Source: Mizuhopecten yessoensis
Taxonomy: Eukaryota
Assembly (NCBI RefSeq): GCF_002113885.1
Contig: NW_018408919.1
Span: forward strand, 1,640,987-1,704,986
Reading direction: 5' to 3'
DNA: 64,000 bases
Shown: piece by piece, positions 1-64,000 of the stretch
Numbering within the stretch: the first letter of the stretch is position 1
Layout: each line of letters begins with the position of its first letter
Program-made: the position numbers and the translations under genes
Notes under the pieces: generated by a model
Databases searched by the model: none
What the model saw: the letters and a program-made list of their open reading frames with translations, nothing else
Told to the model about the DNA's origin: nothing

Positions 1-2150
1 GGTGTTAGTGGTTGTGATGATCTAGTTTCTGTGGTGTTACTGAGGACAGCTATCTGGTTACCATGGTGTTAGTGGTTGTGATGATCTAGTTTCTGTGGTG
101 TTACTGAGGACAGCTATCTGGTTACCATGGTGTTAGTGGTTGTGATGATCTAGTTTCTGTGGTGTTACTGAGGACAGCTATCTGGTTACCATGGTGTTAG
201 TGGTTGTGATGATCTAGTTTCTGTGGTGTTACTGAGGACAGCTATCTGGTTACCATGGTGTTAGTGGTTGTGATGATCTAGTTTCTGTGGTGTTACTGAG
301 GACAGCTATCTGGTTACCATGGTGTTAGTGGTTGTGATGATCTAGTTTCTGTGGTGTTACTGAGGACAGCTATCTGGTTACCATGGTGTTAGTGGTTGTG
401 ATGATCTAGTTTCTGTGGTGTTACTGAGGACAGCTATCTGGTTACCATGGTGTTAGTGGTTGTGATGATCTAGTTTCTGTGGTGTTACTGAGGACAGCTA
501 TCTGGTTACCATGGTGTTAGTGGTTGTGATGATCTGGTTTCTGTGGTGTTACTGAGGACAGCTATCTGGTTACCATGGTGTTAGTGGTTGTGATGATCTA
601 GTTTCTATGGTGTTACTGAGGACAGGTATCTGGTTACCATGGTGTTAGTGATTATGATGATCTGGTTTCTGGGGTGTTACTGAGGACAGCTATCTGGTTA
701 CCATGGTGTTTGAGATTGTGATGATCTGGTTTCTGTGGTGTGACTGAGTACAGGTATCTGGTTACCATGGTGTTAGTGATTATGAAGATCTAGTTTCTGT
801 GGTGTTACTGAGGACAGCTATCTGGTTACCATGGTGTTTGTGATTGTGATGATCTGGTTTCTGTGGTGTGACTGAGGACAGGTATCTGGTTACCATGGTG
901 TTAGTGATTATGATGATCTAGTTTCTGTGGTGTTACTGAGGACAGCTATCTGGTTACCATAGTGTTAGTGGTTGTAATGATCTATTTCTGTGGTGTTACT
1001 GAGGACAGCTATCTGGTTACCATGGTTTTAGTGGTTGTGATGATCTAGTTTCTGTGGTGTTACTGAGGACAGCTATCTGGTTACCATGGTGTTAGTGATT
1101 ATGATGATCTGGTTTCTGTGATGTAACTGAGGAAAGCTATCTGGTTACCATGGTGTTAGTGATTATGATGATCTAGTTTCTGTGGTGTTACTGAGGACAG
1201 CTATCTGGTTACCATGGTGTTAGTGGTTGTGATGATCTGGTTTCTGTGGTGTTACTGAAGACAGCTATCTGGTTACCATGGTGTTAGTGATTATGATGGT
1301 CTAGTTTCTGTGGTGTTACTGAGGTCAGCTATCTGGTTTCCATGGTGTTAGTGGTTGTGATGATCTGGTTTCTGTGGTGTTACTGAGGACAGCTATCTGG
1401 TTACCATGGTGTTAGTGATTATGATGGTCTAGTTTCTTTGGTGTTACTGAGAACAGCTATCTGGTTACCATGGTGTTAGTGGTTGTGATGATCTAGTTTC
1501 TCTGGTGTGACTGAGGACAGCTATCTGGTTACCATGGTGTTAGTGATTATGATGATCTAGTGTCTGTGGTGTTACTGGGGTCAGCTATCTGGTTACCCTG
1601 GTGTTAGTGGTTGTAATGATCTATTTCTGTGGTGTTACTGGGGACAGCTATCTGCTTACCATGGTGTTAGAGATTATGATGATCTAGTGTCTGTGGTGTT
1701 ACTGGGGTCAGCTATCTGGTTTCCATTGTGTTAGTGATTATGATGATTTAGTTTCTGTGGTGTGACTGAGGACAGCTATATGGTTACCATGGTGTGAGTG
1801 ATTATGATGGTATAGTTTCTGTGGTGTCACTGGGGACAGCTACCTGGTTACCATGGTGTTAGTGGTTGTGATGATCTGGTTTCTGTAGTGTTACTGAGGA
1901 CAGTTATCTGGTTACCATGGTGTTAGTGGTTGTGATGATCTAGTTTCTGTGGTGTTACTGAGGTCAGCTATCTGGTTACCATGGTGTTAGTGGTTGTAAT
2001 GATCTATTTCTGTGGTGTTACTGAGGACAGCTATCTGGTTACCATGGTGTTAGTGGTTGTGATGATCTGGTTTCTCTGGTGTTACTGAGGACAGCTGTCT
2101 GGTTACCATGGTGTTAGTGGTTGTGATGATCTGGTTTCTGTGATGTTACC
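1..2150. repeat. Tandem minisatellite, 64-bp unit, ~33 copies, runs off the window start
   Basis: Unit GGTGTTAGTGGTTGTGATGATCTAGTTTCTGTGGTGTTACTGAGGACAGCTATCTGGTTACCAT recurs at 1, 65, 129, etc. The first ~8 copies are identical and later copies are diverged. The unit length is not a multiple of 3 and no ORF is called. Confidence 0.97.
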
Positions 2151-2625
2151 AAAGGAGATTATTTGGTTCCTTGGGGGTCAAGTGACTAAGGGGGCATTAT
2201 ATTTTATTCTTGAGTGGTGCAGGTTCTTTATAAAGAAACTTCTTAAATATGTATTAGTGTTGAAAATTGCTTAAGATAATGATAAATCAGTGTGGATGAT
2301 GTAAACAATACAGAATTAGAGAACTTGTGTTGATTTTGTAAACCTGTGCTTTTGAAGGCCAAAAGATGCGCATATCATTAACCTTTCCATGATATTTAAC
2401 ACTTGGTGTGCAGCAATCAGACACCAAAGCCTTTGTTGACAAGTTTATTGTTGCTGTAAGGATCCCTGTACCACTGCCCAAAGGCGACAGTGGGATGGAG
2501 GTCCTGAAGGGCCATTTATATATAGTGTGTATTGCACATTTTCTCATTTTAACATAAAAAGTAGATAAAAGAAAGAAAGTTAATACCAGAAAATGTTACT
2601 CACACATAAATATGAAATCAGTTAA

Positions 2626-2708
2626 CCCTTTGGCCACTGTAGACCATAATGGACTCATCCAGATCAATGCAAGGTAGAGTCCACTAAGTTACATAGGGGA
2701 TGAAAGGG
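2626..2708. mobile_element. Short piggyBac-like MITE (TTAA-flanked)
   Basis: TTAA|CCCTTT...AAAGGG|TTAA, with TTAA at 2622-2625 and 2709-2712. Shares the internal ATAATGGACT with the 6507-6589 element. Confidence 0.65.
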
Positions 2709-3048
2709 TTAAATCAGTAATTTGAAGTGTCCTGATTTTGGAGAGTTTGACTGTTTTTGTATTGTTGTCTGTCTTTTGTAAAATCTCTTTTATTTTGATA
2801 TCTTTTACATATCATATCTATATATATTTTATTCAAATTGTTTAACTGTATTTCTGATTGAATGTTTTGAATACACTGAAACCATGACATAATGCCTTTT
2901 GTTTCTTAAATATTCTTCTATGTGGTTTTTAGAGGATATGTCACCAATTTCTTTTATAAAGCAGCTGTTTTACTGGGACAATGGTGGCAACATAACAGTT
3001 TTTTCCTGTGATATACATTATATACATGGAAGTGGTTTTCACTATATA

Positions 3049-3480
3049 CAGTGACTTTCAGTAAGTTTTTCATGTTACATCATTACCCATTGGAATCCCA
3101 TTAGAGGATTATCCGGTGTCTGTTCTGGTAATATTTATATTATCATCCATGGCTCTGTTATTGAGATATCACTTTCATCCCAGCATAAAAGGTATACTTT
3201 GTTGTCATTCCCATAGATACAATGTTGAATTTTACCGTAAAAATTGTTTTTGCCAAGTGACCCGTCACGGTTTGAATTCTAAGAAATGGATAATTGTATT
3301 AATATTACCAAGAAAAGCGCTAGGTAATTCTATAACTTTGTGCTGAATTCATTACCCTTTTTTTTTTTTTACCTGAAATGAATTAAGCCAGGGAAATAAA
3401 ATTTCCAAAAGTAAATTAACATGGAATCAATGGGAAAATGACGTAACGTGAAAGACTTTTTAAATTGTGGCACGTCACTG
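3049..3480. mobile_element. Tc1/mariner-like MITE
   Basis: TA|CAGTGAC...GTCACTG|TA termini with imperfect inverted repeats of ~55 bp (TTTTCATGTTACATCATT-CCCATTG vs CAATGGGAAAATGACGTAACGTGAAA). Confidence 0.6.
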
Positions 3481-3624
3481 TATCATGTACAATGCAATGT
3501 ATTTTCTATTACAATGCTGGAATATAATTGACCTAGGTAAGCACACATTCTCTGTGATACTTTACTCTGAATCCCATTTTCAGTGACTGCAGGTGTAATT
3601 GATTAAGATACATACCAAACTATT

Positions 3625-4602
3625 GTCTGTCTATTAGTGACACTTGTGTTACTGGTTTACCACAAATTGTCCGTCTGTAAGTTTACCACAAATTGTCCGT
3701 CTGTAACAAGTGTTACTGGTTTACCACAAATTGTCTGTCTGTTAGTGACACAAGTGTTACTGGTTTACCACAAATTGTCCGTCTGTCAGTGACACATGTG
3801 TTACTGGTTTACCACAAATTGTCCGTCTGTAAGCGACACAAGTGTTACTGGTTTACCACAAATTGTCCGTCTGTCAGTGACACTTGTGTTACTGGTTTAC
3901 CACAAATTGTCCGTCTGTTAGTGACACTTGTGTTACTGGTTTACCACAAATTGTCCATCTGTAAGTGACACTTGTGTTACTGGTTTACCACAGATTGTCC
4001 GTCTGTAAGTGACACTTGTGTTACTGGTTTACCACAAATTGACCGTCTGTAAGTGACACTTGTGTTACTGGTTTACCACTAATTGTCCGTCTGTAAGCGA
4101 CACAAGTGTTACTGGTTTACCGCAAATTGTCCGTCTGTCAGTGACACTTGTGTTACTGGTTTACCACAAATTGACCGTCTGTAAGTGACACTTGTGTTAC
4201 TGGTTTACCACTAATTGTCCGTCTGTAAGCGACACAAGTGTTACTGGTTTACCACAAATTGTCCGTCTGTTAGTGACACAAGTGGTACTGGTTTACCACA
4301 AATTGTCCGTCTGTAAGTAACACAAGTGTTACTGGTTTACCACAAATTGTCCGTCTGTTAGTGACACAAGCGTTACTGGTTTACCACAAATTGTCCGTCT
4401 GTAAGAGACACAAGTGTTACTGGTTTACCACAAATTGTCCGTCTGTTAGTGACACAAGCGTTACTGGTTTACCACAAATTGTCCGTCTGTAAGTAACACA
4501 AGTGTTACTGGTTTACCACAAATTGTCCGTCTGTTAGTGACACAAGTGGTACTGGTTTACCACAAATTGTCCGTCTGTAAGTGACACTTGTGTTACTGGT
4601 TC
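3625..4602. repeat. Tandem minisatellite, 44-bp unit, ~22 copies
   Basis: Unit GTGACAC(TT/AA)GTGTTACTGGTTTACCACAAATTGTCCGTCTGT(A/T/C)A; period 44 (e.g. 3965 and 4009). Confidence 0.96.
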
Positions 4603-5107
4603 ACACTGAATTAACATTATACTAGAGAAACCCACATTGGAAGTTCTCACTGCGTTAATAAATGATACTGAAACTAATAATTTGAATTTTGAATATATTA
4701 GGTCAGTATCTGGATTATAAACAATGTGCATGCCGTCCAAAACGATACTGTTTGCTGTGATATTGTTAAATCATTTTTGTTTCTACGTGATATTTCTTCT
4801 CGGGTCATATTAAAAGCCAGCTTTTTCAGTTATTGTCATGTGTACAATAATACTGTGATACAACATTGTGATTTCTTCAGATATTACAACACTTTGAGGA
4901 ACAGCTGTATTTGTAACATTTTTATTCAACAATTCATTCAGACACATATATTACAAAACATTCCTATCACAAAATGTAAGTTACCATTCCTTACAAATTG
5001 AAAACAATTTGATATGTATATTTAAATAATACTGTTATAATGTATATATTTCAGCAGTATTCTAAGTCTAGTGATTCTTCCGCTTTAAATCTTTTGCTCA
5101 TTTTTGA

Positions 5108-5565
5108 TTGCACTAAATGAAGTTTCTGTATATAATATTGTATTGCATACCGGTATATTGTGAGTGCGCCAATTCATCAATGCGCAAATCTGTTAAAATT
5201 CAATAATATGATCAAATTCAAGTCTGATTTAATAAACAAATTTACAGTGTACCTGGATCAAAATGGGATAAACTTTAATTTTTACTTTCTATTTTTCACT
5301 CATAAAAGTAATTTTTGAAGCTTTTCAAAAGTTTGCTGAGAATAATTTATTGCACTAATTAAAGTTTCTATATATGATGTTATTGCAAATATTGTGAGTG
5401 CACCAATTCATCAATGCGCAAATCTGTTAAAATTCAATGATACGATAAAATTTGAGTCTGATAAAATAAATAAATTTACAGTGTACCTGGATCAAAACGG
5501 GATAAACTTTAATTTTTACTGCTCATAAAAGTAATTTTTGAAGCTTTTCAAAAATTTGCTGAGAA
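5108..5565. repeat. Direct tandem duplication of ~220-240 bp
   Basis: 5108-5343 matches 5350-5565 (TTGCACTAA...CCAATTCATCAATGCGCAAATCTG...GAAGCTTTTCAAAA). Confidence 0.85.
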
Positions 5566-5732
5566 CAATTCTAAATCATGATTTTTTATCAAATACCACA
5601 TCTGTGATGTAAAAGATGGCTTTTAAAACAGAAGAAATGAAAAAGAATTTATTACCTCCAGAAAATAAAAGCATATTCATTGTCTTCTGTATGATCTACC
5701 TGGTATAGGAACATATAATATATACATAACAA

Positions 5733-5890
5733 TATAAGACTCTTCCATGTCAGGGGTGTAGGATATGGAAATTCCACTAGAGGGGTTTTCAAATGGGGTA
5801 AAACCCGAGGCTTGGCGAGGGTTTTGCACCCATTTGAAAACCCTTTGGGTGGAATTTCTCTATCCTACACCCCTGAGCATGGGATGGCAA
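5733..5890. mobile_element. Palindromic (foldback) MITE, same family as 10030-10195 and 17000-17155
   Basis: Arms CAGGGGTGTAGGATA.GGAAATTCCAC and GTGGAATTTC.CTATCCTACACCCCTG flank the core CCCGAGGCTTGGCGAGGG. Confidence 0.8.
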
Positions 5891-6067
5891 CACTTGCAAC
5901 ATTTTTTCTCAAATACTGAAATCCTGAAGTTTGCTAAACCGATGGTCACTTTCGTATATTCTAAATAAAATATTAACTGAATTTCAAATAACAGAATATA
6001 TGTGATATACCCAATATATTTTAATATAAAAAGTTGGTTGCCATACCATACTTTCAAGCTCTCCCTA

Positions 6068-7323
6068 TTTTAAGGTCACCTGAGACAAAGTCTCAAGTGA
6101 CCTATTGCGTCAGTAAACAATTTACGTTTTCAACTTCTTCTCCAAAACCCCTGAACCAATTTCAATGAAATTTTGCAGGGATCTTCCATGGACAAAGATC
6201 AACCAAAAAATTGGCCGGTTTAGTCCCAGGCCCCCAGGTGCCTGAGGGGCGGGGCAAAAAAGGGTCAAATTGACTAAAATTTCAAAAATCTTCTTCTCCA
6301 AAACCCTTGAACCAATTTCAATGAAATTTTGCAGGGATCTTCCATGGACAAAGGTCAACAAAAATAGTGGCCGATTTAGTCCCAAGTCCCCAGGGACCTG
6401 AGGGGCGGGGCAAAAAAGGGTCAAATTGACTAAAATTTCAAAAATCTTCTTCTCAAGACCCAGATATGGTAGAATCAAATACTCTTCATATATGAAAGGG
6501 TCTTAACTCATTCACCCCTGAAATTTTATAATGGACTATTCTAACCTTGGAATTGGAAGAGTTCAAATGCAGCTTCAGGGGTGAATGAGTTAAGGTGCTT
6601 TACCAAAATTGTGAATTTCTTGACCATTGGGTCTCACGTTTCCCCCTGGGGAGGAAGTAAACTTTACTATAGTTTATATTGGGAAATCACATTTTGGACC
6701 AACATATGTTTAATTTCCATTGGAAGTAATTCAATTCAGGTGAGCATTATCAGTATTAGGTAGCAGTTTGATAGTATGCACATATGAGCCCTGACTGACC
6801 CCTAGGGGCTGATGGGTGGGGCCAAAAAGGGTTGAATTGACTGAAATTTCAAAAATCTTCTTCTCAAGACCCAGATATGGTAGAATCAAATACTCTTCAT
6901 AGATGGAAGGGTCTTAAGGTTTATGACCCTAGGGTCTCAAGTTTACCCCTGGGGAAGGGGCAAAATTTATATGGTTCATAATGGCAAATGATACTTTGAA
7001 TATTACATGTTGATAACTTGATTGGAATTATAACCCTGAGTTGACAGTTTGATACTTTGAAAATTTTGAGCCAGCCCTACCCCCAAGGGCTGTAGGGTGG
7101 GGCTCAAAGGAGTCAGTGTGCTAAAATTTCTTCATTTTCCTTGTTTAGAATCAGAGGTGCTAGTTTCAAATACTTTTTAGTCTTAAATCTGTATGCTAGA
7201 GATTGAATAAGGTGGTTTTATTGTTATTTTCACTTTGAATAATATTTCTGTACATGTTAAAAACAAAATCAACTCTCTGTATAAATATATCGGGTGACTG
7301 TTAAGGCCCATGGGCCTCTTGTT
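6068..7323 (+). mobile_element. Non-autonomous Helentron-associated element (HINE/CvA-like) with internal tandem repeats
   Basis: 5' end AGGTCACCTGAGACAAAGTCTCAAGTGACCT; internal ~165-bp repeats containing AAAATCTTCTTCTC; 3' end GGTGACTGTTAAGGCCCATGGGCCTCTTGTT with a short palindrome. Same family as 50466-51731. Confidence 0.8.
6507..6589. mobile_element. TTAA-targeting MITE nested in the HINE
   Basis: TTAA|CTCATTCACCCCTGAA...TTCAGGGGTGAATGAG|TTAA with 16-bp perfect TIRs. The empty site GGGTCTTAAGGT is present in the sister repeat unit at ~6909-6920. Confidence 0.85.
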
Positions 7324-9131
7324 GAGGGAGACTCCCAATTTTGGAGCCTTAAAAAGGGCATTTTAACCAGTGAATTTGCTAAACTATTTCTATTTTCTAA
7401 GATCTGATGATGTTTTCTGAAAGAACAACTGTGAAGATGATGTCATTTAAAAGTATTATTTTTTCTCTTAGAGTGTACAAATTTTGTTTATGATTTAAAT
7501 TATGAGCATGCGAATCTCCCCCATGAGAACTTTAAAACAAGTAGCATGGGCTTAGAGAGTCATCTTTAAGTATTCAATATACAAAATGTATTGTGGTAAG
7601 ACAAAAACTCTTCAAAAGATATTTGTGACGTTTACATTATGAGCCAATTATGTTAGCTCTGAGCACTATTGGATTAACAGTTAAGACATCCGAGATCATT
7701 TCATTGATAAAAAACTCAATCACACACAATGGATGAAAAAATCAGTTATTTTAAGTGTAAGGAGTCCTGCAAAGTAGTAATAGTAGTTATACTCAAACCC
7801 ATAGCTTAGGATGTTCTCCCACAAATGTTCCCTAGTCCAAGTGTGGATAATTCCTAACTTACGGATCCTTGTCCACTGAACTTTGTTTTTTTTCACACGT
7901 ACAGTAACCTCCCCTTAATTAGGGCTCGCAAAATGCGGGTGCCCTATATAGTAATCACAGTGTCGTCTGTATGTCACTGCTTTTGTTTAAGGAGATTATC
8001 TCATGATTCAGATGGCCAAAATTTCTGAAATTTCACAGGGTGATACTTCGTGATTTGCAGATGTGCAATTGGGGTTTAAAAAGCTCCTAAGTTCAAGGTC
8101 ACTGTTACTTAAGATAGAATTGGGAATATACAGTCAAAAAGACATTTGATAAGGGCCTTCCAGAAGGCCAAACTTTCTGAGATTTCCTATAATTATACAC
8201 TTTAATTACATGCAGATGTGCAGTAGTGGATTGAAAAACTCCTATAGTCAAGGTCGCTGTTATTAAAAAACGGAAATGGGAATATCCTGTCAAAATTTCA
8301 TCATACATGTATAAGGCCCTTACAGAAGGCCAAATTTTCTGAAATTTCACAAGATGGTACATGTGTAATAAGGGTTTAAAAGGTTTCGAAGGTCAACATT
8401 GCCATTACTTTAAAATAGAACAGGGCATATACTGTCAAAAATTATTGTATGGTCCTTTCTGAACAGTGGATGATCACTTTTGCTTTAGCTTGCTGCTTAA
8501 AGTCAGGAGATACACTGTCAGGCATACAGCGGGGCCCTTGCTGACCTGTCAGTAGTCTAGTTTCGTTTTGTATATATCAGTAGTTTAGTTTTGATTTGTG
8601 TATATCTGTAGCACCACAGGTACTGACCCCGTTTCTCAATACACCCATAATATTATGAATGTATTATGAAGGCTATTTTTACACTCAGAACACTTGTTGA
8701 TTATAGTTTTTGATTTCTCTTTCTTTTTCATAAAAGTCCAACTAGGTATGGTATTCTTTTCACAAATAAATTAATCAAAGTTATAGTCATGTCAGAAAAA
8801 AACGTTTTCAAAGGCATAGTCACAGTCTCGCGCAGTGGTACTGGGATCCTTAAGTTACACTTTACCATGGAGAATTGTAAGTTGAATAAATATCTGTTAA
8901 AAGATTTGATGAACCATTAACTTGAGGACGTCGCAGTTGAACACTTGTTTCCATTGGACACGTGGGTAGTTTAAGGTAAAAATAATATTAGTATTGCAAT
9001 GAATATGGGTGTAAATATTGAATGATGTACACACTACTACACGTTTTGAATGCATTTTTAAACCCTTTTTGGATTAAATCTTTACATTTTGGATGATTTA
9101 TTTCAGCATATTTTACATGATTTATGCAATC

Positions 9132-9480
9132 TTCGATACTCCCGGGGTTACGCTCACTTTCGCTCTCTACACCCCTGGAATATATGCCATAGCAAAATTG
9201 AAGGCATGCAGCTAGCTATTTGATTGGTCTCCAGTGAAAAAGAAACCTGACCAACCGGTAAGCTGCAGATACATGTCCTTTTTAGATTACAGAGGAGCGA
9301 CACCCAATTTCAAATCCCGTCAGTTTTGCCGTCACGCGCTGCGATATTCTTTTGATGTACAACAAAGGATCTAACTACGGCTTCTTTTACACCAACAAGG
9401 TACAATGGAGCACACACCGAACCTTCGATATTCCAGGGGTGCAGGGAACGTAAGTTAACGTAACCCCTAAAGTATCCGAG
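9132..9480. mobile_element. MITE with ~50-bp imperfect terminal inverted repeats
   Basis: GATACT..GGGGTTACG...CACCCCTGGAATAT versus ATATTCCAGGGGTG...CGTAACCCC..AGTATC. Confidence 0.65.
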
Positions 9481-10029
9481 CATGGATGGGTGTTATTTAT
9501 CAGTATAAAAATTGTATTTATTATTCAAAATAAATTGTCTCGTATTTTTATGTAGTACATGTATAAACATATATATTTTATAACAGTAGTAAAATGATCC
9601 TTGATAATATAAATAACATAAAGAGAAAAAAACCTCAACAACACGTCCGTAGCACTTTCATCTCATCAAGGAATATTCTTTCTCTTACCCTGGACAGACT
9701 TATTCTTACTTTTACCGATGTGAGATTTCCTTGTCTCACCCTAGGGTTGAGACGAGCTACACATGCTCTTTGCACGTTCTCCACAATAAACCTGACGTCA
9801 CTGATGTGACCCAGAAGAATACTTTTATGAGGTCATACGTACACAAATCTTGTCGTGTTTACATTTGACATCAAAGAAAATGGGATTGATTTTAAAATGT
9901 TTAAAATATGATGCGTGAACCGTCTGACGCATACATATAATATTAAAACGCTATCCACGTGTTCCTGTTTACAAACAATATGCTTCGTCTTACACTTGGA
10001 CAGGAACAACAGGGGAAGAAAAAAAAAAT

Positions 10030-10195
10030 CATTCCCCCCCCCCCCCCCGGGGGATGAGATAGGGGGATCTCAACCCTCGGGGGGAATATTCTTAAGTTGC
10101 CAAACACTCGGCAAAGCCTCATGTTTGGCAAATTAAGAATATTCCCCCCTCGGGTTGAGATCCCCCTATCTCACCCCCAATGGGATGAAAGATTT
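10030..10195. mobile_element. Palindromic (foldback) MITE
   Basis: Near-perfect hairpin GAGATAGGGGGATCTCAACCCTCGGGGGGAATATTCTTAA.TTGCCAAACA / TGTTTGGCAA.TTAAGAATATTCCCCCCTCGGGTTGAGATCCCCTATCTC around CTCGGCAAAGCCTC. Confidence 0.8.
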
Positions 10196-10479
10196 TATTA
10201 ATCTATCTATATATATTGATCAAGAAATCAGTTTGTGCCGTAAAACCTATAAGATATCGAGACAACTTTTGGGAAGTATCGAAACATCTTGGAACAAGTA
10301 CAAAAACATTTCAGTCTGTTCCCTTAGTGGAATAGGTTTAACACGACGAGATACATTTGATGTTTCCTCTAACCGTTTTCCCGATGTCGGCACATTCATA
10401 TCCGATATACAAATAGCTGACAAACGGCCTCATCCACTTTCACCAACAAAAAGGTAAACAAAATATAAATTATATATAC

Positions 10480-10700
10480 ATGTATTATTTTACAACAATT
10501 ATGAAACAAGTTATTACAACTTAAATTAATCACTCTTGTTAGCCCGGATGTTAGTGCGCGAAGGATCTTAATGTGGGAGGAAACCTGAGTATTATGAAAA
10601 ATTAAAGCTCCCATGGTTCGGCAGGTGACCCCATACCTTTTCACGTCTGATCCAATAATCGAACCCCGGCCGCCTTGGTGAAAGGCGAAAGCGCCACCCT
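10480..10700 (-). mobile_element. tRNA-derived V-domain SINE
   Basis: The minus strand has a B-box-like GGTTCGATT followed by a degenerate V domain (plus-strand TGTGGGAGGAAACC). Related copies lie at 16576-16675 and 31485-31640. Confidence 0.7.
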
Positions 10701-11375
10701 ACTAACATAAAAAGATAGGCAAACAGCTACTTCTGAGGGACGTTTTCTGCATCGTGGCATTTTCGACATGAAACATCCTTTTAATTCCAAGAAAGTAATG
10801 TAATCACCCGCAAACAATGATACTGAAAACCGCGTCATTGTATACACTGAAAGTTCAATGTAGTTGGAAGTCAGTTTGTGCTGAAAAATTAAAAAAAATC
10901 AACCGCTTCGTTTGAATTCTCGTTAGTAACAAAAGAAGTATTGAATGTTTTTCTTTTTCTTGACCTCTTCTTTCCTCGAGTGTGTTGACCATCAATTGAT
11001 GTTAAACATTCTTTACATTCCGCGTCCTCGATTTGCATACGTTGGTACCGTATAGTTTCACATTTGAAAGTGACACCTAGCGATCGAGCAGCAAAAGAAC
11101 TACGGCTAGTAAGCCAATTTATTATAGCTGGTTACTTAAGTGGGGAAATACAGCCGTACTGACAAACTAGCGTTTACAGCGATGTTGTATAACCCTGGGA
11201 TGCGTTCACTAGTTCACCAATGTCGAGCTTGGTGATCAGTGGCTGGATGGGTGCACGTGTGGGCCTGCGCGTTACAAATCTGTTATCTCCGCAAATATGG
11301 TGCCAATCTCAGTCCGTACCACTTATTGGTGAATAGGAATACATAAACAGTTTTTCTCTGAGATCGGCTGTGTGA

Positions 11376-14300
11376 TCACTGTTTGATTAAGCCTTCGGTA
11401 CTCAACAGTCGCACGATTTTCTGCAAAACCTCACACGAGGATCTGCTGTCGTCCGCCGTTGTACTTGTGTTGTCCTCGTCAGTGTCATCTATGATGCTTG
11501 TGAGAGACCTTGATCTTCTACAAAACCTTGGTACACTCTGTACAAGACCTTGATGAAATAAATCAAGCACAATTAAACAGATCCGATAAATTTATAATTC
11601 AACATAATCTAAATTTTCTTAAAAAAAAGCAGACAAAAAAAAAAACCAGTCAAGACCGCCTGTGCAAGGAGACAATTTATCAAAGTGTCGTTTTGCAGTT
11701 TTAACATAATCTGTAACAAGAGGCATAACCAGCAATAATTAAGAATTAAGCAAACTTATAGACTTTTGGAAATATATCTCTGAATATAGGTTTGAATGTA
11801 TGCACCTTTCACCCTAAATTTCCCTTTCTTCACATTATATTTCGTACTCTTGCCATAGGTCCGTCTTTTGTCCGACTCTTCATTTTTGTCTTTTTGAACA
11901 GAAGAGCCAGAAACAGTAATGATATTCCTAAGTAATTGTTGTTCTGGACACGTTAAATTTGCATCTTACGCTGTACGATTTTAGATCATTTAACATAAGT
12001 CAAACACATCAACTAAAGTGAACTCCATCTTAGTTTTCGATAATTAAACATTTATTGACTATCGTATTACTACCGTGTCAACATTTAGCTCAAACAGATG
12101 AAAAACTTCTTACCTTTTAATTGCATGGCAACATGGTCCTGTTCAGATTTCTTCAGGGCCACACAGAACTCCTCCAGTCCGTTCTTCCTGATGCAGAGAA
12201 TGTCGACAAGTCTGAGAATTCTTTGTATTCTTACTGGCGGAGCGACTATGTATTCACAAAGTCCCGGAGACAACACCAGCGTTGATACCAGGTGTGGTAA
12301 CACCAAGGGCACATCCATCATATTTTCACAAAGGTAATCCACATTACTTAATAGCTTCTCTGTTTCTTCTTGTGACAATGGTTCATCTTAAAGAAGATTA
12401 TAGACTTCATTGGTCGGTTTAAAAAAAATCTGGATCACAAAGTTGTATGTGTAATATTTGTATTTAATTACATTTTGTCAAACCTAAAATTTAATTTCAA
12501 AATGTTAGTTTCCGCAAGTGTTTTGCCTCCATCTGACTACAATATATTGCAATATTAATGCCTTCTGCAGGCTATATTCGAAGCTTTGTATGCTAAATGA
12601 CTTTCCAGTCTTGTATATTTTTCATACTTGTTCAGATTTGTTGTGTTAGCTCTATAGCTATATATATGGTTGTTCTCTTTCCAGATGACTATTACATATT
12701 TCTAGTTTTTTTGCTATCTTAAGACCAAATTCGAAGCGTTGTTAGGTAAATGAACTTGTTATTATATTTAACTGCATGTTACAAAATTTGTATAGTATCA
12801 TTTAAAATGAGAGAAAACATGTAAAATTTCAGAGGTTAGATAAATAGCATTTTGGAAAGGGTTATTCACGCTGTTGCGGCGAATCGCCCTAAAAGTAACT
12901 CGCGGATGATCTTATAATTGTTTCTAGCTATATGTACAAATACTTCACAGAGTCTATGCCATCTTTTGGACATTTCATGGGGGTAATATCTGTGCTATAC
13001 TAGGTAAATTCACTTTTTTTTAAATTTCATTTGAACTCTTTTTTATACAACACTAATACTACTCCAAATGTATTCTTTCTAAACCCACTTATTAGTCGTG
13101 TACGCTATAAATGAATAAAACGACATCTCACTTTTAATATACCGTCTGATGTAAAAAGCTTTTACTATTTGAAGGAAACACATATTGAGACGAGTTAAAT
13201 ATACGGGGGTACGCCTACATGTTTTGAAGATATCAGCTCTATTTTTAAATGCCATATGCCATTAAATCAAGATCAAACATAGTTTGATAAAAAAACAAAA
13301 ACGCAAAAACGTCAAGTGGATACCGATGTGTCGACAAAACTACAATTTGAACTAAAAATCAATTAAACGAGCAATAAAACAAAGCATGAACAAAGGGAAG
13401 ATTCACATGGAGACCCTCGAAAACATTTTTTCATCGCGTACGTTCTTTCAAACCATAATTTGCGCGATCCGATGAGTAAATAATGCTTCTGACAAGTGTG
13501 GGCCAATCATTGTTGTAACCGCCCACGTAAGTTATTCTTTAAAGATATTTCAGTGTCGGAATGTGTCACAATCGCTCTCTCACGTAAACCTACCGTTATG
13601 GTGCATCAAGCAATTTGGCCCTAGATATTAAATGAAGTTCGGTCAATGGTGAAACCGCCCACATTATCTTTAGTTAAAAAAAGGTTCCAATGTCAGATTT
13701 AACAACACAATCGCCCACGTATGCTTGTGGTTGTAAAATTACAGTCATACATTACGCATTCTTATTTATTGAAATGCGAGGACCAACCTCAATGTGTAGC
13801 ATGTCACGGACCATTTACAGTAAAGCATTTGTTACAGAATGCATCGACCTTCAGCCAACACGAGCAAAATTATAGGAATATAACAAATCACAAATCACTC
13901 TTCGAAACGGTAATTATCACAACAATTCTAACCTACCTGAAAACTGTTGGTCTGTTAAAAAAAAGATATAACTAACCATAGGCATTTGTTTCCAAGATGA
14001 CATTTGTCTTTTTTGTCTTTTTGTTTATTTGATGTGGTTTCTTTTTTATCTACCTTTCATTGGCCCTAAAGACCTCTTCTGCAGTTATGGGCCGTTAAGA
14101 ACTGTAGAATTCGACCTCTCTTTAAACAACGAAATTGAAACGGGACAAAACAAGAAAGAAAGTCTGTTGTTTACCCTTAATCAACAGTAAATATCCAACA
14201 CAATATGATAGAAAGACATACCAGGACCTTTAATCAAAAGAATTAATAAACCTTCACGATATGTCAACATCTTGTCTAGTTTCAAATAACAAAAGAAAAA

Positions 14301-17300
14301 GGGGTTCGATACATGCCCACTGCGCCTGTTTTTGGAGTATGAAAATGATAATGTATTGCAACCATACTATGCTCTCACTGAAACTAATCTGAAAAGCCAT
14401 CAGTGGACCTCTTGTGCAGATAGAAATTTTTAAAATGTTAAAAATGGAAAATGCTTCATAAGTAAATGTAATACGAGTATATATTCCAATTTAGACTTGA
14501 GAGTAGGCAAAACCGTATATTGTTTACCTTTAACTAGATTTTCGCCAAGAGAATGACACGCTCCTACGAAATCGCGGATGTTGACTGATTTGGAAACCCT
14601 CGCCCATTCCCAAATCACTTGTCGGAATCTTTCGTCCTCGTCATCTTGATCTTCTATAACTTCCAGTAGATCATCCGGTATCCCCAGGGCCGAGCCGAAT
14701 TGTCTGAATTTCACACCTGTTATTATTGAAATATGAACGTAACACACACAGGTGATTGCACCTTAAACAAATGGTAACGGATACAGTATACCAAAAATGA
14801 ATTACACTGGACCATACAGCTGACTCGTCCTGATGATGCTAGTGGTAAAACAAATCCGAATTCGTCTAAACTCAAACAGAAGGAAGGGTGAATACAACCC
14901 ATACATTTTATGATTTTCAAAAAGTAAAGGACACTGGTTAATTTCAAATTAAATCATTGGAAAAGAGTGCATATTATGAACCGTGCAACTTTACAAATGA
15001 TATTACTGTGGTAACGGTGTACCTCGAGGACTGGACAATCCACCAGCAGAGTCTACCAAGTTATATCTTGGAAAATGAGACACGCATGTAATTGAAATTA
15101 TGAGGCATTTCAGGAATGGACTTTAGATTGTTATACTATTGCTTTAACCAATTGAGTTACCTGCTCAACGGAAGTACGTGATATCTAGACAGAAGATAAG
15201 GGGAGGTTACTTGTATATACGAAAAACCACAGTACAGTTGGACAGGAATCCTTAAATGACATGGATATATATATATCCTTTTGTATCTGGAGGAGCCATT
15301 TAGTTTGAAAATTCGACGTTAAACATTCCCTAACAAATTCACGAACCATGTATCTCTTTAAATAAATACCAGAAGCACGAAGTAAGTAAGCACGAATGTG
15401 ACACTTTAGTTTGTCAATACAGAGAGCCAAACAAAGAAAATACTTTTACTACATCATTACGCCGTTATGTCTTTTAAGGACTCATCCACAGTGGTGTTTA
15501 TGTCTAACATGGTCCTTAACCTGTGTAGAAATACAGACAAATGTGTCTATTCCGTCTTTGCGTATTGCAGAGGTATTGATTGTTACGTCATTGGTTTGTG
15601 TGAGAAAATTACGTCGTTTTCTCAAAAATTGATGACGTTACTCTTACAAACAAATGACGTATCAATCAATACCTGCTCCCAAGAGAAGATAACTCTGCAA
15701 TACGCAAAGACGGAATAGCAATGAACCAATAACAGAGAAAGTGAACATGAATTAATACTAATTATCATATATTTCCTCGGCCAAATAAAGCGTCTTCATT
15801 TTTATTTTTTTAAATAACATTATAAACAGAACCGGAAACCTTTTTTCTGTATTTTTCCGCATGCGTAGTTGAGTTCAGCTGGGATATGGAATGCCATCAA
15901 CTCTTCATGTACTGCTTTGGGTCGTCCAGTTTTGTTTTGGTCGAGGAGTTTCTGTACACCAACGCTGATTTTCTCCACCATGATATCTGCATGGGTTTGT
16001 TTATGGAGACATTCGCCAATTAAACTCTTCATCTCTAATAATAGTTCGGAGATGTCACTGTCTTCTGCCTTATCACTTTCAAGTTTTTTCTCTAAAGTTT
16101 GTAATTTATCCTTCGTCTGTAAAAATAAATAAATGATTTAGCTATTTGGTACGAACATTCTATAATATTGTTATTCTTTGTCCATTTATAGGGACATTAA
16201 CAATCCCTGCCCCACTTCAGGCAAAACACTAGACAAGTCACGGTGCGTTTTTAAAAGTTAATTTCCCTTGATATTCGCACAAAGAACACAGTTCTGAGTT
16301 ATTTTGTGTTTATTTCATCTATATCTTTTTCATAAAAGTCCTGCGAGGTATTGTTTTTTTCTGATGATTGATTTATCAAAGCTATAGTCATGCTTAAAAT
16401 AAGTTTCAAATGTATCGCGAGTTGCAGTTATATTTACATTTTGATAGAGTTTAAATTGATGACGTCAGAATATAGATTGATGACGCTCAATGCATTGTAA
16501 TGGAAGGATGCAGAGCAAATGTTAACATAAAAACATAACTCTTAACGATATCAACTGTTAACTACATATGATATGAAACCGGAGTACCCGGAGAAAACCC
16601 ACGTATTCGGGCAGGTGACCCTATACCTTTTCACGTCCGATCGGGGAATCGAACCCCGGCCGCCTTGGTGAAAGACAACCGCTATATTATCTTACTTTCC
16701 ATTTGTAAACGTAACTTAAGTTTCCGTCGTTGAACCGTCGTTGAATCAAGATATGTATATAATCACCTGTAACATAATATCTGAGCATTTTTTTTCTATG
16801 ATTCCTTAAGACGTCTGTATGCGTGACTTGTCCATTTAACTATACCTTTTATTTATATTGTAAATCTACACAGACAAAATACAACTTACCAAAAAAATAT
16901 TATCCGTACTTCCTAGTACGACTTCCTAGCCTCACGAAACACGTACACTGATATACACGGTTTCTGAGCTTATTCTGGTAGTTGGAATGAGAGAAAAATA
17001 CTCTTTCTTGCCCAAAGGTGTAGGATAGTGAAATTTCAACCTCGGGTTATTCAAATTCGGCAAAACCCTCGGCAAAGTCTCGGGTTTTACAAAATCTGAA
17101 AAACCCTCGGGTGGAATTTCCCTATCCTACACCCCTGGGCATGAAAGAGTCTTATAATCCATATCTTCGTCTGAACAATGGATAGAAAGTATTAAGTTTC
17201 CGCGATGTAACCCTCGCACGTAAATACAAGCGATTAACAGGTGTGATTGTTTAGATTTATTTTAATTTAAAGCCAAATTCAATGAAACGTGCATAATTTA

Positions 17301-18367
17301 TTCAGAACGTAACAGAATCTGTATCAATACCTCAGTTGTACCGTATTTATTTAATAGTGTAAAACGTATGTGTTCCGGAAGTGCTCAAGGTGACACTCCC
17401 TCCGAATTGTTCGTAAGCAGGTAATCAGACATGTTTTGAGATGAAATAATTTGAGTGGGCTACCTAGAACAGAGAAGGGTGTACAGATGTGATTTCACTG
17501 CACCCCAGAACATTGAAGCATTTATACGATGTTTCTACTGTATAAATACTTCGTACACGTGTGTGTGGTACATGTACACAAACGAAGAATCTATACTTTG
17601 TAACTGTACCGTATATATATACTTCGTTTGTGTATCACACAAAAGTGAGCACAAACGTGTTATTTTGTACAGAAACAAAGTATGAATTCTTCAAATGTGC
17701 CTGGTCACCTACGGCCATCGTCGTAGATAATTCATAGAAATATCCATTTTCCTTTCTTATATTTGTCTTACTTTAAGGGTGGAGACTGAGGGATTCCCTA
17801 GTCAAATATTTTGTATAACGTCACGTCAATAATACAATGACGTCACGTCGATAGTGCATTGACGTCACGTTAACAATACATTGAATATGTAATGCAATAT
17901 TGAATGTATACGAAATGATCAATCAGGGTAAGAGGGAAAAAACCTCGGGGATTGATTCCCTTATCTCACCCCAAAGGGCAAAAGATTCTGATAATCTAGA
18001 CGTTTTAGAGAGGTCATATTACTGTACCACATACCTTACATAGGGATTGCTCGACTTTAATCTTCTCTCTGAACGCTTGTAGTTCATGATCCTCCATGCT
18101 CTCAATAGTTCGTTGAGTTCTCTTCTCCTTTTCGAAAATTTCCTTGCTCTTGTCCTTCGAATCTGGATAACTTCTTCGAAGAACTGGCTGTTTAAACCGA
18201 CCAGACTGAAGTGTTTCAACCGTTTGTTGAATAATGTCTTGTAAGTGATCACGGTCATTACTTAAATCGCCATTATCATCAGCAACACCTCGTATATGTT
18301 CCTTCAGGATACGGTATAGTTCTTTGAGAGTCTTCTTAGGGTCTTTACTTGATGAAAGTTCTGCCAT
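11376..18367 (-). CDS. Paralogue A: coiled-coil + Death domain + CARD protein, 414 aa, 5 coding exons
   Basis: Exons 18367-18035, 16116-15840, 14716-14528, 12386-12114 and 11548-11376. All introns are GT-AG with phases 0,1,1,1; total 1245 nt, open to TGA. DD: FRQFGSALGI...RFRQVIWEWAR...IRDFVGAC. CARD: LLSNVDYLCENM-DV..VLPHLV...RILRLVDIL...GLEEFCVAL...QDHVA..L. Confidence 0.9.
12114..12386 (-). CDS. Paralogue A CARD exon (phase 1-1)
   Basis: TAAG|ATGAA acceptor and AAAG|GTAAG donor; Apaf-1/RAIDD-like CARD pattern. Confidence 0.9.
13700..14102 (+). mobile_element. 3' remnant of an I-group (Nimb/I-like) LINE in intron 3 of A
   Basis: THSYLLKCEDQPQCVACHGPFTVKHLL matches the C-terminal CCHC zinc knuckle of I-group ORF2, followed by a TGGCCC...GGGCCGTTAA tail. 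Confidence 0.75.
14528..14716 (-). CDS. Paralogue A Death-domain exon (phase 1-1)
   Basis: ACAG|GTGTG acceptor and AAAG|GTAAAC donor; Death-domain pattern LG..LGI.....I....E...Q.I..W. Confidence 0.85.
16576..16675 (-). mobile_element. Truncated V-domain tRNA-SINE
   Basis: GAAACCGGAGTACCCGGAGAAAACCCAC (reverse complement of the V domain) and GGAATCGAACC (reverse complement of the B box). Confidence 0.8.
17000..17155. mobile_element. Palindromic (foldback) MITE
   Basis: GGTGTAGGATAG.GAAATT.CAACCTCGGG...CCTCGGCAAAGTCTCGGG...CCCTCGGGTGGAATTTCCCTATCCTACACC. Confidence 0.8.
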
Positions 18368-18518
18368 TGTTGCCGATTATTAGAAACTTTAAACCAACTT
18401 AAAATCATGTAGGTGTTAACGAATATCAACTTAACTACAACATTAATATCTTCAATATGTTAAACGTATAGAGGTGAGATAATAAATATTCTGGCGCACA
18501 CGCAGGTAAAACCCAAGA

Positions 18519-18544
18519 TTATATATTTCTCCGGTTTCACTTCC
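18519..18544 (-). promoter_or_regulatory. Candidate promoter of A: ETS-IRF composite-like motif plus TATA box
   Basis: The minus strand reads GGAAGTGAAAC (18544-18534) then TATATAA (18525-18519), ~150 bp upstream of the ATG at 18367. Confidence 0.5.
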
Positions 18545-21500
18545 TGTTTTAAGTGGTGTTTTCAAATTTCGTTGATAAAGGAGAACAGTGCTATGGCTAT
18601 CATCTATCGGCGTGACAAGTTCTTTAGATACCATGTTTACTTCTTAACGTGAGACGTGAGACACCAGTCTTTGAATAAAGCCAGGCAGTTTTCAATAATC
18701 CCGTTGTTGTCAAAAGGGATTGTGGTGTCAATGGCTCCAAAGACTACATTGTTCCGTTGACTTTATTGCCAGAAAAGAAACTTTAGGAAGGAGGAAGGGG
18801 TATCGGAAGTTTCTTGAAGAACTTTTGACTTTTGTAATAATGATAAGTCCATCATTATACTTAGTACAGTACACAGCTTAATGTATTGCACTTCCTGATT
18901 TAAAGTTAGGTTGACGATATAGTCACATATACTATTTTCCCCTTAAGCTTCCTGGTTTATGATATACAGAACTTTTTGTCCTTGTTGACGTCAGCCTTTT
19001 CCTAAACCATTCGACGCCTTTATGATTTTTAAAATCGATGAATGCATGGTTATTTCCTTGTTTCAATTTTAATATGGCCACTGTTAGGATTATATATTTA
19101 GAGAGATTCCCATCGGATTAACGATGGACTAAAGGATCACTGTCCCATAACACTGTGTTTATAACCCTGCCTTCATTTCGTTTTTGGATTTAACTGAAGC
19201 AGAGGTCGGCTACGAATCTCCATCCACCAAGCAGCTCAGTCAGTTAGAGCGATAGTATAGCAATCTGATGTCCAGGGTTATAATATTCCAGTAATTAGTT
19301 TTTTCCCATAAAGGTACGATTTTCTATTCAGGAATGATTTATCAAATATATAGTAATGACGGAGAAATCGGTTTCTGGTGCGTCGTTACAGTTTTTGACA
19401 TGGGACGGAGATCCCTTATTAACCTCTTCCGGGTAGGACAGCGAAATAGCCTACACCAGCTTCAAAGACTCACTCAGGTTACGTATCATCACGAGTTGTG
19501 TGTTTTGTCTGGAATAAAAGTAGATAAAGCCGGTGTGATGCAATCGAGCTGAAATTGTTACGAGAAAACTATCTCGGTACAATTGACCTATTTTGTTATG
19601 AATACACTACAGATCCGATCATTCTAGTATATGTTGATGATTTATTACATGTCCATGGTTTATTTATTTATTAATTTATTATTTATTTATTAATTTATAT
19701 ATTTATTCATTAATTAATATATTTATTGAACTTCACATGGAATTATATTGGAAACACATGAAGAAAGAAGGAAAAAACAACAAGTTAGTGTCAATGTATA
19801 AGATATTACATAATAAACGTCCCTACTTACTTAACTGTTGTACCTAATCCTTGTATTAATCATTTAGAACCAGACATGTATGCTTTACGCAGGAAACGTT
19901 TTTTGAACATTCCTTTATGTAGATCTAATATTTATACTAATTGTTACTTTCGTTCTACTTTTTGGCGAATTTAATGCAATAGAACTAGATACTAATACAT
20001 CCACATGCATTGCAAAATTCCAGGAACGTATTTCAGTATCTAGTAATAGTGAAAACGAAATGACCTCTAATTGAAAAGTGATATGTACAGAAATTACTAT
20101 ATACCCTAAATTTTGATCTATTTAAAGATAACTTAAAAGACCATTCTACCCGTCACTGTTGCTATGCTCAGCAAACTGCACAACACTATTTTTCCCACTG
20201 CCCTTGATTTTTTGTTATAGAAAGGGATTTAGTAAAATAAAACATTCAGAATTATAGACTCCATGATCACTTTAATTTATCAGTATTATTGCATAGCTGT
20301 ATTCTGTGTAGTGATGAAGAAAAAACCTCAATATGCAGGCATATCCTTGCAGATATCAAAAACACTAGACGGTTCCTGATAACCTGACTACCTACCTATC
20401 TAAAAATGATTACTTTATTAAAACTTCAAACATCGTATAACTCATCGGCAGAGGGAAACAATTGAAAATATAGAAAAGAAATTACAGATCCAAAGTGTTA
20501 CAAAAGGGCAAGCAGATCAATTATGGTAATAAACACTCGATTCTGCAGGGGCATTACTTAAGCAATGTGATACAGCATGCCCCTTCTTCCTATTAAGCAC
20601 CATGGGGTAGTATATGTGGAAATCGTAAGGAACAAAGTATAAACTGTATAGTAACCCCCCTACAAATACTTTAAGATTCCTCACTTTTAACTCGCTGGAT
20701 AAACATGCAAGGGATTTGGCAATATGTTTGGGTCACCACTTGTACATGTAGTGGGTAGCACACTGGACTGGACGTAATATCTGTTGTCAATATTGCACTA
20801 ATGACGTCAGGAAACAATGAATTACGACTTCACCTTTGATTGAGATTAAAAAAGTTAAGGGCTAAGTTTTCCCAGATCGAAAACACAAATAATGTATTTC
20901 CAAGAGAAACACGTGGTTTTCTGTAGTTATTATCTTACGAGAAAATGGTCTCGCGACTCGTGATAGTTCACAATCATATTTATCTTACTCCCGTCACTTA
21001 TCTTTTCAATTATAAAAGACACTCGAACTTTCTCTATAAAACCAGCCATCACTGTTACAACTATTTCTGTTAGAAATACAAGCAGAAACAGTTGTCTTCC
21101 TGGTTACAAAAATTAGAATATAACCTTGTTAAACTTCCGGATTCGTTTCTATGTAGACGTAGATATAATTAAACACTAGAAATTTACAGCATAATCTAAA
21201 TACATACAGTTTATGATCTCCCACGCATGTCCCACACTTTTCCCCCACCTCCACACAGTGACACAATGTGCTTGGTATATCGACAGTAAACAATGCTATA
21301 ATAGTGTGGTTCACACTGCAGATCCCTGTCTTGACTTTTACCAAGTGTATGTTACATGGTGCAAGTTGAATTACTCTAGTACAAATGTAGCAGGAAGTGT
21401 TTTTTAACTAGTTGTTACCCACTTATCAAATCAACGAATCGAACCAGGAATGGGTTCCGAATAGTTTACGTTGATTTCACGCTAGTCTTTATTTTCTCTG

Positions 21501-22285
21501 CCTTTGTTGTTCCGGCTCCAGTCTTCGGAAAGTAAATTAAGCACTTACAGTGGGCAATGATGAGTTAAATTCCTCACCGAAAATGTATTATGCATATAAG
21601 AAAATTGTAGCTATGCGATTAAAGTAATACAACACGTATATCTCAGATTTCACACGTTTATTGCGCCGTTTATGAATATATAGCACTAATTAAAATATAT
21701 CATACAAGCGATGCACTCGTGCAATCAGAATCATCAGGTGCACACATATGTGTGACATGGCCTAGATATCTTCAACTCAAAAGCATAAGGCATCAGGCAA
21801 GGTATATGCTATGTTTTTACTGATCTCTAGAGGCAATTTAATTTTCAACTTCAATACAGTGTATTTGAAAAAAATAATGTAACACCGTCTAAATGATTGG
21901 ACAACTGGCTTACAGCCTATATAAGTCCTCTCCCTTGGTGGTATAAATATATGGAGATATTGTATTGATGTTATAACTATAAAGAAAAAGATTTTGCTAA
22001 CTGTCAGTAATTAATCATGAGAAACATATTAGGCATTAGAACATTTTAGACATTGTTACCATAGCGGCAATAATGGTATCTTAGCGCAAAAGGGGACGCA
22101 ACTCCAAATATATTTCTAGATTCTGACATTCTATTGCATCCGGGCGTATATTGACAATATAATACACGATTTTAAACAATATGACCGACAAATTTCAAGT
22201 GAAAAAGACTTTTCAAGACAGATTATTTGCATTATTTAAATCCTTCATTCATTATTTACTTATGTTCTCCAAATATTACTGTGTT

Positions 22286-22287
22286 TG

Positions 22288-22328
<41 letters not shown>

Positions 22329-22358
22329 CGCGCGCGAGGTAGTGTGTGTGTGTGTGTT
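22286..22358. repeat. Compound (GT)n(GC)n microsatellite
   Basis: Alternating purine-pyrimidine run read directly from the sequence. Confidence 0.95.
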
Positions 22359-23780
22359 TGAAACGATGCTGATAGAATAGGCAAGTTCAAAAATTATGTT
22401 AAATTTCATCATGACACCGTTTTGATTAATAGAGATATGACTTCTACTTTTTTCATAAAGTGAATATTGTAATGCATATGTAAGAAGTACAGGGAATCGT
22501 TTCTTATTGTGGGGTTGAAAGTGTGTTTCTATTTGTTTCGGTGACACATGCCTTTTCATGCATCCGATTTCGGTTCCGATTTTGCACTCGTCTGTTGACA
22601 CCGCGGAACAATATATAGTGTATTTCATCTGTACAGTCTATACATTGAGTTTTCACACTACACATCCACATGTATATAATAAGTTGAAATTTACTGAAAG
22701 GCCAAGTGAGCTTACAACATGACTCGTCCGTTCATTCGTCTGTTTGTCGACATTGTTGATGATTTTGATTCCTTGACCATTATTGCAACTGGCAATCAGG
22801 ATCGGGGATTTTATCGACAGTCCAAGTAAAGAAAATACAGGATTTTTATAAATGATTATTCTCCATAGTGATGCGAAGTAGGGTACACTAACAAGGTCAT
22901 CATGATTCAACCGTCAGCACTAGTTACCCGTTGGCTGAATTGTATGTGCATTTATATAAATAGGATTTTATATAAATACTTCATTAGCCTCGGGTGACAA
23001 TGATACCCTCGGGGTGACCCTAGGCACTGTCATATTTCTACGAATATAGTACTTTTTTATTACACAAAAAAAAACATGGCGGCTGAAACGAACCGTAAGC
23101 GCATCTTCTTTGAGTGGTCACTATTTACACTGTCACACACACTGTCATTCGTTGCTAGGGCGTTGGGAAGCACCCTTCCATTGACTCAATGTTAAAGCGA
23201 ACATGACAGTGTGAAATGATCAATTTGACTCAGCCAATCGAAGTTTTACCAGAGGTAATCAAAACAATATGTTTTGTCATATATATTGGCATTGACCAAT
23301 TGCTGTACGTAATATTCTTAAATATCAATGAAACGATATTGACAGAACAAGTAATCACTCCAGCAATCATTGCCACTTGAACAATTTATTTAGAGCTATT
23401 CGTGGTGTTTCGTAAAAACGCTTTAACCATAATTTCACATGACGTCATTTGTATTAAAAGTTATTTAAAGCTCTATAACGTTTCGTTCATAAAGTGAATG
23501 TGTATAAATGTACAGATACAAAAAATTGTGGGTTTTTTGTTGTTTTTCATTTCATTTTGAGTGCCTCGTCAGTCCACTTGTTGTCATTATGCACTCATCT
23601 TTAGTTTTGATTATATACTTTTCTGTATACGCCGAGGAACACTTTCATATTTCCTTGCAATGGATATGTTGCTTTTGTTGAGAAAATGAAGAAGTAAGAG
23701 AGGAAGTCTTTTTAAACGCATAGCATTTTTACCACTAAAATACACAAAGATGATGTCCAAACTCGCGCTATAGTTAGCAG

Positions 23781-26700
23781 TTACACAATGCCTGGTTTCT
23801 TAAGCGACAATGCTATTTTCTGGAGAATGTGATAATCTGGCGCCATTACGTCTTCTGACATGGTACTTTGTGCGTCCTCTTCTCGCTCCTCGCCTACACC
23901 GGAAAATGAAGCTGAGCGTTTACCACACCCAGGCACAACTGAAGTTAAATTAAAACAAATCTTAATTTCATATTGATAATGAAGTAAACGTTGTTGACTC
24001 TATAGATATTTCATAATTAGAATAAAGTATATTTATTTCTGTTTCTTTGTGTCTAACAATTGATAAAATGAGTAATGCAAAGTTATATAGCAAACGTCAT
24101 TGACATCATAAGCAGATAACTAATATCTCGGGTATAAACACAAATATTTTCCCCGCTATGCAAACGTCTCGCACATATACAACCACGCAAACATACCTCC
24201 TTCAACCATGTTCTCGGCGACGTGAGCTTGGTCAGAAATTTTAAGGGCAGCACAAAATTCCTCGAATCCTGATTCTTTTGTACAAAGGACATCTACAAGT
24301 CGTAAAATCCTCTCTATTCTTCCAGACGGTGCCAGGACATACTCGGACAGTCGAGGAGATATCACAGATTTCGTCACCAGATGAGGGAGCACCAATGAAA
24401 CATCAAGCATGTTGTCGCACAGATATGCTACATTTTGAAGAAGTTTCTCCTTTTCTTTTGGTGCTAAAGGTTTGCCTGAATATAAGCAATACTGTAGCAG
24501 CAATACTATGAATTAATCTAGAAGTGATTACAACAATTGCGTTAAACTTTACGATAAGCTAACTATATCACTACCTTCATAACTGATGTGATAGGTTGGA
24601 CATATGGTACAGTTGCGTCTTTGATGGCATGGACGGAATAAATGAAGTGCACCAGTATTATCCCTTGGAATATGTGGGTAGGTTAATTAGCATCCACACA
24701 ATCAGAGATGCAACCAAATACAGAAATTCTGAATCAGAATTATATATGACAAATTGTCATTTGTAACAAAATGGACAGTAAATTATATAATTAATGATAA
24801 AGATTGTAACCATCAACTTATAACATGTAAGATAGCTAGTATCGATAGGGAGCAGCACTTAACACAAAAATACATTTGGGGTCAAATCTTGCGATTTAGG
24901 TAACGCCGCACAGTGACTGACATAGGTGTTGTTGAATTTTAGATAGTGCTATAGGGTCATCCATCTATGGCGGTCAGGTCCATCATGGATGACATAGATT
25001 TGGGAACGAGAGTGTGAACCCCCCAAACCAGACATGGGTAACTGTCTTTGCCATATGTCACATCTAGCATTGTTGTTTTGCTTGTTGTGTTACACGTTGA
25101 TGCTTCATTACATCATAGTTCACCAAGTTTTCTCTGTCCCTGGACAGGTGTCTCCACACTCTTCCCGGTGAGAGATATCCTTGTCTCACACTTGGGTTGA
25201 GACAGGGGGGTTCCCAAAATCATAGCAATTGCATGACGCCTGGACCGAATCTGAGAGTGCCTAATGAGGTATGCAGTTATATTCCACGGAATATAACAAT
25301 ACATCATCGTTATTTAACAAGGCTTAAATCAACCAAACGTTCATCAACGAGAACAGTCAAATGAATTATATATTGCCATAGAAGTTGTGATCAAAAATGT
25401 TTCTTCTTAATTAACCATAAAATGTTAAATTTCATCCACCAATGAATTATTTGTAATAATAATAACATGTAACATTTGATAAAGCGCCCTATCTAGTTAG
25501 AATAAGCTACTCTAAAGCGCTTTACAGTACAATGGTATACCATTTATACACTCAATGCAATTAGCATTTACATTAATCAATACAAGTTTGAGGAATTCGC
25601 AGGAACTGCTTTATCAGGGGCTTACTATTAGCTATATTCAACCTGGCTAATATTTCCCTATGTGTGTATGTCTTTATGTGTGTTAGAGTGGTATTGTGTT
25701 CTGTTTGAAGTGGGACCGTTTTCCAACAATATAATATATAGTGCCACCTCTCTTGAATGCTACAGCACAGATACCGCAACATCCATCTCAGACTATTTTA
25801 TACTCCACCTGGGTTGTTGGAGTTGTGTGGAACTTTCTTTGAATATTCCATGCGTGCGACGACTTCGGGGATCGAACCCCGGCCGCATGCGTAGAAGGCC
25901 GGAGTAATAAATACCCGACCAATCCGCCCATTTTGAATGGGAGTATACAAGATATGTTTTGACAAATCATAATTCAACATCACTCGTGCAATGAAATTTT
26001 AGCAAGAAATTTTGTTAAATTAACTAAATTGAGACTAGAGGAAAAACAGAAATGCAAAACCAATAAAATAAAAGCCAGTAGTTTGGGTGACATATATGAT
26101 GCAAAGTCAATAATAAAAGTCCGATACCTTTTCCCGTGTTTCCACTTGCTACATGACAAGCTCCCAAAAAGTCACGGATGTGCACAGCTTCGGGTTTCTT
26201 CGCCCATTCTCGGATCACCTGATGAAATTTCTCGTCTTCCTCATCGTCACCATAACGTTGGGTAATTGTATGAAGAACACTCTCCTCGATGTGCAATGCT
26301 CTACCCAACATATGGAAGCCCTTTCCTATCAATTTTCGTATAAACATCATGAAGCAAATTTCGATTTGTGACAAACTGTATCAAATTACCATTTCTTTTC
26401 ATTTAAAAAGAAATAAAAAGATTTTGTTTTTAATTGTAGACTTGTAGTTTAATTTAACTTATTCTTAATCAAATGTGGTCGAAAATGTTCCTAATGAGTC
26501 CAATCTGCTGTGAAGCATTAAACCTCAAAGTAGTCTAACTAAACCATTTGTCTTTCAACACTTTCTCATATGCCACAATCGATGCATCGTCATACTTTAT
26601 AAAGGCAAATTCACTGGACAAATGGTGGCAACATAACGAGATTTTACTCTATGATTTAACCAATGGTTCAGTAACATACATTTACATTTAAAGCATTGGT

Positions 26701-28323
26701 ATTTATCTCAAATAAATCAGTCAATAATAGTACATAAATCAATAAATATACAGATAACTTTTTACCTTGTGCTTGCATTTTAGTGCAGTAAAAATTCAGT
26801 TCTGCCGGAATTTGCACCTCTGAATGTTTGCCACGGGATACATTCTGTTGGTTTTGCAGTAGTTGCTACGTTATCCAATTTAATACACAAGAACACAACA
26901 TCAGCAGAAATAAAAGAACATGTTTTAAATATTCCTTACACAGGGGTATCTTTCTGAATCTTGGGTGCACTGGATAGGTCAACTGTGGGCCTCTTTATAA
27001 ACAATGTTTTTTCTATGATTCTAGTATTTCCCTTATCTATATTATTCAGTAATTTTTTATGAAACTTCATTATATATATAGCGTTTATAGTCTTTTTATA
27101 ATAACTATGACTGTTTCTATCTTTAAAGTAGTGAAATATCTATTTTACGAAGATCAACATGATACCAANAGCACTCTTTAAAAACGTAAATTAATAAATT
27201 ACAAATGAATAAAATAATGCGATAATTGTTTATGACATTGTCTTTGCTTCACTGTATCTGTTTGGTATGTATCACTGAAACGATCGTTTCTTCTTATGGA
27301 TTGACGAATTGAAAATAAACACTTAGCATTGCTTTAAAGTAGATATCAAATATCTGTGCGTGCTCTTTATAAAATGTATATCTTACCTGTATCCCAATAC
27401 TGATTTTCTCAACCTGTCCATCCGTATGAGTTTGTACCTGTCGACATTCATTTACAGACTTTCTCACCTCCAGGACGAGCTTCAGTAAAGTATTGTCACG
27501 TGATTTATCGGAATTAACCAAATATTTTTGTAGTTCTTGAAGTTTACCATTCACCTGAAAATAGTTTCCCTGCTAGTTGAATTGAATTCAATGGAAATAT
27601 GAATCATAACCTGTCAAAACATGCAAAATGATTACACATTAGTGACGTCGCTTAGGGAACAAAAATTAATCTGCTGCCCTCAATACAATACTTTGGATCT
27701 ATATCTTTTCTTTTCTCACTTGTACTCGTTTTGTTTTCGTGAATGTCTACCTAGACATCCGTCCTCGTATTCCTGGGTTGTTTCGAAGTCGTTAAACCCA
27801 AAACAAACAAACGAACAAACAAGCAAACAAACAAAAGCATCTATGAAGTGGTGATCTCTGATCTGTTAACCATTTGTTAACCATATACAATATGATAATA
27901 ATCTAGCAGAAATATCCTAAACAGCTAAAGTGCCTGAAACACTTATACGAGAACTGTCACAGTTCATTTCCCTCACAGACCTTCAGTTGATAAATGACGT
28001 ATATACAGTACCTTGGAAAGGTCATTCTCCGTTTTAGCCAGCCTCCTACTAATAGACAAATGGCGAGCTTCCAGAATTTGAATAACATCTTGGAGTTTGG
28101 AAACCTCTTCAGACCCAGGTTTATTACCAGCACTAAACGGTCTAGGAGGTCTTGTAGTAGCATTACTCGTCGAACTCAATTGTGTGAACCTTTTATGAAG
28201 TGAATCTTTCCTACGGTCATTCTCATTCATCACTTGGTCATTATCTCTAGTATAAGACAAAACACGATCTTTCAATAAATTATAAATTTCCTTAAGTGTC
28301 TGTTCCTCTCCACGTGCAGTCAT
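23781..28323 (-). CDS. Paralogue B: coiled-coil + Death domain + CARD protein, 404 aa, 6 coding exons
   Basis: Exons 28323-28012, 27554-27387, 26865-26766, 26325-26128, 24475-24197 and 23938-23781. GT-AG, phases 0,0,1,1,1; total 1215 nt to TAA. An acceptor at 28345 implies an upstream non-coding exon. Confidence 0.92.
24197..24475 (-). CDS. Paralogue B CARD exon
   Basis: LLQNVAYLCDNMLDV..VLPHLV...RIERILRLVDVL...GFEEFCAAL..SDQAHVAE; TTCAG|GC acceptor and GGAG|GTATGT donor. Confidence 0.92.
25470..25905 (-). mobile_element. Meta-domain-like tRNA-SINE in intron 4 of B (matching copy in D at 49245-49685)
   Basis: B box (reverse complement GGGATCGAACC), Meta-like core ATAGTGCCACCTC.CTTGAATGCTACAGCACAGATACC, and an L2-like tail (reverse complement of TGTAAAGCGCTTTAGAG). 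Confidence 0.65.
26128..26325 (-). CDS. Paralogue B Death-domain exon
   Basis: GKGFHMLGRALHIEESVLHTI...DEKFHQVIREWAK...IRDFLGAC; GATAG|GA acceptor and AAG|GTATC donor. Confidence 0.87.
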
Positions 28324-28569
28324 TTGTATGTCGGTTTAGCGTACCTGTCAACAAGAGTAGCTTTAAGTTATACATAGTGTATAGTTTACAAACATACCTT
28401 GTTTTAGGTTCAACAAGATGCATAAAAGATGGAATAGTATGCTTAAATGTTAACCCCATGATGAGTTTTATTTTTCAAAAATATATTAAACATCTATCTC
28501 TGTTGATATTAATAAACTTAATATACACAGCTATCACAATGATACATACATAAATAAATAAAAATAAAT

Positions 28570-28900
28570 GTACAACATTTGATATAACGCCCTATCTAAC
28601 TAACTAACACAAGCTTCTCTAAAGCGCTTTACAGTACATAGATATACAATTAGCATATACATTAATCAATACATTTTTTTAAGGAAATCGCAGGAACTGC
28701 CTTTTCATGCGCTAACTACTAGTCCTATGCCACCTGGCTAATATCTCCCTATGTTTGCATGTGTGCTGGAGATGTTTTGTGTTCTGTTTGTAGTGGGACC
28801 GTGCTTCTAACGGTATCAATCATAGTGCCACCTCACTTGAATGCTACAGCACAGATACCGCAACATCCACCCCAGACCATTTTATAGTCAACCGGGGTTT
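28570..28900 (-). mobile_element. 5'-truncated Meta-domain-like SINE (absent from the D counterpart)
   Basis: Same core and tail as 25470-25905. Confidence 0.65.
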
Positions 28901-31026
28901 AACAAACTTAATTGAGTCTGCATTTTTATATAAAGGCGGATGCCTTCATAAGAATTACTCAAACCTCATAATGACACGCCAATCTCTTTTGAAACAAGAC
29001 TGAATGGCTTTAAAATGTAGTTACTAAGAAATTAAGCCCCACATGAAGTCGGTATAAAAATCAGTATATATGGTGATATTTCGTAGCATTCTGATTGGTT
29101 AATGTAATGTGTCTTTTAAATATGTTTTAACGGTAGCAGTCTTAATGCCTGATTACAGACAAAGTTATTTAGTCCTGTATAATTTCAATATATGTCTTCC
29201 AAAGTTAGCGTGCTCTTTGCTTTCGTAAATGGACAAGTACATCTAAATCTTAAAGATACCAAACAAAGCAGAAGACACACCGCAGACAGCAATATATATC
29301 ATAATGCTTTATTTATTTTTTGTGTTTGTTTTGATTTTGTTTTTATTCGCGAATGGCATAAAAATACATTTATGTTCACTTTAGCGCTTTCAGGTGAAAA
29401 CCAAAAACAGTCAAATATCCCTCTTTCCATATATATGGGTACAATGTCTATCAGAGTCTAACATTGTTTATTACTATTGATCTCGCGAATTTAATTTAGA
29501 TATACCCTCCAAACACGCACCATGTACTTGAATTCCGTATAATTTTACCTACTGACACCTGATGGTGTACTTGGACTACCCCAAATAAAAGGAAAGTTTT
29601 GTCCATTGTCGAAAAACGGGGATGAAGGAGTTTTTTTTTTTTTTAATATTTCGACTTATGAACAGCGGCATATTAAGAACAATTAAAATTGATTATTGCC
29701 ATTGCTCTGAATTTGCATTGGAATTCGCAACATCAATTTGTGTGCCATAGTCAATCAAAGCTGGTTTATTTGGGCATCGTAGAGCCACAGTGAGATGGTT
29801 GACCATTGTTGGATAAAGGAATACGCCTCTGATATCTTTATTCACCTGTTCCTAAGTATCGAAGGAGTTCAGAAGCTGTGTGAACTGATCAATGGAAAAT
29901 AAAATGGGTTCTGTATAATATATTTTCAAACAGTACAAACAAACACTCATCCGCACCATAAAGCTATATATAATTCACTGTATTAAAACAGACGTCCACA
30001 GCTTACACCCAGTAAACGTCAACGTTAAGATCAATAACCAGTATACATAAATCTGGGGTGATGAGCATACACGCTATGCATTTATTAGGAAATAGCTAAT
30101 AGTAGCCATATTTCAACGTTATGCAATCAAACGCCTTCCGGGACAGAAAATGAAATTAACTTATATGTAATCGCTCATGATATTTGCAAAAAAAAATCCA
30201 CAAAAAAACACCCCACCACTTCATCGATGAAACATTTGAATCATCACTGAAAGTAAACTTGCGTTTCTTTTTTTCTCCTTGTACATGACATGTGACACTA
30301 TCGATAGAATGTTGTACCCATTTATGAAATGTTCTTCTACACATATAACAAATATACCTGTGAATCGTGATGAATTTCAATCTGATACCATCTACATTAC
30401 ACGTCTTTTTCTGTACATAGATATATGGTAGACCTTAACCCTATGATTTCAATAAGATTCATCATTTTGGAAATATGTTACATGTATATCAAAGTTTTAC
30501 TTTATGCACAAACAATGTACGTATCGAACGTGTCGCAACACAGCACAGAAAGACACACAAAAACACATTTAATATGTAAATATACATGTATCATTTATAA
30601 TCAATACAATTCAGTGTAATACATTTTAATATCAAAATATGCTATATTCTCATTTTTGTGGCATTCAAATTACTAGTAATATTTTCTATAAACCAAAGGC
30701 TAGTAAACATGGCTGATTAATGCTTACCTTTTATGGAAGACTTGTACGTGATTACCTTGCCAGTAACTGTTAGTATATGGCGGATCTGGAAAGTAAAATA
30801 TAACCGACTGTTTGTTCGCGCTTAGAAATAACCTTTATACAGCTTTCAAACTGGCACAAAGCCACATATTTTTGTCGTTAGATAAGTATATGGATTTCCG
30901 ATACATGTACGTTTGGTTATCAGTCTCAGTATATTTTTGTTTTGTTTTTGTTTGTTTATTTAGTTTTAAAGGATTTTAACGTCTTATCAACATCCAATGT
31001 CATTTAACGGCGTTCTGCCATGCTAC

Positions 31027-31028
<2 letters not shown>

Positions 31029-31057
<29 letters not shown>

Positions 31058-31107
31058 CTGTGTGTGTGTGAGTGTGTGTGTATGTGCGTGTGTGTGTGTT
31101 TGTGTGT
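31029..31107. repeat. (GT)n microsatellite within a SINE-like remnant
   Basis: Read directly from the sequence. Confidence 0.95.
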
Positions 31108-31484
31108 ACTCGAGACAGAGTCTGTTGGTATAAATGCCTCCTTGTGATCAGATGACGAATTAATAGTGTTATCTCACTGATATACCATACAGAAGCACCC
31201 AGTACAGTATTCCGCCCGGTCACATCATATATAGTGCTACCTAAATGAAATACAACGCCGAATGCCATACCCAGCACAATATTCCACCCTCTCACATCAT
31301 ACTATTATGTCCCCAAGTAGAGGGCATGAGTTCAAATCCCCAACTCTGCAGGGGTTTCCCACATTAGTCGCCTCTTACTTTCGTGCAACGGGTAACAGCA
31401 GGTGTTTTCTTTTCTCAATTCCCCACCTGCTGAGGTCAATTTCAATAGCAAATAAATAAAAATATCTATAAATATGAACTTTAT

Positions 31485-31640
31485 TTATTTTACAACAATT
31501 ATGAAACAATTTATTAAACTTATATCAATCACTCTTGTTGGCCCGGATGTTAGCGCGCGGGGGTCTTGTGTGGGAGGAAACCGGAGTACCCGGTGAAAGT
31601 CCACGTGGTCAGGCAGGTGACCCCATACCTTTTCACTTAC
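31485..31640 (-). mobile_element. V-domain SINE fragment
   Basis: GTGTGGGAGGAAACCGGAGTACCCGG...CAGGTGACCCCATACCTTTTCAC; similar to 10480-10700. Confidence 0.75.
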
Positions 31641-32027
31641 GTATCTTGTTGTTAAGCTCATTAATCTTTAAACAATCTCACTTTTGTAATACCATCACTT
31701 ATTATGGAAATTTACCGGTATAAAGTTTTGTCAGCTAAATAGCAAAATAGCTTTTTGTTACCTTATTTACAGAATTATTACCCCTTTACTGATTCCTTGA
31801 GCACATCTCATATGAAAGAATACTTTTGATCGAAATTTCGAACCCCTAATCTTAGGATTTGATATACTTTTATAATTGTGTAGCAAAGATTAATAATGTC
31901 TTCACAAATGAAGTTTCTTTCATCATAATAGTCTTAAGTCTTTTGTACATCTTGCATGTGTTTCAGGTTAGTGTGTGTTCAAATGAATACACAAAGATGA
32001 TGTCCCGGTTCGTGCCATCGTCAGTAG

Positions 32028-35000
32028 TTACATAATGCCTCGATTATGAAGCAACAGGGCTATGCTACGAAGAATGTCATGATCAGCCACCATCGCGTCT
32101 TCTGGCATGGTGCTTTGTGCGTCCTCTTCTCGCTCTTTGATTGTAACGGAAAAAGAGGCTGAGCGTTTACCACATTCAGGCCTAACTTGACCTGAATAAA
32201 AAGAGAGTCTTGATTTTAACACTTGTAGAGATGAAAACCATATTCAATGGTTTAACAAGAAATGTATTGAGCGTATATAGATAGATCCCTTAAATACTAT
32301 TCAAGTTAGAAAATTGTTTTTATCTTTTTAAAATTTTCTGTTGTTTACTTTTTTTTTTATGTAAACATGATAAATATATCAAATCCCCTATTCGCGCTAT
32401 GCAAACATCTCTCCCCCTTTATCGCCCCCCCCCCCCCTTACACCGCAACACATCCTATCACACACAACCCCAACCTCTCGACCCCTAATATACACAGCTA
32501 CACAGCTTCCACTCCTCGTACACCCATAACACCTAGCAAACATACCTCCTCCAATCATGTTCTCGGCGACATGAGCTTGATCAGAACTTTTAAGGGCAGC
32601 ACAAAACTCCTCAAATCCAGATTCTTTTGTACAAAGGACATCTACAAGTCGTAAAATCCTCTCTATTCTTCCAGACGGTGCCAGGACGTACTCGGACAGT
32701 CGAGGAGATATCACAGACTTCGTCACCAGATGAGGGAGCACCAATGGAACATCAAGCATGTTGTCGCACAGATATGACACATTTTGAAGAAGTTTCTCTT
32801 TTTCTTTTGGTGCTAAAGGTTTGTCTGAATTCAAGCAATACTCTAGATTATATTTTCTTGGCTTCGTGGCTTTCAATTAGACATGGCTAAGAGAGTTAAC
32901 ACTACAGACCTTAAAAAACGTTTGTAAATATTACAATACTAAAATGTATGCCGTATAAAAGGGCATATGTTTGATTGAAGGATGTTTGCAATATAAGGGC
33001 ATGTGATGGAAATTACGATATTGAAAAATCTTAAAATGTGAGCTGCTTGTTCATTTCATTAAGGTACAAAATAACACCGGACAATCGATGATGATGCGTA
33101 ATAAATAATTTCAAATCTTAAGACTGTTAGACATACATAATGCAAAGTCAATAATAAAAGTTCATGACCTTTTACCGTGTTTCCACCTGACATATGACAA
33201 GCCCCCACAAAATCTCGGATGTGCACATTTTTGGATTTCTTCGCCCATTCTCGGATCACCTGTTGAAATTTCTCGTCTTCCTCATCGTCACCATAGCTCT
33301 GGTTAATTGTCCCCAGTACGCTCTCCTCGATGTTCAATGCTCTGCCCAACTTGTGGAAGTCTGTACCTATCAATGTTTTAATGTAAACCTGATGACATCG
33401 TTAAAGTTATTCCTGATCCTTAGATTTTTAAGCATACTCAAAATTAACTAAATTGTCCATGAGCCGTGAGGAAAAACAACTTGATATTGTTGTTATTTAA
33501 TTACTTAGCATATGGAGTTAAATATGAAGATAAATTTGAGTTACAGACTTGGCCGAATATAATAATCTCCATCAAGGTTATTGTTATACATCATAGTTTA
33601 TTGCGATACAATTAGAACATTAAGAGAGAAAAAAATCGTAGAGGGAAATGCTATTGGCTATGCAACTATATTTTTCCGTAAACGTATACGTAATATACAG
33701 TACAAACCACGATATGATGACCCTCTTTATATTTGTATAAAAACATCACTATATCAGCATAATTTTCAGTTTTCTTGACACTTTTGCTATATCGATATTA
33801 CGTCTAACTTTACAATGTAAAGGGCACTGGACACATGGGGCAATAAAACGAAGACTGTCTGTATAATTTACGCAATGATTGAGTAAAATACATATATTTT
33901 AACCATATATACTGGTATTATAGGAAACAATAACGCTTTACCCTGGGCTTGCATTTTGGAGCAGAAATAATTCAGTTCTACTGGAATCGGCACCTCTCGA
34001 AGATTCCCAGCGGCTACATTCTGTTGGTTTTCCAGCAGTTGCTGTCACAATCCAAATATAACTTATTTTATAACAAGTTTCTGAATATTCGTCAATGATT
34101 TCAATTTTCGCCAAGTGTTAATCTTGCCATTCAAATTAAATTTCCATACTGAAGGGAAAAAGAACTGTATATGGTGTTGTGTATAAGATTTTTAAATGGC
34201 TGTAAAGAAACATCTTTCTTAAACATATGAACAAAATTTCATTTGTTATTGTTATTTATAATTCACTGCACCTTTGCTCTTTACCTCTTACCTGAATCCC
34301 AACGCTGATTTTCTCAACCTGTCCATCCGTATGAGTTTGTGACTGTCGACATTCATTTACAGACGATCTCACCTCCAGGAGGAGCTCCAGTACAGTGTTG
34401 TCACGTGATTTATCGGAGTCAAGTATACCAACCAAACTTTTCTCTAGTTGTTGAAGTTTATCATTCACCTGAAAATATTTTCATTTAAGTCGATTTAAAA
34501 AGTTAACAGTGACCGAGCGCTATGTATAATTTCGAACATGGCATCGACTACGTTATTTACATTAATATGCTTCAGGGAACGGTTTTTATCTCACCTGGTC
34601 CGAAGATTGGAATTTAACCACCGATTGGAATTTAACTAAATTTGACTTGAAGCATCCATAGTTGGTTGGGATTCAAAATTGTACAAATGGCGGGGCTGAC
34701 CCCCCAGGAGGCTGAGGGGCGTGGCCAAAAGAGGGCAGTTTGGCTATATTGCTATAAACGACTTCTCCTGTAGAACTATGCCATGGATATCAATACTATT
34801 TGGTGGGAAGCATTCATGGGAGGCGGGGATTCAAAATTGTACAAATGGTCTGGCCCCACCCTTGGAGAAATAGTCCCTGGGTCATAACTTTGAAACGGTT
34901 GAGATCCCCACTCCAAAACTATATATACAAATGCTGGGCATAAAGAGACGAGTGCAGTCATGATATTAGAATAAACCCTGGAGTCTGACCGAAAACCTAG

Positions 35001-36316
35001 GGACCTAGTTTCGGAGTCACAGCTTGGAAACAGATAAGATCCCCACCCTATAACCATATATACAATTGCTGAGTATAAAGAGATGGATGCACATACGCGT
35101 CCAGGATGGCCTCGGGATCTGCCCCACCCTTGGAGAATCAATTCCTGGGTCGAAACTTCGAAACGGTTAAGATCCCCACCCGAAAACTATATATACAAGT
35201 GTTGGGCATAAAGAGACGAATGCAGTCATGATATTAGAATTGACCCCAGGGTCTGCCCTATCCTTGCAGACTTAACCCCTGGGTCACAACTTTGAAGCGG
35301 TTGAGATCGCACCCCCAAAACTATATATACAAATGCTTGGCATAAAGAGACGAATGCAGTCATGAAATTAGAATTGATCCTGGGGTCTGGGCACAACCCT
35401 AGGGACCAGGTTTCTGAGTCACAGGTTGGAAACAGTTGAGAACCCCATCCCAAAACCATACATAAAATTGCCGGTCATGAAAAATCTAATACAGATATGC
35501 TACAAGGATTGGCCTTGGGGTCTGGCCTATTCCCTTGGATCTCATTTGGAGAATATTTTGCCATGATTGCTGAGATATCCAGGTGAGCGATACAGGCCCT
35601 CTGGGCATCTTGTTTTATTATGATATTAAAATATTTTTACTTTGACAGCTTCTATTATTAGCCTCACTTGTTATTACTATCCCTTATTATTTGTTTTCGT
35701 GGAATACTAGAATGGGGCTGGTTTTAATTGAAAAAAATAAATTATTTTGGTGTTTCCAGTCAGTATAATTTTGTACTGTGACGAAATAAACAACGTCAGA
35801 GAGTTTGATTGTAATTTGTCAATTTGTCGTTAAATATAACTCGTTCAGCAGTATGCTATAAGATTCGTTTTGAAAATAATACTGATGCGAAAAATATTAC
35901 TGTAAAACATTTTGTTCCTTTAATTTCGAACGTTTTTATCCTCTGACATTTTGACAACTGCGTTCATTTTACTACAAAGCTACATTCAAATGCAATAACA
36001 ATACCTTAGTAAGCACAGTCTCTGTTTTTGCCTGCTCCCTACTTATTGACAAATGGCGACTTTCCATAATTTTAATGACACGCTTCACTTTTGCATCTTC
36101 TTCTGACATTTGTATACTATCAGCACTTCTTGGTCTGGGAATGTCACTAGAATCACTACTCGTCGACCTCAATTTTCTGGCCGTTTTCTTTAGTGTATCT
36201 TTAATGCGGTCGTTTTCATTTACTACACGTTCTTTATCTCTGGTTAGAGACAAAACACGATCCTTCAACAAATAATAAATTTCCTTGAGTGTCTGTTCCT
36301 CTCCACGTCCCGTCAT
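32028..36316 (-). CDS. Paralogue C: coiled-coil + Death domain + CARD protein, 409 aa, 6 coding exons
   Basis: Exons 36316-36005, 34468-34292, 34041-33942, 33366-33169, 32824-32546 and 32191-32028. GT-AG, phases 0,0,1,1,1; total 1230 nt to TAA. An acceptor at 36335 implies a 5' UTR exon. Confidence 0.92.
32546..32824 (-). CDS. Paralogue C CARD exon
   Basis: Near-identical to the B and D CARD exons; canonical splice sites. Confidence 0.92.
33169..33366 (-). CDS. Paralogue C Death-domain exon
   Basis: GTDFHKLGRALNIEESVLGTI...EKFQQVIREWAK...IRDFVGAC. Confidence 0.87.
34584..35614 (+). mobile_element. HINE/CvA-like element in the first coding intron of C
   Basis: TTTTTATCTCACCTG start, internal diverged repeats, CAGGTGAGCGATACAGGCCCTCTGGGCATCTTGTT end. 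Confidence 0.75.
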
Positions 36317-39300
36317 TTAAATGGTGCAAGGTACCTAAAGGAGCCGAACATTATATTATTAGTATGGCTGTTATGACTGACAGACACTTAAGCCTACCTA
36401 CTTAATTTACACAGTATTACAGTATAGATTACATGATAATGAAAAATGATGTCAATTGTTTTGGGGACAAACATAGGATTACTGTATCTTTTGTCTGATA
36501 ATTTTCCTCGAAGGAATTGACATTCCTTACAACGACAGCTATTCTCCTCATATTTTGACAGTTAGTCTATATAAATGGATTTTGTTTTATCTCGTTAATA
36601 ATGGGAAAAGTACTTGTGATAATAGTGTTTATAATTGACATGCGACTAGAGTTTCTTCAAATGAAGCTAGTAACCGATGACTATCGTCGTCTTGGATGAA
36701 ACGTACGACCCCCCAAGCTCACCTTACCTGTTCGATCAAACATTTGCATAAAATCACGAAATCACGAAATCAAGAAGCGTTTAAGGCGCTAATCATTTTT
36801 TAAATGTGAATTTCCATTTTTTTACCAGGTGACTGAATTGTATTTTTATCACAGGATTCTTGAACACAAACATGCACTATAGTATGCTGTGGTCCCTGAA
36901 ATTGCCTTGCTGTAGTTATTTTACAGACACCTGTTGTTATCTATATGGATGAACCTGTTACAATTTGGCGTAAAACGTAAAGAAAAAATCCTGAATTTTA
37001 ATCAATTAAATAGATTACATTCTTTTTTCGTCGATAGTAATTCTTAGTGCCAAACACAATACATTCTGGGTAAAATGTATGACTAACTTCTCCACTTCTT
37101 GTACATTATGGACAGAAATAAATATTATATATTTCCCAAGTTAATTATGACATACAAACTGTTTTGATATGGTATCTACCTTTGTCAAAGGTAGCATAAA
37201 CAACTGTGCGGTGTCCTGACTCCACATGTGGTGTAACGTCAGTGAAGGCAAATTCGTCACATTAGATAGGGTTTCTGTTAATAATTCGACCAAATAGGCA
37301 TGTATCTAAATGCCGACGAGCACCAATACAGAAGAAGATTCGAATAAAATGCCTATAAATAAACATTGTTGTAAACACGCCTGCATGACGTCACGCAGCA
37401 ACATTTGTGACGTCATCAGGCCTTCCGTGGTTTTGCTCAAAAGTGCAGGCAGTTTCACCACCTTCAAATATTTAACTAATTAAATTTACATGTAATCTAA
37501 GTGTTTAGATGTAAATTGATTAATGCTTTTTGAGAAAGATGACGGGTATCGGCTGAAATGATGTCAATTTACATGATACGCAATAAAGACTCTCNATATT
37601 ATATTTTTCATCGGGTCAGGATGAGAGGGTCCAGGGCTTTCAACGATCGCCCCCCCCGTCTTTTTGGATAATTTGTCACATGTACGTGTCTGATAGTCTT
37701 GCACGTCAACGGGAAACATCTGACAAATTAAAACGATTTTCTTGGGCTTGAAAACGTATTCAACAAAGACTGTCCGGCCAGGTGTTGTAAATGTACTTAC
37801 TTTTTCATGTAAAAATCAGTCTTTCGTAACTGTCGGTCTCTACGTACAATCAGCATGCGATTGTACAGCAGCACTTTTAGGCCGACAACAAAACCCTTTA
37901 AGATATTTCAATTTAAGTGTTGTAAGATTGTTGAACGTAAGACGCAAACAATACTTTTAAAAAGATACTGGTTGATTGTATTCTAAATACACATCGCATG
38001 GGAAATGGAATCTTTCCGATCGTCATTTCCATAAACACCCAGTGGAAAGTCAGTACATTGTACAAAACAATTTACTAAATTTACACTAAATAACAACCAA
38101 CTGGCCTCAGATTAATGAGTTTAGTTGACGAGATGTCCGTCGCACAGACCAAATTTTTAAGATTCGTTGTGTTACAAGATATTTCATAACTGTTTTGATT
38201 AAAAGTAGCTTTTCCCTTCTTATACCTCTTTTTGTCAAAAATACGAAATACGCCGTGGCCATCACAACAGTTATGCCTTGGAGGGCCTCATGGCAAAATC
38301 AAACTAACCAGTCACCTATCCCTTCCTATCGCATAAACCACTGTATAATTATAGAAACACAAAGTAAACTCTCTCCTATACATGCCCATTAACATATTAA
38401 ACTAAGTTCATCTGTGTTCAAACTCACACAATGATACTACTACTAATTGGTATGATATAATTATATTGCTGAATTAAACGGGTTTTTTTTTTGACATGCA
38501 AGATTTAGATTAGTACTAATATGAATACCCGGCCCCCTCTGGCGCGACGACGCAATATATAAAAAAAATCGCTCTTCGTCAGAAAGCTACGTTATCGCAG
38601 CTAGATTAAAAATGTCAAAATGACGGACCATGATGAATAACTGAGGAAGGAGAACCTACTTCTAGTAAATAGGATCGCATAATATTTTTTTTTAAATCGT
38701 AATTTTTCAACAGTTCATGTTTTCATATGATGTTGACTTAGAATGTATGATCATGTAACAACCTTTTCTCTATAAAGAATTAATTTTCGACTTCAGGTAG
38801 AATCGGAATACGTATTGAAAAACAAGGGGGGAAATATATTATTACGTTGTAAAAATGGCGCGTGCTGCCGATAACTACGGTTTCTGTTTCGGACAAAAGG
38901 AACTGATTAAAGAAAGGTTGTGTCTCAACATAAAAAAGGTCCATTTACAATTATCCTATAATCTCTGTAAAGTATTGAAAAAATATTAGTATCAAGTATC
39001 TCAACACTTTCCATATCTGACACATATTGTACATGTACACGTAGTGGTTTTGCCATACAGTTTATTGTGGGTGATGGCTAATATAACTTACTAAGTGTTA
39101 GCGTATGGAGACAGTGAAAGTGGGAAAGAGAGTATACATACATTTATATGCATGGTCTAGAAAAAATAATTGGCCAAAGACATTGAGTTGTACAATGTAA
39201 CAAATAAATTCACAAACGTTTCTCTTTTTTATACGCGTGTAGCTTGTCATTGCATATATGCACTTTATGTAAACATTTGAAAAGGGATATTCGTCTCGTC

Positions 39301-40892
39301 AATATTCCTTTTTACAGAAAGGTTTGTCCCATGGTTGAGGGAAGGTGTTTAGCCCCGTACCATCTGTACCGGTCACATTCCGGTACTTAATTCAATATAT
39401 ATTTATATATATATACTTTATGTTTATGCCTATTATCATTGTTGACATTTAATTGTAAATGTATGACGGGAGAAGGCTGTGATAAATTGTAAAAACTTGT
39501 GCCCCCATCCCTAGTTCAATTTTATTGGCACCGAATATATGTTTGAAGCTAAATACATTTAAATTCTGAATATTGGCAAATGTGCAATTAACTTCTGATG
39601 ATGAACAATTACTGTTCAATAAGTTTGAATACGGACTTAGAAATCATATTACTTGGTTTCATAGTGCGGTAAGAAGTTTCAGTTGCCTAACGGCCCCTCT
39701 CTGGGGGCCCCTATGGAAACCGTTTCATCTCGCTCACATGTACACCACTTGTGTTTACAGCCTAGTCAGGTGACGTTTTCGGCGCTATTTTTAACAGGGT
39801 TTTCCCGAACAATTCAAGTGGTCAAACTGGACATTTGGAACGGACTATGAATATGGGGATAGCGGGGTAACATAAGTGGAAGTGCATACAATACATACAT
39901 TCATTAAAAAAATATGGCTCTTCACGTGATGTCCCTTTAATGATAATATGATTTGCCATCGAGCTATGTGGCTATTTACAGCTCTTGTTGAACGTAACTG
40001 TGAAACTAAAAGCATATATTCCGAGTGTTTTATTGTGGAAACCTGTGTCTTGTGTCATGCCATATTATAAAAGTTGACATTTTGTTACACCACACATGTA
40101 CGTGTATATGAGTAGAGAAATAAGGAGCTTCAGCAGTCTGGTTGAATTACATTATAAACCTGGTCAATCCCTACCGAAACCAGTTCTAACAACTTTATGA
40201 ACTTCTCCGTTTTGGTCTCCGAATTCAGATTTGACTCTATTTCACTTCCTTAATTGTTAGAATAAAACCAACCTCAAAACGAAAAATGTACATTTCTATT
40301 AATTTAGCATGATAAATATATATGGTAAATGCTTACCTTCTGGACAGGTTCAGCTGTACGAAAACATACACAGGAGTTTGACTTTTAAAAGTAGAACCAG
40401 CACATTCTAAGGACAGCTAGCTCACGTTTGGTGAAGTTAAGAAGACATTGACCAAAGTTTAAGAAACTACCTCAAAATCGAATGTTGATTCCTGCTACCA
40501 CGGAATTGGATCTAAGTCCGTGCTGATACGCACAATTGAGGGTATTTATTTCAAAAAATTTAAACATATTTACATACAAAGGATAGGTTTGTACGTACGG
40601 CATGAGTAACTATTATCACAAAGGTACAGTGTATATCAATGTGGTGTCGTTAGCAAGCAATTATTGACAAACTTTAAAAAAAACCTCAATGATTGCCTAT
40701 ATAAAGGAATGTATTGATGATGTAACATATACCTTATACAGTGTAGTTACAGTATAAAGTGATTTAAAACTCCATTATGTTTCGTTCTTAAAGTGAATGT
40801 GTATATATGTACAGAAAACATTTGTTTTGCATTTCCTTTTGAGTGCCTCGTCAGTCCACTTGTTGTTATTATGAACTCATCTTTAGTTTTGA

Positions 40893-41568
40893 TTTTTAGC
40901 TCACCTGCCCGAAGGTCAAGTGAGCTTATGCCATGGTGCGGCGTCCGTCGTCCGTCCGTCGTCCGTCTGTCCGGCGTCAACTTTTTACTTTTAAACAACT
41001 TCTTCTCAATAACCAAAAGGCCCAGGGTACTGATATTAGGCCTGTAGCATGCTGGTATGAAGGGCTACAAAGTTTGTTAAAATAAATGACCTTGACCCTC
41101 TTTCAAGGTCAAAGGGGTCAAATGTCGTAAAATCTTCAAACGACTTCTTCTCAATAACCAAAAGATCCAGGGAACTGATATTGGGCCTGTAGCATGCTCG
41201 GATGAAGGGCTACCAAGTTTGTAAAAATGAATGACCTTAACCAATTTTCAAGGTCACAGGGGTCAAATGTTTTAAAATCTTCAAACAACTTCTCAATAAT
41301 CAAAAGGCCCAGGGTCCTGAAATTAGGTCTGTAGCATGCTAGGATGAAGGACTACCAAGTTTGTTCAAATGAATGACGTTGATCCACTTTCAACCTGATG
41401 TCCTTGTTCGACATTCAAGGTCACAGGCGTCTTTTTTAAAATCTTTTAATAGGTTCTTAAGAATCAAACATTGATATTCTGCCTGTAGCTGTATTTTAGT
41501 CCACTTTTAAGATTACAAGTGTGAGATTAATACCAGGTGAGCGATGCAGGCCCATTGGACCTCTTGTT
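40893..41568 (+). mobile_element. HINE with 3 x 145-bp internal repeats
   Basis: TTTTTAGCTCACCTG start, (CGTC)n microsatellite, units at 40998/41143/41288, CAGGTGAGCG..GGCCCATTGGACCTCTTGTT end; inserted in a T-run with no clear TSD. Confidence 0.85.
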
Positions 41569-43232
41569 CACTTTTCTGGTGACGCCGAGGAACAGTTTCA
41601 TATTTCCTTGCAATGGATATGTTGAAAATATATAAGAAATATTGAATGTTATATATCACCCAAATTACATCTGTCAAAAATCCTATTACCTATAGGTTGA
41701 CAGATGGAATTTGGGTTATATATAACATTCAATATTTCTTATATATTTTCAATCTCTCTCAAATTCCGTACTCGCTTATCAAAATCATATATCATGGATA
41801 TCCACCGATACAATGTTTTGTTAGCCGAGTAAAAACCCCTTGAAATATATCGAAACGCTCAATCAACTCGCGCAGTCTGAGATGTCAGATAAACAAATAC
41901 GATTAGTGTTGCCTACATATTTTCAAGGAGATAGCACTGGTCATCAAGCTAGCCATATTTAAGTCCTTTTCTATGATATCTAGTGATAATAATCGTATAT
42001 CAGTACTAAGGGGGACGCAACTTTTATGAAATTTCTGGATAATGACATTCAATTACATTTGGGTTTTAAAATGATAGTGTACTTCACTGATTTAAACTAT
42101 TTGACTATGCAAACTCAAAGACATATATTTACATTTGCATGGCATTGTCACTATATAGCCTCTTTGAAAGCTGTGTCGTTGATAGGACTTTAATTACCAT
42201 GCCGCACGAGACATAATTACCATGCCGCACGAGACACAATTCTTAGCGTATTAATTACAACACTGACCGGAACTACAATATCCAATGTAAATAAACATGA
42301 CGGCTGCTGAAATATCGCTGGGCATTGTGAGATTTGATAATGTCATTGTAAATTTATGTGCAAAATAAAAAATAAAATAAAAAACACTTTTATTACAACG
42401 AAAACAAGACCAAGGTCTGCAATATCGTACAAAATGCACATCGGTTGAAATCACCAATGCCGGCAATGGAAACAATTTTAACGCTCATGCAATTTATCAG
42501 AATATCGTCTGTTACACTGCACTGATCAACAGGGGCTCGTTATAAATGTCTGAAATACACATATTCTATAGACCTATTGAGTCATATGTTACAGACCTAC
42601 TGATATGAGTCACAGCACACATAAACATTTGTCATTTCAGACATTTGTAACGAACCTGTGCTCCGTCGCAAGATCACTCACTTCAAACGCTATCAGTTTC
42701 ACGCGTCTCGGATCCACGGTTCCTCAGTTTCAGACGACATGTCAAATAACGATGCTGTTATAGAATCTACCGACTGTTGTCGGGTTCCCATACAATCAAC
42801 AAATACATTCACGCCTGGATTCTTCACAAAATGAGCAAAGAGAAAAGTTCGAATTAACTTCCAAAAATAACTCCCTCGTTGAGGTCAAGGTTCCATTCAC
42901 GGTGTTCACTGTATTTATCCATGCGCGAAATTTGTTCCGGGGGAAAATCGAAACAATTTCAAATCTAACTTTCAGCTCAGATTTCTATTGAAAAACTGGA
43001 ATCACCCTATAGACATATCATACGCAATTGTATTGATACTAAATTGTGGAATAAATTTGAAGTGTTTGTTAAAATGTCAAAGTACTACTTTGTTTGCCAA
43101 TCAGCACGCGACAAAACGCTGTTCAAACTATTGAACGAAATTGTGTGAACTGTCGATAAGGCGGGCATTTTTAATTTTTAATTATAAATTATAAGTTAAA
43201 AAAGAACATAAGAGGCAGAGAAAACGTAAATA

Positions 43233-43394
43233 TAAGTATTGAACTGTTTTTGTATGATATTTATGATCTATTTGAATGACACAGCTTTGCAAGCAAACAA
43301 ATCATAATGCGCTAGCGCGCACTATGTTGTTTGCTTGCAAAGCTGTGTCATTGAAATAGATCATAAATACCATACAAAAACAGTTCAATGCTTA
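43233..43394. repeat. Long near-perfect palindrome (~75-bp arms)
   Basis: TAAG.ATTGAACTGTTTTTGTATG.TATTTATGATCTATTT.AATGACACAGCTTTGCAAGCAAACAA and its reverse complement surround GCGCTAGCGC. Confidence 0.9.
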
Positions 43395-44905
43395 AATAGA
43401 CCTCACAAGCTTGATCATTTACATTATACAAATAAATCCAGGTATTGACCGAAGTTAAAGGCTACAATTGTTTTATTATTTTACAAAACAGTAATGTAAG
43501 CAATCTAAAAAGAAAACACAACAAAAAAGCTTCGGAAGTGGGACGGTGCATTGTTTGGAGACACGTCATAATTCTATTTTTAGAAACACCCAGTCCTTCA
43601 ACAAAAATCACGCGCTCTAAATCAATATCGTTTTTTATCGGTGGACACTTGATGCACTCCTGGCCAATCATTTGTCGGGAGTAATATGAAAAAATTATAA
43701 TCTTCAATTTCAATGAAACGATATTGACAGATCAAGTAAGCACTCCAGTAATCATCTTCACTTAAACAAATTATTTAGAGCTATTCGTGGTGTTTCATAA
43801 AAATGCTTTAACCATAATTTCACATGACGTCATTTGTATTACAAGTGATTTAAAGCTCTATTATGTTTCGTTCATAACGTGATGTGTATTAATGTACAGA
43901 CAACATTTTTTTTTTGTTTTTTTTGTTGTTTTTCATTTAATTTTGAGTGCCTCGTCACTCCACTTGTCGTCATTATGCACTCATCTTTAGTTTTGATTTT
44001 GTACTTTTCTGTAGACGCCGAGGAACACTTTCATATTTCCTTGCAATGGATATGTTGCTTATTCCGAGTGTTTTATTGTGGAAACCTGTGTCTTGTGTCA
44101 TGCCATATTATAGAAGTTGACATTTTGTTACACCACACATGTACGTGTTTATGAGTAGAGAAACAAGGAGCTTCAGCACTCTGGTGGAATTACATTATTA
44201 ACCTGGTCAATCCCTTCCGAAACCAGTACTAACAACTTAATGAACTTCCCCGGTTTGGTCTCCGAATTCAGATTTGACTCTATTTCACTTCCTTAATTGT
44301 TAGAATAAAACCAACCTCAAAACGAAAAATGTACATTTCAATTAATTTAGCATGATAAATATATACGGTAGATGCTTACCTTCTGGACAGGTTCAGCTGT
44401 ACGAAAACATACACAGGAGTTTGACTTTTAAAAGTAGAACCAGCACATTCTAAGGACAGCTAAGAAATTACCTCAAAATCGAATGTTGATCCTGCTACCA
44501 CGGAATTTGATCTAAGTCCGTGCTGATACGCACAATTGAGGGTATTTATTTCAAAAGATTTAAACATATTTACATACAAAGGATAGGTTTTTACGTACGG
44601 CATGAGTAACTATAATCACAAAGGTACATTGCATATCAATGTGGTGTCCTTCTAACGTATCATTAGTAAGCAATTATTGTCAAACTTTAAAAAAAAATTC
44701 AATGATTGCCTATATAAAGGAATGTATTGATGATGTAACATATACCTTATACAGTGTAGTTACAGTATAAAGTGATTTAAAACTCCATTATGTTTCGTTC
44801 TTAAAGTGAATGTGTATATATGTACAGATAACATTTGTTTTGCATTTAATTTTGAGTGCCTCGTCAGTCCACTTGTTGTTATTATGAACTCATCTTTAGT
44901 TTTGA

Positions 44906-46014
44906 TTTTTAGCTCACCTGCCCGAAGGGCAAGTGAGCTTATGCCATGGTGCGGCGTCCGTCGTCCGTCCGTCGTCCGTCTGTCCGGCGTCAACTTTTTA
45001 CTTTTAAACAACTTCTTCTCAATAACCAAAAGGCCCAGGGTACTGATATTAGGCCTGTAGCATGCTGGTATGAAGGGCTACAAAGTTTGTTAAAATAAAT
45101 GACCTTGACCCTCTTTCAAGGTCAAAGGGGTCAAATATGTTAAAATCTTCAAACGACTTCTTCTCAATAACCGAAAGGCCCAGGGTACTGATATTAGGCC
45201 TGTAGCATGCTGGGATGAAGGGTTACTAAGTTTGTTCAAATGAATGACATTGACCCACTTTCAAGGTCACTGGGGTCAGGTGTCTTAAAATCTTCAAACA
45301 ACTTCTTCTCAATAACCAAAAGGCTCAGAGTACTTATATTGGGCCTGTAGCATGCTGGGATAAAGGGCTACCAAGTTTGTTCAAACGAATGACCTTGACC
45401 CACTTTCAAGGTCACTGAGGTCAGATGTCTTAAAATCTTCAAACAACTTCTTCTCAATAACCAAAAGGCCCAGGGTACTGATATTGGGCCCGTAGCATGA
45501 TGGGGTGAAGGGCTACCAAGTTTTGTTCAAATGAATGACCTTGACCAACTTTCAAGGTCAAAGGGGTCAAATGTAAAATATTCAAACGACTTCCTTTCAA
45601 TAACCAAAAGACCCAGGGTACTGATATTGGGCCTGTAGCATGCTGGGATAAAGGGCTACCAAGTTTGTTAAAATGGATGACCTTAACCAATTTTCAAGGT
45701 CACAGGGGTCAAATGTTTTAAAATCTTCAAACAACTTCTCAATAACCAAAAGGCCCAAGGTCCTGAAATTAGTCCTGTAGCATGCTGGGATGAAGGACTA
45801 CCAAGTTTGTTCAAATGAATGACCTTGATCCACTTTCAACCTGATGTCCTTGTTCGACATTCAAGGTCACAGGCGTCTTCTTTAAAATCTTTTAATAGGT
45901 TCTTAAGAATCAAACATTGATATTCTGCCTGTAGCTGTATTTCAGTCCACTTTTAAGATTACAAGTGTGAGATTAATACCAGGTGAGCGATGCAGGCCCA
46001 TTGGACCTCTTGTT
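44906..46014 (+). mobile_element. Duplicated HINE with 6 x 145-bp internal repeats
   Basis: Same ends and flanks as 40893-41568; units at 45011, 45156, 45301, 45446, 45589 and 45734. Confidence 0.87.
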
Positions 46015-47255
46015 CACTTTTCTGGTGACGCCGAGGAACAGTTTCATATTTCCTTGCAATGGATATGTTGAAAATATATAAGAAATATAGAATGTTATAT
46101 ATAACCCAAATTACATCTGTCAAAAATCATATTACCTATAGGTACTCGCTTATCAAAATCATATATCATGGATATCCACCGATACAATGTTTTGTTAGCC
46201 GAGTAAAAACCCCTTGAAATGTATCGAAACGCTCAATCAACTCGCGCAGTCTGAGATGTCAGATAAACAAATACGATTAGTGTTGCCTACATATTTTCAA
46301 GGAGATAGCACTGGTCATCAAGCTATCCATATTTAAGTCCTTTTCTGTGATATCTAGTGATAATAATCGTATATCAGTACTAAGGGGGACGCAACTATTA
46401 TCAAATTTCTAGATAATGACATTCAATTACATTTGGGTTTTAAAATCATAGTGTACTTCACTGATTTAAACTATTTGACTATGCAAACTCAAAGACATAA
46501 AGACCTCACAAGCTTGATCATTTACATTATATGAATATATCCAGGTATTGACCGAAGTTAAAGGCTACAATTGTTTTATTATTTTACAAAACAGTAATGT
46601 AAGCAATCTCAAAAAAAAAAAAAAAAAGCTTCGGAAGGGGGACGGGGCATTGTTTGGAGACACGTCATAATTCTATTTTTAGAAACATCCAGTCCTTCAA
46701 CAAAAATCACTCGCTCCAAGTCAATATCGTTTTTTATCGGTGGACACTTGATGCACTCCTGGCCAATCACTTGTCGGAAATAATATGAAAAAATTATAAT
46801 CTTCAATATCAATGAAACGATATTGACAGATCAAGTAAGCACTCCAGTAATCATTGTCACTTAAATTATTTAGAGCTATTCGTGGTGTTTCATAAAAATG
46901 CTTTAACCATAATTTCATATGACGATATTTGTATTACAAGTGATTAAAAGCTCTATTATGTTTCGTTCATAACGTGATGTGTATAAATGTACAGACATTT
47001 TTGTGGGTTTTTTGTTGTTTTTCATTTAATTTTGAGTGCCTCGTCACTCCACTTGTTGTCATTATGCACTCATCTTTAGTTTTGATTTTGTACTTTTCTG
47101 TAGACGCCGAGGAATACTTTCATATTTCCTTGCAATGGATATGTTGCTTTTGTTGAGAAAATGAAGAAGTAGGAGAGGAAGTCTTTTTAAACGCCTAGCA
47201 TTTTTACCACTTAAATACACAAAGATGATGTCCAAACTCGCGCTATAGTCAGCAG

Positions 47256-50200
47256 TTACACAATGCCTCGTTTCTTAAGCAACAATACTATTTTCTGGAG
47301 AATGTCATAATCTGGCGCCATTACGTCTTCTGACATGGTACTTTGTGCGTCCTCTTCTCGCTCCTCGCCTACACCGGAAAATGAAGCTGGGCGTTTACCA
47401 CACCCAGGCACAACTGAAGTTAAATTAAAACAAATCTTAATTTCATATTGATAATGAAGTAAACGTTGTTGACTCTATAGATATTTCATAGTTAGAATAA
47501 AGTATTTTTATTTCCCGTTCTTTGTGTCTAACAATTGATAAAATGATTAATGCAAAGTTATATAGCAAACGTCTTTGACATCATAAGCTGATAACTAATT
47601 TCTCGGGTATAAACAAAAATATGTTCCCCGCTATGCAAACATCTCGCACATATACAACCACGCAAACATACCTCCTTCAACCATGTTCTCGGCGACGTGA
47701 GCTTGGTCAGAAATTTTAAGGGCAACATAAAATTCCTCAAATCCAGATTCTTTTGTACAAAGCACATCTACAAGTCGTAAAATCCTCTCTATTCTTCCAG
47801 ACGGTGCCAAGACATACTCGGACAGTCGAGGAGATATCACAGATTTCGTCACCAGATGAGGGAGCACCAATGGAACATCAAGCATATTGTCGCACAGATA
47901 TGATACATTTTGAAGAAGTTTCTCCTTTTCTTTTGGTACTAAAGGTTTGCCTGAATATAAGCAATACTGTAGCAGCAATACTATGAATTATGCGAGAGGT
48001 GATTACAACAATTGCGTTACGATAAGCTAACTATATCACTACCTTCATAACTGATGTGATAGGTTGGACATATGGTATAGTTGAGTCCTTGATGGCATGG
48101 ACGGAATACACCAGTATTATCCATTGGAATATGTGCGTAGGTTAATTAGCATCCACACCATCAGAGATGCAACCAAATACAGAAATTCTGAATCAGAATT
48201 ATATATGACAAATTGACATTTGTAACAAAATGGGCTGTAAATTATATAATTAATGATAAAGATTGTTACCATCATCTTATAACATGTAAGATAGCTGGTA
48301 TCGATAGGGAGCAGCACTTAACACAAAAGTACATTTGGGGTCAAATCTTAAGATTTGGGTAACACCGTGCATTGATTGACGGGGGTACTGTTGAATTGTA
48401 GATAGTGCTTTAGGGCTATATCCATCTAGTGGCGGCCAGGTCAGTAATGGATCACACACCAGCCAGGGGTAACTGTGTTTGCCATATGTCACATCTAGCA
48501 TTGTTGTTTTGGTTGGGGAAAAGATTAGAAGTTAACTTAAATTGCTGCACGAACCTCATTTCGTATGTACAGTAGGTGGTACATAATCATGAATGGTTAA
48601 TAGTGTATAGATTGTTAAAAGTACTTGGGGAGAATTCCACAGGAAATCTTAAACTGAGAGACGGGATGCGGGGTTCGGGATTGTGAGCTACTGGAGAGAG
48701 ACCAGAGAAGGCCTCGGCTGGAGGTGCCTGGGATGGCTCGGGTACAACACTTGGTGTGCCTTAGAACTACATGTATGTGTTTGATGTTGTATCGCTATAT
48801 AATCTTGTGCAGGTAGATTTGCTGTCGTGTTCCAGAAGCATGTTGTTCAGCTTGTTGTGTTACACGTTGATGCTTCATTACATCATAGTTCACCAAGTTT
48901 TCTCTGTCCCTGGACAGGTGTCTCCACACTTTTCCCGGTGAGAGATATCCTTGTCTCACACTTGGGTTTAGACAGGGGGGTTCCCAAAATCATAACCATT
49001 GCACGACGCCTGGACCGAATCTGAGAGTGCCTAATGAGGTATGCAGTTATATTCTAAGGAATATAACAATATATCATCGTTATTTAACAAGGCTTAAATC
49101 AACCAAACGTTCATCAACGAGAACAGTCAAATGAATTATATATTGCCATAGAAGTTGTGATCAAAAATGTTTCTTCTTAATTAACCATAAAGATGTTAAA
49201 TTTAATCCACCAATGAATTATTTTGAATAATAATAATATGCAACATTTGAGAAAGCGCCCTATCTAGCAAGAATAAGCCACTCTAAATCGCTTTACAGTA
49301 CAAAGGTATACCATTTATATGCAATCAATGGATTTACATTAATCAATAAAAGTTTGAGGACTTTGCAGGTGATGCCTTATCAGGCGCTTACTATTAGCCA
49401 TATTCAACATGGCTAATATCTTCCTATGTGTGTATGCCTGTATGTGTGCTATAGTGGTATTGTGTTCTGTTTGTAGTGGGACCGTGTTCCAACGGTATAA
49501 TTTATAGTGCCACCTCTCTTGAATGCTACAGCACAGATACCGCAGCATCCACCCCAGACTATTTTATACTCCACCTGGGTTGTTGGAGTTGTGTGGGCAG
49601 GAGAAAAACACTTTCTCTGAATATTCCATGCGTACAACGACTTCGGGGATCGAACCCCGGCCGCCTGCGTGGAAGGCCGGAGTGTTAAATACTTGACCAA
49701 TCCGCCCATTTTCAATGGGAGTATATAAAATATTTTTTGACAAAATCGTAATTCAACATCACTCGTGCAATGAAATTTTAGCAAGTAAATTAACTAAATT
49801 GAGACTAGAGGAAAAACAGAAATGCAAAACCAGACTTCCAATAACATAAAAGCCAGAAGTTTTGATGACATATATGGTGTAAAGTCAATAATAAAAGTCC
49901 GATACCTTTTCCCGTGTTTCCACTTGCTATATGACAAGCTTCCAAAAAGTCCCGGATGTGCACAGCTTCGGGTTTCTTCGCCCATTCTCGGATCACCTGT
50001 TGAAATTTCTCGTCTTCCTCATCGTCACCATAACGTTGGGTAATTGTCTGAAGTACGTTCTCCTCGATGTTCAAGGTTCTACCCAACATTTGGAAGTCTT
50101 TTCCTATTAATTTTCGTATAAACATCATAAAGCAAATTTCGATTTGTGACAAACTGTAGCAAATTACCATTTTTTGTCATTTAAAAAGAAATAAAAAGAA

Positions 50201-53200
50201 TTTTGTTTTTAATTGTAGACTTGTAGTTTAATTAAACTTATTCATTGACAAATTTGGTCGAAAATGTTCCTAATGGGTCCAATCTGCTGTTAAGAATTAT
50301 ACCTCAAAGTAGTCTAACTAAACCATTTGTCTTTCAACACTTCCTCATACGCCACAATTGATGTATCGTCATACTTTATAAAGGCAAATTCACTGGACAA
50401 ATGGTGGCAACATAACGAGATTTTACTCTATGATTTAACCGATGGTTCAGTAACATGCATGTACAAACAAGAGGATCGTGGGCTTTAACGGTCACCTGAG
50501 TGCTAAACCGGATGTTATCGATGTTGCCAAATGAAAAAGAAATCATTTTGTAACAAAGGTAACTTGAACTACCTGTAATGCAAAAGTAGTGTGAAAGATC
50601 TGGGTAGTATATGTACTATGTACAAATAGTGGTTCTGTCTGTCAGCTGAATTATGTTAAAGCAACTTAAGACCCTTCCATCTATAAGTAAAGTTAACCTC
50701 CTCCCCAGGGGGAAACGTGAGACCAAAGGGTCAACAAATTCACAATTTTGGTGAAGCACATTAAGACCCGTTTATCTATGAAGAGTATTTGATTCTACCA
50801 TATCTGGATCTTGTGAAGAAGATTTTTGAAATTTTAGTCAGTTTAACTCTTTTTTGCCCCGCCCCTCAGGCTCCTTGGGGCTGGGGACCATATAATTCAC
50901 AATTAAACTATAAGTAAAGTTAACCTCCTCCCCAGGGGGAAACGTGAGACCAAAGGGTCATCAAATTCACAATTTTGGTGAAGCACATTAAGACCCGTTT
51001 ATCTATGAAGAGTATTTGATTCTACCATATCTGGGTCTTGAGAAGAAGATTTTTGAAATTTCAGTAAATTCAACCCGTTTTGGCCCCACCCATTAGCCCC
51101 TGGGGGTCAGTCAGGGCTGATATAAACTATAGTAAAGTTTACCTCCTCCCCAGGGGGAAACGTGATACCCCAGGGTCTTGAAATTCACAATTTTGTAAAA
51201 ACACCTTAAGACCCTTCCATTTATGAAGAGTATTTGATTCTACCATATCTGGGTCTTGAGAAGAAGATTTTTGAAATTTCAGTAAATTCAACCCTTTTTG
51301 GCCCCACCCATCAGCCCCTGGGGGTCAATCAGGGCTGATATAAACCATAGTAAAGTTTAACTCCTCCCCAGGGGGAAACGTGATACCCCAGTGTCATGAA
51401 ATTCACAATTTTGGAAAAACACCTTAAGACCCTTCCATTTATGAAGAGTATTTGATTCTACCATATCTGGATCTTGAGAAGAAGATTTTTGAAATTTTAG
51501 TCAATTTGACACCCTCCTCAGGACCCTGGGGGCTGGGGACCATTTAATTCACTGTATTTATGGACCTTTGGCCATGGAAGGTTTCTGCAAAATTTCATTG
51601 AAATTGGTTCAGGTACTTTGGAGAAAATGTCGAAAATGTAAATTGTTTAAGGACGCACGACGCACGACGCACGACGCCGGAAAAAGTTCGATCACGATAG
51701 ATCACTTGAGACTTTGTCTCAGGTGACCTAATAAAATGCATCTAAGTCATTGGTATTTATCTCAAATAAATCAGTCAATAATAGTACATATATCAATAAA
51801 TATACAGATAACTTTTTACCTTGTGCTTGTATTTTAGTGCAGTAAAAATTCAGTTCTGCTGGAATTTGTACCTCTGAAAGATTGCCACGGGATACATTCT
51901 GTTGGTTTTGCAGTAGTTGCTACCATATCCAATATAATACACAAGAATACAGCATCAGCAGAAATAAAGGAACATGTTTAAAATATTCCTTACACAAGGG
52001 TATCTATGAGAATCGTGGGTGTTCTGGATAGGCCCCTTTATAAACAATGTTTTCTCTATGATTCTAGTACTTTTCTTATCTATATTATTCAGTAAATTTT
52101 CATAAAATTTCACTATATACATGTATATACTGTTTTTTTGTAACAACTATGACTGTTTCTATCTTAGTGAAATATTTAATTTACGAAAATCAACATGGAG
52201 CAAAACAAACTTTAAAAAAGTAAATAAATAAAATATAAATGAATACAAGTATTAGCTTTCCAAAAACTAAGAGGGCTACCAACAGCATTATTTATTAGTA
52301 AGCAGTTATAGTACAGTGTGAGATAGATGGGTATGTAGAAGCTGGCGTAGTTATACTGATAATTTATTTAAAATATATATATAGGATTATTCCTCAAGGC
52401 CTGTACAAACCCTGTTACATAATATATACATGTGATTTCGTGTAAATGCCCTAACAGGGGCATCCATATCCAATAAGAAAGTGATAACATGAGTAGCATG
52501 CAACCAATGACTAGTACTACTTAAAATATTAGAATCAATGACAATTACAACGCAGGTCACACTTATACCAGATCCGGATTGTCAGGACCAGCATGTATTT
52601 TTTGGTATTTTTTAAAGTTATTGTGCAAGTTAGAAAAATTGTTATATAATTTAAAAGAACATATAAATACTTATACATAAATAAGAAAATTGAAAAAAAA
52701 AATTGGTTTAGTGACCCAGATCCTGCCAGGACCAAAACAGTCATTACTTAAACAAGGACAGGGAAAACCGGGACCAAATATTTATTTTAATTATAATTAA
52801 CTCAATTTTAAAGCTTATTTTATGTTGTTATTTCATGTAGGAAATACAAGAACACCATACTTAATGTTTAAATAAAATAAAAAAGATATGTTTCAAATAC
52901 TGTTTTTACTTGTTATTACGGCTTTTGTGATTTTGCTTTTTTACTAAAACCAGGTCTGGTAATGTCGTATGTTGGGTATGTTTTGGATTCCTGTTTCAAA
53001 TCATAATGCAATGCATATTTTTTTATACAAACTTGTGCTAAAATACATTTTTATTCAGGTCATATCAATTCATTAAGGTAGTTGCATTTAAAAACAAGAA
53101 AGAAACACATTAAAGCACTTGGTCCTGGTTTTCCGTCTAGTTCTGGTATTAGTATGAACCTGAAATGGCACAATTCGGAGCTCTCTGATTTTATCAATTC

Positions 53201-54592
53201 CCGACCATAACTTAACAACATCGCCGCCGTGCGTGGAATAGCAGAACAATGTCTTACAATCCTGTATGAACATGCGCATCTATCTGGCTTTATCCATCAC
53301 ATTTTGTTTGCAATTAATTTCCCCACTTGTACCTCTACGAATGGTGACATCACAGACAGCAGGTAACCAATCACTGCGTGTAAAGTATGTTATAATATAT
53401 GTTATATTTTCTTTGCTTCATCGTATCTTTTTGAAATGTTTGGCTGAAACGATCGTTTCTTCTTAAGAATTGACGAGAAAAATGAACACTTAGCATTGCT
53501 TGAAAGTGGATATCTTATTGCATCTGTGTGTGCTCTTAATAAAAATGTATATCTTACCTGAATCCCAACGCTGATTTTCTCAACCTGTCCGTCCGTATGA
53601 GTTTGTACCTGTCGGCATTCATTTACAGACGATCTCACCTCCAGGAGGAGCTCCAGTACAGTGTTGTCACGTGATTTATCGGAGTCAAGTATACCAACCA
53701 AACCTTTCTCTAGTTGTTGAAGTTTATCATTCACCTGGAAATATGTTTGATTGCTAGTTGAGTTGAATTCATTAGAATCATAAAACAGTCCTGTTTCGTT
53801 TGCCTATCGCAACGTGAACAATGTACATGTAACCACAGGTTTCGCGTCAAATATACAAAATTACTAAACATCAATGACGTCCTATTGTCTTTTTGTCGTA
53901 CGAGACGACTTATATGGGATCCTCTGCAGCATCGGGGATTTTTCGGTGTCTTCAACTTAAGGGACATCAAAGAGACCAAAATCGATCTGTTAACCACATT
54001 GCCACTTTGGATCTATTTTTTCCCTATTTCACTTGTCTACATTTTATTTTCGTTACTGTATACCTAGACATCCATAATCATATTTCCTTGGATGTTTCGA
54101 AGTCGTTAAACCCAAAATAAACAAACAAACAAGTAAAGAAACGAAAGAATCTATGAATTGGTGATCTCTGATCTGTTAACCATACAATATAATAATAATA
54201 ATAATAATCTAGCAGAAATCTCCTAAGCAGTTTAAGTGCCTGAAACACGTATGAGACAACTGCCACAGTTCATACAGTACCTTGGAAAGGTCAGTCTCCG
54301 TTTTAGCCAGCCTCCTACTAATTGACAAATGGCGAGCTTCCAGAATTTTGTTTACATCTTGGAGTTTGGAAATTTCTTCAGGCCCAGGTTTATTACCGGC
54401 AATAAACGGTCTAGGAGGTCCAGTAGTAGCATTTCCCATCGAACTCAATTGTCTGACCGTTGTTTGAAGTGTGTCTTTCATACGGTCGTTTGCATTCATC
54501 ATTTGGTTACTATCTTTAGTATAAGACAAAACACGATCCTTTAATAAATTATAAATTTCCTTAAGTGTTTGTTCCTCTCCACGTGCCGTCAT
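47256..54592 (-). CDS. Paralogue D: coiled-coil + Death domain + CARD protein, 407 aa, 6 coding exons
   Basis: Exons 54592-54281, 53734-53558, 51919-51820, 50103-49906, 47950-47672 and 47413-47256. GT-AG, phases 0,0,1,1,1; total 1224 nt to TAA. Introns and flanks align with B. Confidence 0.92.
47672..47950 (-). CDS. Paralogue D CARD exon
   Basis: 5 aa differences from the B CARD exon by my alignment; canonical splice sites. Confidence 0.92.
49245..49685 (-). mobile_element. Meta-domain-like SINE in intron 4 of D
   Basis: Same position and sequence as 25470-25905 in B. Confidence 0.65.
49906..50103 (-). CDS. Paralogue D Death-domain exon
   Basis: GKDFQMLGRTLNIEENVLQTI...EKFQQVIREWAK...IRDFLEAC. 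Confidence 0.87.
50466..51731 (-). mobile_element. HINE inserted in intron 3 of D (absent in B)
   Basis: Reverse complement of the 6068 family ends (CACTTGAGACTTTGTCTCAGGTGACCT; AACAAGAGG), (GACGCAC)n microsatellite and ~220-230-bp internal repeats. The B intron is uninterrupted at ~26680. Confidence 0.85.
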
Positions 54593-57365
54593 TTGTAAGT
54601 CGATTTAGAGTACCTGTCAACAAGAGTAGCTTAACATTATACATAATAGGGTATTGGTTACAAACATACCTTATTTAAGCTGCAACAAGCTCCCTAAAAG
54701 ATTGAATAGCGTGCTTGAATTTTAACCCCATGATGAGTTGTATTTTTTTTAAACCCTAATTTAGCATCGATCGATGTTGAGATTAACGTACGTAGTTATC
54801 AAAATATGCAATTACTTCGGAATAAGACATAAAGGCAGATTTCAAAATAAATACTTATTCGACATAATGACATGTCAGACTCTTCTGTTACCAAACTGAA
54901 TGGCGGTATAGCTTTCAACAGGTAGTTACTGTGAAATCATGCCTCCACATGAAGCAGGTATGAAAATAAACTGTACATATGGTGATATTTCGTAGCATTC
55001 TGATTGCTTAATGTAATATGTCGGTAAAATATGTTTTGAAGGTAGCAGTCTTTATGCCTTATTACAGATAAAGATAACTTAGCTCTAATTTCAATATATG
55101 TTGACGTTCTCTTTGCTTTCGTAAATGGGCACTGTTCAAAGTCATAAAGATGCCGAAGTAACAACATAGACAATAATACATAATATAATTCTACAAAAAT
55201 ATACATTTGTTTGTTTGTGTTTGCGAATGGCGTTAAATACACGCATGGTCACTACACTGCCTTTATATATAAAACCGAGAACAAGAAAATATCCCTCTTT
55301 CCATATGCATGGTTACAATGTCTGTCAGCGTCTAATATATTGTTTATTTCTGTCGATCTCGCGAATTTAACCTATCTATACCCTCCAAACACGTAGCATG
55401 TACATTTTGTACTTTCAATCAGTATCATTTAACCCATTGACACCTAATGACGCATTTGGACTACCTCAAATCAAAGGATAGTTTGTATTCAACTCAATTG
55501 AAAGGCGGCATATCAAGAGCGTTCGAAGTAGGTATTGACAATGCTCTGAATTTGCATTGGAATTCACAACATCAATTTGTGTTCCATAGTCAATCAAAGC
55601 TGGTTTATTTGGGCATCGTAGAGCCACAGAAAGTTGGTTGACCATTGCAGGACACAGAAATACGCCTCTGATATCTTCATTCACCTGTTCCTAAGGATCT
55701 TAGGAGTTCAGAAGCTGTGTGAACTGATCAATGGACAAAAATATAAGTTCTGTATAATCTATTTTCATACAATACAAACAAACACTCGAACATTCATGCG
55801 CTTAAACACAAATACGGTGGACAATATTATATAGCTACATGATAATAGCCCCCGACACCATGAAGCTATATCATTTCCGTTAATAGAACGGACGCTCAAA
55901 ACAACTGAGCTGCACTGTAACTGATCACAGGCGATCATCCAAGCTTTGTTTCGCTACACTTCATACTGTGTTAATGCACTTCTGCAATTCTGTTTTTTCT
56001 CCTTGTACATGACATGTGATATTATCGATAGGCTTGGGTATCCTTTTACTAGTATATTACTTCCTTCTACACCGATAACAAATAAGCCCCTGATAGAGAG
56101 ATATCTGATAACATTTACATTCCACCTCTTTTTCTGTACATAGATATGATAAACATGAACCCTTCACTTTACATAGACTGCCACCTCGAGTTATCATCAT
56201 CTCAAATTCAACTAATAACGCAACATCCCAGACGTTATGGTTGGCGTTCTAATGAACTATTTGACATATCTTAATATAACTTATATTAGTGGAATATACT
56301 TATTGTGATGTTCTGAATACTGTTGAGAAATCCACAAACTCCATCAAATCATTCGCTACACAGGTTTTAATCGAAGTCTTTATCGTCGTCACAAGCTCCT
56401 GTCCTAGTGAAACGACAATACTAGCTTCTACAATAACTGGCGTAAGTCATTAAACACTGTTAACTTTCAAGGTACATTTTTCATTTAGATATAAATCAAG
56501 ACATTTGTTGACTTACCATACATTCATTAAACTGAGCGATGTTACTATTTTTGAAGTTCTGGAACCTCAGCGGTGAAAAAATGTGTCGTTTCACTCGGTG
56601 ACATAAGTTATCGTACCTGTTACAAGTAGCCTATTATCGACTGTGCACACAGTACACACATCATATAATATATTTGTTTATCAATTATATTCAATACAAA
56701 TCAATGAAATCCATTTTAGTATCATATATTATATATGCACATTATATCTTGTATTTTTTGTGGCACTCAATTTACGATAAACCAATTTTACATAAAATAG
56801 ATTTTGATCTATAAATCCAATGTTAGTAAACAATGCTTATCTTTTTGAAAGATCCTGAAGACGTGTACGTGGTTGGTGGGGCTAAATTGTAAAAATAGAC
56901 CACCCATTGGTTTCAGCTTGTTGATAAACTTCCTGTTACTTTCACCATGACACTTGAAAACAACAAATCTTTAGAAATACATATGTAACCATATATTTGC
57001 ATCTTTTGTCGTTATATAAGTAAATAAATTTCCGATACATGTAATTTTGGTTATCAATTTCAATATAAAAAATCAATTGCAGTCGGGTTTTTTTGTTTAA
57101 TTTGATATTGTTAAGCATATAAAACTTTAAACAACCGCTATTATGTAATACAATTACTAAGAGTGGAAATTTACCGGTATAAAGCTTTATCAGCTTAATG
57201 ACATAGAGATGATTAATATGGTTTATCGGTATTTAAAACATCTTTCTATTTCAACTGCTTAAACTATTTGAGGTGATGATGCCCTGCTGCTAGTGTGTGT
57301 AATTGACTCTAATTCAGCCAGAAATTTGGCTGTTGGTGCAAGACCAAATAAGGTGAAATGCAAAC

Positions 57366-58385
57366 TGGAGAAATGTAGATCTATAAAATATGAAAATGTA
57401 GCAGAACATTGATCTATAAGATATTGAGAAATGTAGCAGAACATTGATATATACATTGTGCGAGAAATGTAGCAGAACATTGATATATACATTGTGCGAG
57501 AAATGTAGCAGAACATTGATATATACATTGTGCGAGAAATGTAGCAGGAGATTGATCTTTAAAATGTTGAGAAATGTAGCAGGAGATTGACCTATAAACT
57601 GTGGAGAAATGTAGCAGGAGATTGACCTATAAACTCAGGAGAAATGTAGCAGGAGATTGATCTTTAAATTGTGGAGAAATGTAGCAGGAGATTGACCTAT
57701 AAAATGTGGAGAAATGTAGCAGGAGATTGACCTATAAACTGTGGAGAAATGTAGCAGGAGATTGACCTATAAACTGTGGAGAAATGTAGCAGGAGATTTA
57801 TCTTTAAATTGTGGAGAAATGTAGCAGATGATTGATCTTTAAAATGTGGAGAAATGTAGCAGGGGATTTATATTTAAATTGTGGAGTAATGTAGCAGGAG
57901 AATGACCTTTAAAATGTGGAGAAATGTAGCAGGAGATTNNNNNNNNNNGAGAAATGTAGCAGGAGATTGACCTATAAACTGTGGAGAAATGTAGCAGGAG
58001 ATTGACCTATAAACTCAGGAGAAATGTAGCAGGAGATTGATCTTTAAATTGTGGAGAAATGTAGCAGGAGATTGACCTATAAAATGTGGAGAAATGTAGC
58101 AGGAGATTGACCTATAAACTGTGGAGAAATGTAGCAGGAGATTTATCTTTAAATTGCGGAGAAATGTAGCAGATGATTGATCTTTAAAATGTGGAGAAAT
58201 GTAGCAGGGGATTTATATTTAAATTGTGGAGTAATGTAGCAGGAGATTGACCTTTAAAATGTGGAGAAATGTAGCAGGAGATTTATCTTTAAATTGTGGA
58301 GTAATGTAGCAGGAGATTGATCTATAAATTGTGGAGAAATGTAACAGGAGATTGATCTATATATTGTTGAGTAATGTAGCAGATT
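57366..58385. repeat. Tandem minisatellite, 35-36-bp unit, containing a 10-N assembly gap (57939-57948)
   Basis: Unit GGAGAAATGTAGCAGGAGATTGACCTATAAACTGT; period 35 (57603 and 57638). Confidence 0.95.
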
Positions 58386-59699
58386 GATGTAGTAGCAGAG
58401 GTATAATATTTACTGTACCTGACCAGATCATCCAAGATGGAAGAACAGCAGACGATGTAAAACATCAACAAAAACTAGAACATAATGTGTCACTTTGACA
58501 CTAAAACACTTGAACCTTGTAGATATTTCCGGTAAAATGCATGGCGTGTAGAATAAGTTTATAAATACTGACGTATTACTCACGTTAAGTATTCGTGTTA
58601 TGTAAACCCTCCACCATCAAGTTACTAAGTTTAAGGTCAAAAGTATCATCCGATTTGAATATATATTTCCTTTTACAAAACGATAGGTTTCTTCACTCAC
58701 GACTTATTTGATAATACTGCTATGGGTTGGTAATCAAGTTTGGTTACCCACTAGTGGGTATCACACTGGACGTGGTTTCAATTATCAATCGTTCAATTAT
58801 GACGTAAATAATTATATTTTTGAACCATTATCTTCCATTGTGGCGACTGCCGCAAGGAAGCTTCGAACCCGCGACCAAGTAGGGAAGAGATAGTGATCGT
58901 AGACGGCCAGACGCCGAACTCACCTATACATAGTGGACCTTACAAAAACATGGCAGGTCATATACAACTTAAAACTGCAGCAGAAGTGTTTTACTTGCTC
59001 CACTATGTTTGACATCGTAGTCAAAATAACCACATATTTTTTACCAAAACATGCATAAGCTAGATATCGTACACTAATGTAAGCCGAAAAACTCGATGAC
59101 GTCGTCAAAACCAACCAGTCAGTCCAAATACACACTCTACAGCAATGCAAAGAGTAATCATAAACACAATAACCTACCATCACTTGTCGGGGAGCTTCTA
59201 CACAAATACTGGCACTGAAATGAAATGTTTGTGTTTATCATTTTTTACATATTAAGTTTTTTTTTAAATAAAACATATGTTTCTGTGCATATTGCGTATT
59301 TATTGTAGTTAGTATTCACAATTTGAATTTTTAGAAACAAAAATCAAATTAAGCATAGTAAAAAAAACGGGTTGAATTCTGTACGTAATCCTTTCCACTG
59401 TAAATCCTAAGGATCTTACATTCTAAGCTAGAAAAAAACTCCATTTATGTTGCTTTATCTTAACGATTATAATTGGCGCAGTGGTAATTTTTCACTTAAG
59501 GTCAAAGGCCATACATTTTCCCAGTATCCTGAGGTACTCCGACTATATGAGATGTACATGTATATAAGAACAGGAGGAAGCAGATGACCAGAGAAAGAGT
59601 GTTTCAGATATCTTTCTATNAGGGGGGGGGGCGCTTAAGTACGCATGCAATACCTAGCTCTGTATAATCCCAATTGATGTTTTAAAGGTCCCTATTCCT

Positions 59700-60120
59700 T
59701 GCGCCCCGACTGTGTCGTCTTCAAGGTGGTTCCAATCTGCGGCTGTTCAAAGAAAGAATGTGTTTCTGTATTGTTCCGTATTACTGTTGGGAATTACGAC
59801 TGTTCTGTTATTGTTCCTGATCGAATTTAGAATTGGTCTTGGAACTTCCGCTGTCGTGTTTTTCTTTTCTCCCGTTAGAAATGAATGAAGTCTTTGCTCG
59901 GCATTGATGGGATTTGCTCCTCCACGACCTCTGTTATTTTCGTTTTGATGCTAATGATAGGAGATGCAGATGTTTTGAGGAGTTCTGTCATAAATCCTTC
60001 TTCTCTTGTTCTATAGTCAATCTGGATGACACGCGCATCTGGATATAAGATAGCATATCTAGAAAACTTCCGTTAAAAGATTAACGAAAAGGATTCAGGT
60101 TAGAGATTACGAGATGGAAC
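59700..60120 (-). mobile_element. Degenerate 3' fragment of a CR1/L2-group LINE ORF2
   Basis: Minus-strand translation gives ARVIQIDYRTREEGFMTELL and NTEQYRNTFFL*TAADWNHL, matching the AARF..DY and Y.NSFF.RT..DWN.L motifs at the end of CR1/L2 RT proteins. It contains stops and frameshifts. Confidence 0.7.
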
Positions 60121-63100
60121 GTCCGTTTTGCAAAGACGACACAGGCCCCAGATAGGTGATGGAACAACGACCTCATATAAACGAGGAAGCATATGTTACT
60201 ATGTATACTATGGCCGCTTCTACCCTTTCTCCTGAACTTCTTCTTGATTTTGGAACCCCAATGCATTCACCGACCGAAGGGTGGTCTGTGCGTGCATGGT
60301 TGTCTATTCTTGCATCGTTCCACCTGACGAACGTCTGCAAATACTCGAAAAAAAATGGCCATGTCTTAATCGGTAACGCCCCTGGATTCCCTTTCTTCAA
60401 AAATTCCGCACCTGGTAAAAGCTACCTAGGCCAACTTTCGGTTCAGTAGTTTCCATCTTGTCCATGTTCTTTTTCAGTCATTACCCAACTGTCCCTACTT
60501 TTCTTGTGCCTTACTCTCCCTTACAGATCTTCCTTTCTATAAAAATTCTTCGTTGGTCTTTTGTTCCGTCCCCTCTCTCTAAATGCTATATCCCCAATTA
60601 CTGTCCTATGTCGGTCGTTCCGATGATGTCTCGGCACTTCAGATTGTCATCAGCTTGATTTACAGACTGATCCATCGACCTGTTCCCGAGTCTGTTTTTC
60701 TGTGTTCCTGATCTTGTCGGCCCTAGAATCAACCGTCTGATCTAAACGACTTTGAACTCCTTTATCACTGATGACAGAAGGTGCTGCAGTACTGATGAAC
60801 GTATGTAAGGCCCTTTTTTGGCAAAGCTAAGATGCGTAGGTACTGTAACAGTTGATGGATCTCTCCAGTCCTGCAACGTTGTCAGGGGAATCTCAAAATG
60901 CAGCAAATACCAAATGAGGCTCGGCAACAGCTAGTCCGTGTTGGAAGCTCCATGTCTTGTACTTCCATAGCAGGCCTGACTTGTCAATCTTCCTCATTCA
61001 CTCTACCGTGTGTTTCTTGCATAATAACTGATATGGTTGGTATTTTTTAGTAATGCTTCCAAGCATGCCCTTTGGAACATGATGTCAGTTATTCGCAATT
61101 AAAAGGATTTTCTCATCTTTGAATTTAATTTGAGCTGTTAAGATATTTGTCCTTTCCATATCATCATTCACCTAGATTTTCTTACCTCAAGTTTCATCCG
61201 CGTTCAGGAAATCACCTATCCCGGTGCAGCTAACCCATCGTGCGAGGAAATGTATGCGTGTACATGTACTTCTGGCCAGGTTATCAATATGTGTATTCCT
61301 TAGTTATTCCTTCTTATGACCTCTGGTTACCGTCCAGCTTCCTTGATAATGATATTCGACATTATTTCAAGGAGATTGGCAGATATATGGAGCAAAACCT
61401 GTTACTTTGCTTTTCTATAGATTTTACCATGATGTCGTAGTATTTTCTAGGCTATCGCCAAACTCGAGCTTTGTATATATCCCGTTGAAGCAAATTAAAG
61501 TAGCTGTAAATTTCATGACATACATGTATGGTATCAGATGCATTATTGAGAGAAGAGTTTCAAATAAGTGCCAGCAACAAACCCTTGCCCTTTCCCCAAT
61601 TAACCTCTCTGTTCAATGAAATCCCTTATGAAAGTCAATATCACCAACGAAGGAAAGCGAAAGGGGAAATTGTCACAGTTTATATATTTAGCTCCTAGTG
61701 AGCATGATTTCCATGGCCACTTCAAATGGGAAAAGTTGGAGTAATTAAGGCCTATTTCTGACTAGTTTATAGGGGACCTAAAACTGGAGAGAACTTATAT
61801 GTTTCTTGATGTGTAGTTTGGGTTCCTCGTCATGTTATGGGTAGAGTATACTTTGAAGGGAATAAGTTAGCATAAGTACAGCCAATACTTCTATGAAGCA
61901 CGTCACTTCTCATTATAATAAAAACCCGTCTATTTGCTGGTATTCACTCCGTGTATTTGGTGCTCTCTTCACGTCATTTGATTCCCGTTGTGTAGACAGA
62001 CCGTGTATAAAAGTGTTTGATGGAGCCTGATGACTTCGTCGTTATCTTTTAGATCTAATATTGTGCATATCGAGATTCCTGTCTAGCTACACATATACCA
62101 GATCATTCCCTGTAGTTTTTCATACAAACAGTAACCACTCCATAAATTCGTTTCAAATTAACTGTATTTGACTTGGCCAGGGTCAACCGTATTGCATTTG
62201 GTCCAAGGTTGAAATCGCGGTTCATCATATCGAGCAGTACAGAATTATTATTTTCTAAAACTAAAGATTTATGAATCTGTTCGATGGGGTAATGCATCAA
62301 TTATGCAAATGAGACTACACGGACGTTTTCGATTTCAAGTGTCTGAATAGAAAAGTGACTCAAATGGATCATGGTGGGCCTAAATCTTGCATCATATTTA
62401 AATGGGTAATTTAATGTAATATTAAAATATGTGTCATTTGTTTTTTGTCTATTTTTTCAATTTAGCTTTAAAGAAATTTAGCTTTAAAGATGTAATCCAC
62501 AATCTAATATAGTTTGCAGAAATACATGCATCATGTATCATAATATAACTTAATACATAAATCGTTATACTAAACTGATGAGCACGTGCAAATATGGAAA
62601 TATGTACAATAAGACATGATAAATATATCACACCAAGAAATAATGTTTTGATTAAACAAAAAATCTGCGGCTGTTGTATCCTTAATGCTACAAAATATCG
62701 GGCATGCGTAATGGCATAGCAAATGTACTTCCGTCCCTCAGTATTTGTTTACCTTTTTTGACAGTCCCTACTGTCCTACTGGCAACACGCGCTTGCAGTC
62801 CGTTAGAAGAAGTAGTCAAATTATCTGGATAACAAAGGTAAGTCATAAACTACAAAATTGACCGTGATACTAATTCAATATTGATAAGATGTTCTAGAAT
62901 GTGAACAGATATAAATAAAAATGTTTTTTTACATTTGTGGACTTTGATCTGTATTCCAATTTATCAACAAATCGACATGCGCAAAAAAATCGCGGCCGTT
63001 TTGTTGTTTTCTATGTTTGTTGATTAAGGCCTACTGCAAATCCATTCGCTTCATGTTGGAGGAGGTATTACACCTATTATGAACTTAGCTGATTATTATT

Positions 63101-64000
63101 TCATATTCAACTGTAGTCACTGATCACCATGCACAATTTCATGATTTACATAGTAATTTATTCCTGAAGGTCAGAACTTGAATTGGTTAGTTCTGAATTG
63201 TGAATAACATCACATATATTATAATACGGAGTTCAATTGGTAACACGGCTTATAATTTTATGTAATAAGTAATGAATAGAATTTAGAAATTTAGATTTGG
63301 TTAATGTATTTCTCCTAAATTATTACAAATAAATTAAATAATGGATGATAATTTCTTGCGTGCTGTACATGTTATCAAATTCTCTTTGCAGCAGCATCTG
63401 TTGATGCTGCAAAGACAGAGACTCGACCCTTCTTGTAAATACTGCAGTATTGTGTTACTGTACATGCATGTAAATAGATGAAGGAATTTGCTAGTTCTGA
63501 ATCTGCAGTAAATTTTATCATGTTTAAGTAAACATGTTTGAACATTAATAACTGATAGAAAGAAAGTTTGTAAATCTGCAGAACCCATATTAATTATATT
63601 ATCATTTTCAAACTCACGATATAAGAAAGGAACCTCAGTGTATTGGTACTTGTCACAAGTTGTGACCAGTTAGTGGGACATATACTATGATCAATACATG
63701 TGTACATTAGACAATTGTAGCCATGCAAGTGATATTACTGATAATTAATAAACTAAATCAAAATTCTTCAGATTTTCATTTTCAGTACAAAATAGTTGTA
63801 AGGAATTTCATTTGTATAAAGTATCATGAATTGACAAGCAAACTAATCCTAAAACCCATACTTACAGCACAATAATGTTTTGTGACCTGTTTTGTTTACA
63901 TTATTCCACTTGATCTTTCAACAAATAAAATGTGTTTTGCTTGAAGATGAAGACCTGTATTACATATGCCATGCCACCTTTCGCAGATTGAAAAATCAAT

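What the first reader, a model, noticed from the sequence alone, without database searches (positions are those of the whole stretch)
11376..54592. Tandem cluster of four intact coiled-coil - Death domain - CARD genes (reverse-RAIDD adaptors): candidate lineage-specific death-fold signalling system
Seen: four complete minus-strand genes with conserved exon phases, encoding 404-414 aa proteins with ~160-190 aa of heptad-rich helix, a DD, a CARD and a short tail, and no catalytic, NACHT, TIR or LRR domain. Established: RAIDD/CRADD is CARD-then-DD with no coiled coil; ASC and FADD pair other death folds; CARD9/CARMA have an N-terminal CARD then a coiled coil. I do not recognise a characterised CC-DD-CARD family. 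Inference: oligomerising adaptors that bridge DD partners (PIDD, RIPK, MyD88/IRAK, death receptors) to CARD caspases or CARD sensors, expanded locally as bivalve immune genes often are.
Basis: partly seen in the sequence, partly recalled or inferred. Interest (0 to 1): 0.9.

Follow-up and report, generated by a model that had tools for sequence, protein, structure and literature searches.

The report
Scallop coiled-coil, death-domain, CARD gene cluster
Four neighbouring, transcribed genes of the Yesso scallop encode enzyme-free proteins with a helical head, a death domain and then a CARD, an uncharacterised arrangement that also occurs in mussels, an oyster and a brachiopod and probably relays immune or cell-death signals.

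Summary
Window 11376-54592 carries four intact minus-strand paralogues of 414, 404, 409 and 407 aa with GT-AG introns in phases 0,0,1,1,1. Gene A lacks intron 2.

- **Public models:** three of my models are letter-identical to Mizuhopecten yessoensis proteins annotated as uncharacterized. The fourth gene is annotated only in truncated form.
- **Transcription:** all five introns of gene B are spliced as modelled in transcript-like contigs of two runs from two studies. Letters specific to paralogue D, and two matching only C, appear there too.
- **Domains:** the family profile hits the FADD death domain (E 3.6e-8). The modelled CARD matches the APAF-1 CARD (Z 15.4). No other domain is present.
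- **Helical head:** three predicted long helices, with only about 40-55 residues of clear heptads. Self-association was not shown.
- **Copy number:** the genome holds only these four copies. They form one clade, sister to Mytilus proteins.
- **Wider module:** the contiguous DD-CARD module also occurs in an oyster, a pearl oyster and Lingula (after a long coiled coil). It follows TIR in two proteins (one Mytilus, one unassigned) and precedes a kinase in Haliotis.

The family is therefore lophotrochozoan with a local scallop expansion, and it is not scallop-specific. I found no characterisation in the literature. The adaptor function is inferred and was not tested.

The parts
11376..18367 (-). 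Gene A (LOC110440319), CDS span, 414 aa, five coding exons: 18035-18367, 15840-16116, 14528-14716, 12114-12386, 11376-11548
   Evidence: Model is identical to P0002 (XP_021338982.1 / OWF37298.1). It is 44-46% identical to B-D. dS against B-D is saturated.
23781..28323 (-). Gene B (LOC110440365), CDS span, 404 aa, six coding exons: 28012-28323, 27387-27554, 26766-26865, 26128-26325, 24197-24475, 23781-23938
   Evidence: Identical to P0001. All five introns are spliced out in contigs of X1, and four of the five in X2. Depth lies on the exons. An X1 contig reaches 28346 and carries 311 further letters not on the stretch, so there is probably an upstream non-coding exon.
32028..36316 (-). Gene C (LOC110440387), CDS span, 409 aa, six coding exons: 36005-36316, 34292-34468, 33942-34041, 33169-33366, 32546-32824, 32028-32191
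   Evidence: Identical to P0090. The donor of intron 4 is GTCATG. Two letters that match only C among the paralogues compared at those places are seen in contigs laid on B's CARD exon.
47256..54592 (-). Gene D, CDS span, 407 aa in my model, six coding exons: 54281-54592, 53558-53734, 51820-51919, 49906-50103, 47672-47950, 47256-47413
   Evidence: Publicly annotated only as a 295-aa product (P0091, KP79_PYT12677) that reads into intron 4. X2 contigs spliced across introns 4 and 5 carry D's letters at 24250-24288, 26163 and 26174. This supports the full-length model. D is 87% identical to B.
12114..12386 (-). CARD exon of gene A
   Evidence: Pfam CARD 21.9 bits. Aligned in A1.
24197..24475 (-). 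CARD exon of gene B (residues about 261-352)
   Evidence: Pfam CARD 26.3 bits, above the cut-off of 23.9. AlphaFold residues 265-351 have pLDDT 77-90. APAF-1 CARD 4rhw_E matches at Z 15.4, rmsd 2.3, 92 residues aligned, with Foldseek TM 0.87-0.90.
32546..32824 (-). CARD exon of gene C
   Evidence: Pfam CARD 24.8 bits. DNA is 94% identical to the CARD exons of B and D while exon 1 is 75% identical. dS is 0.15-0.17 here against 0.24-0.57 in exons 1, 3, 4 and 6, which points to gene conversion.
47672..47950 (-). CARD exon of gene D
   Evidence: Pfam CARD 22.3 bits. dN/dS is 0.16-0.30 in this exon among B, C and D.
14528..14716 (-). Main death-domain exon of gene A (the domain starts in the preceding exon)
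   Evidence: Pfam Death 17.5-18.1 bits, below the cut-off. It is covered by the family profile that hits the FADD DD.
26128..26325 (-). Main death-domain exon of gene B (domain residues about 177-258, starting in exon 26766-26865)
   Evidence: Profile A2 positions 189-281 match FADD DD 1e3y_A at E 3.6e-8 and RIPK1 DD at E 1.1e-4. AlphaFold residues 181-254 have pLDDT 80-90. RIPK1 DD 9kv7_A matches at Z 8.3, rmsd 2.3, 77 residues aligned.
33169..33366 (-). Main death-domain exon of gene C
   Evidence: Pfam Death 13.2 bits. Homologous to B's exon 4.
49906..50103 (-). Main death-domain exon of gene D
   Evidence: Pfam Death 19.5 bits. A search of the species' own genome finds only four such exons.
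54281..54592 (-). First coding exon of gene D (N-terminal helices). Counterparts: A 18035-18367, B 28012-28323, C 36005-36316
   Evidence: No Pfam family. Only four copies in the genome. Predicted helices 3-51 and 71-118 flank a disordered proline-rich linker. A conserved N-terminal motif is shared with Mytilus proteins.

Best explanation
These are four functional, tandemly duplicated genes of Mizuhopecten yessoensis. They encode non-enzymatic death-fold scaffold proteins.

**Anatomy.** An N-terminal region of about 175 aa forms three long helices. A FADD/RIPK1-like death domain follows, joined by a short conserved linker to an APAF-1-like CARD. After that come a disordered acidic and serine-rich tail and a final amphipathic helix.

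**Most likely role.** They act as signal-relay adaptors in innate-immune or cell-death pathways. The death domain would dock on an activated death-domain protein (a receptor, sensor or adaptor). The CARD would then recruit a CARD effector such as a CARD caspase, or a BCL10-, MAVS- or RIPK2-type protein. The helical head would supply self-association or recruitment.

**What is shown:** gene structure, transcription and splicing, domain identities, purifying selection, the local expansion, and the wider distribution of the DD-CARD module, including its fusions to TIR and to a kinase.

**What is inferred:** every binding step, oligomerisation, and the pathway.
For: **Genes and splicing**
- The models have open frames and GT-AG introns.
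- A, B and C are identical to public proteins.
- All five introns of B are spliced in X1 and four of the five in X2, two runs from two studies. Depth is confined to exons.
- Letters specific to D, and two matching only C, appear in those contigs.

**Domains**
- Pfam CARD hits on all four CARD exons.
- CARD and Death are each found in 12 of 16 family members.
- The family profile hits the FADD DD at E 3.6e-8, the RIPK1 DD at 1.1e-4 and the APAF-1 CARD at 0.025.
- The AlphaFold model has confident DD and CARD regions. The APAF-1 CARD matches at Z 15.4 and the RIPK1 DD at Z 8.3. Foldseek ranks the APAF-1 CARD first.
- No other domain is present.

**Constraint**
- dN/dS is about 0.47 overall and 0.16-0.30 in the CARD exon.

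**Signalling context from relatives**
- The same contiguous DD-CARD module follows a TIR domain in P0026 and P0052 and precedes a protein kinase in Haliotis P0048.
- In the module tree, the clade that holds the TIR-linked forms (it also holds members without a detected TIR) is sister to the clade of the scallop genes and their nearest Mytilus relatives.

**Possible partners**
- The scallop has at least 57 other CARD-coding stretches.
Against: - No binding, oligomerisation or induction was tested.
- The homodimer prediction for residues 1-175 gave no verdict.
- Two raw RNA-seq runs showed no reads on the exons.
- The runs that do hold the spliced form are RNA only by the tool's guess.
- The tissue and condition of expression are unknown.
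- The heptad signal is modest, and the arrangement of the N-terminal helices is uncertain (pTM 0.31).
- Similarity of the DD to FADD and of the CARD to APAF-1 does not identify partners.
- A death-fold protein without an enzyme domain can equally be an inhibitor.
Confidence: 0.6

Rival explanations
1. They are negative regulators (decoys). Lacking any effector domain, they would sequester death-domain or CARD partners and damp signalling, as CARD-only proteins and ARC do in vertebrates.
For: No enzymatic domain is present. Four slightly different copies could tune several pathways. The CARD exon is kept nearly identical among B, C and D by constraint or conversion, as expected if all must fit one common CARD target.
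Against: Two different death folds in one chain is the hallmark of bridging adaptors. Relatives place the module between a TIR domain and downstream elements, or in front of a kinase, which are positive-relay contexts. Nothing here distinguishes the direction of the effect.
Confidence: 0.15
2. They are self-contained activation platforms for CARD caspases. The helical head and death domain would drive self-assembly, and the APAF-1-like CARD would bring CARD caspases into proximity, substituting for an apoptosome in a lineage reported to lack APAF-1.
For: The closest structural matches of the CARD are the apoptosome CARDs: APAF-1 at Z 15.4, CED-4 at Z 13.9 and Dark at Z 11.9-12.1. [quoted passage not shown] The module occurs in molluscs and a brachiopod.
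Against: Differences in fold similarity among CARDs are small. RIG-I CARD scores Z 14.4. Self-assembly is not shown. The TIR and kinase fusions point to receptor-proximal signalling. The genome has four weak NB-ARC matches that I did not resolve, so I did not verify the loss of APAF-1 myself.
Confidence: 0.12
3. They serve a non-signalling or unrelated role, for example a structural coiled-coil protein in which the death folds act only as generic interaction or folding units.
For: The N-terminal region has no recognisable family. The expression context is unknown.
Against: Both death folds are the best-conserved parts of the protein. The module is shared with TIR and kinase proteins.
Confidence: 0.08
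4. Some or all copies are decaying duplicates or annotation artefacts without function.
For: Gene D is publicly annotated only as a truncated product. dN/dS of 0.47 is not strong constraint. There were no reads in two raw RNA runs.
Against: All four frames are intact over 404-414 codons, although A diverged from B-D beyond dS saturation. Splicing of B is confirmed and D-type spliced contigs are seen. dN/dS is below 1 in every region. There are no fragments or extra copies in the window or the genome.
Confidence: 0.05

Closest known systems
Uncharacterised bivalve and brachiopod proteins with the same layout. Examples: Mytilus galloprovincialis LOC143043310 (P0095, 483 aa), M. coruscus CAC5355864.1 (P0006), M. 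edulis CAG2205606.1 (P0038), Saccostrea cucullata LOC134238984 (P0074) and Lingula anatina 'major antigen' XP_013388917.1 (P0069).
   Same: They share a contiguous DD-CARD module of about 176 aa that aligns end to end (hhalign E 1.7e-20 to 1.6e-16). A helical or coiled-coil region precedes it. Mytilus and the scallop share N-terminal and C-terminal short motifs. The scallop clade is sister to the Mytilus 483/399 group.
   Different: They are only 20-27% identical overall. The N-terminal regions differ in length and in insertions. None of them is characterised, so they give a family but no function.
CRADD/RAIDD (CARD then DD, about 200 aa)
   Same: It has the same two death-fold domains and no enzymatic domain, and it is a bridging adaptor (DD to PIDD, CARD to caspase-2).
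   Different: The domain order is reversed. CRADD has no 175-aa helical head and no tail. The death domain here is closest by profile to FADD and RIPK1, with the PIDD DD only at E 0.06 and the RAIDD DD not listed. The RAIDD CARD ranks well below the APAF-1 CARD (Z 9.9 against 15.4). Bivalves have their own CRADD orthologue (PMC11463336).
FADD (DED then DD)
   Same: It is the best sequence match of the death domain among solved structures (E 3.6e-8 over the whole domain). It is an adaptor built from two death folds.
   Different: There is no DED here. The second fold is a CARD and lies C-terminal to the DD. A helical head is present.
CARD9 / CARMA (CARD-CC) proteins
   Same: They combine a CARD with a coiled coil, and their signalling works through regulated oligomerisation.
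   Different: In CARD-CC proteins the CARD is N-terminal and packs on the coiled coil, and there is no death domain. Here the order is helices, DD, CARD. The CARD9 CARD matches at Z 10.8-11.4.
TIR-DD-CARD proteins (P0026, 505 aa, a transcript contig of an unnamed organism; Mytilus trossulus LOC134687233, P0052) and the Haliotis asinina DD-CARD-kinase (P0048)
   Same: They carry the same DD-CARD module.
   Different: The N-terminal helical region is replaced by a TIR domain, or a kinase is appended. They are also uncharacterised.

Membership tests
Death-fold (DD superfamily) adaptor proteins | A recognisable death domain (six-helix bundle, Pfam PF00531 type) | tested here: met
   The family profile hits the FADD DD at E 3.6e-8 and the RIPK1 DD at 1.1e-4. 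Pfam Death is found in 12 of 16 family members. AlphaFold residues 181-254 have pLDDT 80-90, and the RIPK1 DD matches at Z 8.3. On the scallop proteins alone, Pfam Death is below its cut-off.
Death-fold (DD superfamily) adaptor proteins | A recognisable CARD (PF00619) | tested here: met
   Pfam scores 21.9-26.3 bits, and two of the four exons are over the cut-off. The APAF-1 CARD matches at Z 15.4, rmsd 2.3, 92 residues aligned, with Foldseek TM 0.87-0.90.
Death-fold (DD superfamily) adaptor proteins | No catalytic or sensor domain | tested here: met
   Pfam finds only CARD and Death on the exons and on the full proteins.
Death-fold (DD superfamily) adaptor proteins | Homotypic binding to a DD partner and to a CARD partner | not testable with these tools
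   No partner pair was tested.
CRADD/RAIDD | N-terminal CARD followed by a C-terminal death domain in a protein of about 200 aa | tested here: not met
   The order is DD (about 177-258) then CARD (about 263-352), after a 175-aa helical region.
CRADD/RAIDD | Orthology to CRADD | tested here: not met
   The nearest relatives of the CARD among 1.84 billion representatives are DD-CARD-order proteins of bivalves. The RAIDD CARD scores Z 9.9 against 15.4 for APAF-1. The RAIDD DD is not among the profile hits at E up to 1.
CARD-CC (CARD9/CARMA) | N-terminal CARD directly followed by a coiled coil | tested here: not met
   The CARD is near the C-terminus, the helices are N-terminal, and a death domain lies between them.
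FADD | A death effector domain N-terminal to the death domain | tested here: not met
   There is no DED hit in Pfam. The region before the DD is three long helices.
Unnamed lophotrochozoan DD-CARD-module family | A contiguous DD-CARD module of about 176 aa that aligns end to end | tested here: met
hhalign gives E 1.7e-20, 6.9e-18 and 1.6e-16 to Saccostrea, Pinctada and Lingula.
Unnamed lophotrochozoan DD-CARD-module family | CC-type subgroup: helical head with a conserved N-terminal motif and a C-terminal amphipathic motif | tested here: met
   Alignment A2 shows both motifs in the scallop and in Mytilus/Logan proteins. The scallop clade is sister to Mytilus 483/399 and Logan 494 with support 97/94.

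The most novel reading that the evidence does not exclude
The helices-DD-CARD proteins are a missing link of lophotrochozoan innate immunity. One possibility is that they are the activation platform for CARD caspases in animals reported to lack APAF-1. The other is that they are the bridge that lets death-domain-bearing sensors, such as the DD-type RIG-I-like receptors of this scallop, talk to CARD effectors. In either case the four scallop copies would diversify the input side while gene conversion keeps one common CARD output.
Probability: 0.15. Interest if true: 0.8.

Novelty: new variant of a known kind. Interest (0 to 1): 0.5.

Why it matters
Death-fold adaptors determine which sensors can reach which caspases or kinases. 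A recent survey of lophotrochozoan apoptosis (PMC11463336) treats CRADD as the only CARD-bearing activator in molluscs and finds no APAF-1.

A second, conserved family that joins a FADD/RIPK1-like death domain to an APAF-1-like CARD would add a route that current pathway maps of bivalves lack. Bivalves are aquaculture species that suffer mass mortalities from infection.

The same module appears after a TIR domain and in front of a kinase. That gives concrete, testable hypotheses about where it sits. The scallop cluster offers four natural variants whose input halves have diverged while the CARD exon is kept nearly identical among three of them.

Domain shuffling of death folds in invertebrates is well known, so this extends a known theme and does not overturn anything.

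Tried and rejected
**Self-association.** I sent residues 1-175 of P0001 as two copies to complex prediction. Two attempts did not complete. The third gave 'no answer' with score 0.08. This is no evidence either way.

**Word-indexed homologue searches.** They returned only 3-7 proteins and missed even paralogue A. Their blanks for other taxa mean nothing. The taxonomic breadth comes from the exhaustive representative search together with name look-ups.

**N-terminal region.** Pfam, the ESM Atlas and Foldseek on a separate model gave only generic helical matches.

**Rfam on the whole window.** Nothing was found.

**Raw RNA runs X21 and X22.** There were no reads on the exons. Sampling was about 19% of each run and the tissue is unknown, so this is not evidence of silence.

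**Paper searches.**
- Strings such as DD-CARD or Death-CARD found nothing relevant.
- 'DD-CARD' in PMC7053062 means a CARD-type death fold.
- The amphioxus domain-shuffling paper does not list this order.

**Extra or broken copies.** None is present in the window or in the genome.

**CRADD orthology.** Rejected on domain order and on nearest relatives.

**APAF-1 absence.** My own check found four weak NB-ARC matches. I did not resolve them, so I rely on the paper only as a citation.

**Handling of spliced models.** They were not sent to search or fold tools as typed text. A, B and C were used through public protein ids that proved identical. The joined model of D was used only inside my own scripts (lengths, identities, dN/dS, tree), and its search was done exon by exon by reference. 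The joined-D search step was left out.
Full report
**What is in the sequence.**

The window has 35-39% G+C over the region. Minus-strand open frames recur four times between 11 and 55 kb. I compared stop-to-stop frames between the four units and read the splice sites. From these I built four models.

| Gene | CDS span | Length | Coding exons |
|---|---|---|---|
| A | 11376-18367 | 414 aa | 5 |
| B | 23781-28323 | 404 aa | 6 |
| C | 32028-36316 | 409 aa | 6 |
| D | 47256-54592 | 407 aa | 6 |

All introns are GT..AG and the phases are 0,0,1,1,1. In A the intron between exons 2 and 3 of the others is absent.

A tblastn of the models against the window finds no further exon remnants. Searches of the species' own 988-Mb assembly with exon 1, the death-domain exon and the CARD exon each find only these four copies.

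**Identity and public annotation.**

An exhaustive profile search with the four CARD exons returned two top clusters of 404 and 414 aa. Models A, B and C are letter-identical to P0002, P0001 and P0090. These are Mizuhopecten yessoensis LOC110440319, LOC110440365 and LOC110440387, all named 'uncharacterized protein' or 'Death domain-containing protein'.

Gene D is public only as a 295-aa product, P0091, which reads through the donor of intron 4.

The joined model of D was used only in my own scripts and was not sent to any search or fold tool.

**Transcription.**

Contigs of two runs from two studies (X1 and X2, which the tool guesses to be RNA) were laid on 23300-29299. X1 skips all five modelled introns of B: 258, 1652, 440, 521 and 457 bases, with CT..AC ends on the plus strand. 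X2 skips four of them and lacks the 521-base joint. Depth lies on the exons and is near zero in the introns.

One X1 contig ends its match at 28346 and carries 311 further letters. This implies an upstream non-coding exon.

The other letters seen in these contigs match paralogue D at most places:
- all five at 23775-23831;
- all five at 24250-24288, on an X2 contig spliced across intron 5;
- both at 26163 and 26174, on an X2 contig spliced across intron 4.

Two places match only C among the paralogues compared there. So D, and probably C, are transcribed too, and D is spliced beyond exon 4 as in my model. Alleles of B cannot be strictly excluded.

Two raw RNA-seq runs had no reads on the exons.

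**Domains.**

- **CARD by sequence.** Pfam CARD scores 21.9-26.3 bits on the CARD exons, against a cut-off of 23.9.
- **Death domain by sequence.** Pfam Death scores 13-19.5 bits on the partial death-domain exons, below the 22.6 cut-off. The domain is split over two exons.
- **Family profile.** A profile of eight full-length family members hits the FADD death domain over its whole length at E 3.6e-8. It hits the RIPK1 DD at 1.1e-4, the APAF-1 CARD at 0.025 and the PIDD DD at 0.06.
- **Family members.** CARD and Death are each detected in 12 of 16 members.
- **AlphaFold model of P0001.**

| Residues | Feature | pLDDT |
|---|---|---|
| 3-50, 71-118, 125-170 | helices | 34-83 |
| 181-254 | death domain | 80-90 |
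| 265-351 | CARD | 77-90 |
| 353-385 | disordered tail | below 50 |
| 386-398 | final helix | about 69 |

- **Structure comparison.**
  - The CARD aligns best to the APAF-1 CARD: Z 15.4, rmsd 2.3, 92 residues, with Foldseek TM 0.87-0.90.
  - Other CARD matches are RIG-I at Z 14.4, CED-4 at Z 13.9 and RAIDD CARD at Z 9.9.
  - The death domain aligns to the RIPK1 DD at Z 8.3.
- **N-terminal region.**
  - It has no family in Pfam, the Atlas or the PDB.
  - A crude heptad score of my own exceeds 95% of shuffles over about 40-55 residues around 85-125. In C it also does so over about 16-55.
  - 'Coiled coil' is therefore plausible but only partly shown. A homodimer prediction gave no verdict.

**Evolution of the cluster.**

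B and D are a segmental duplicate that is alignable through introns and flanks at 74-91%.

Protein identities are 87% for B-D, 75-76% for C against B and D, and 44-46% for A against the rest.

dN/dS is about 0.47 overall and 0.16-0.30 in the CARD exon. dS to A is saturated.

The pattern is a mosaic:
- The CARD exon of C is 94% identical in DNA to those of B and D, with dS 0.15-0.17. Exon 1 is 75% identical, with dS 0.57.
- Exon 2 of C is nearly identical to that of D, with dS 0.05.

This points to gene conversion on top of constraint.

In a maximum-likelihood tree of the DD-CARD module, A+(C+(B+D)) is one clade with support 96/94. It is sister, with support 97/94, to Mytilus proteins and a transcript from an unnamed run. 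The four copies therefore arose in the scallop lineage after the split from mussels.

**Relatives.**

Only 89 representative clusters match this CARD at E up to 0.001.

- **Same layout: short N-terminal motif, helices, DD, CARD, tail.** Found in Mytilus coruscus, M. galloprovincialis, M. trossulus, M. edulis and M. californianus.
- **Same contiguous DD-CARD module.**
  - Saccostrea cucullata (E 1.7e-20).
  - Pinctada imbricata (E 6.9e-18).
  - The brachiopod Lingula anatina (E 1.6e-16), where a strong coiled coil of about 190 residues precedes it.
- **Other contexts of the module.**
  - It follows a TIR domain in P0026 and P0052.
  - It precedes a protein kinase in Haliotis asinina P0048.
  - It occurs twice in P0014.

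The family is thus lophotrochozoan, with several N-terminal or C-terminal partners for one signalling cassette.

**How it most likely works.**

*Shown:* an enzyme-free protein with two different death folds in tandem, under purifying selection and transcribed. The module is reused with TIR and with a kinase.

*Inferred from established knowledge of death-fold signalling* (homotypic DD-DD and CARD-CARD assembly, as in FADD, RAIDD and MyD88 complexes): the death domain is recruited to an activated DD protein and the CARD nucleates or recruits a CARD effector. The helical head adds avidity or localisation.

[quoted passage not shown] Candidate outputs are among at least 57 other CARD-coding stretches in the genome.

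Notes from the scan report CARD-DD (CRADD-like) tandem clusters elsewhere in this genome. I did not check them.

The rivals are a decoy role, a self-contained caspase-activation platform, a non-signalling role, and decay. None is excluded except decay, which is unlikely.

**Comparison and novelty.**

This is not CRADD (reversed order, extra head, different nearest relatives), not FADD (no DED) and not CARD-CC (CARD not N-terminal, a DD is present).

I found no paper that describes this architecture. PMC11463336 states that molluscs have a single CARD-bearing activator, CRADD.

The genes themselves are already in public databases as uncharacterised proteins. Shuffling of death folds in invertebrates is a known theme. 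I therefore rate this a new variant of a known kind, of moderate interest.

Noticed in passing
window 1-2149: A 64-bp satellite of 33.6 copies with 92% matches and a strong G-over-C skew (0.43).
   Followed up: partly
window 3681-4601 and 57378-58382: Two further tandem arrays: a 44-bp unit in 21 copies and a 35-bp unit in 29 copies.
   Followed up: no
window 40017-41697 versus 44060-46143; 43398-44060 versus 46501-47149 and 23312-23674: Duplicated blocks lie between genes C and D, including 145-bp tandem arrays at 40993-41393 and 45006-45839. There is also an extra copy of the 3' flank shared by B and D, with no exon attached. These look like traces of unequal crossing-over in the cluster.
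   Followed up: partly
window 25455-25815, 28557-28899, 49226-49581: An interspersed repeat (about 76% identity between copies) sits in intron 4 of B and of D and upstream of B. It has very high depth in the transcript-like contigs (up to about 3,000) and carries the only raw RNA reads on the stretch. It is probably an expressed repeat family. Rfam finds nothing here.
   Followed up: partly
window 47256-54592 (gene D): The public model (P0091, 295 aa) reads through the exon-4 donor into the intron. Spliced contigs carrying D's letters support a 407-aa product.
   Followed up: yes
window 24187-24497, 32536-32846, 47662-47972; 34292-34468 versus 53558-53734: Similarity among paralogues is a mosaic. 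The CARD exon is 94% identical among B, C and D, and exon 2 of C is nearly identical to that of D, while the other exons of C are much more diverged. This suggests gene conversion.
   Followed up: yes
proteins P0026, P0052 (TIR-DD-CARD), P0048 (Haliotis, DD-CARD-kinase), P0014 (two DD-CARD modules): The same DD-CARD module is fused to TIR, to a protein kinase, or duplicated in other lophotrochozoan proteins. All of these are uncharacterised.
   Followed up: partly
G000:C962:270446-297232: Three NB-ARC-like matches (28-39 bits) lie within 27 kb on another contig of the same genome. This could be a tandem cluster of NB-ARC genes and bears on the reported loss of APAF-1.
   Followed up: no
window 34847-35389 and 50681-51506: Tandem arrays of 134 bp lie in intron 1 of gene C, and arrays of 218 bp lie in intron 3 of gene D. 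They account for part of the intron size differences between the paralogues.
   Followed up: no

Follow-up and report, generated by a model that had tools for sequence, protein, structure and literature searches.

Inter-copy gene conversion as the probable main source of a variable front end and a near-fixed CARD in tandem Death-CARD genes of the scallop Mizuhopecten yessoensis

CRADD/RAIDD is a bipartite adaptor in which an N-terminal CARD is followed by a C-terminal Death domain, and CARD8 and NLRP1 carry before their CARD an autoproteolytic, beta-rich domain, the FIIND (ZU5-UPA), which is required to release the CARD fragment. According to PMC10249858, CARD8 and NLRP1 are tripwires with a variable, partly disordered N-terminus before a conserved C-terminal CARD, in which allelic changes could alter specificity. 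PMC11383037 describes repeated homogenisation of the CARD by gene conversion in the primate tandem paralogues CASP1, CARD16 and CARD17; its authors predict that such conversion preserves homotypic binding, and note that patchwork genes disturb selection tests. The 'DD-CARD' of PMC7053062 is a CARD-type death fold, different from the Death-then-CARD architecture described below.

Four minus-strand paralogues, A, B, C and D, lie in tandem in the window analysed here, a stretch of 64,000 nt of Mizuhopecten yessoensis DNA, and all four are expressed or annotated. Like CRADD/RAIDD, they have one CARD and one predicted Death domain and lack a catalytic domain; unlike it, they have the order Death then CARD, a front lengthened by about 175 helical residues and a tail of 50 residues. 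They resemble the tripwires of PMC10249858 in their variable, partly disordered front before a conserved CARD and in that allelic changes could alter specificity; unlike CARD8 and NLRP1, they have no FIIND, a Death domain lying in between, so that a CARD8-like tripwire is an analogy only. As for CASP1/CARD16/CARD17 in PMC11383037, the scallop CARD appears, from the silent-site deficit in exon 5, to have been homogenised with that of a neighbour by conversion; unlike in that family, no copy has a caspase domain, none is CARD-only (404-414 aa), the Death domain and helical front are retained in all, and conversion is found in a coiled-coil exon as well. The Death-CARD module is the same as in a lophotrochozoan family (Mytilus, Saccostrea, Pinctada, Lingula), and the copies differ from the bivalve TIR-Death-CARD proteins P0011 and P0012 in lacking a TIR. 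A literature search covering the species' CARD and death-domain proteins, bivalve ecTIR, this architecture, the locus identifiers, and resequencing or balancing selection found nothing on these genes.

Gene models were made from the DNA sequence and matched by reading to source-named proteins, which appear in the protein collection as uncharacterised Mizuhopecten yessoensis proteins LOC110440319, -365, -387 and -388.

Gene A (P0005, 414 aa), 11376..18367, minus strand: most divergent paralogue, silent sites near or at saturation against B, C and D
Gene A coding exons, minus strand: 18367-18035, 16116-15840, 14716-14528, 12386-12114, 11548-11376
Gene B (P0001, 404 aa), 23781..28323, minus strand: gene model and RNA splice joints
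Gene B coding exons, minus strand: 28323-28012, 27554-27387, 26865-26766, 26325-26128, 24475-24197, 23938-23781
Gene C (P0002, 409 aa), 32028..36316, minus strand: gene model and RNA splice joints
Gene C coding exons, minus strand: 36316-36005, 34468-34292, 34041-33942, 33366-33169, 32824-32546, 32191-32028
Gene D (P0004, 407 aa), 47256..54592, minus strand: gene model and protein match
Gene D coding exons, minus strand: 54592-54281, 53734-53558, 51919-51820, 50103-49906, 47950-47672, 47413-47256

Exon 16116-15840 of A corresponds to exons 2 and 3 of B, C and D fused without an intron, and reading frames are intact in all copies. Of the five splice joints of B, four are present in every one of the four RNA runs and the fifth is given by a spliced contig in one run; two joints of C are listed in RNA runs, within a mapped stretch covering B and C. 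Runs X12 and X13 barely cover B exon 1 at 93% likeness despite B-type 3' joints, a gap that counts as no evidence. Exon searches of the genome returned 4, 3 and 4 matches, all within the cluster, and no further copies were found in the 60 kb flanking each side. The stretch separating C from D contains a local duplication.

All four proteins are built of a helical, coiled-coil front end, a predicted Death domain, a CARD and a tail, which in B are encoded as follows.

B exon 1, 28012..28323, minus strand: conserved helix (residues 3-26), helix 34-51, loop 52-70 and the start of helix 71-117
B exons 3-4, 26128..26865, minus strand: predicted Death domain, about residues 178-258
B exon 5, 24197..24475, minus strand: CARD, residues 260-352

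The AlphaFold model of B (mean pLDDT 66) has helices at residues 3-26, at 34-51 (low confidence), at 71-117 and 122-168, both long, and lastly at 387-398; a loop occupies residues 52-70, a helical domain 181-254 and the CARD 265-351, followed by a disordered tail, and pLDDT falls below 50 at residues 26-43 and 45-70. The first and last helices score as amphipathic. The C-terminal domain is a CARD (PF00619) by a profile score above the cut-off (27.3 bits on the B exon against 23.9; 23.5 bits on the whole protein) together with a six-helix CARD fold, for which Apaf-1/caspase-9 CARD entries match at Z 14.7-15.4 (best Z 15.4, rmsd 2.4, 92 residues) and the RAIDD CARD at Z 9.9. The Death profile (PF00531) scores under its curated cut-off in A, B and C (E 0.003, 0.096 and 0.007, respectively) and passes it in the mussel relatives P0007, P0008 and P0011. 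By structure, residues 179-258 of the B model match the RIPK1 Death domain (Z 8.3, rmsd 2.3, 77 aligned) and residues 158-258 that of FADD (Z 8.9, rmsd 1.9, 77 aligned), and the middle domain is thus predicted to have a Death-domain fold, at Z values that are middling and come from a predicted model. For the FIIND there was no Pfam match at E<=0.5, and the B model contains helices only, with the CARD directly after the Death domain. A Pfam search found no TIR domain in A, B or C, a sequence search of the PDB gave no matches at E<=1, and the N-terminal 175 residues had no usable Atlas match by features and only generic helical ones by structure.

A homologue search over 1.84 billion representatives gave 32 hits, with no close orthologue from another scallop species among them. 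The nearest hits outside the scallop are Death-CARD proteins from Mytilus, Saccostrea, Pinctada and Lingula, or unnamed, and some outside Death-CARD relatives carry an N-terminal TIR (P0011, and P0012 below the cut-off). In a tree of 14 Death-CARD regions, left from 16 aligned rows after a near-duplicate and a fragment were dropped, the scallop copies cluster with mussel-type proteins lacking a TIR (support 91/93, not starred), with which they have the first and last helices in common, and the sister group includes the TIR-Death-CARD proteins P0011 and P0012. The segment of the mussel relatives that matches the region of scallop residues 26-70 is longer and unalignable. When a closer TIR-bearing relative was sought in this genome with P0012 and P0006 as queries, the best matches were the present cluster, which does not prove absence; P0012 also gave two weak CARD matches elsewhere in the genome. 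A 2017 survey of bivalve TIR proteins may include the TIR-bearing relatives.

A sequence-only reading of the locus had proposed a variable N-terminus shaped by diversifying selection and a near-invariant CARD held by constraint or conversion. On recounting, its residue counts proved exact: B and D differ at 21 of 104 amino acids in coding exon 1, 14 of them within residues 26-53, for which the two 28-residue sequences it quoted are correct, and at 5 of 93 in the CARD exon, where B and C differ at 6 of 93; the introns of B and D can be aligned and those of C cannot.

B hot spot, residues 26-53, 28165..28248, minus strand: 14 amino acids differ from D; dN 0.247, dS 0.280

The difference between exon 1 and the CARD is above chance (Fisher p=0.003), as is the clustering of B-D differences in residues 26-53 (scan p=0.0007), and residues 1-25 have no replacement changes between B and D. 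C and D are closer in exon 2, part of the N-terminal coiled coil (2/59 amino acids differ), than in their CARDs, and in B and D introns and exons show the same 5'-to-3' fall in divergence.

Diversifying selection on exon 1 between the paralogues was not borne out: omega lies below 1 and exon 1 diverges less than the neighbouring intron, the outcome named in advance as contradicting it. Exon-1 dN/dS between paralogues is 0.40-0.5, and for B and D exon 1 gives dN 0.094 and dS 0.226, with 35/312 nucleotides (11%) different against 58/346 (17%) in intron 1 and 57/442 in intron 2. Maximum-likelihood omega over B, C and D is 0.40 in exon 1 (below 1, p=0.0003) and 0.32 in the CARD exon, values that do not differ (p=0.66), although the codon-bootstrap 95% intervals for exon 1 have upper ends of 1.07-1.11. 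NG86, modified NG, ML M0 and M1a/M2a were all negative for positive selection at this level; over B, C and D, M2a was no better than M1a and there was no site class with omega >1 in exon 1, the power for site-level selection being low because only three sequences are not saturated. By part of exon 1, omega is 0.11 in residues 1-25, 0.67 in 26-53 and 0.39 in 54-104, with purifying selection in the first (p=0.001) and the last (p=0.009) and a value indistinguishable from 1 in the middle (p=0.43). We infer that residues 26-70 are a poorly structured linker that evolves near-neutrally between paralogues.

What sets the front apart from the CARD is to a large extent shared by sites that do not change the protein. 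The exon-1/CARD ratio of dN (3.9-9.3) factors into 3.0-3.8 for dS and 1.3-2.5 for omega, and on a log scale 57-80% of the contrast comes from silent and intronic sites. Each of the three pairs has less silent divergence in the CARD exon than in exon 1 (p=0.046, 0.0004 and 0.002). Against A, the silent sites of the CARD exon are saturated (pS 0.78-0.86) and hence not intrinsically frozen, and CARD dN is 2.7-2.9 times below exon-1 dN, which indicates real constraint on the CARD. The proposal of constraint or conversion on the CARD therefore stands with both acting, as the silent-site deficit and the low CARD dN against A attest; conversion is not CARD-specific, extending throughout the 3' half of B and D, introns included, and to exon 2 of C and D.

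B-D non-coding change point, 26758..27058 (best 26,943), no strand: 16.1% divergence upstream, 6.4% downstream; 0/200 permutations reach it
C exon 2, 34292..34468, minus strand: 97% identical to D exon 2 between unalignable flanking introns; probable exon-limited conversion tract
C CARD exon, 32546..32824, minus strand: dS 0.14-0.16 to B and D, against 0.26-0.55 in exons 1, 3, 4 and 6

The change point near 26,940 lies just ahead of exon 3 and probably bounds a long tract produced by conversion or crossing-over; between B and D, 115/788 sites differ in introns 1-2 and 142/2260 in introns 3-5 (p=9e-12), and the drop implies a younger B-D ancestry for everything from the Death exons to the tail, CARD and introns included. 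Exon 2 of C and D differs at 5/177 nt and has a common 9-nt length difference from B, which is set apart at 16 of the 21 variable sites (C=D run permutation p=0.0002); since this exon encodes coiled coil, the output domain is not the only part to be homogenised. The C CARD exon appears to be an older exon-limited tract shared with B and D between unalignable introns, a tract that rests on silent-site density (B-C deficit p=0.0013), the run test being non-significant (B=C p=0.45). The appearance of a variable front and a fixed CARD thus probably arose mainly from gene conversion between copies, with ordinary, stronger constraint on the CARD.

It is possible, though doubtful, that B exon 1, and perhaps that of D, is instead a surface that contacts or baits pathogens and is subject to diversifying or balancing selection, with the converted CARD as a shared output; were its turnover recent and allelic, omega between paralogues would average the selection away. 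No protein-level alleles of these genes were found in public collections, and DNA runs X1, X2, X3 and X7 (four of ten listed) were mapped over B exon 1, intron 1 and exon 2. In X7, which lacks the reference type of intron 1 and differs there at 9 of 457 bases (2%), two exon-1 contigs with B-type flanks carry nine listed differences, all nine replacements (T2A, R4H, Y14F, N15Y, P59R, F63L, R94K, L95Q, N100K), and the middle of the exon is covered by two alternative contigs, which contribute 2 or 7 further differences, with R45T and F46V or with E34K, R38M, R45T, F46A and T47R. The B exon-1 haplotype of this one animal, with phasing inferred from depth and overlaps, thus has 11-16 differences, 0-1 of them silent, which exceeds intron 1 at p=0.048 (11 differences) or 0.004 (15) and departs from a neutral replacement-to-silent split at p=0.04-0.06 (intronic kappa of 2). 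In exon 2 next to it, a single listed change on a B-type contig is silent. X14, an RNA run from another study, adds at least six replacement changes and at least one silent change in B exon 1, three shared with X7, and among variants listed the pooled changes are 18N:2S in exon 1 against 3N:3S novel ones in exons 4-5 (p=0.06).

Against a bait surface, only one animal is divergent, the B-type contigs of the other three DNA runs matching the reference across exon 1 and intron 1 bar one unlisted letter in X1, and the anchored X7 contigs alone give p=0.057-0.13. A contig of X1 and X7 has a D-like 5' end and is B-identical over about residues 19-33, which suggests that hot-spot patches are exchanged between loci or kept as ancestral polymorphism, and pN/pS is 0.85 once its four silent differences (two listed, two inferred) are pooled in. 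Several X7 variants match C or D and may represent conversion or ancestral states; only 5 of the 17 variable residues of B exon 1 fall inside 26-53, the changes spanning the whole exon; C exon 1 shows 0, 1 and 0 differences in three RNA contigs; and neither Pfam nor the B model revealed a FIIND or any recognised sensor domain. The Death and CARD exons have replacement variants too (H242Y, V241M, G311R). Five of the 14 hot-spot positions at which B and D differ also vary among individuals, as do 7 of the 21 in exon 1 as a whole (p=0.026), so that part of the hot spot is recent. The suggested look at exon-1 polymorphism accordingly yielded an almost purely replacement B haplotype, which lends weak support to selection, in one animal and over the whole exon, not the hot spot alone. 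Its replacement excess is not readily given by conversion and relaxed constraint, a point that argues weakly for recent diversifying selection on B exon 1 among alleles, the chances of which we put at about even; a sensor or bait role for the exon ranges from improbable to doubtful.

Relaxation alone offers a further account that we consider rather unlikely, in which B and C/D are redundant young duplicates whose constraint is relaxed everywhere except in the CARD, with a drifting front and an allelic excess that reflects chance or mildly deleterious variation. Omega values of 0.84 in exon 2, 0.89 in exon 6 and 0.67 in residues 26-53, none different from 1, are in keeping with it, as is a hot-spot replacement rate not above the intron rate (p=0.24-0.44); it is opposed by the intact frames of all copies, the splicing of B and C in RNA runs and the purifying selection on residues 1-25 and 54-104, and drift does not predict replacement differences exceeding the intronic rate. 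That B and D are allelic copies of a single locus assembled in tandem, as their 94% identical 3' halves and the duplication between C and D might suggest, is hardly credible given non-coding divergence of 16% in the 5' half against 2% between real B haplotypes in intron 1, a C-type exon 2 in D with its 9-nt length difference from B, and the position of C between the two.

Under the favoured reading, conversion between copies with stronger CARD constraint, the earliest split would be that of A (silent sites saturated), followed by that of C (dS about 0.4-0.55) and lastly by that of B from D (about 0.17-0.2), and later exchanges would have homogenised the C CARD exon with B and D, the 3' half of B and D including its introns, and exon 2 of C and D. 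From fold and general death-fold biology, the four proteins are likely to be cell-death or immune adaptors of the death-fold type: the long helices and coiled coil would dimerise or oligomerise the protein, the Death domain would dock on an upstream Death-domain partner, the CARD would recruit a CARD-bearing caspase or adaptor, and conversion would preserve the cross-compatibility of the three CARDs. The conserved terminal helices could close the protein as a clamp. An improbable extension is a FIIND-free tripwire, a TIR-less Death-CARD adaptor shut by its first and last amphipathic helices, in which a bait behind the first helix would turn over by replacements and by exchange of patches among B, C and D within populations living today, with conversion maintaining a single, common CARD output.

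The locus is a clear case in which the look of a variable sensor and an invariant effector is probably in large part a by-product of gene conversion, and it belongs to an uncharacterised family of bivalve Death-CARD adaptors in which certain members have a TIR at the front and the rest a helical region. Should the allelic excess prove robust, the locus would supply candidates for an immune gene of a farmed scallop whose polymorphism is driven by pathogens, open to direct testing by scoring resequencing data that already exist, and for a CARD sensor that works without a FIIND.

The segments that correspond to exons 2 and 3 of the paralogues B, C and D lie in gene A without an intervening intron (window 15840-16116). 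For D, a second database model (P0003, 295 aa) has no CARD and continues past the donor site of exon 4 (window 49805-49906); it is either a misannotation or a Death-only isoform. Intron 4 of C (window 32797-33198) is spanned by unspliced contigs in the RNA runs X12 and X13, which represent a retained intron, pre-mRNA or DNA. In the CARD of B, the variant G311R (window 24323) is the sole form among the contigs covering its site in both of these runs.

Terminal helices are found at both ends of gene A (window 18035-18367 and 11376-11548) and at the equivalent ends of B, C and D. The first helix, of the TLKEIYNLLK type, and the last, of the YDILQKI type, are both amphipathic by score and are kept as far as mussel-type relatives; the segments adjoining them are not conserved to that distance. 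A basic R-x-x-S motif, a putative kinase site, precedes the acidic tail.

Downstream of D, units of 3-4 kb are locally duplicated (window 40017-47149), and in this region the 3' UTR end of B/D occurs for a third time (~43400-44060), with no coding exon associated. The 218-base array in intron 3 of D is similar to window 6100-6990 in reverse orientation.

Repeats and short elements in the window
1-2149, tandem array, 64-base unit
3681-4601, tandem array, 44-base unit
45006-45839, tandem array, 145-base unit
50681-51506, tandem array, 218-base unit, within D intron 3
57378-58382, tandem array, 35-base unit
5745-5882, 10050-10178, 16997-17153, 41622-41752 and 43230-43397, MITE-like short palindromic elements

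Neighbours no more than 60 kb away include exons of a U1 zinc finger, a fatty acid hydroxylase and Nup54, and no immune domain was found among the long frames scanned (68/84) in this 60 kb neighbourhood.

Neighbour exons, in the coordinates of each surrounding genomic stretch
L005, 8102-8629
L010, 9071-9373
L013, 7177-7503

The relatives P0011, P0012, P0013 and P0032 have in common a CARD or Death-CARD module and differ in its partner domains. This module is found with a TIR, without one, and in a kinase-domain protein: over long times, the front ends have changed.
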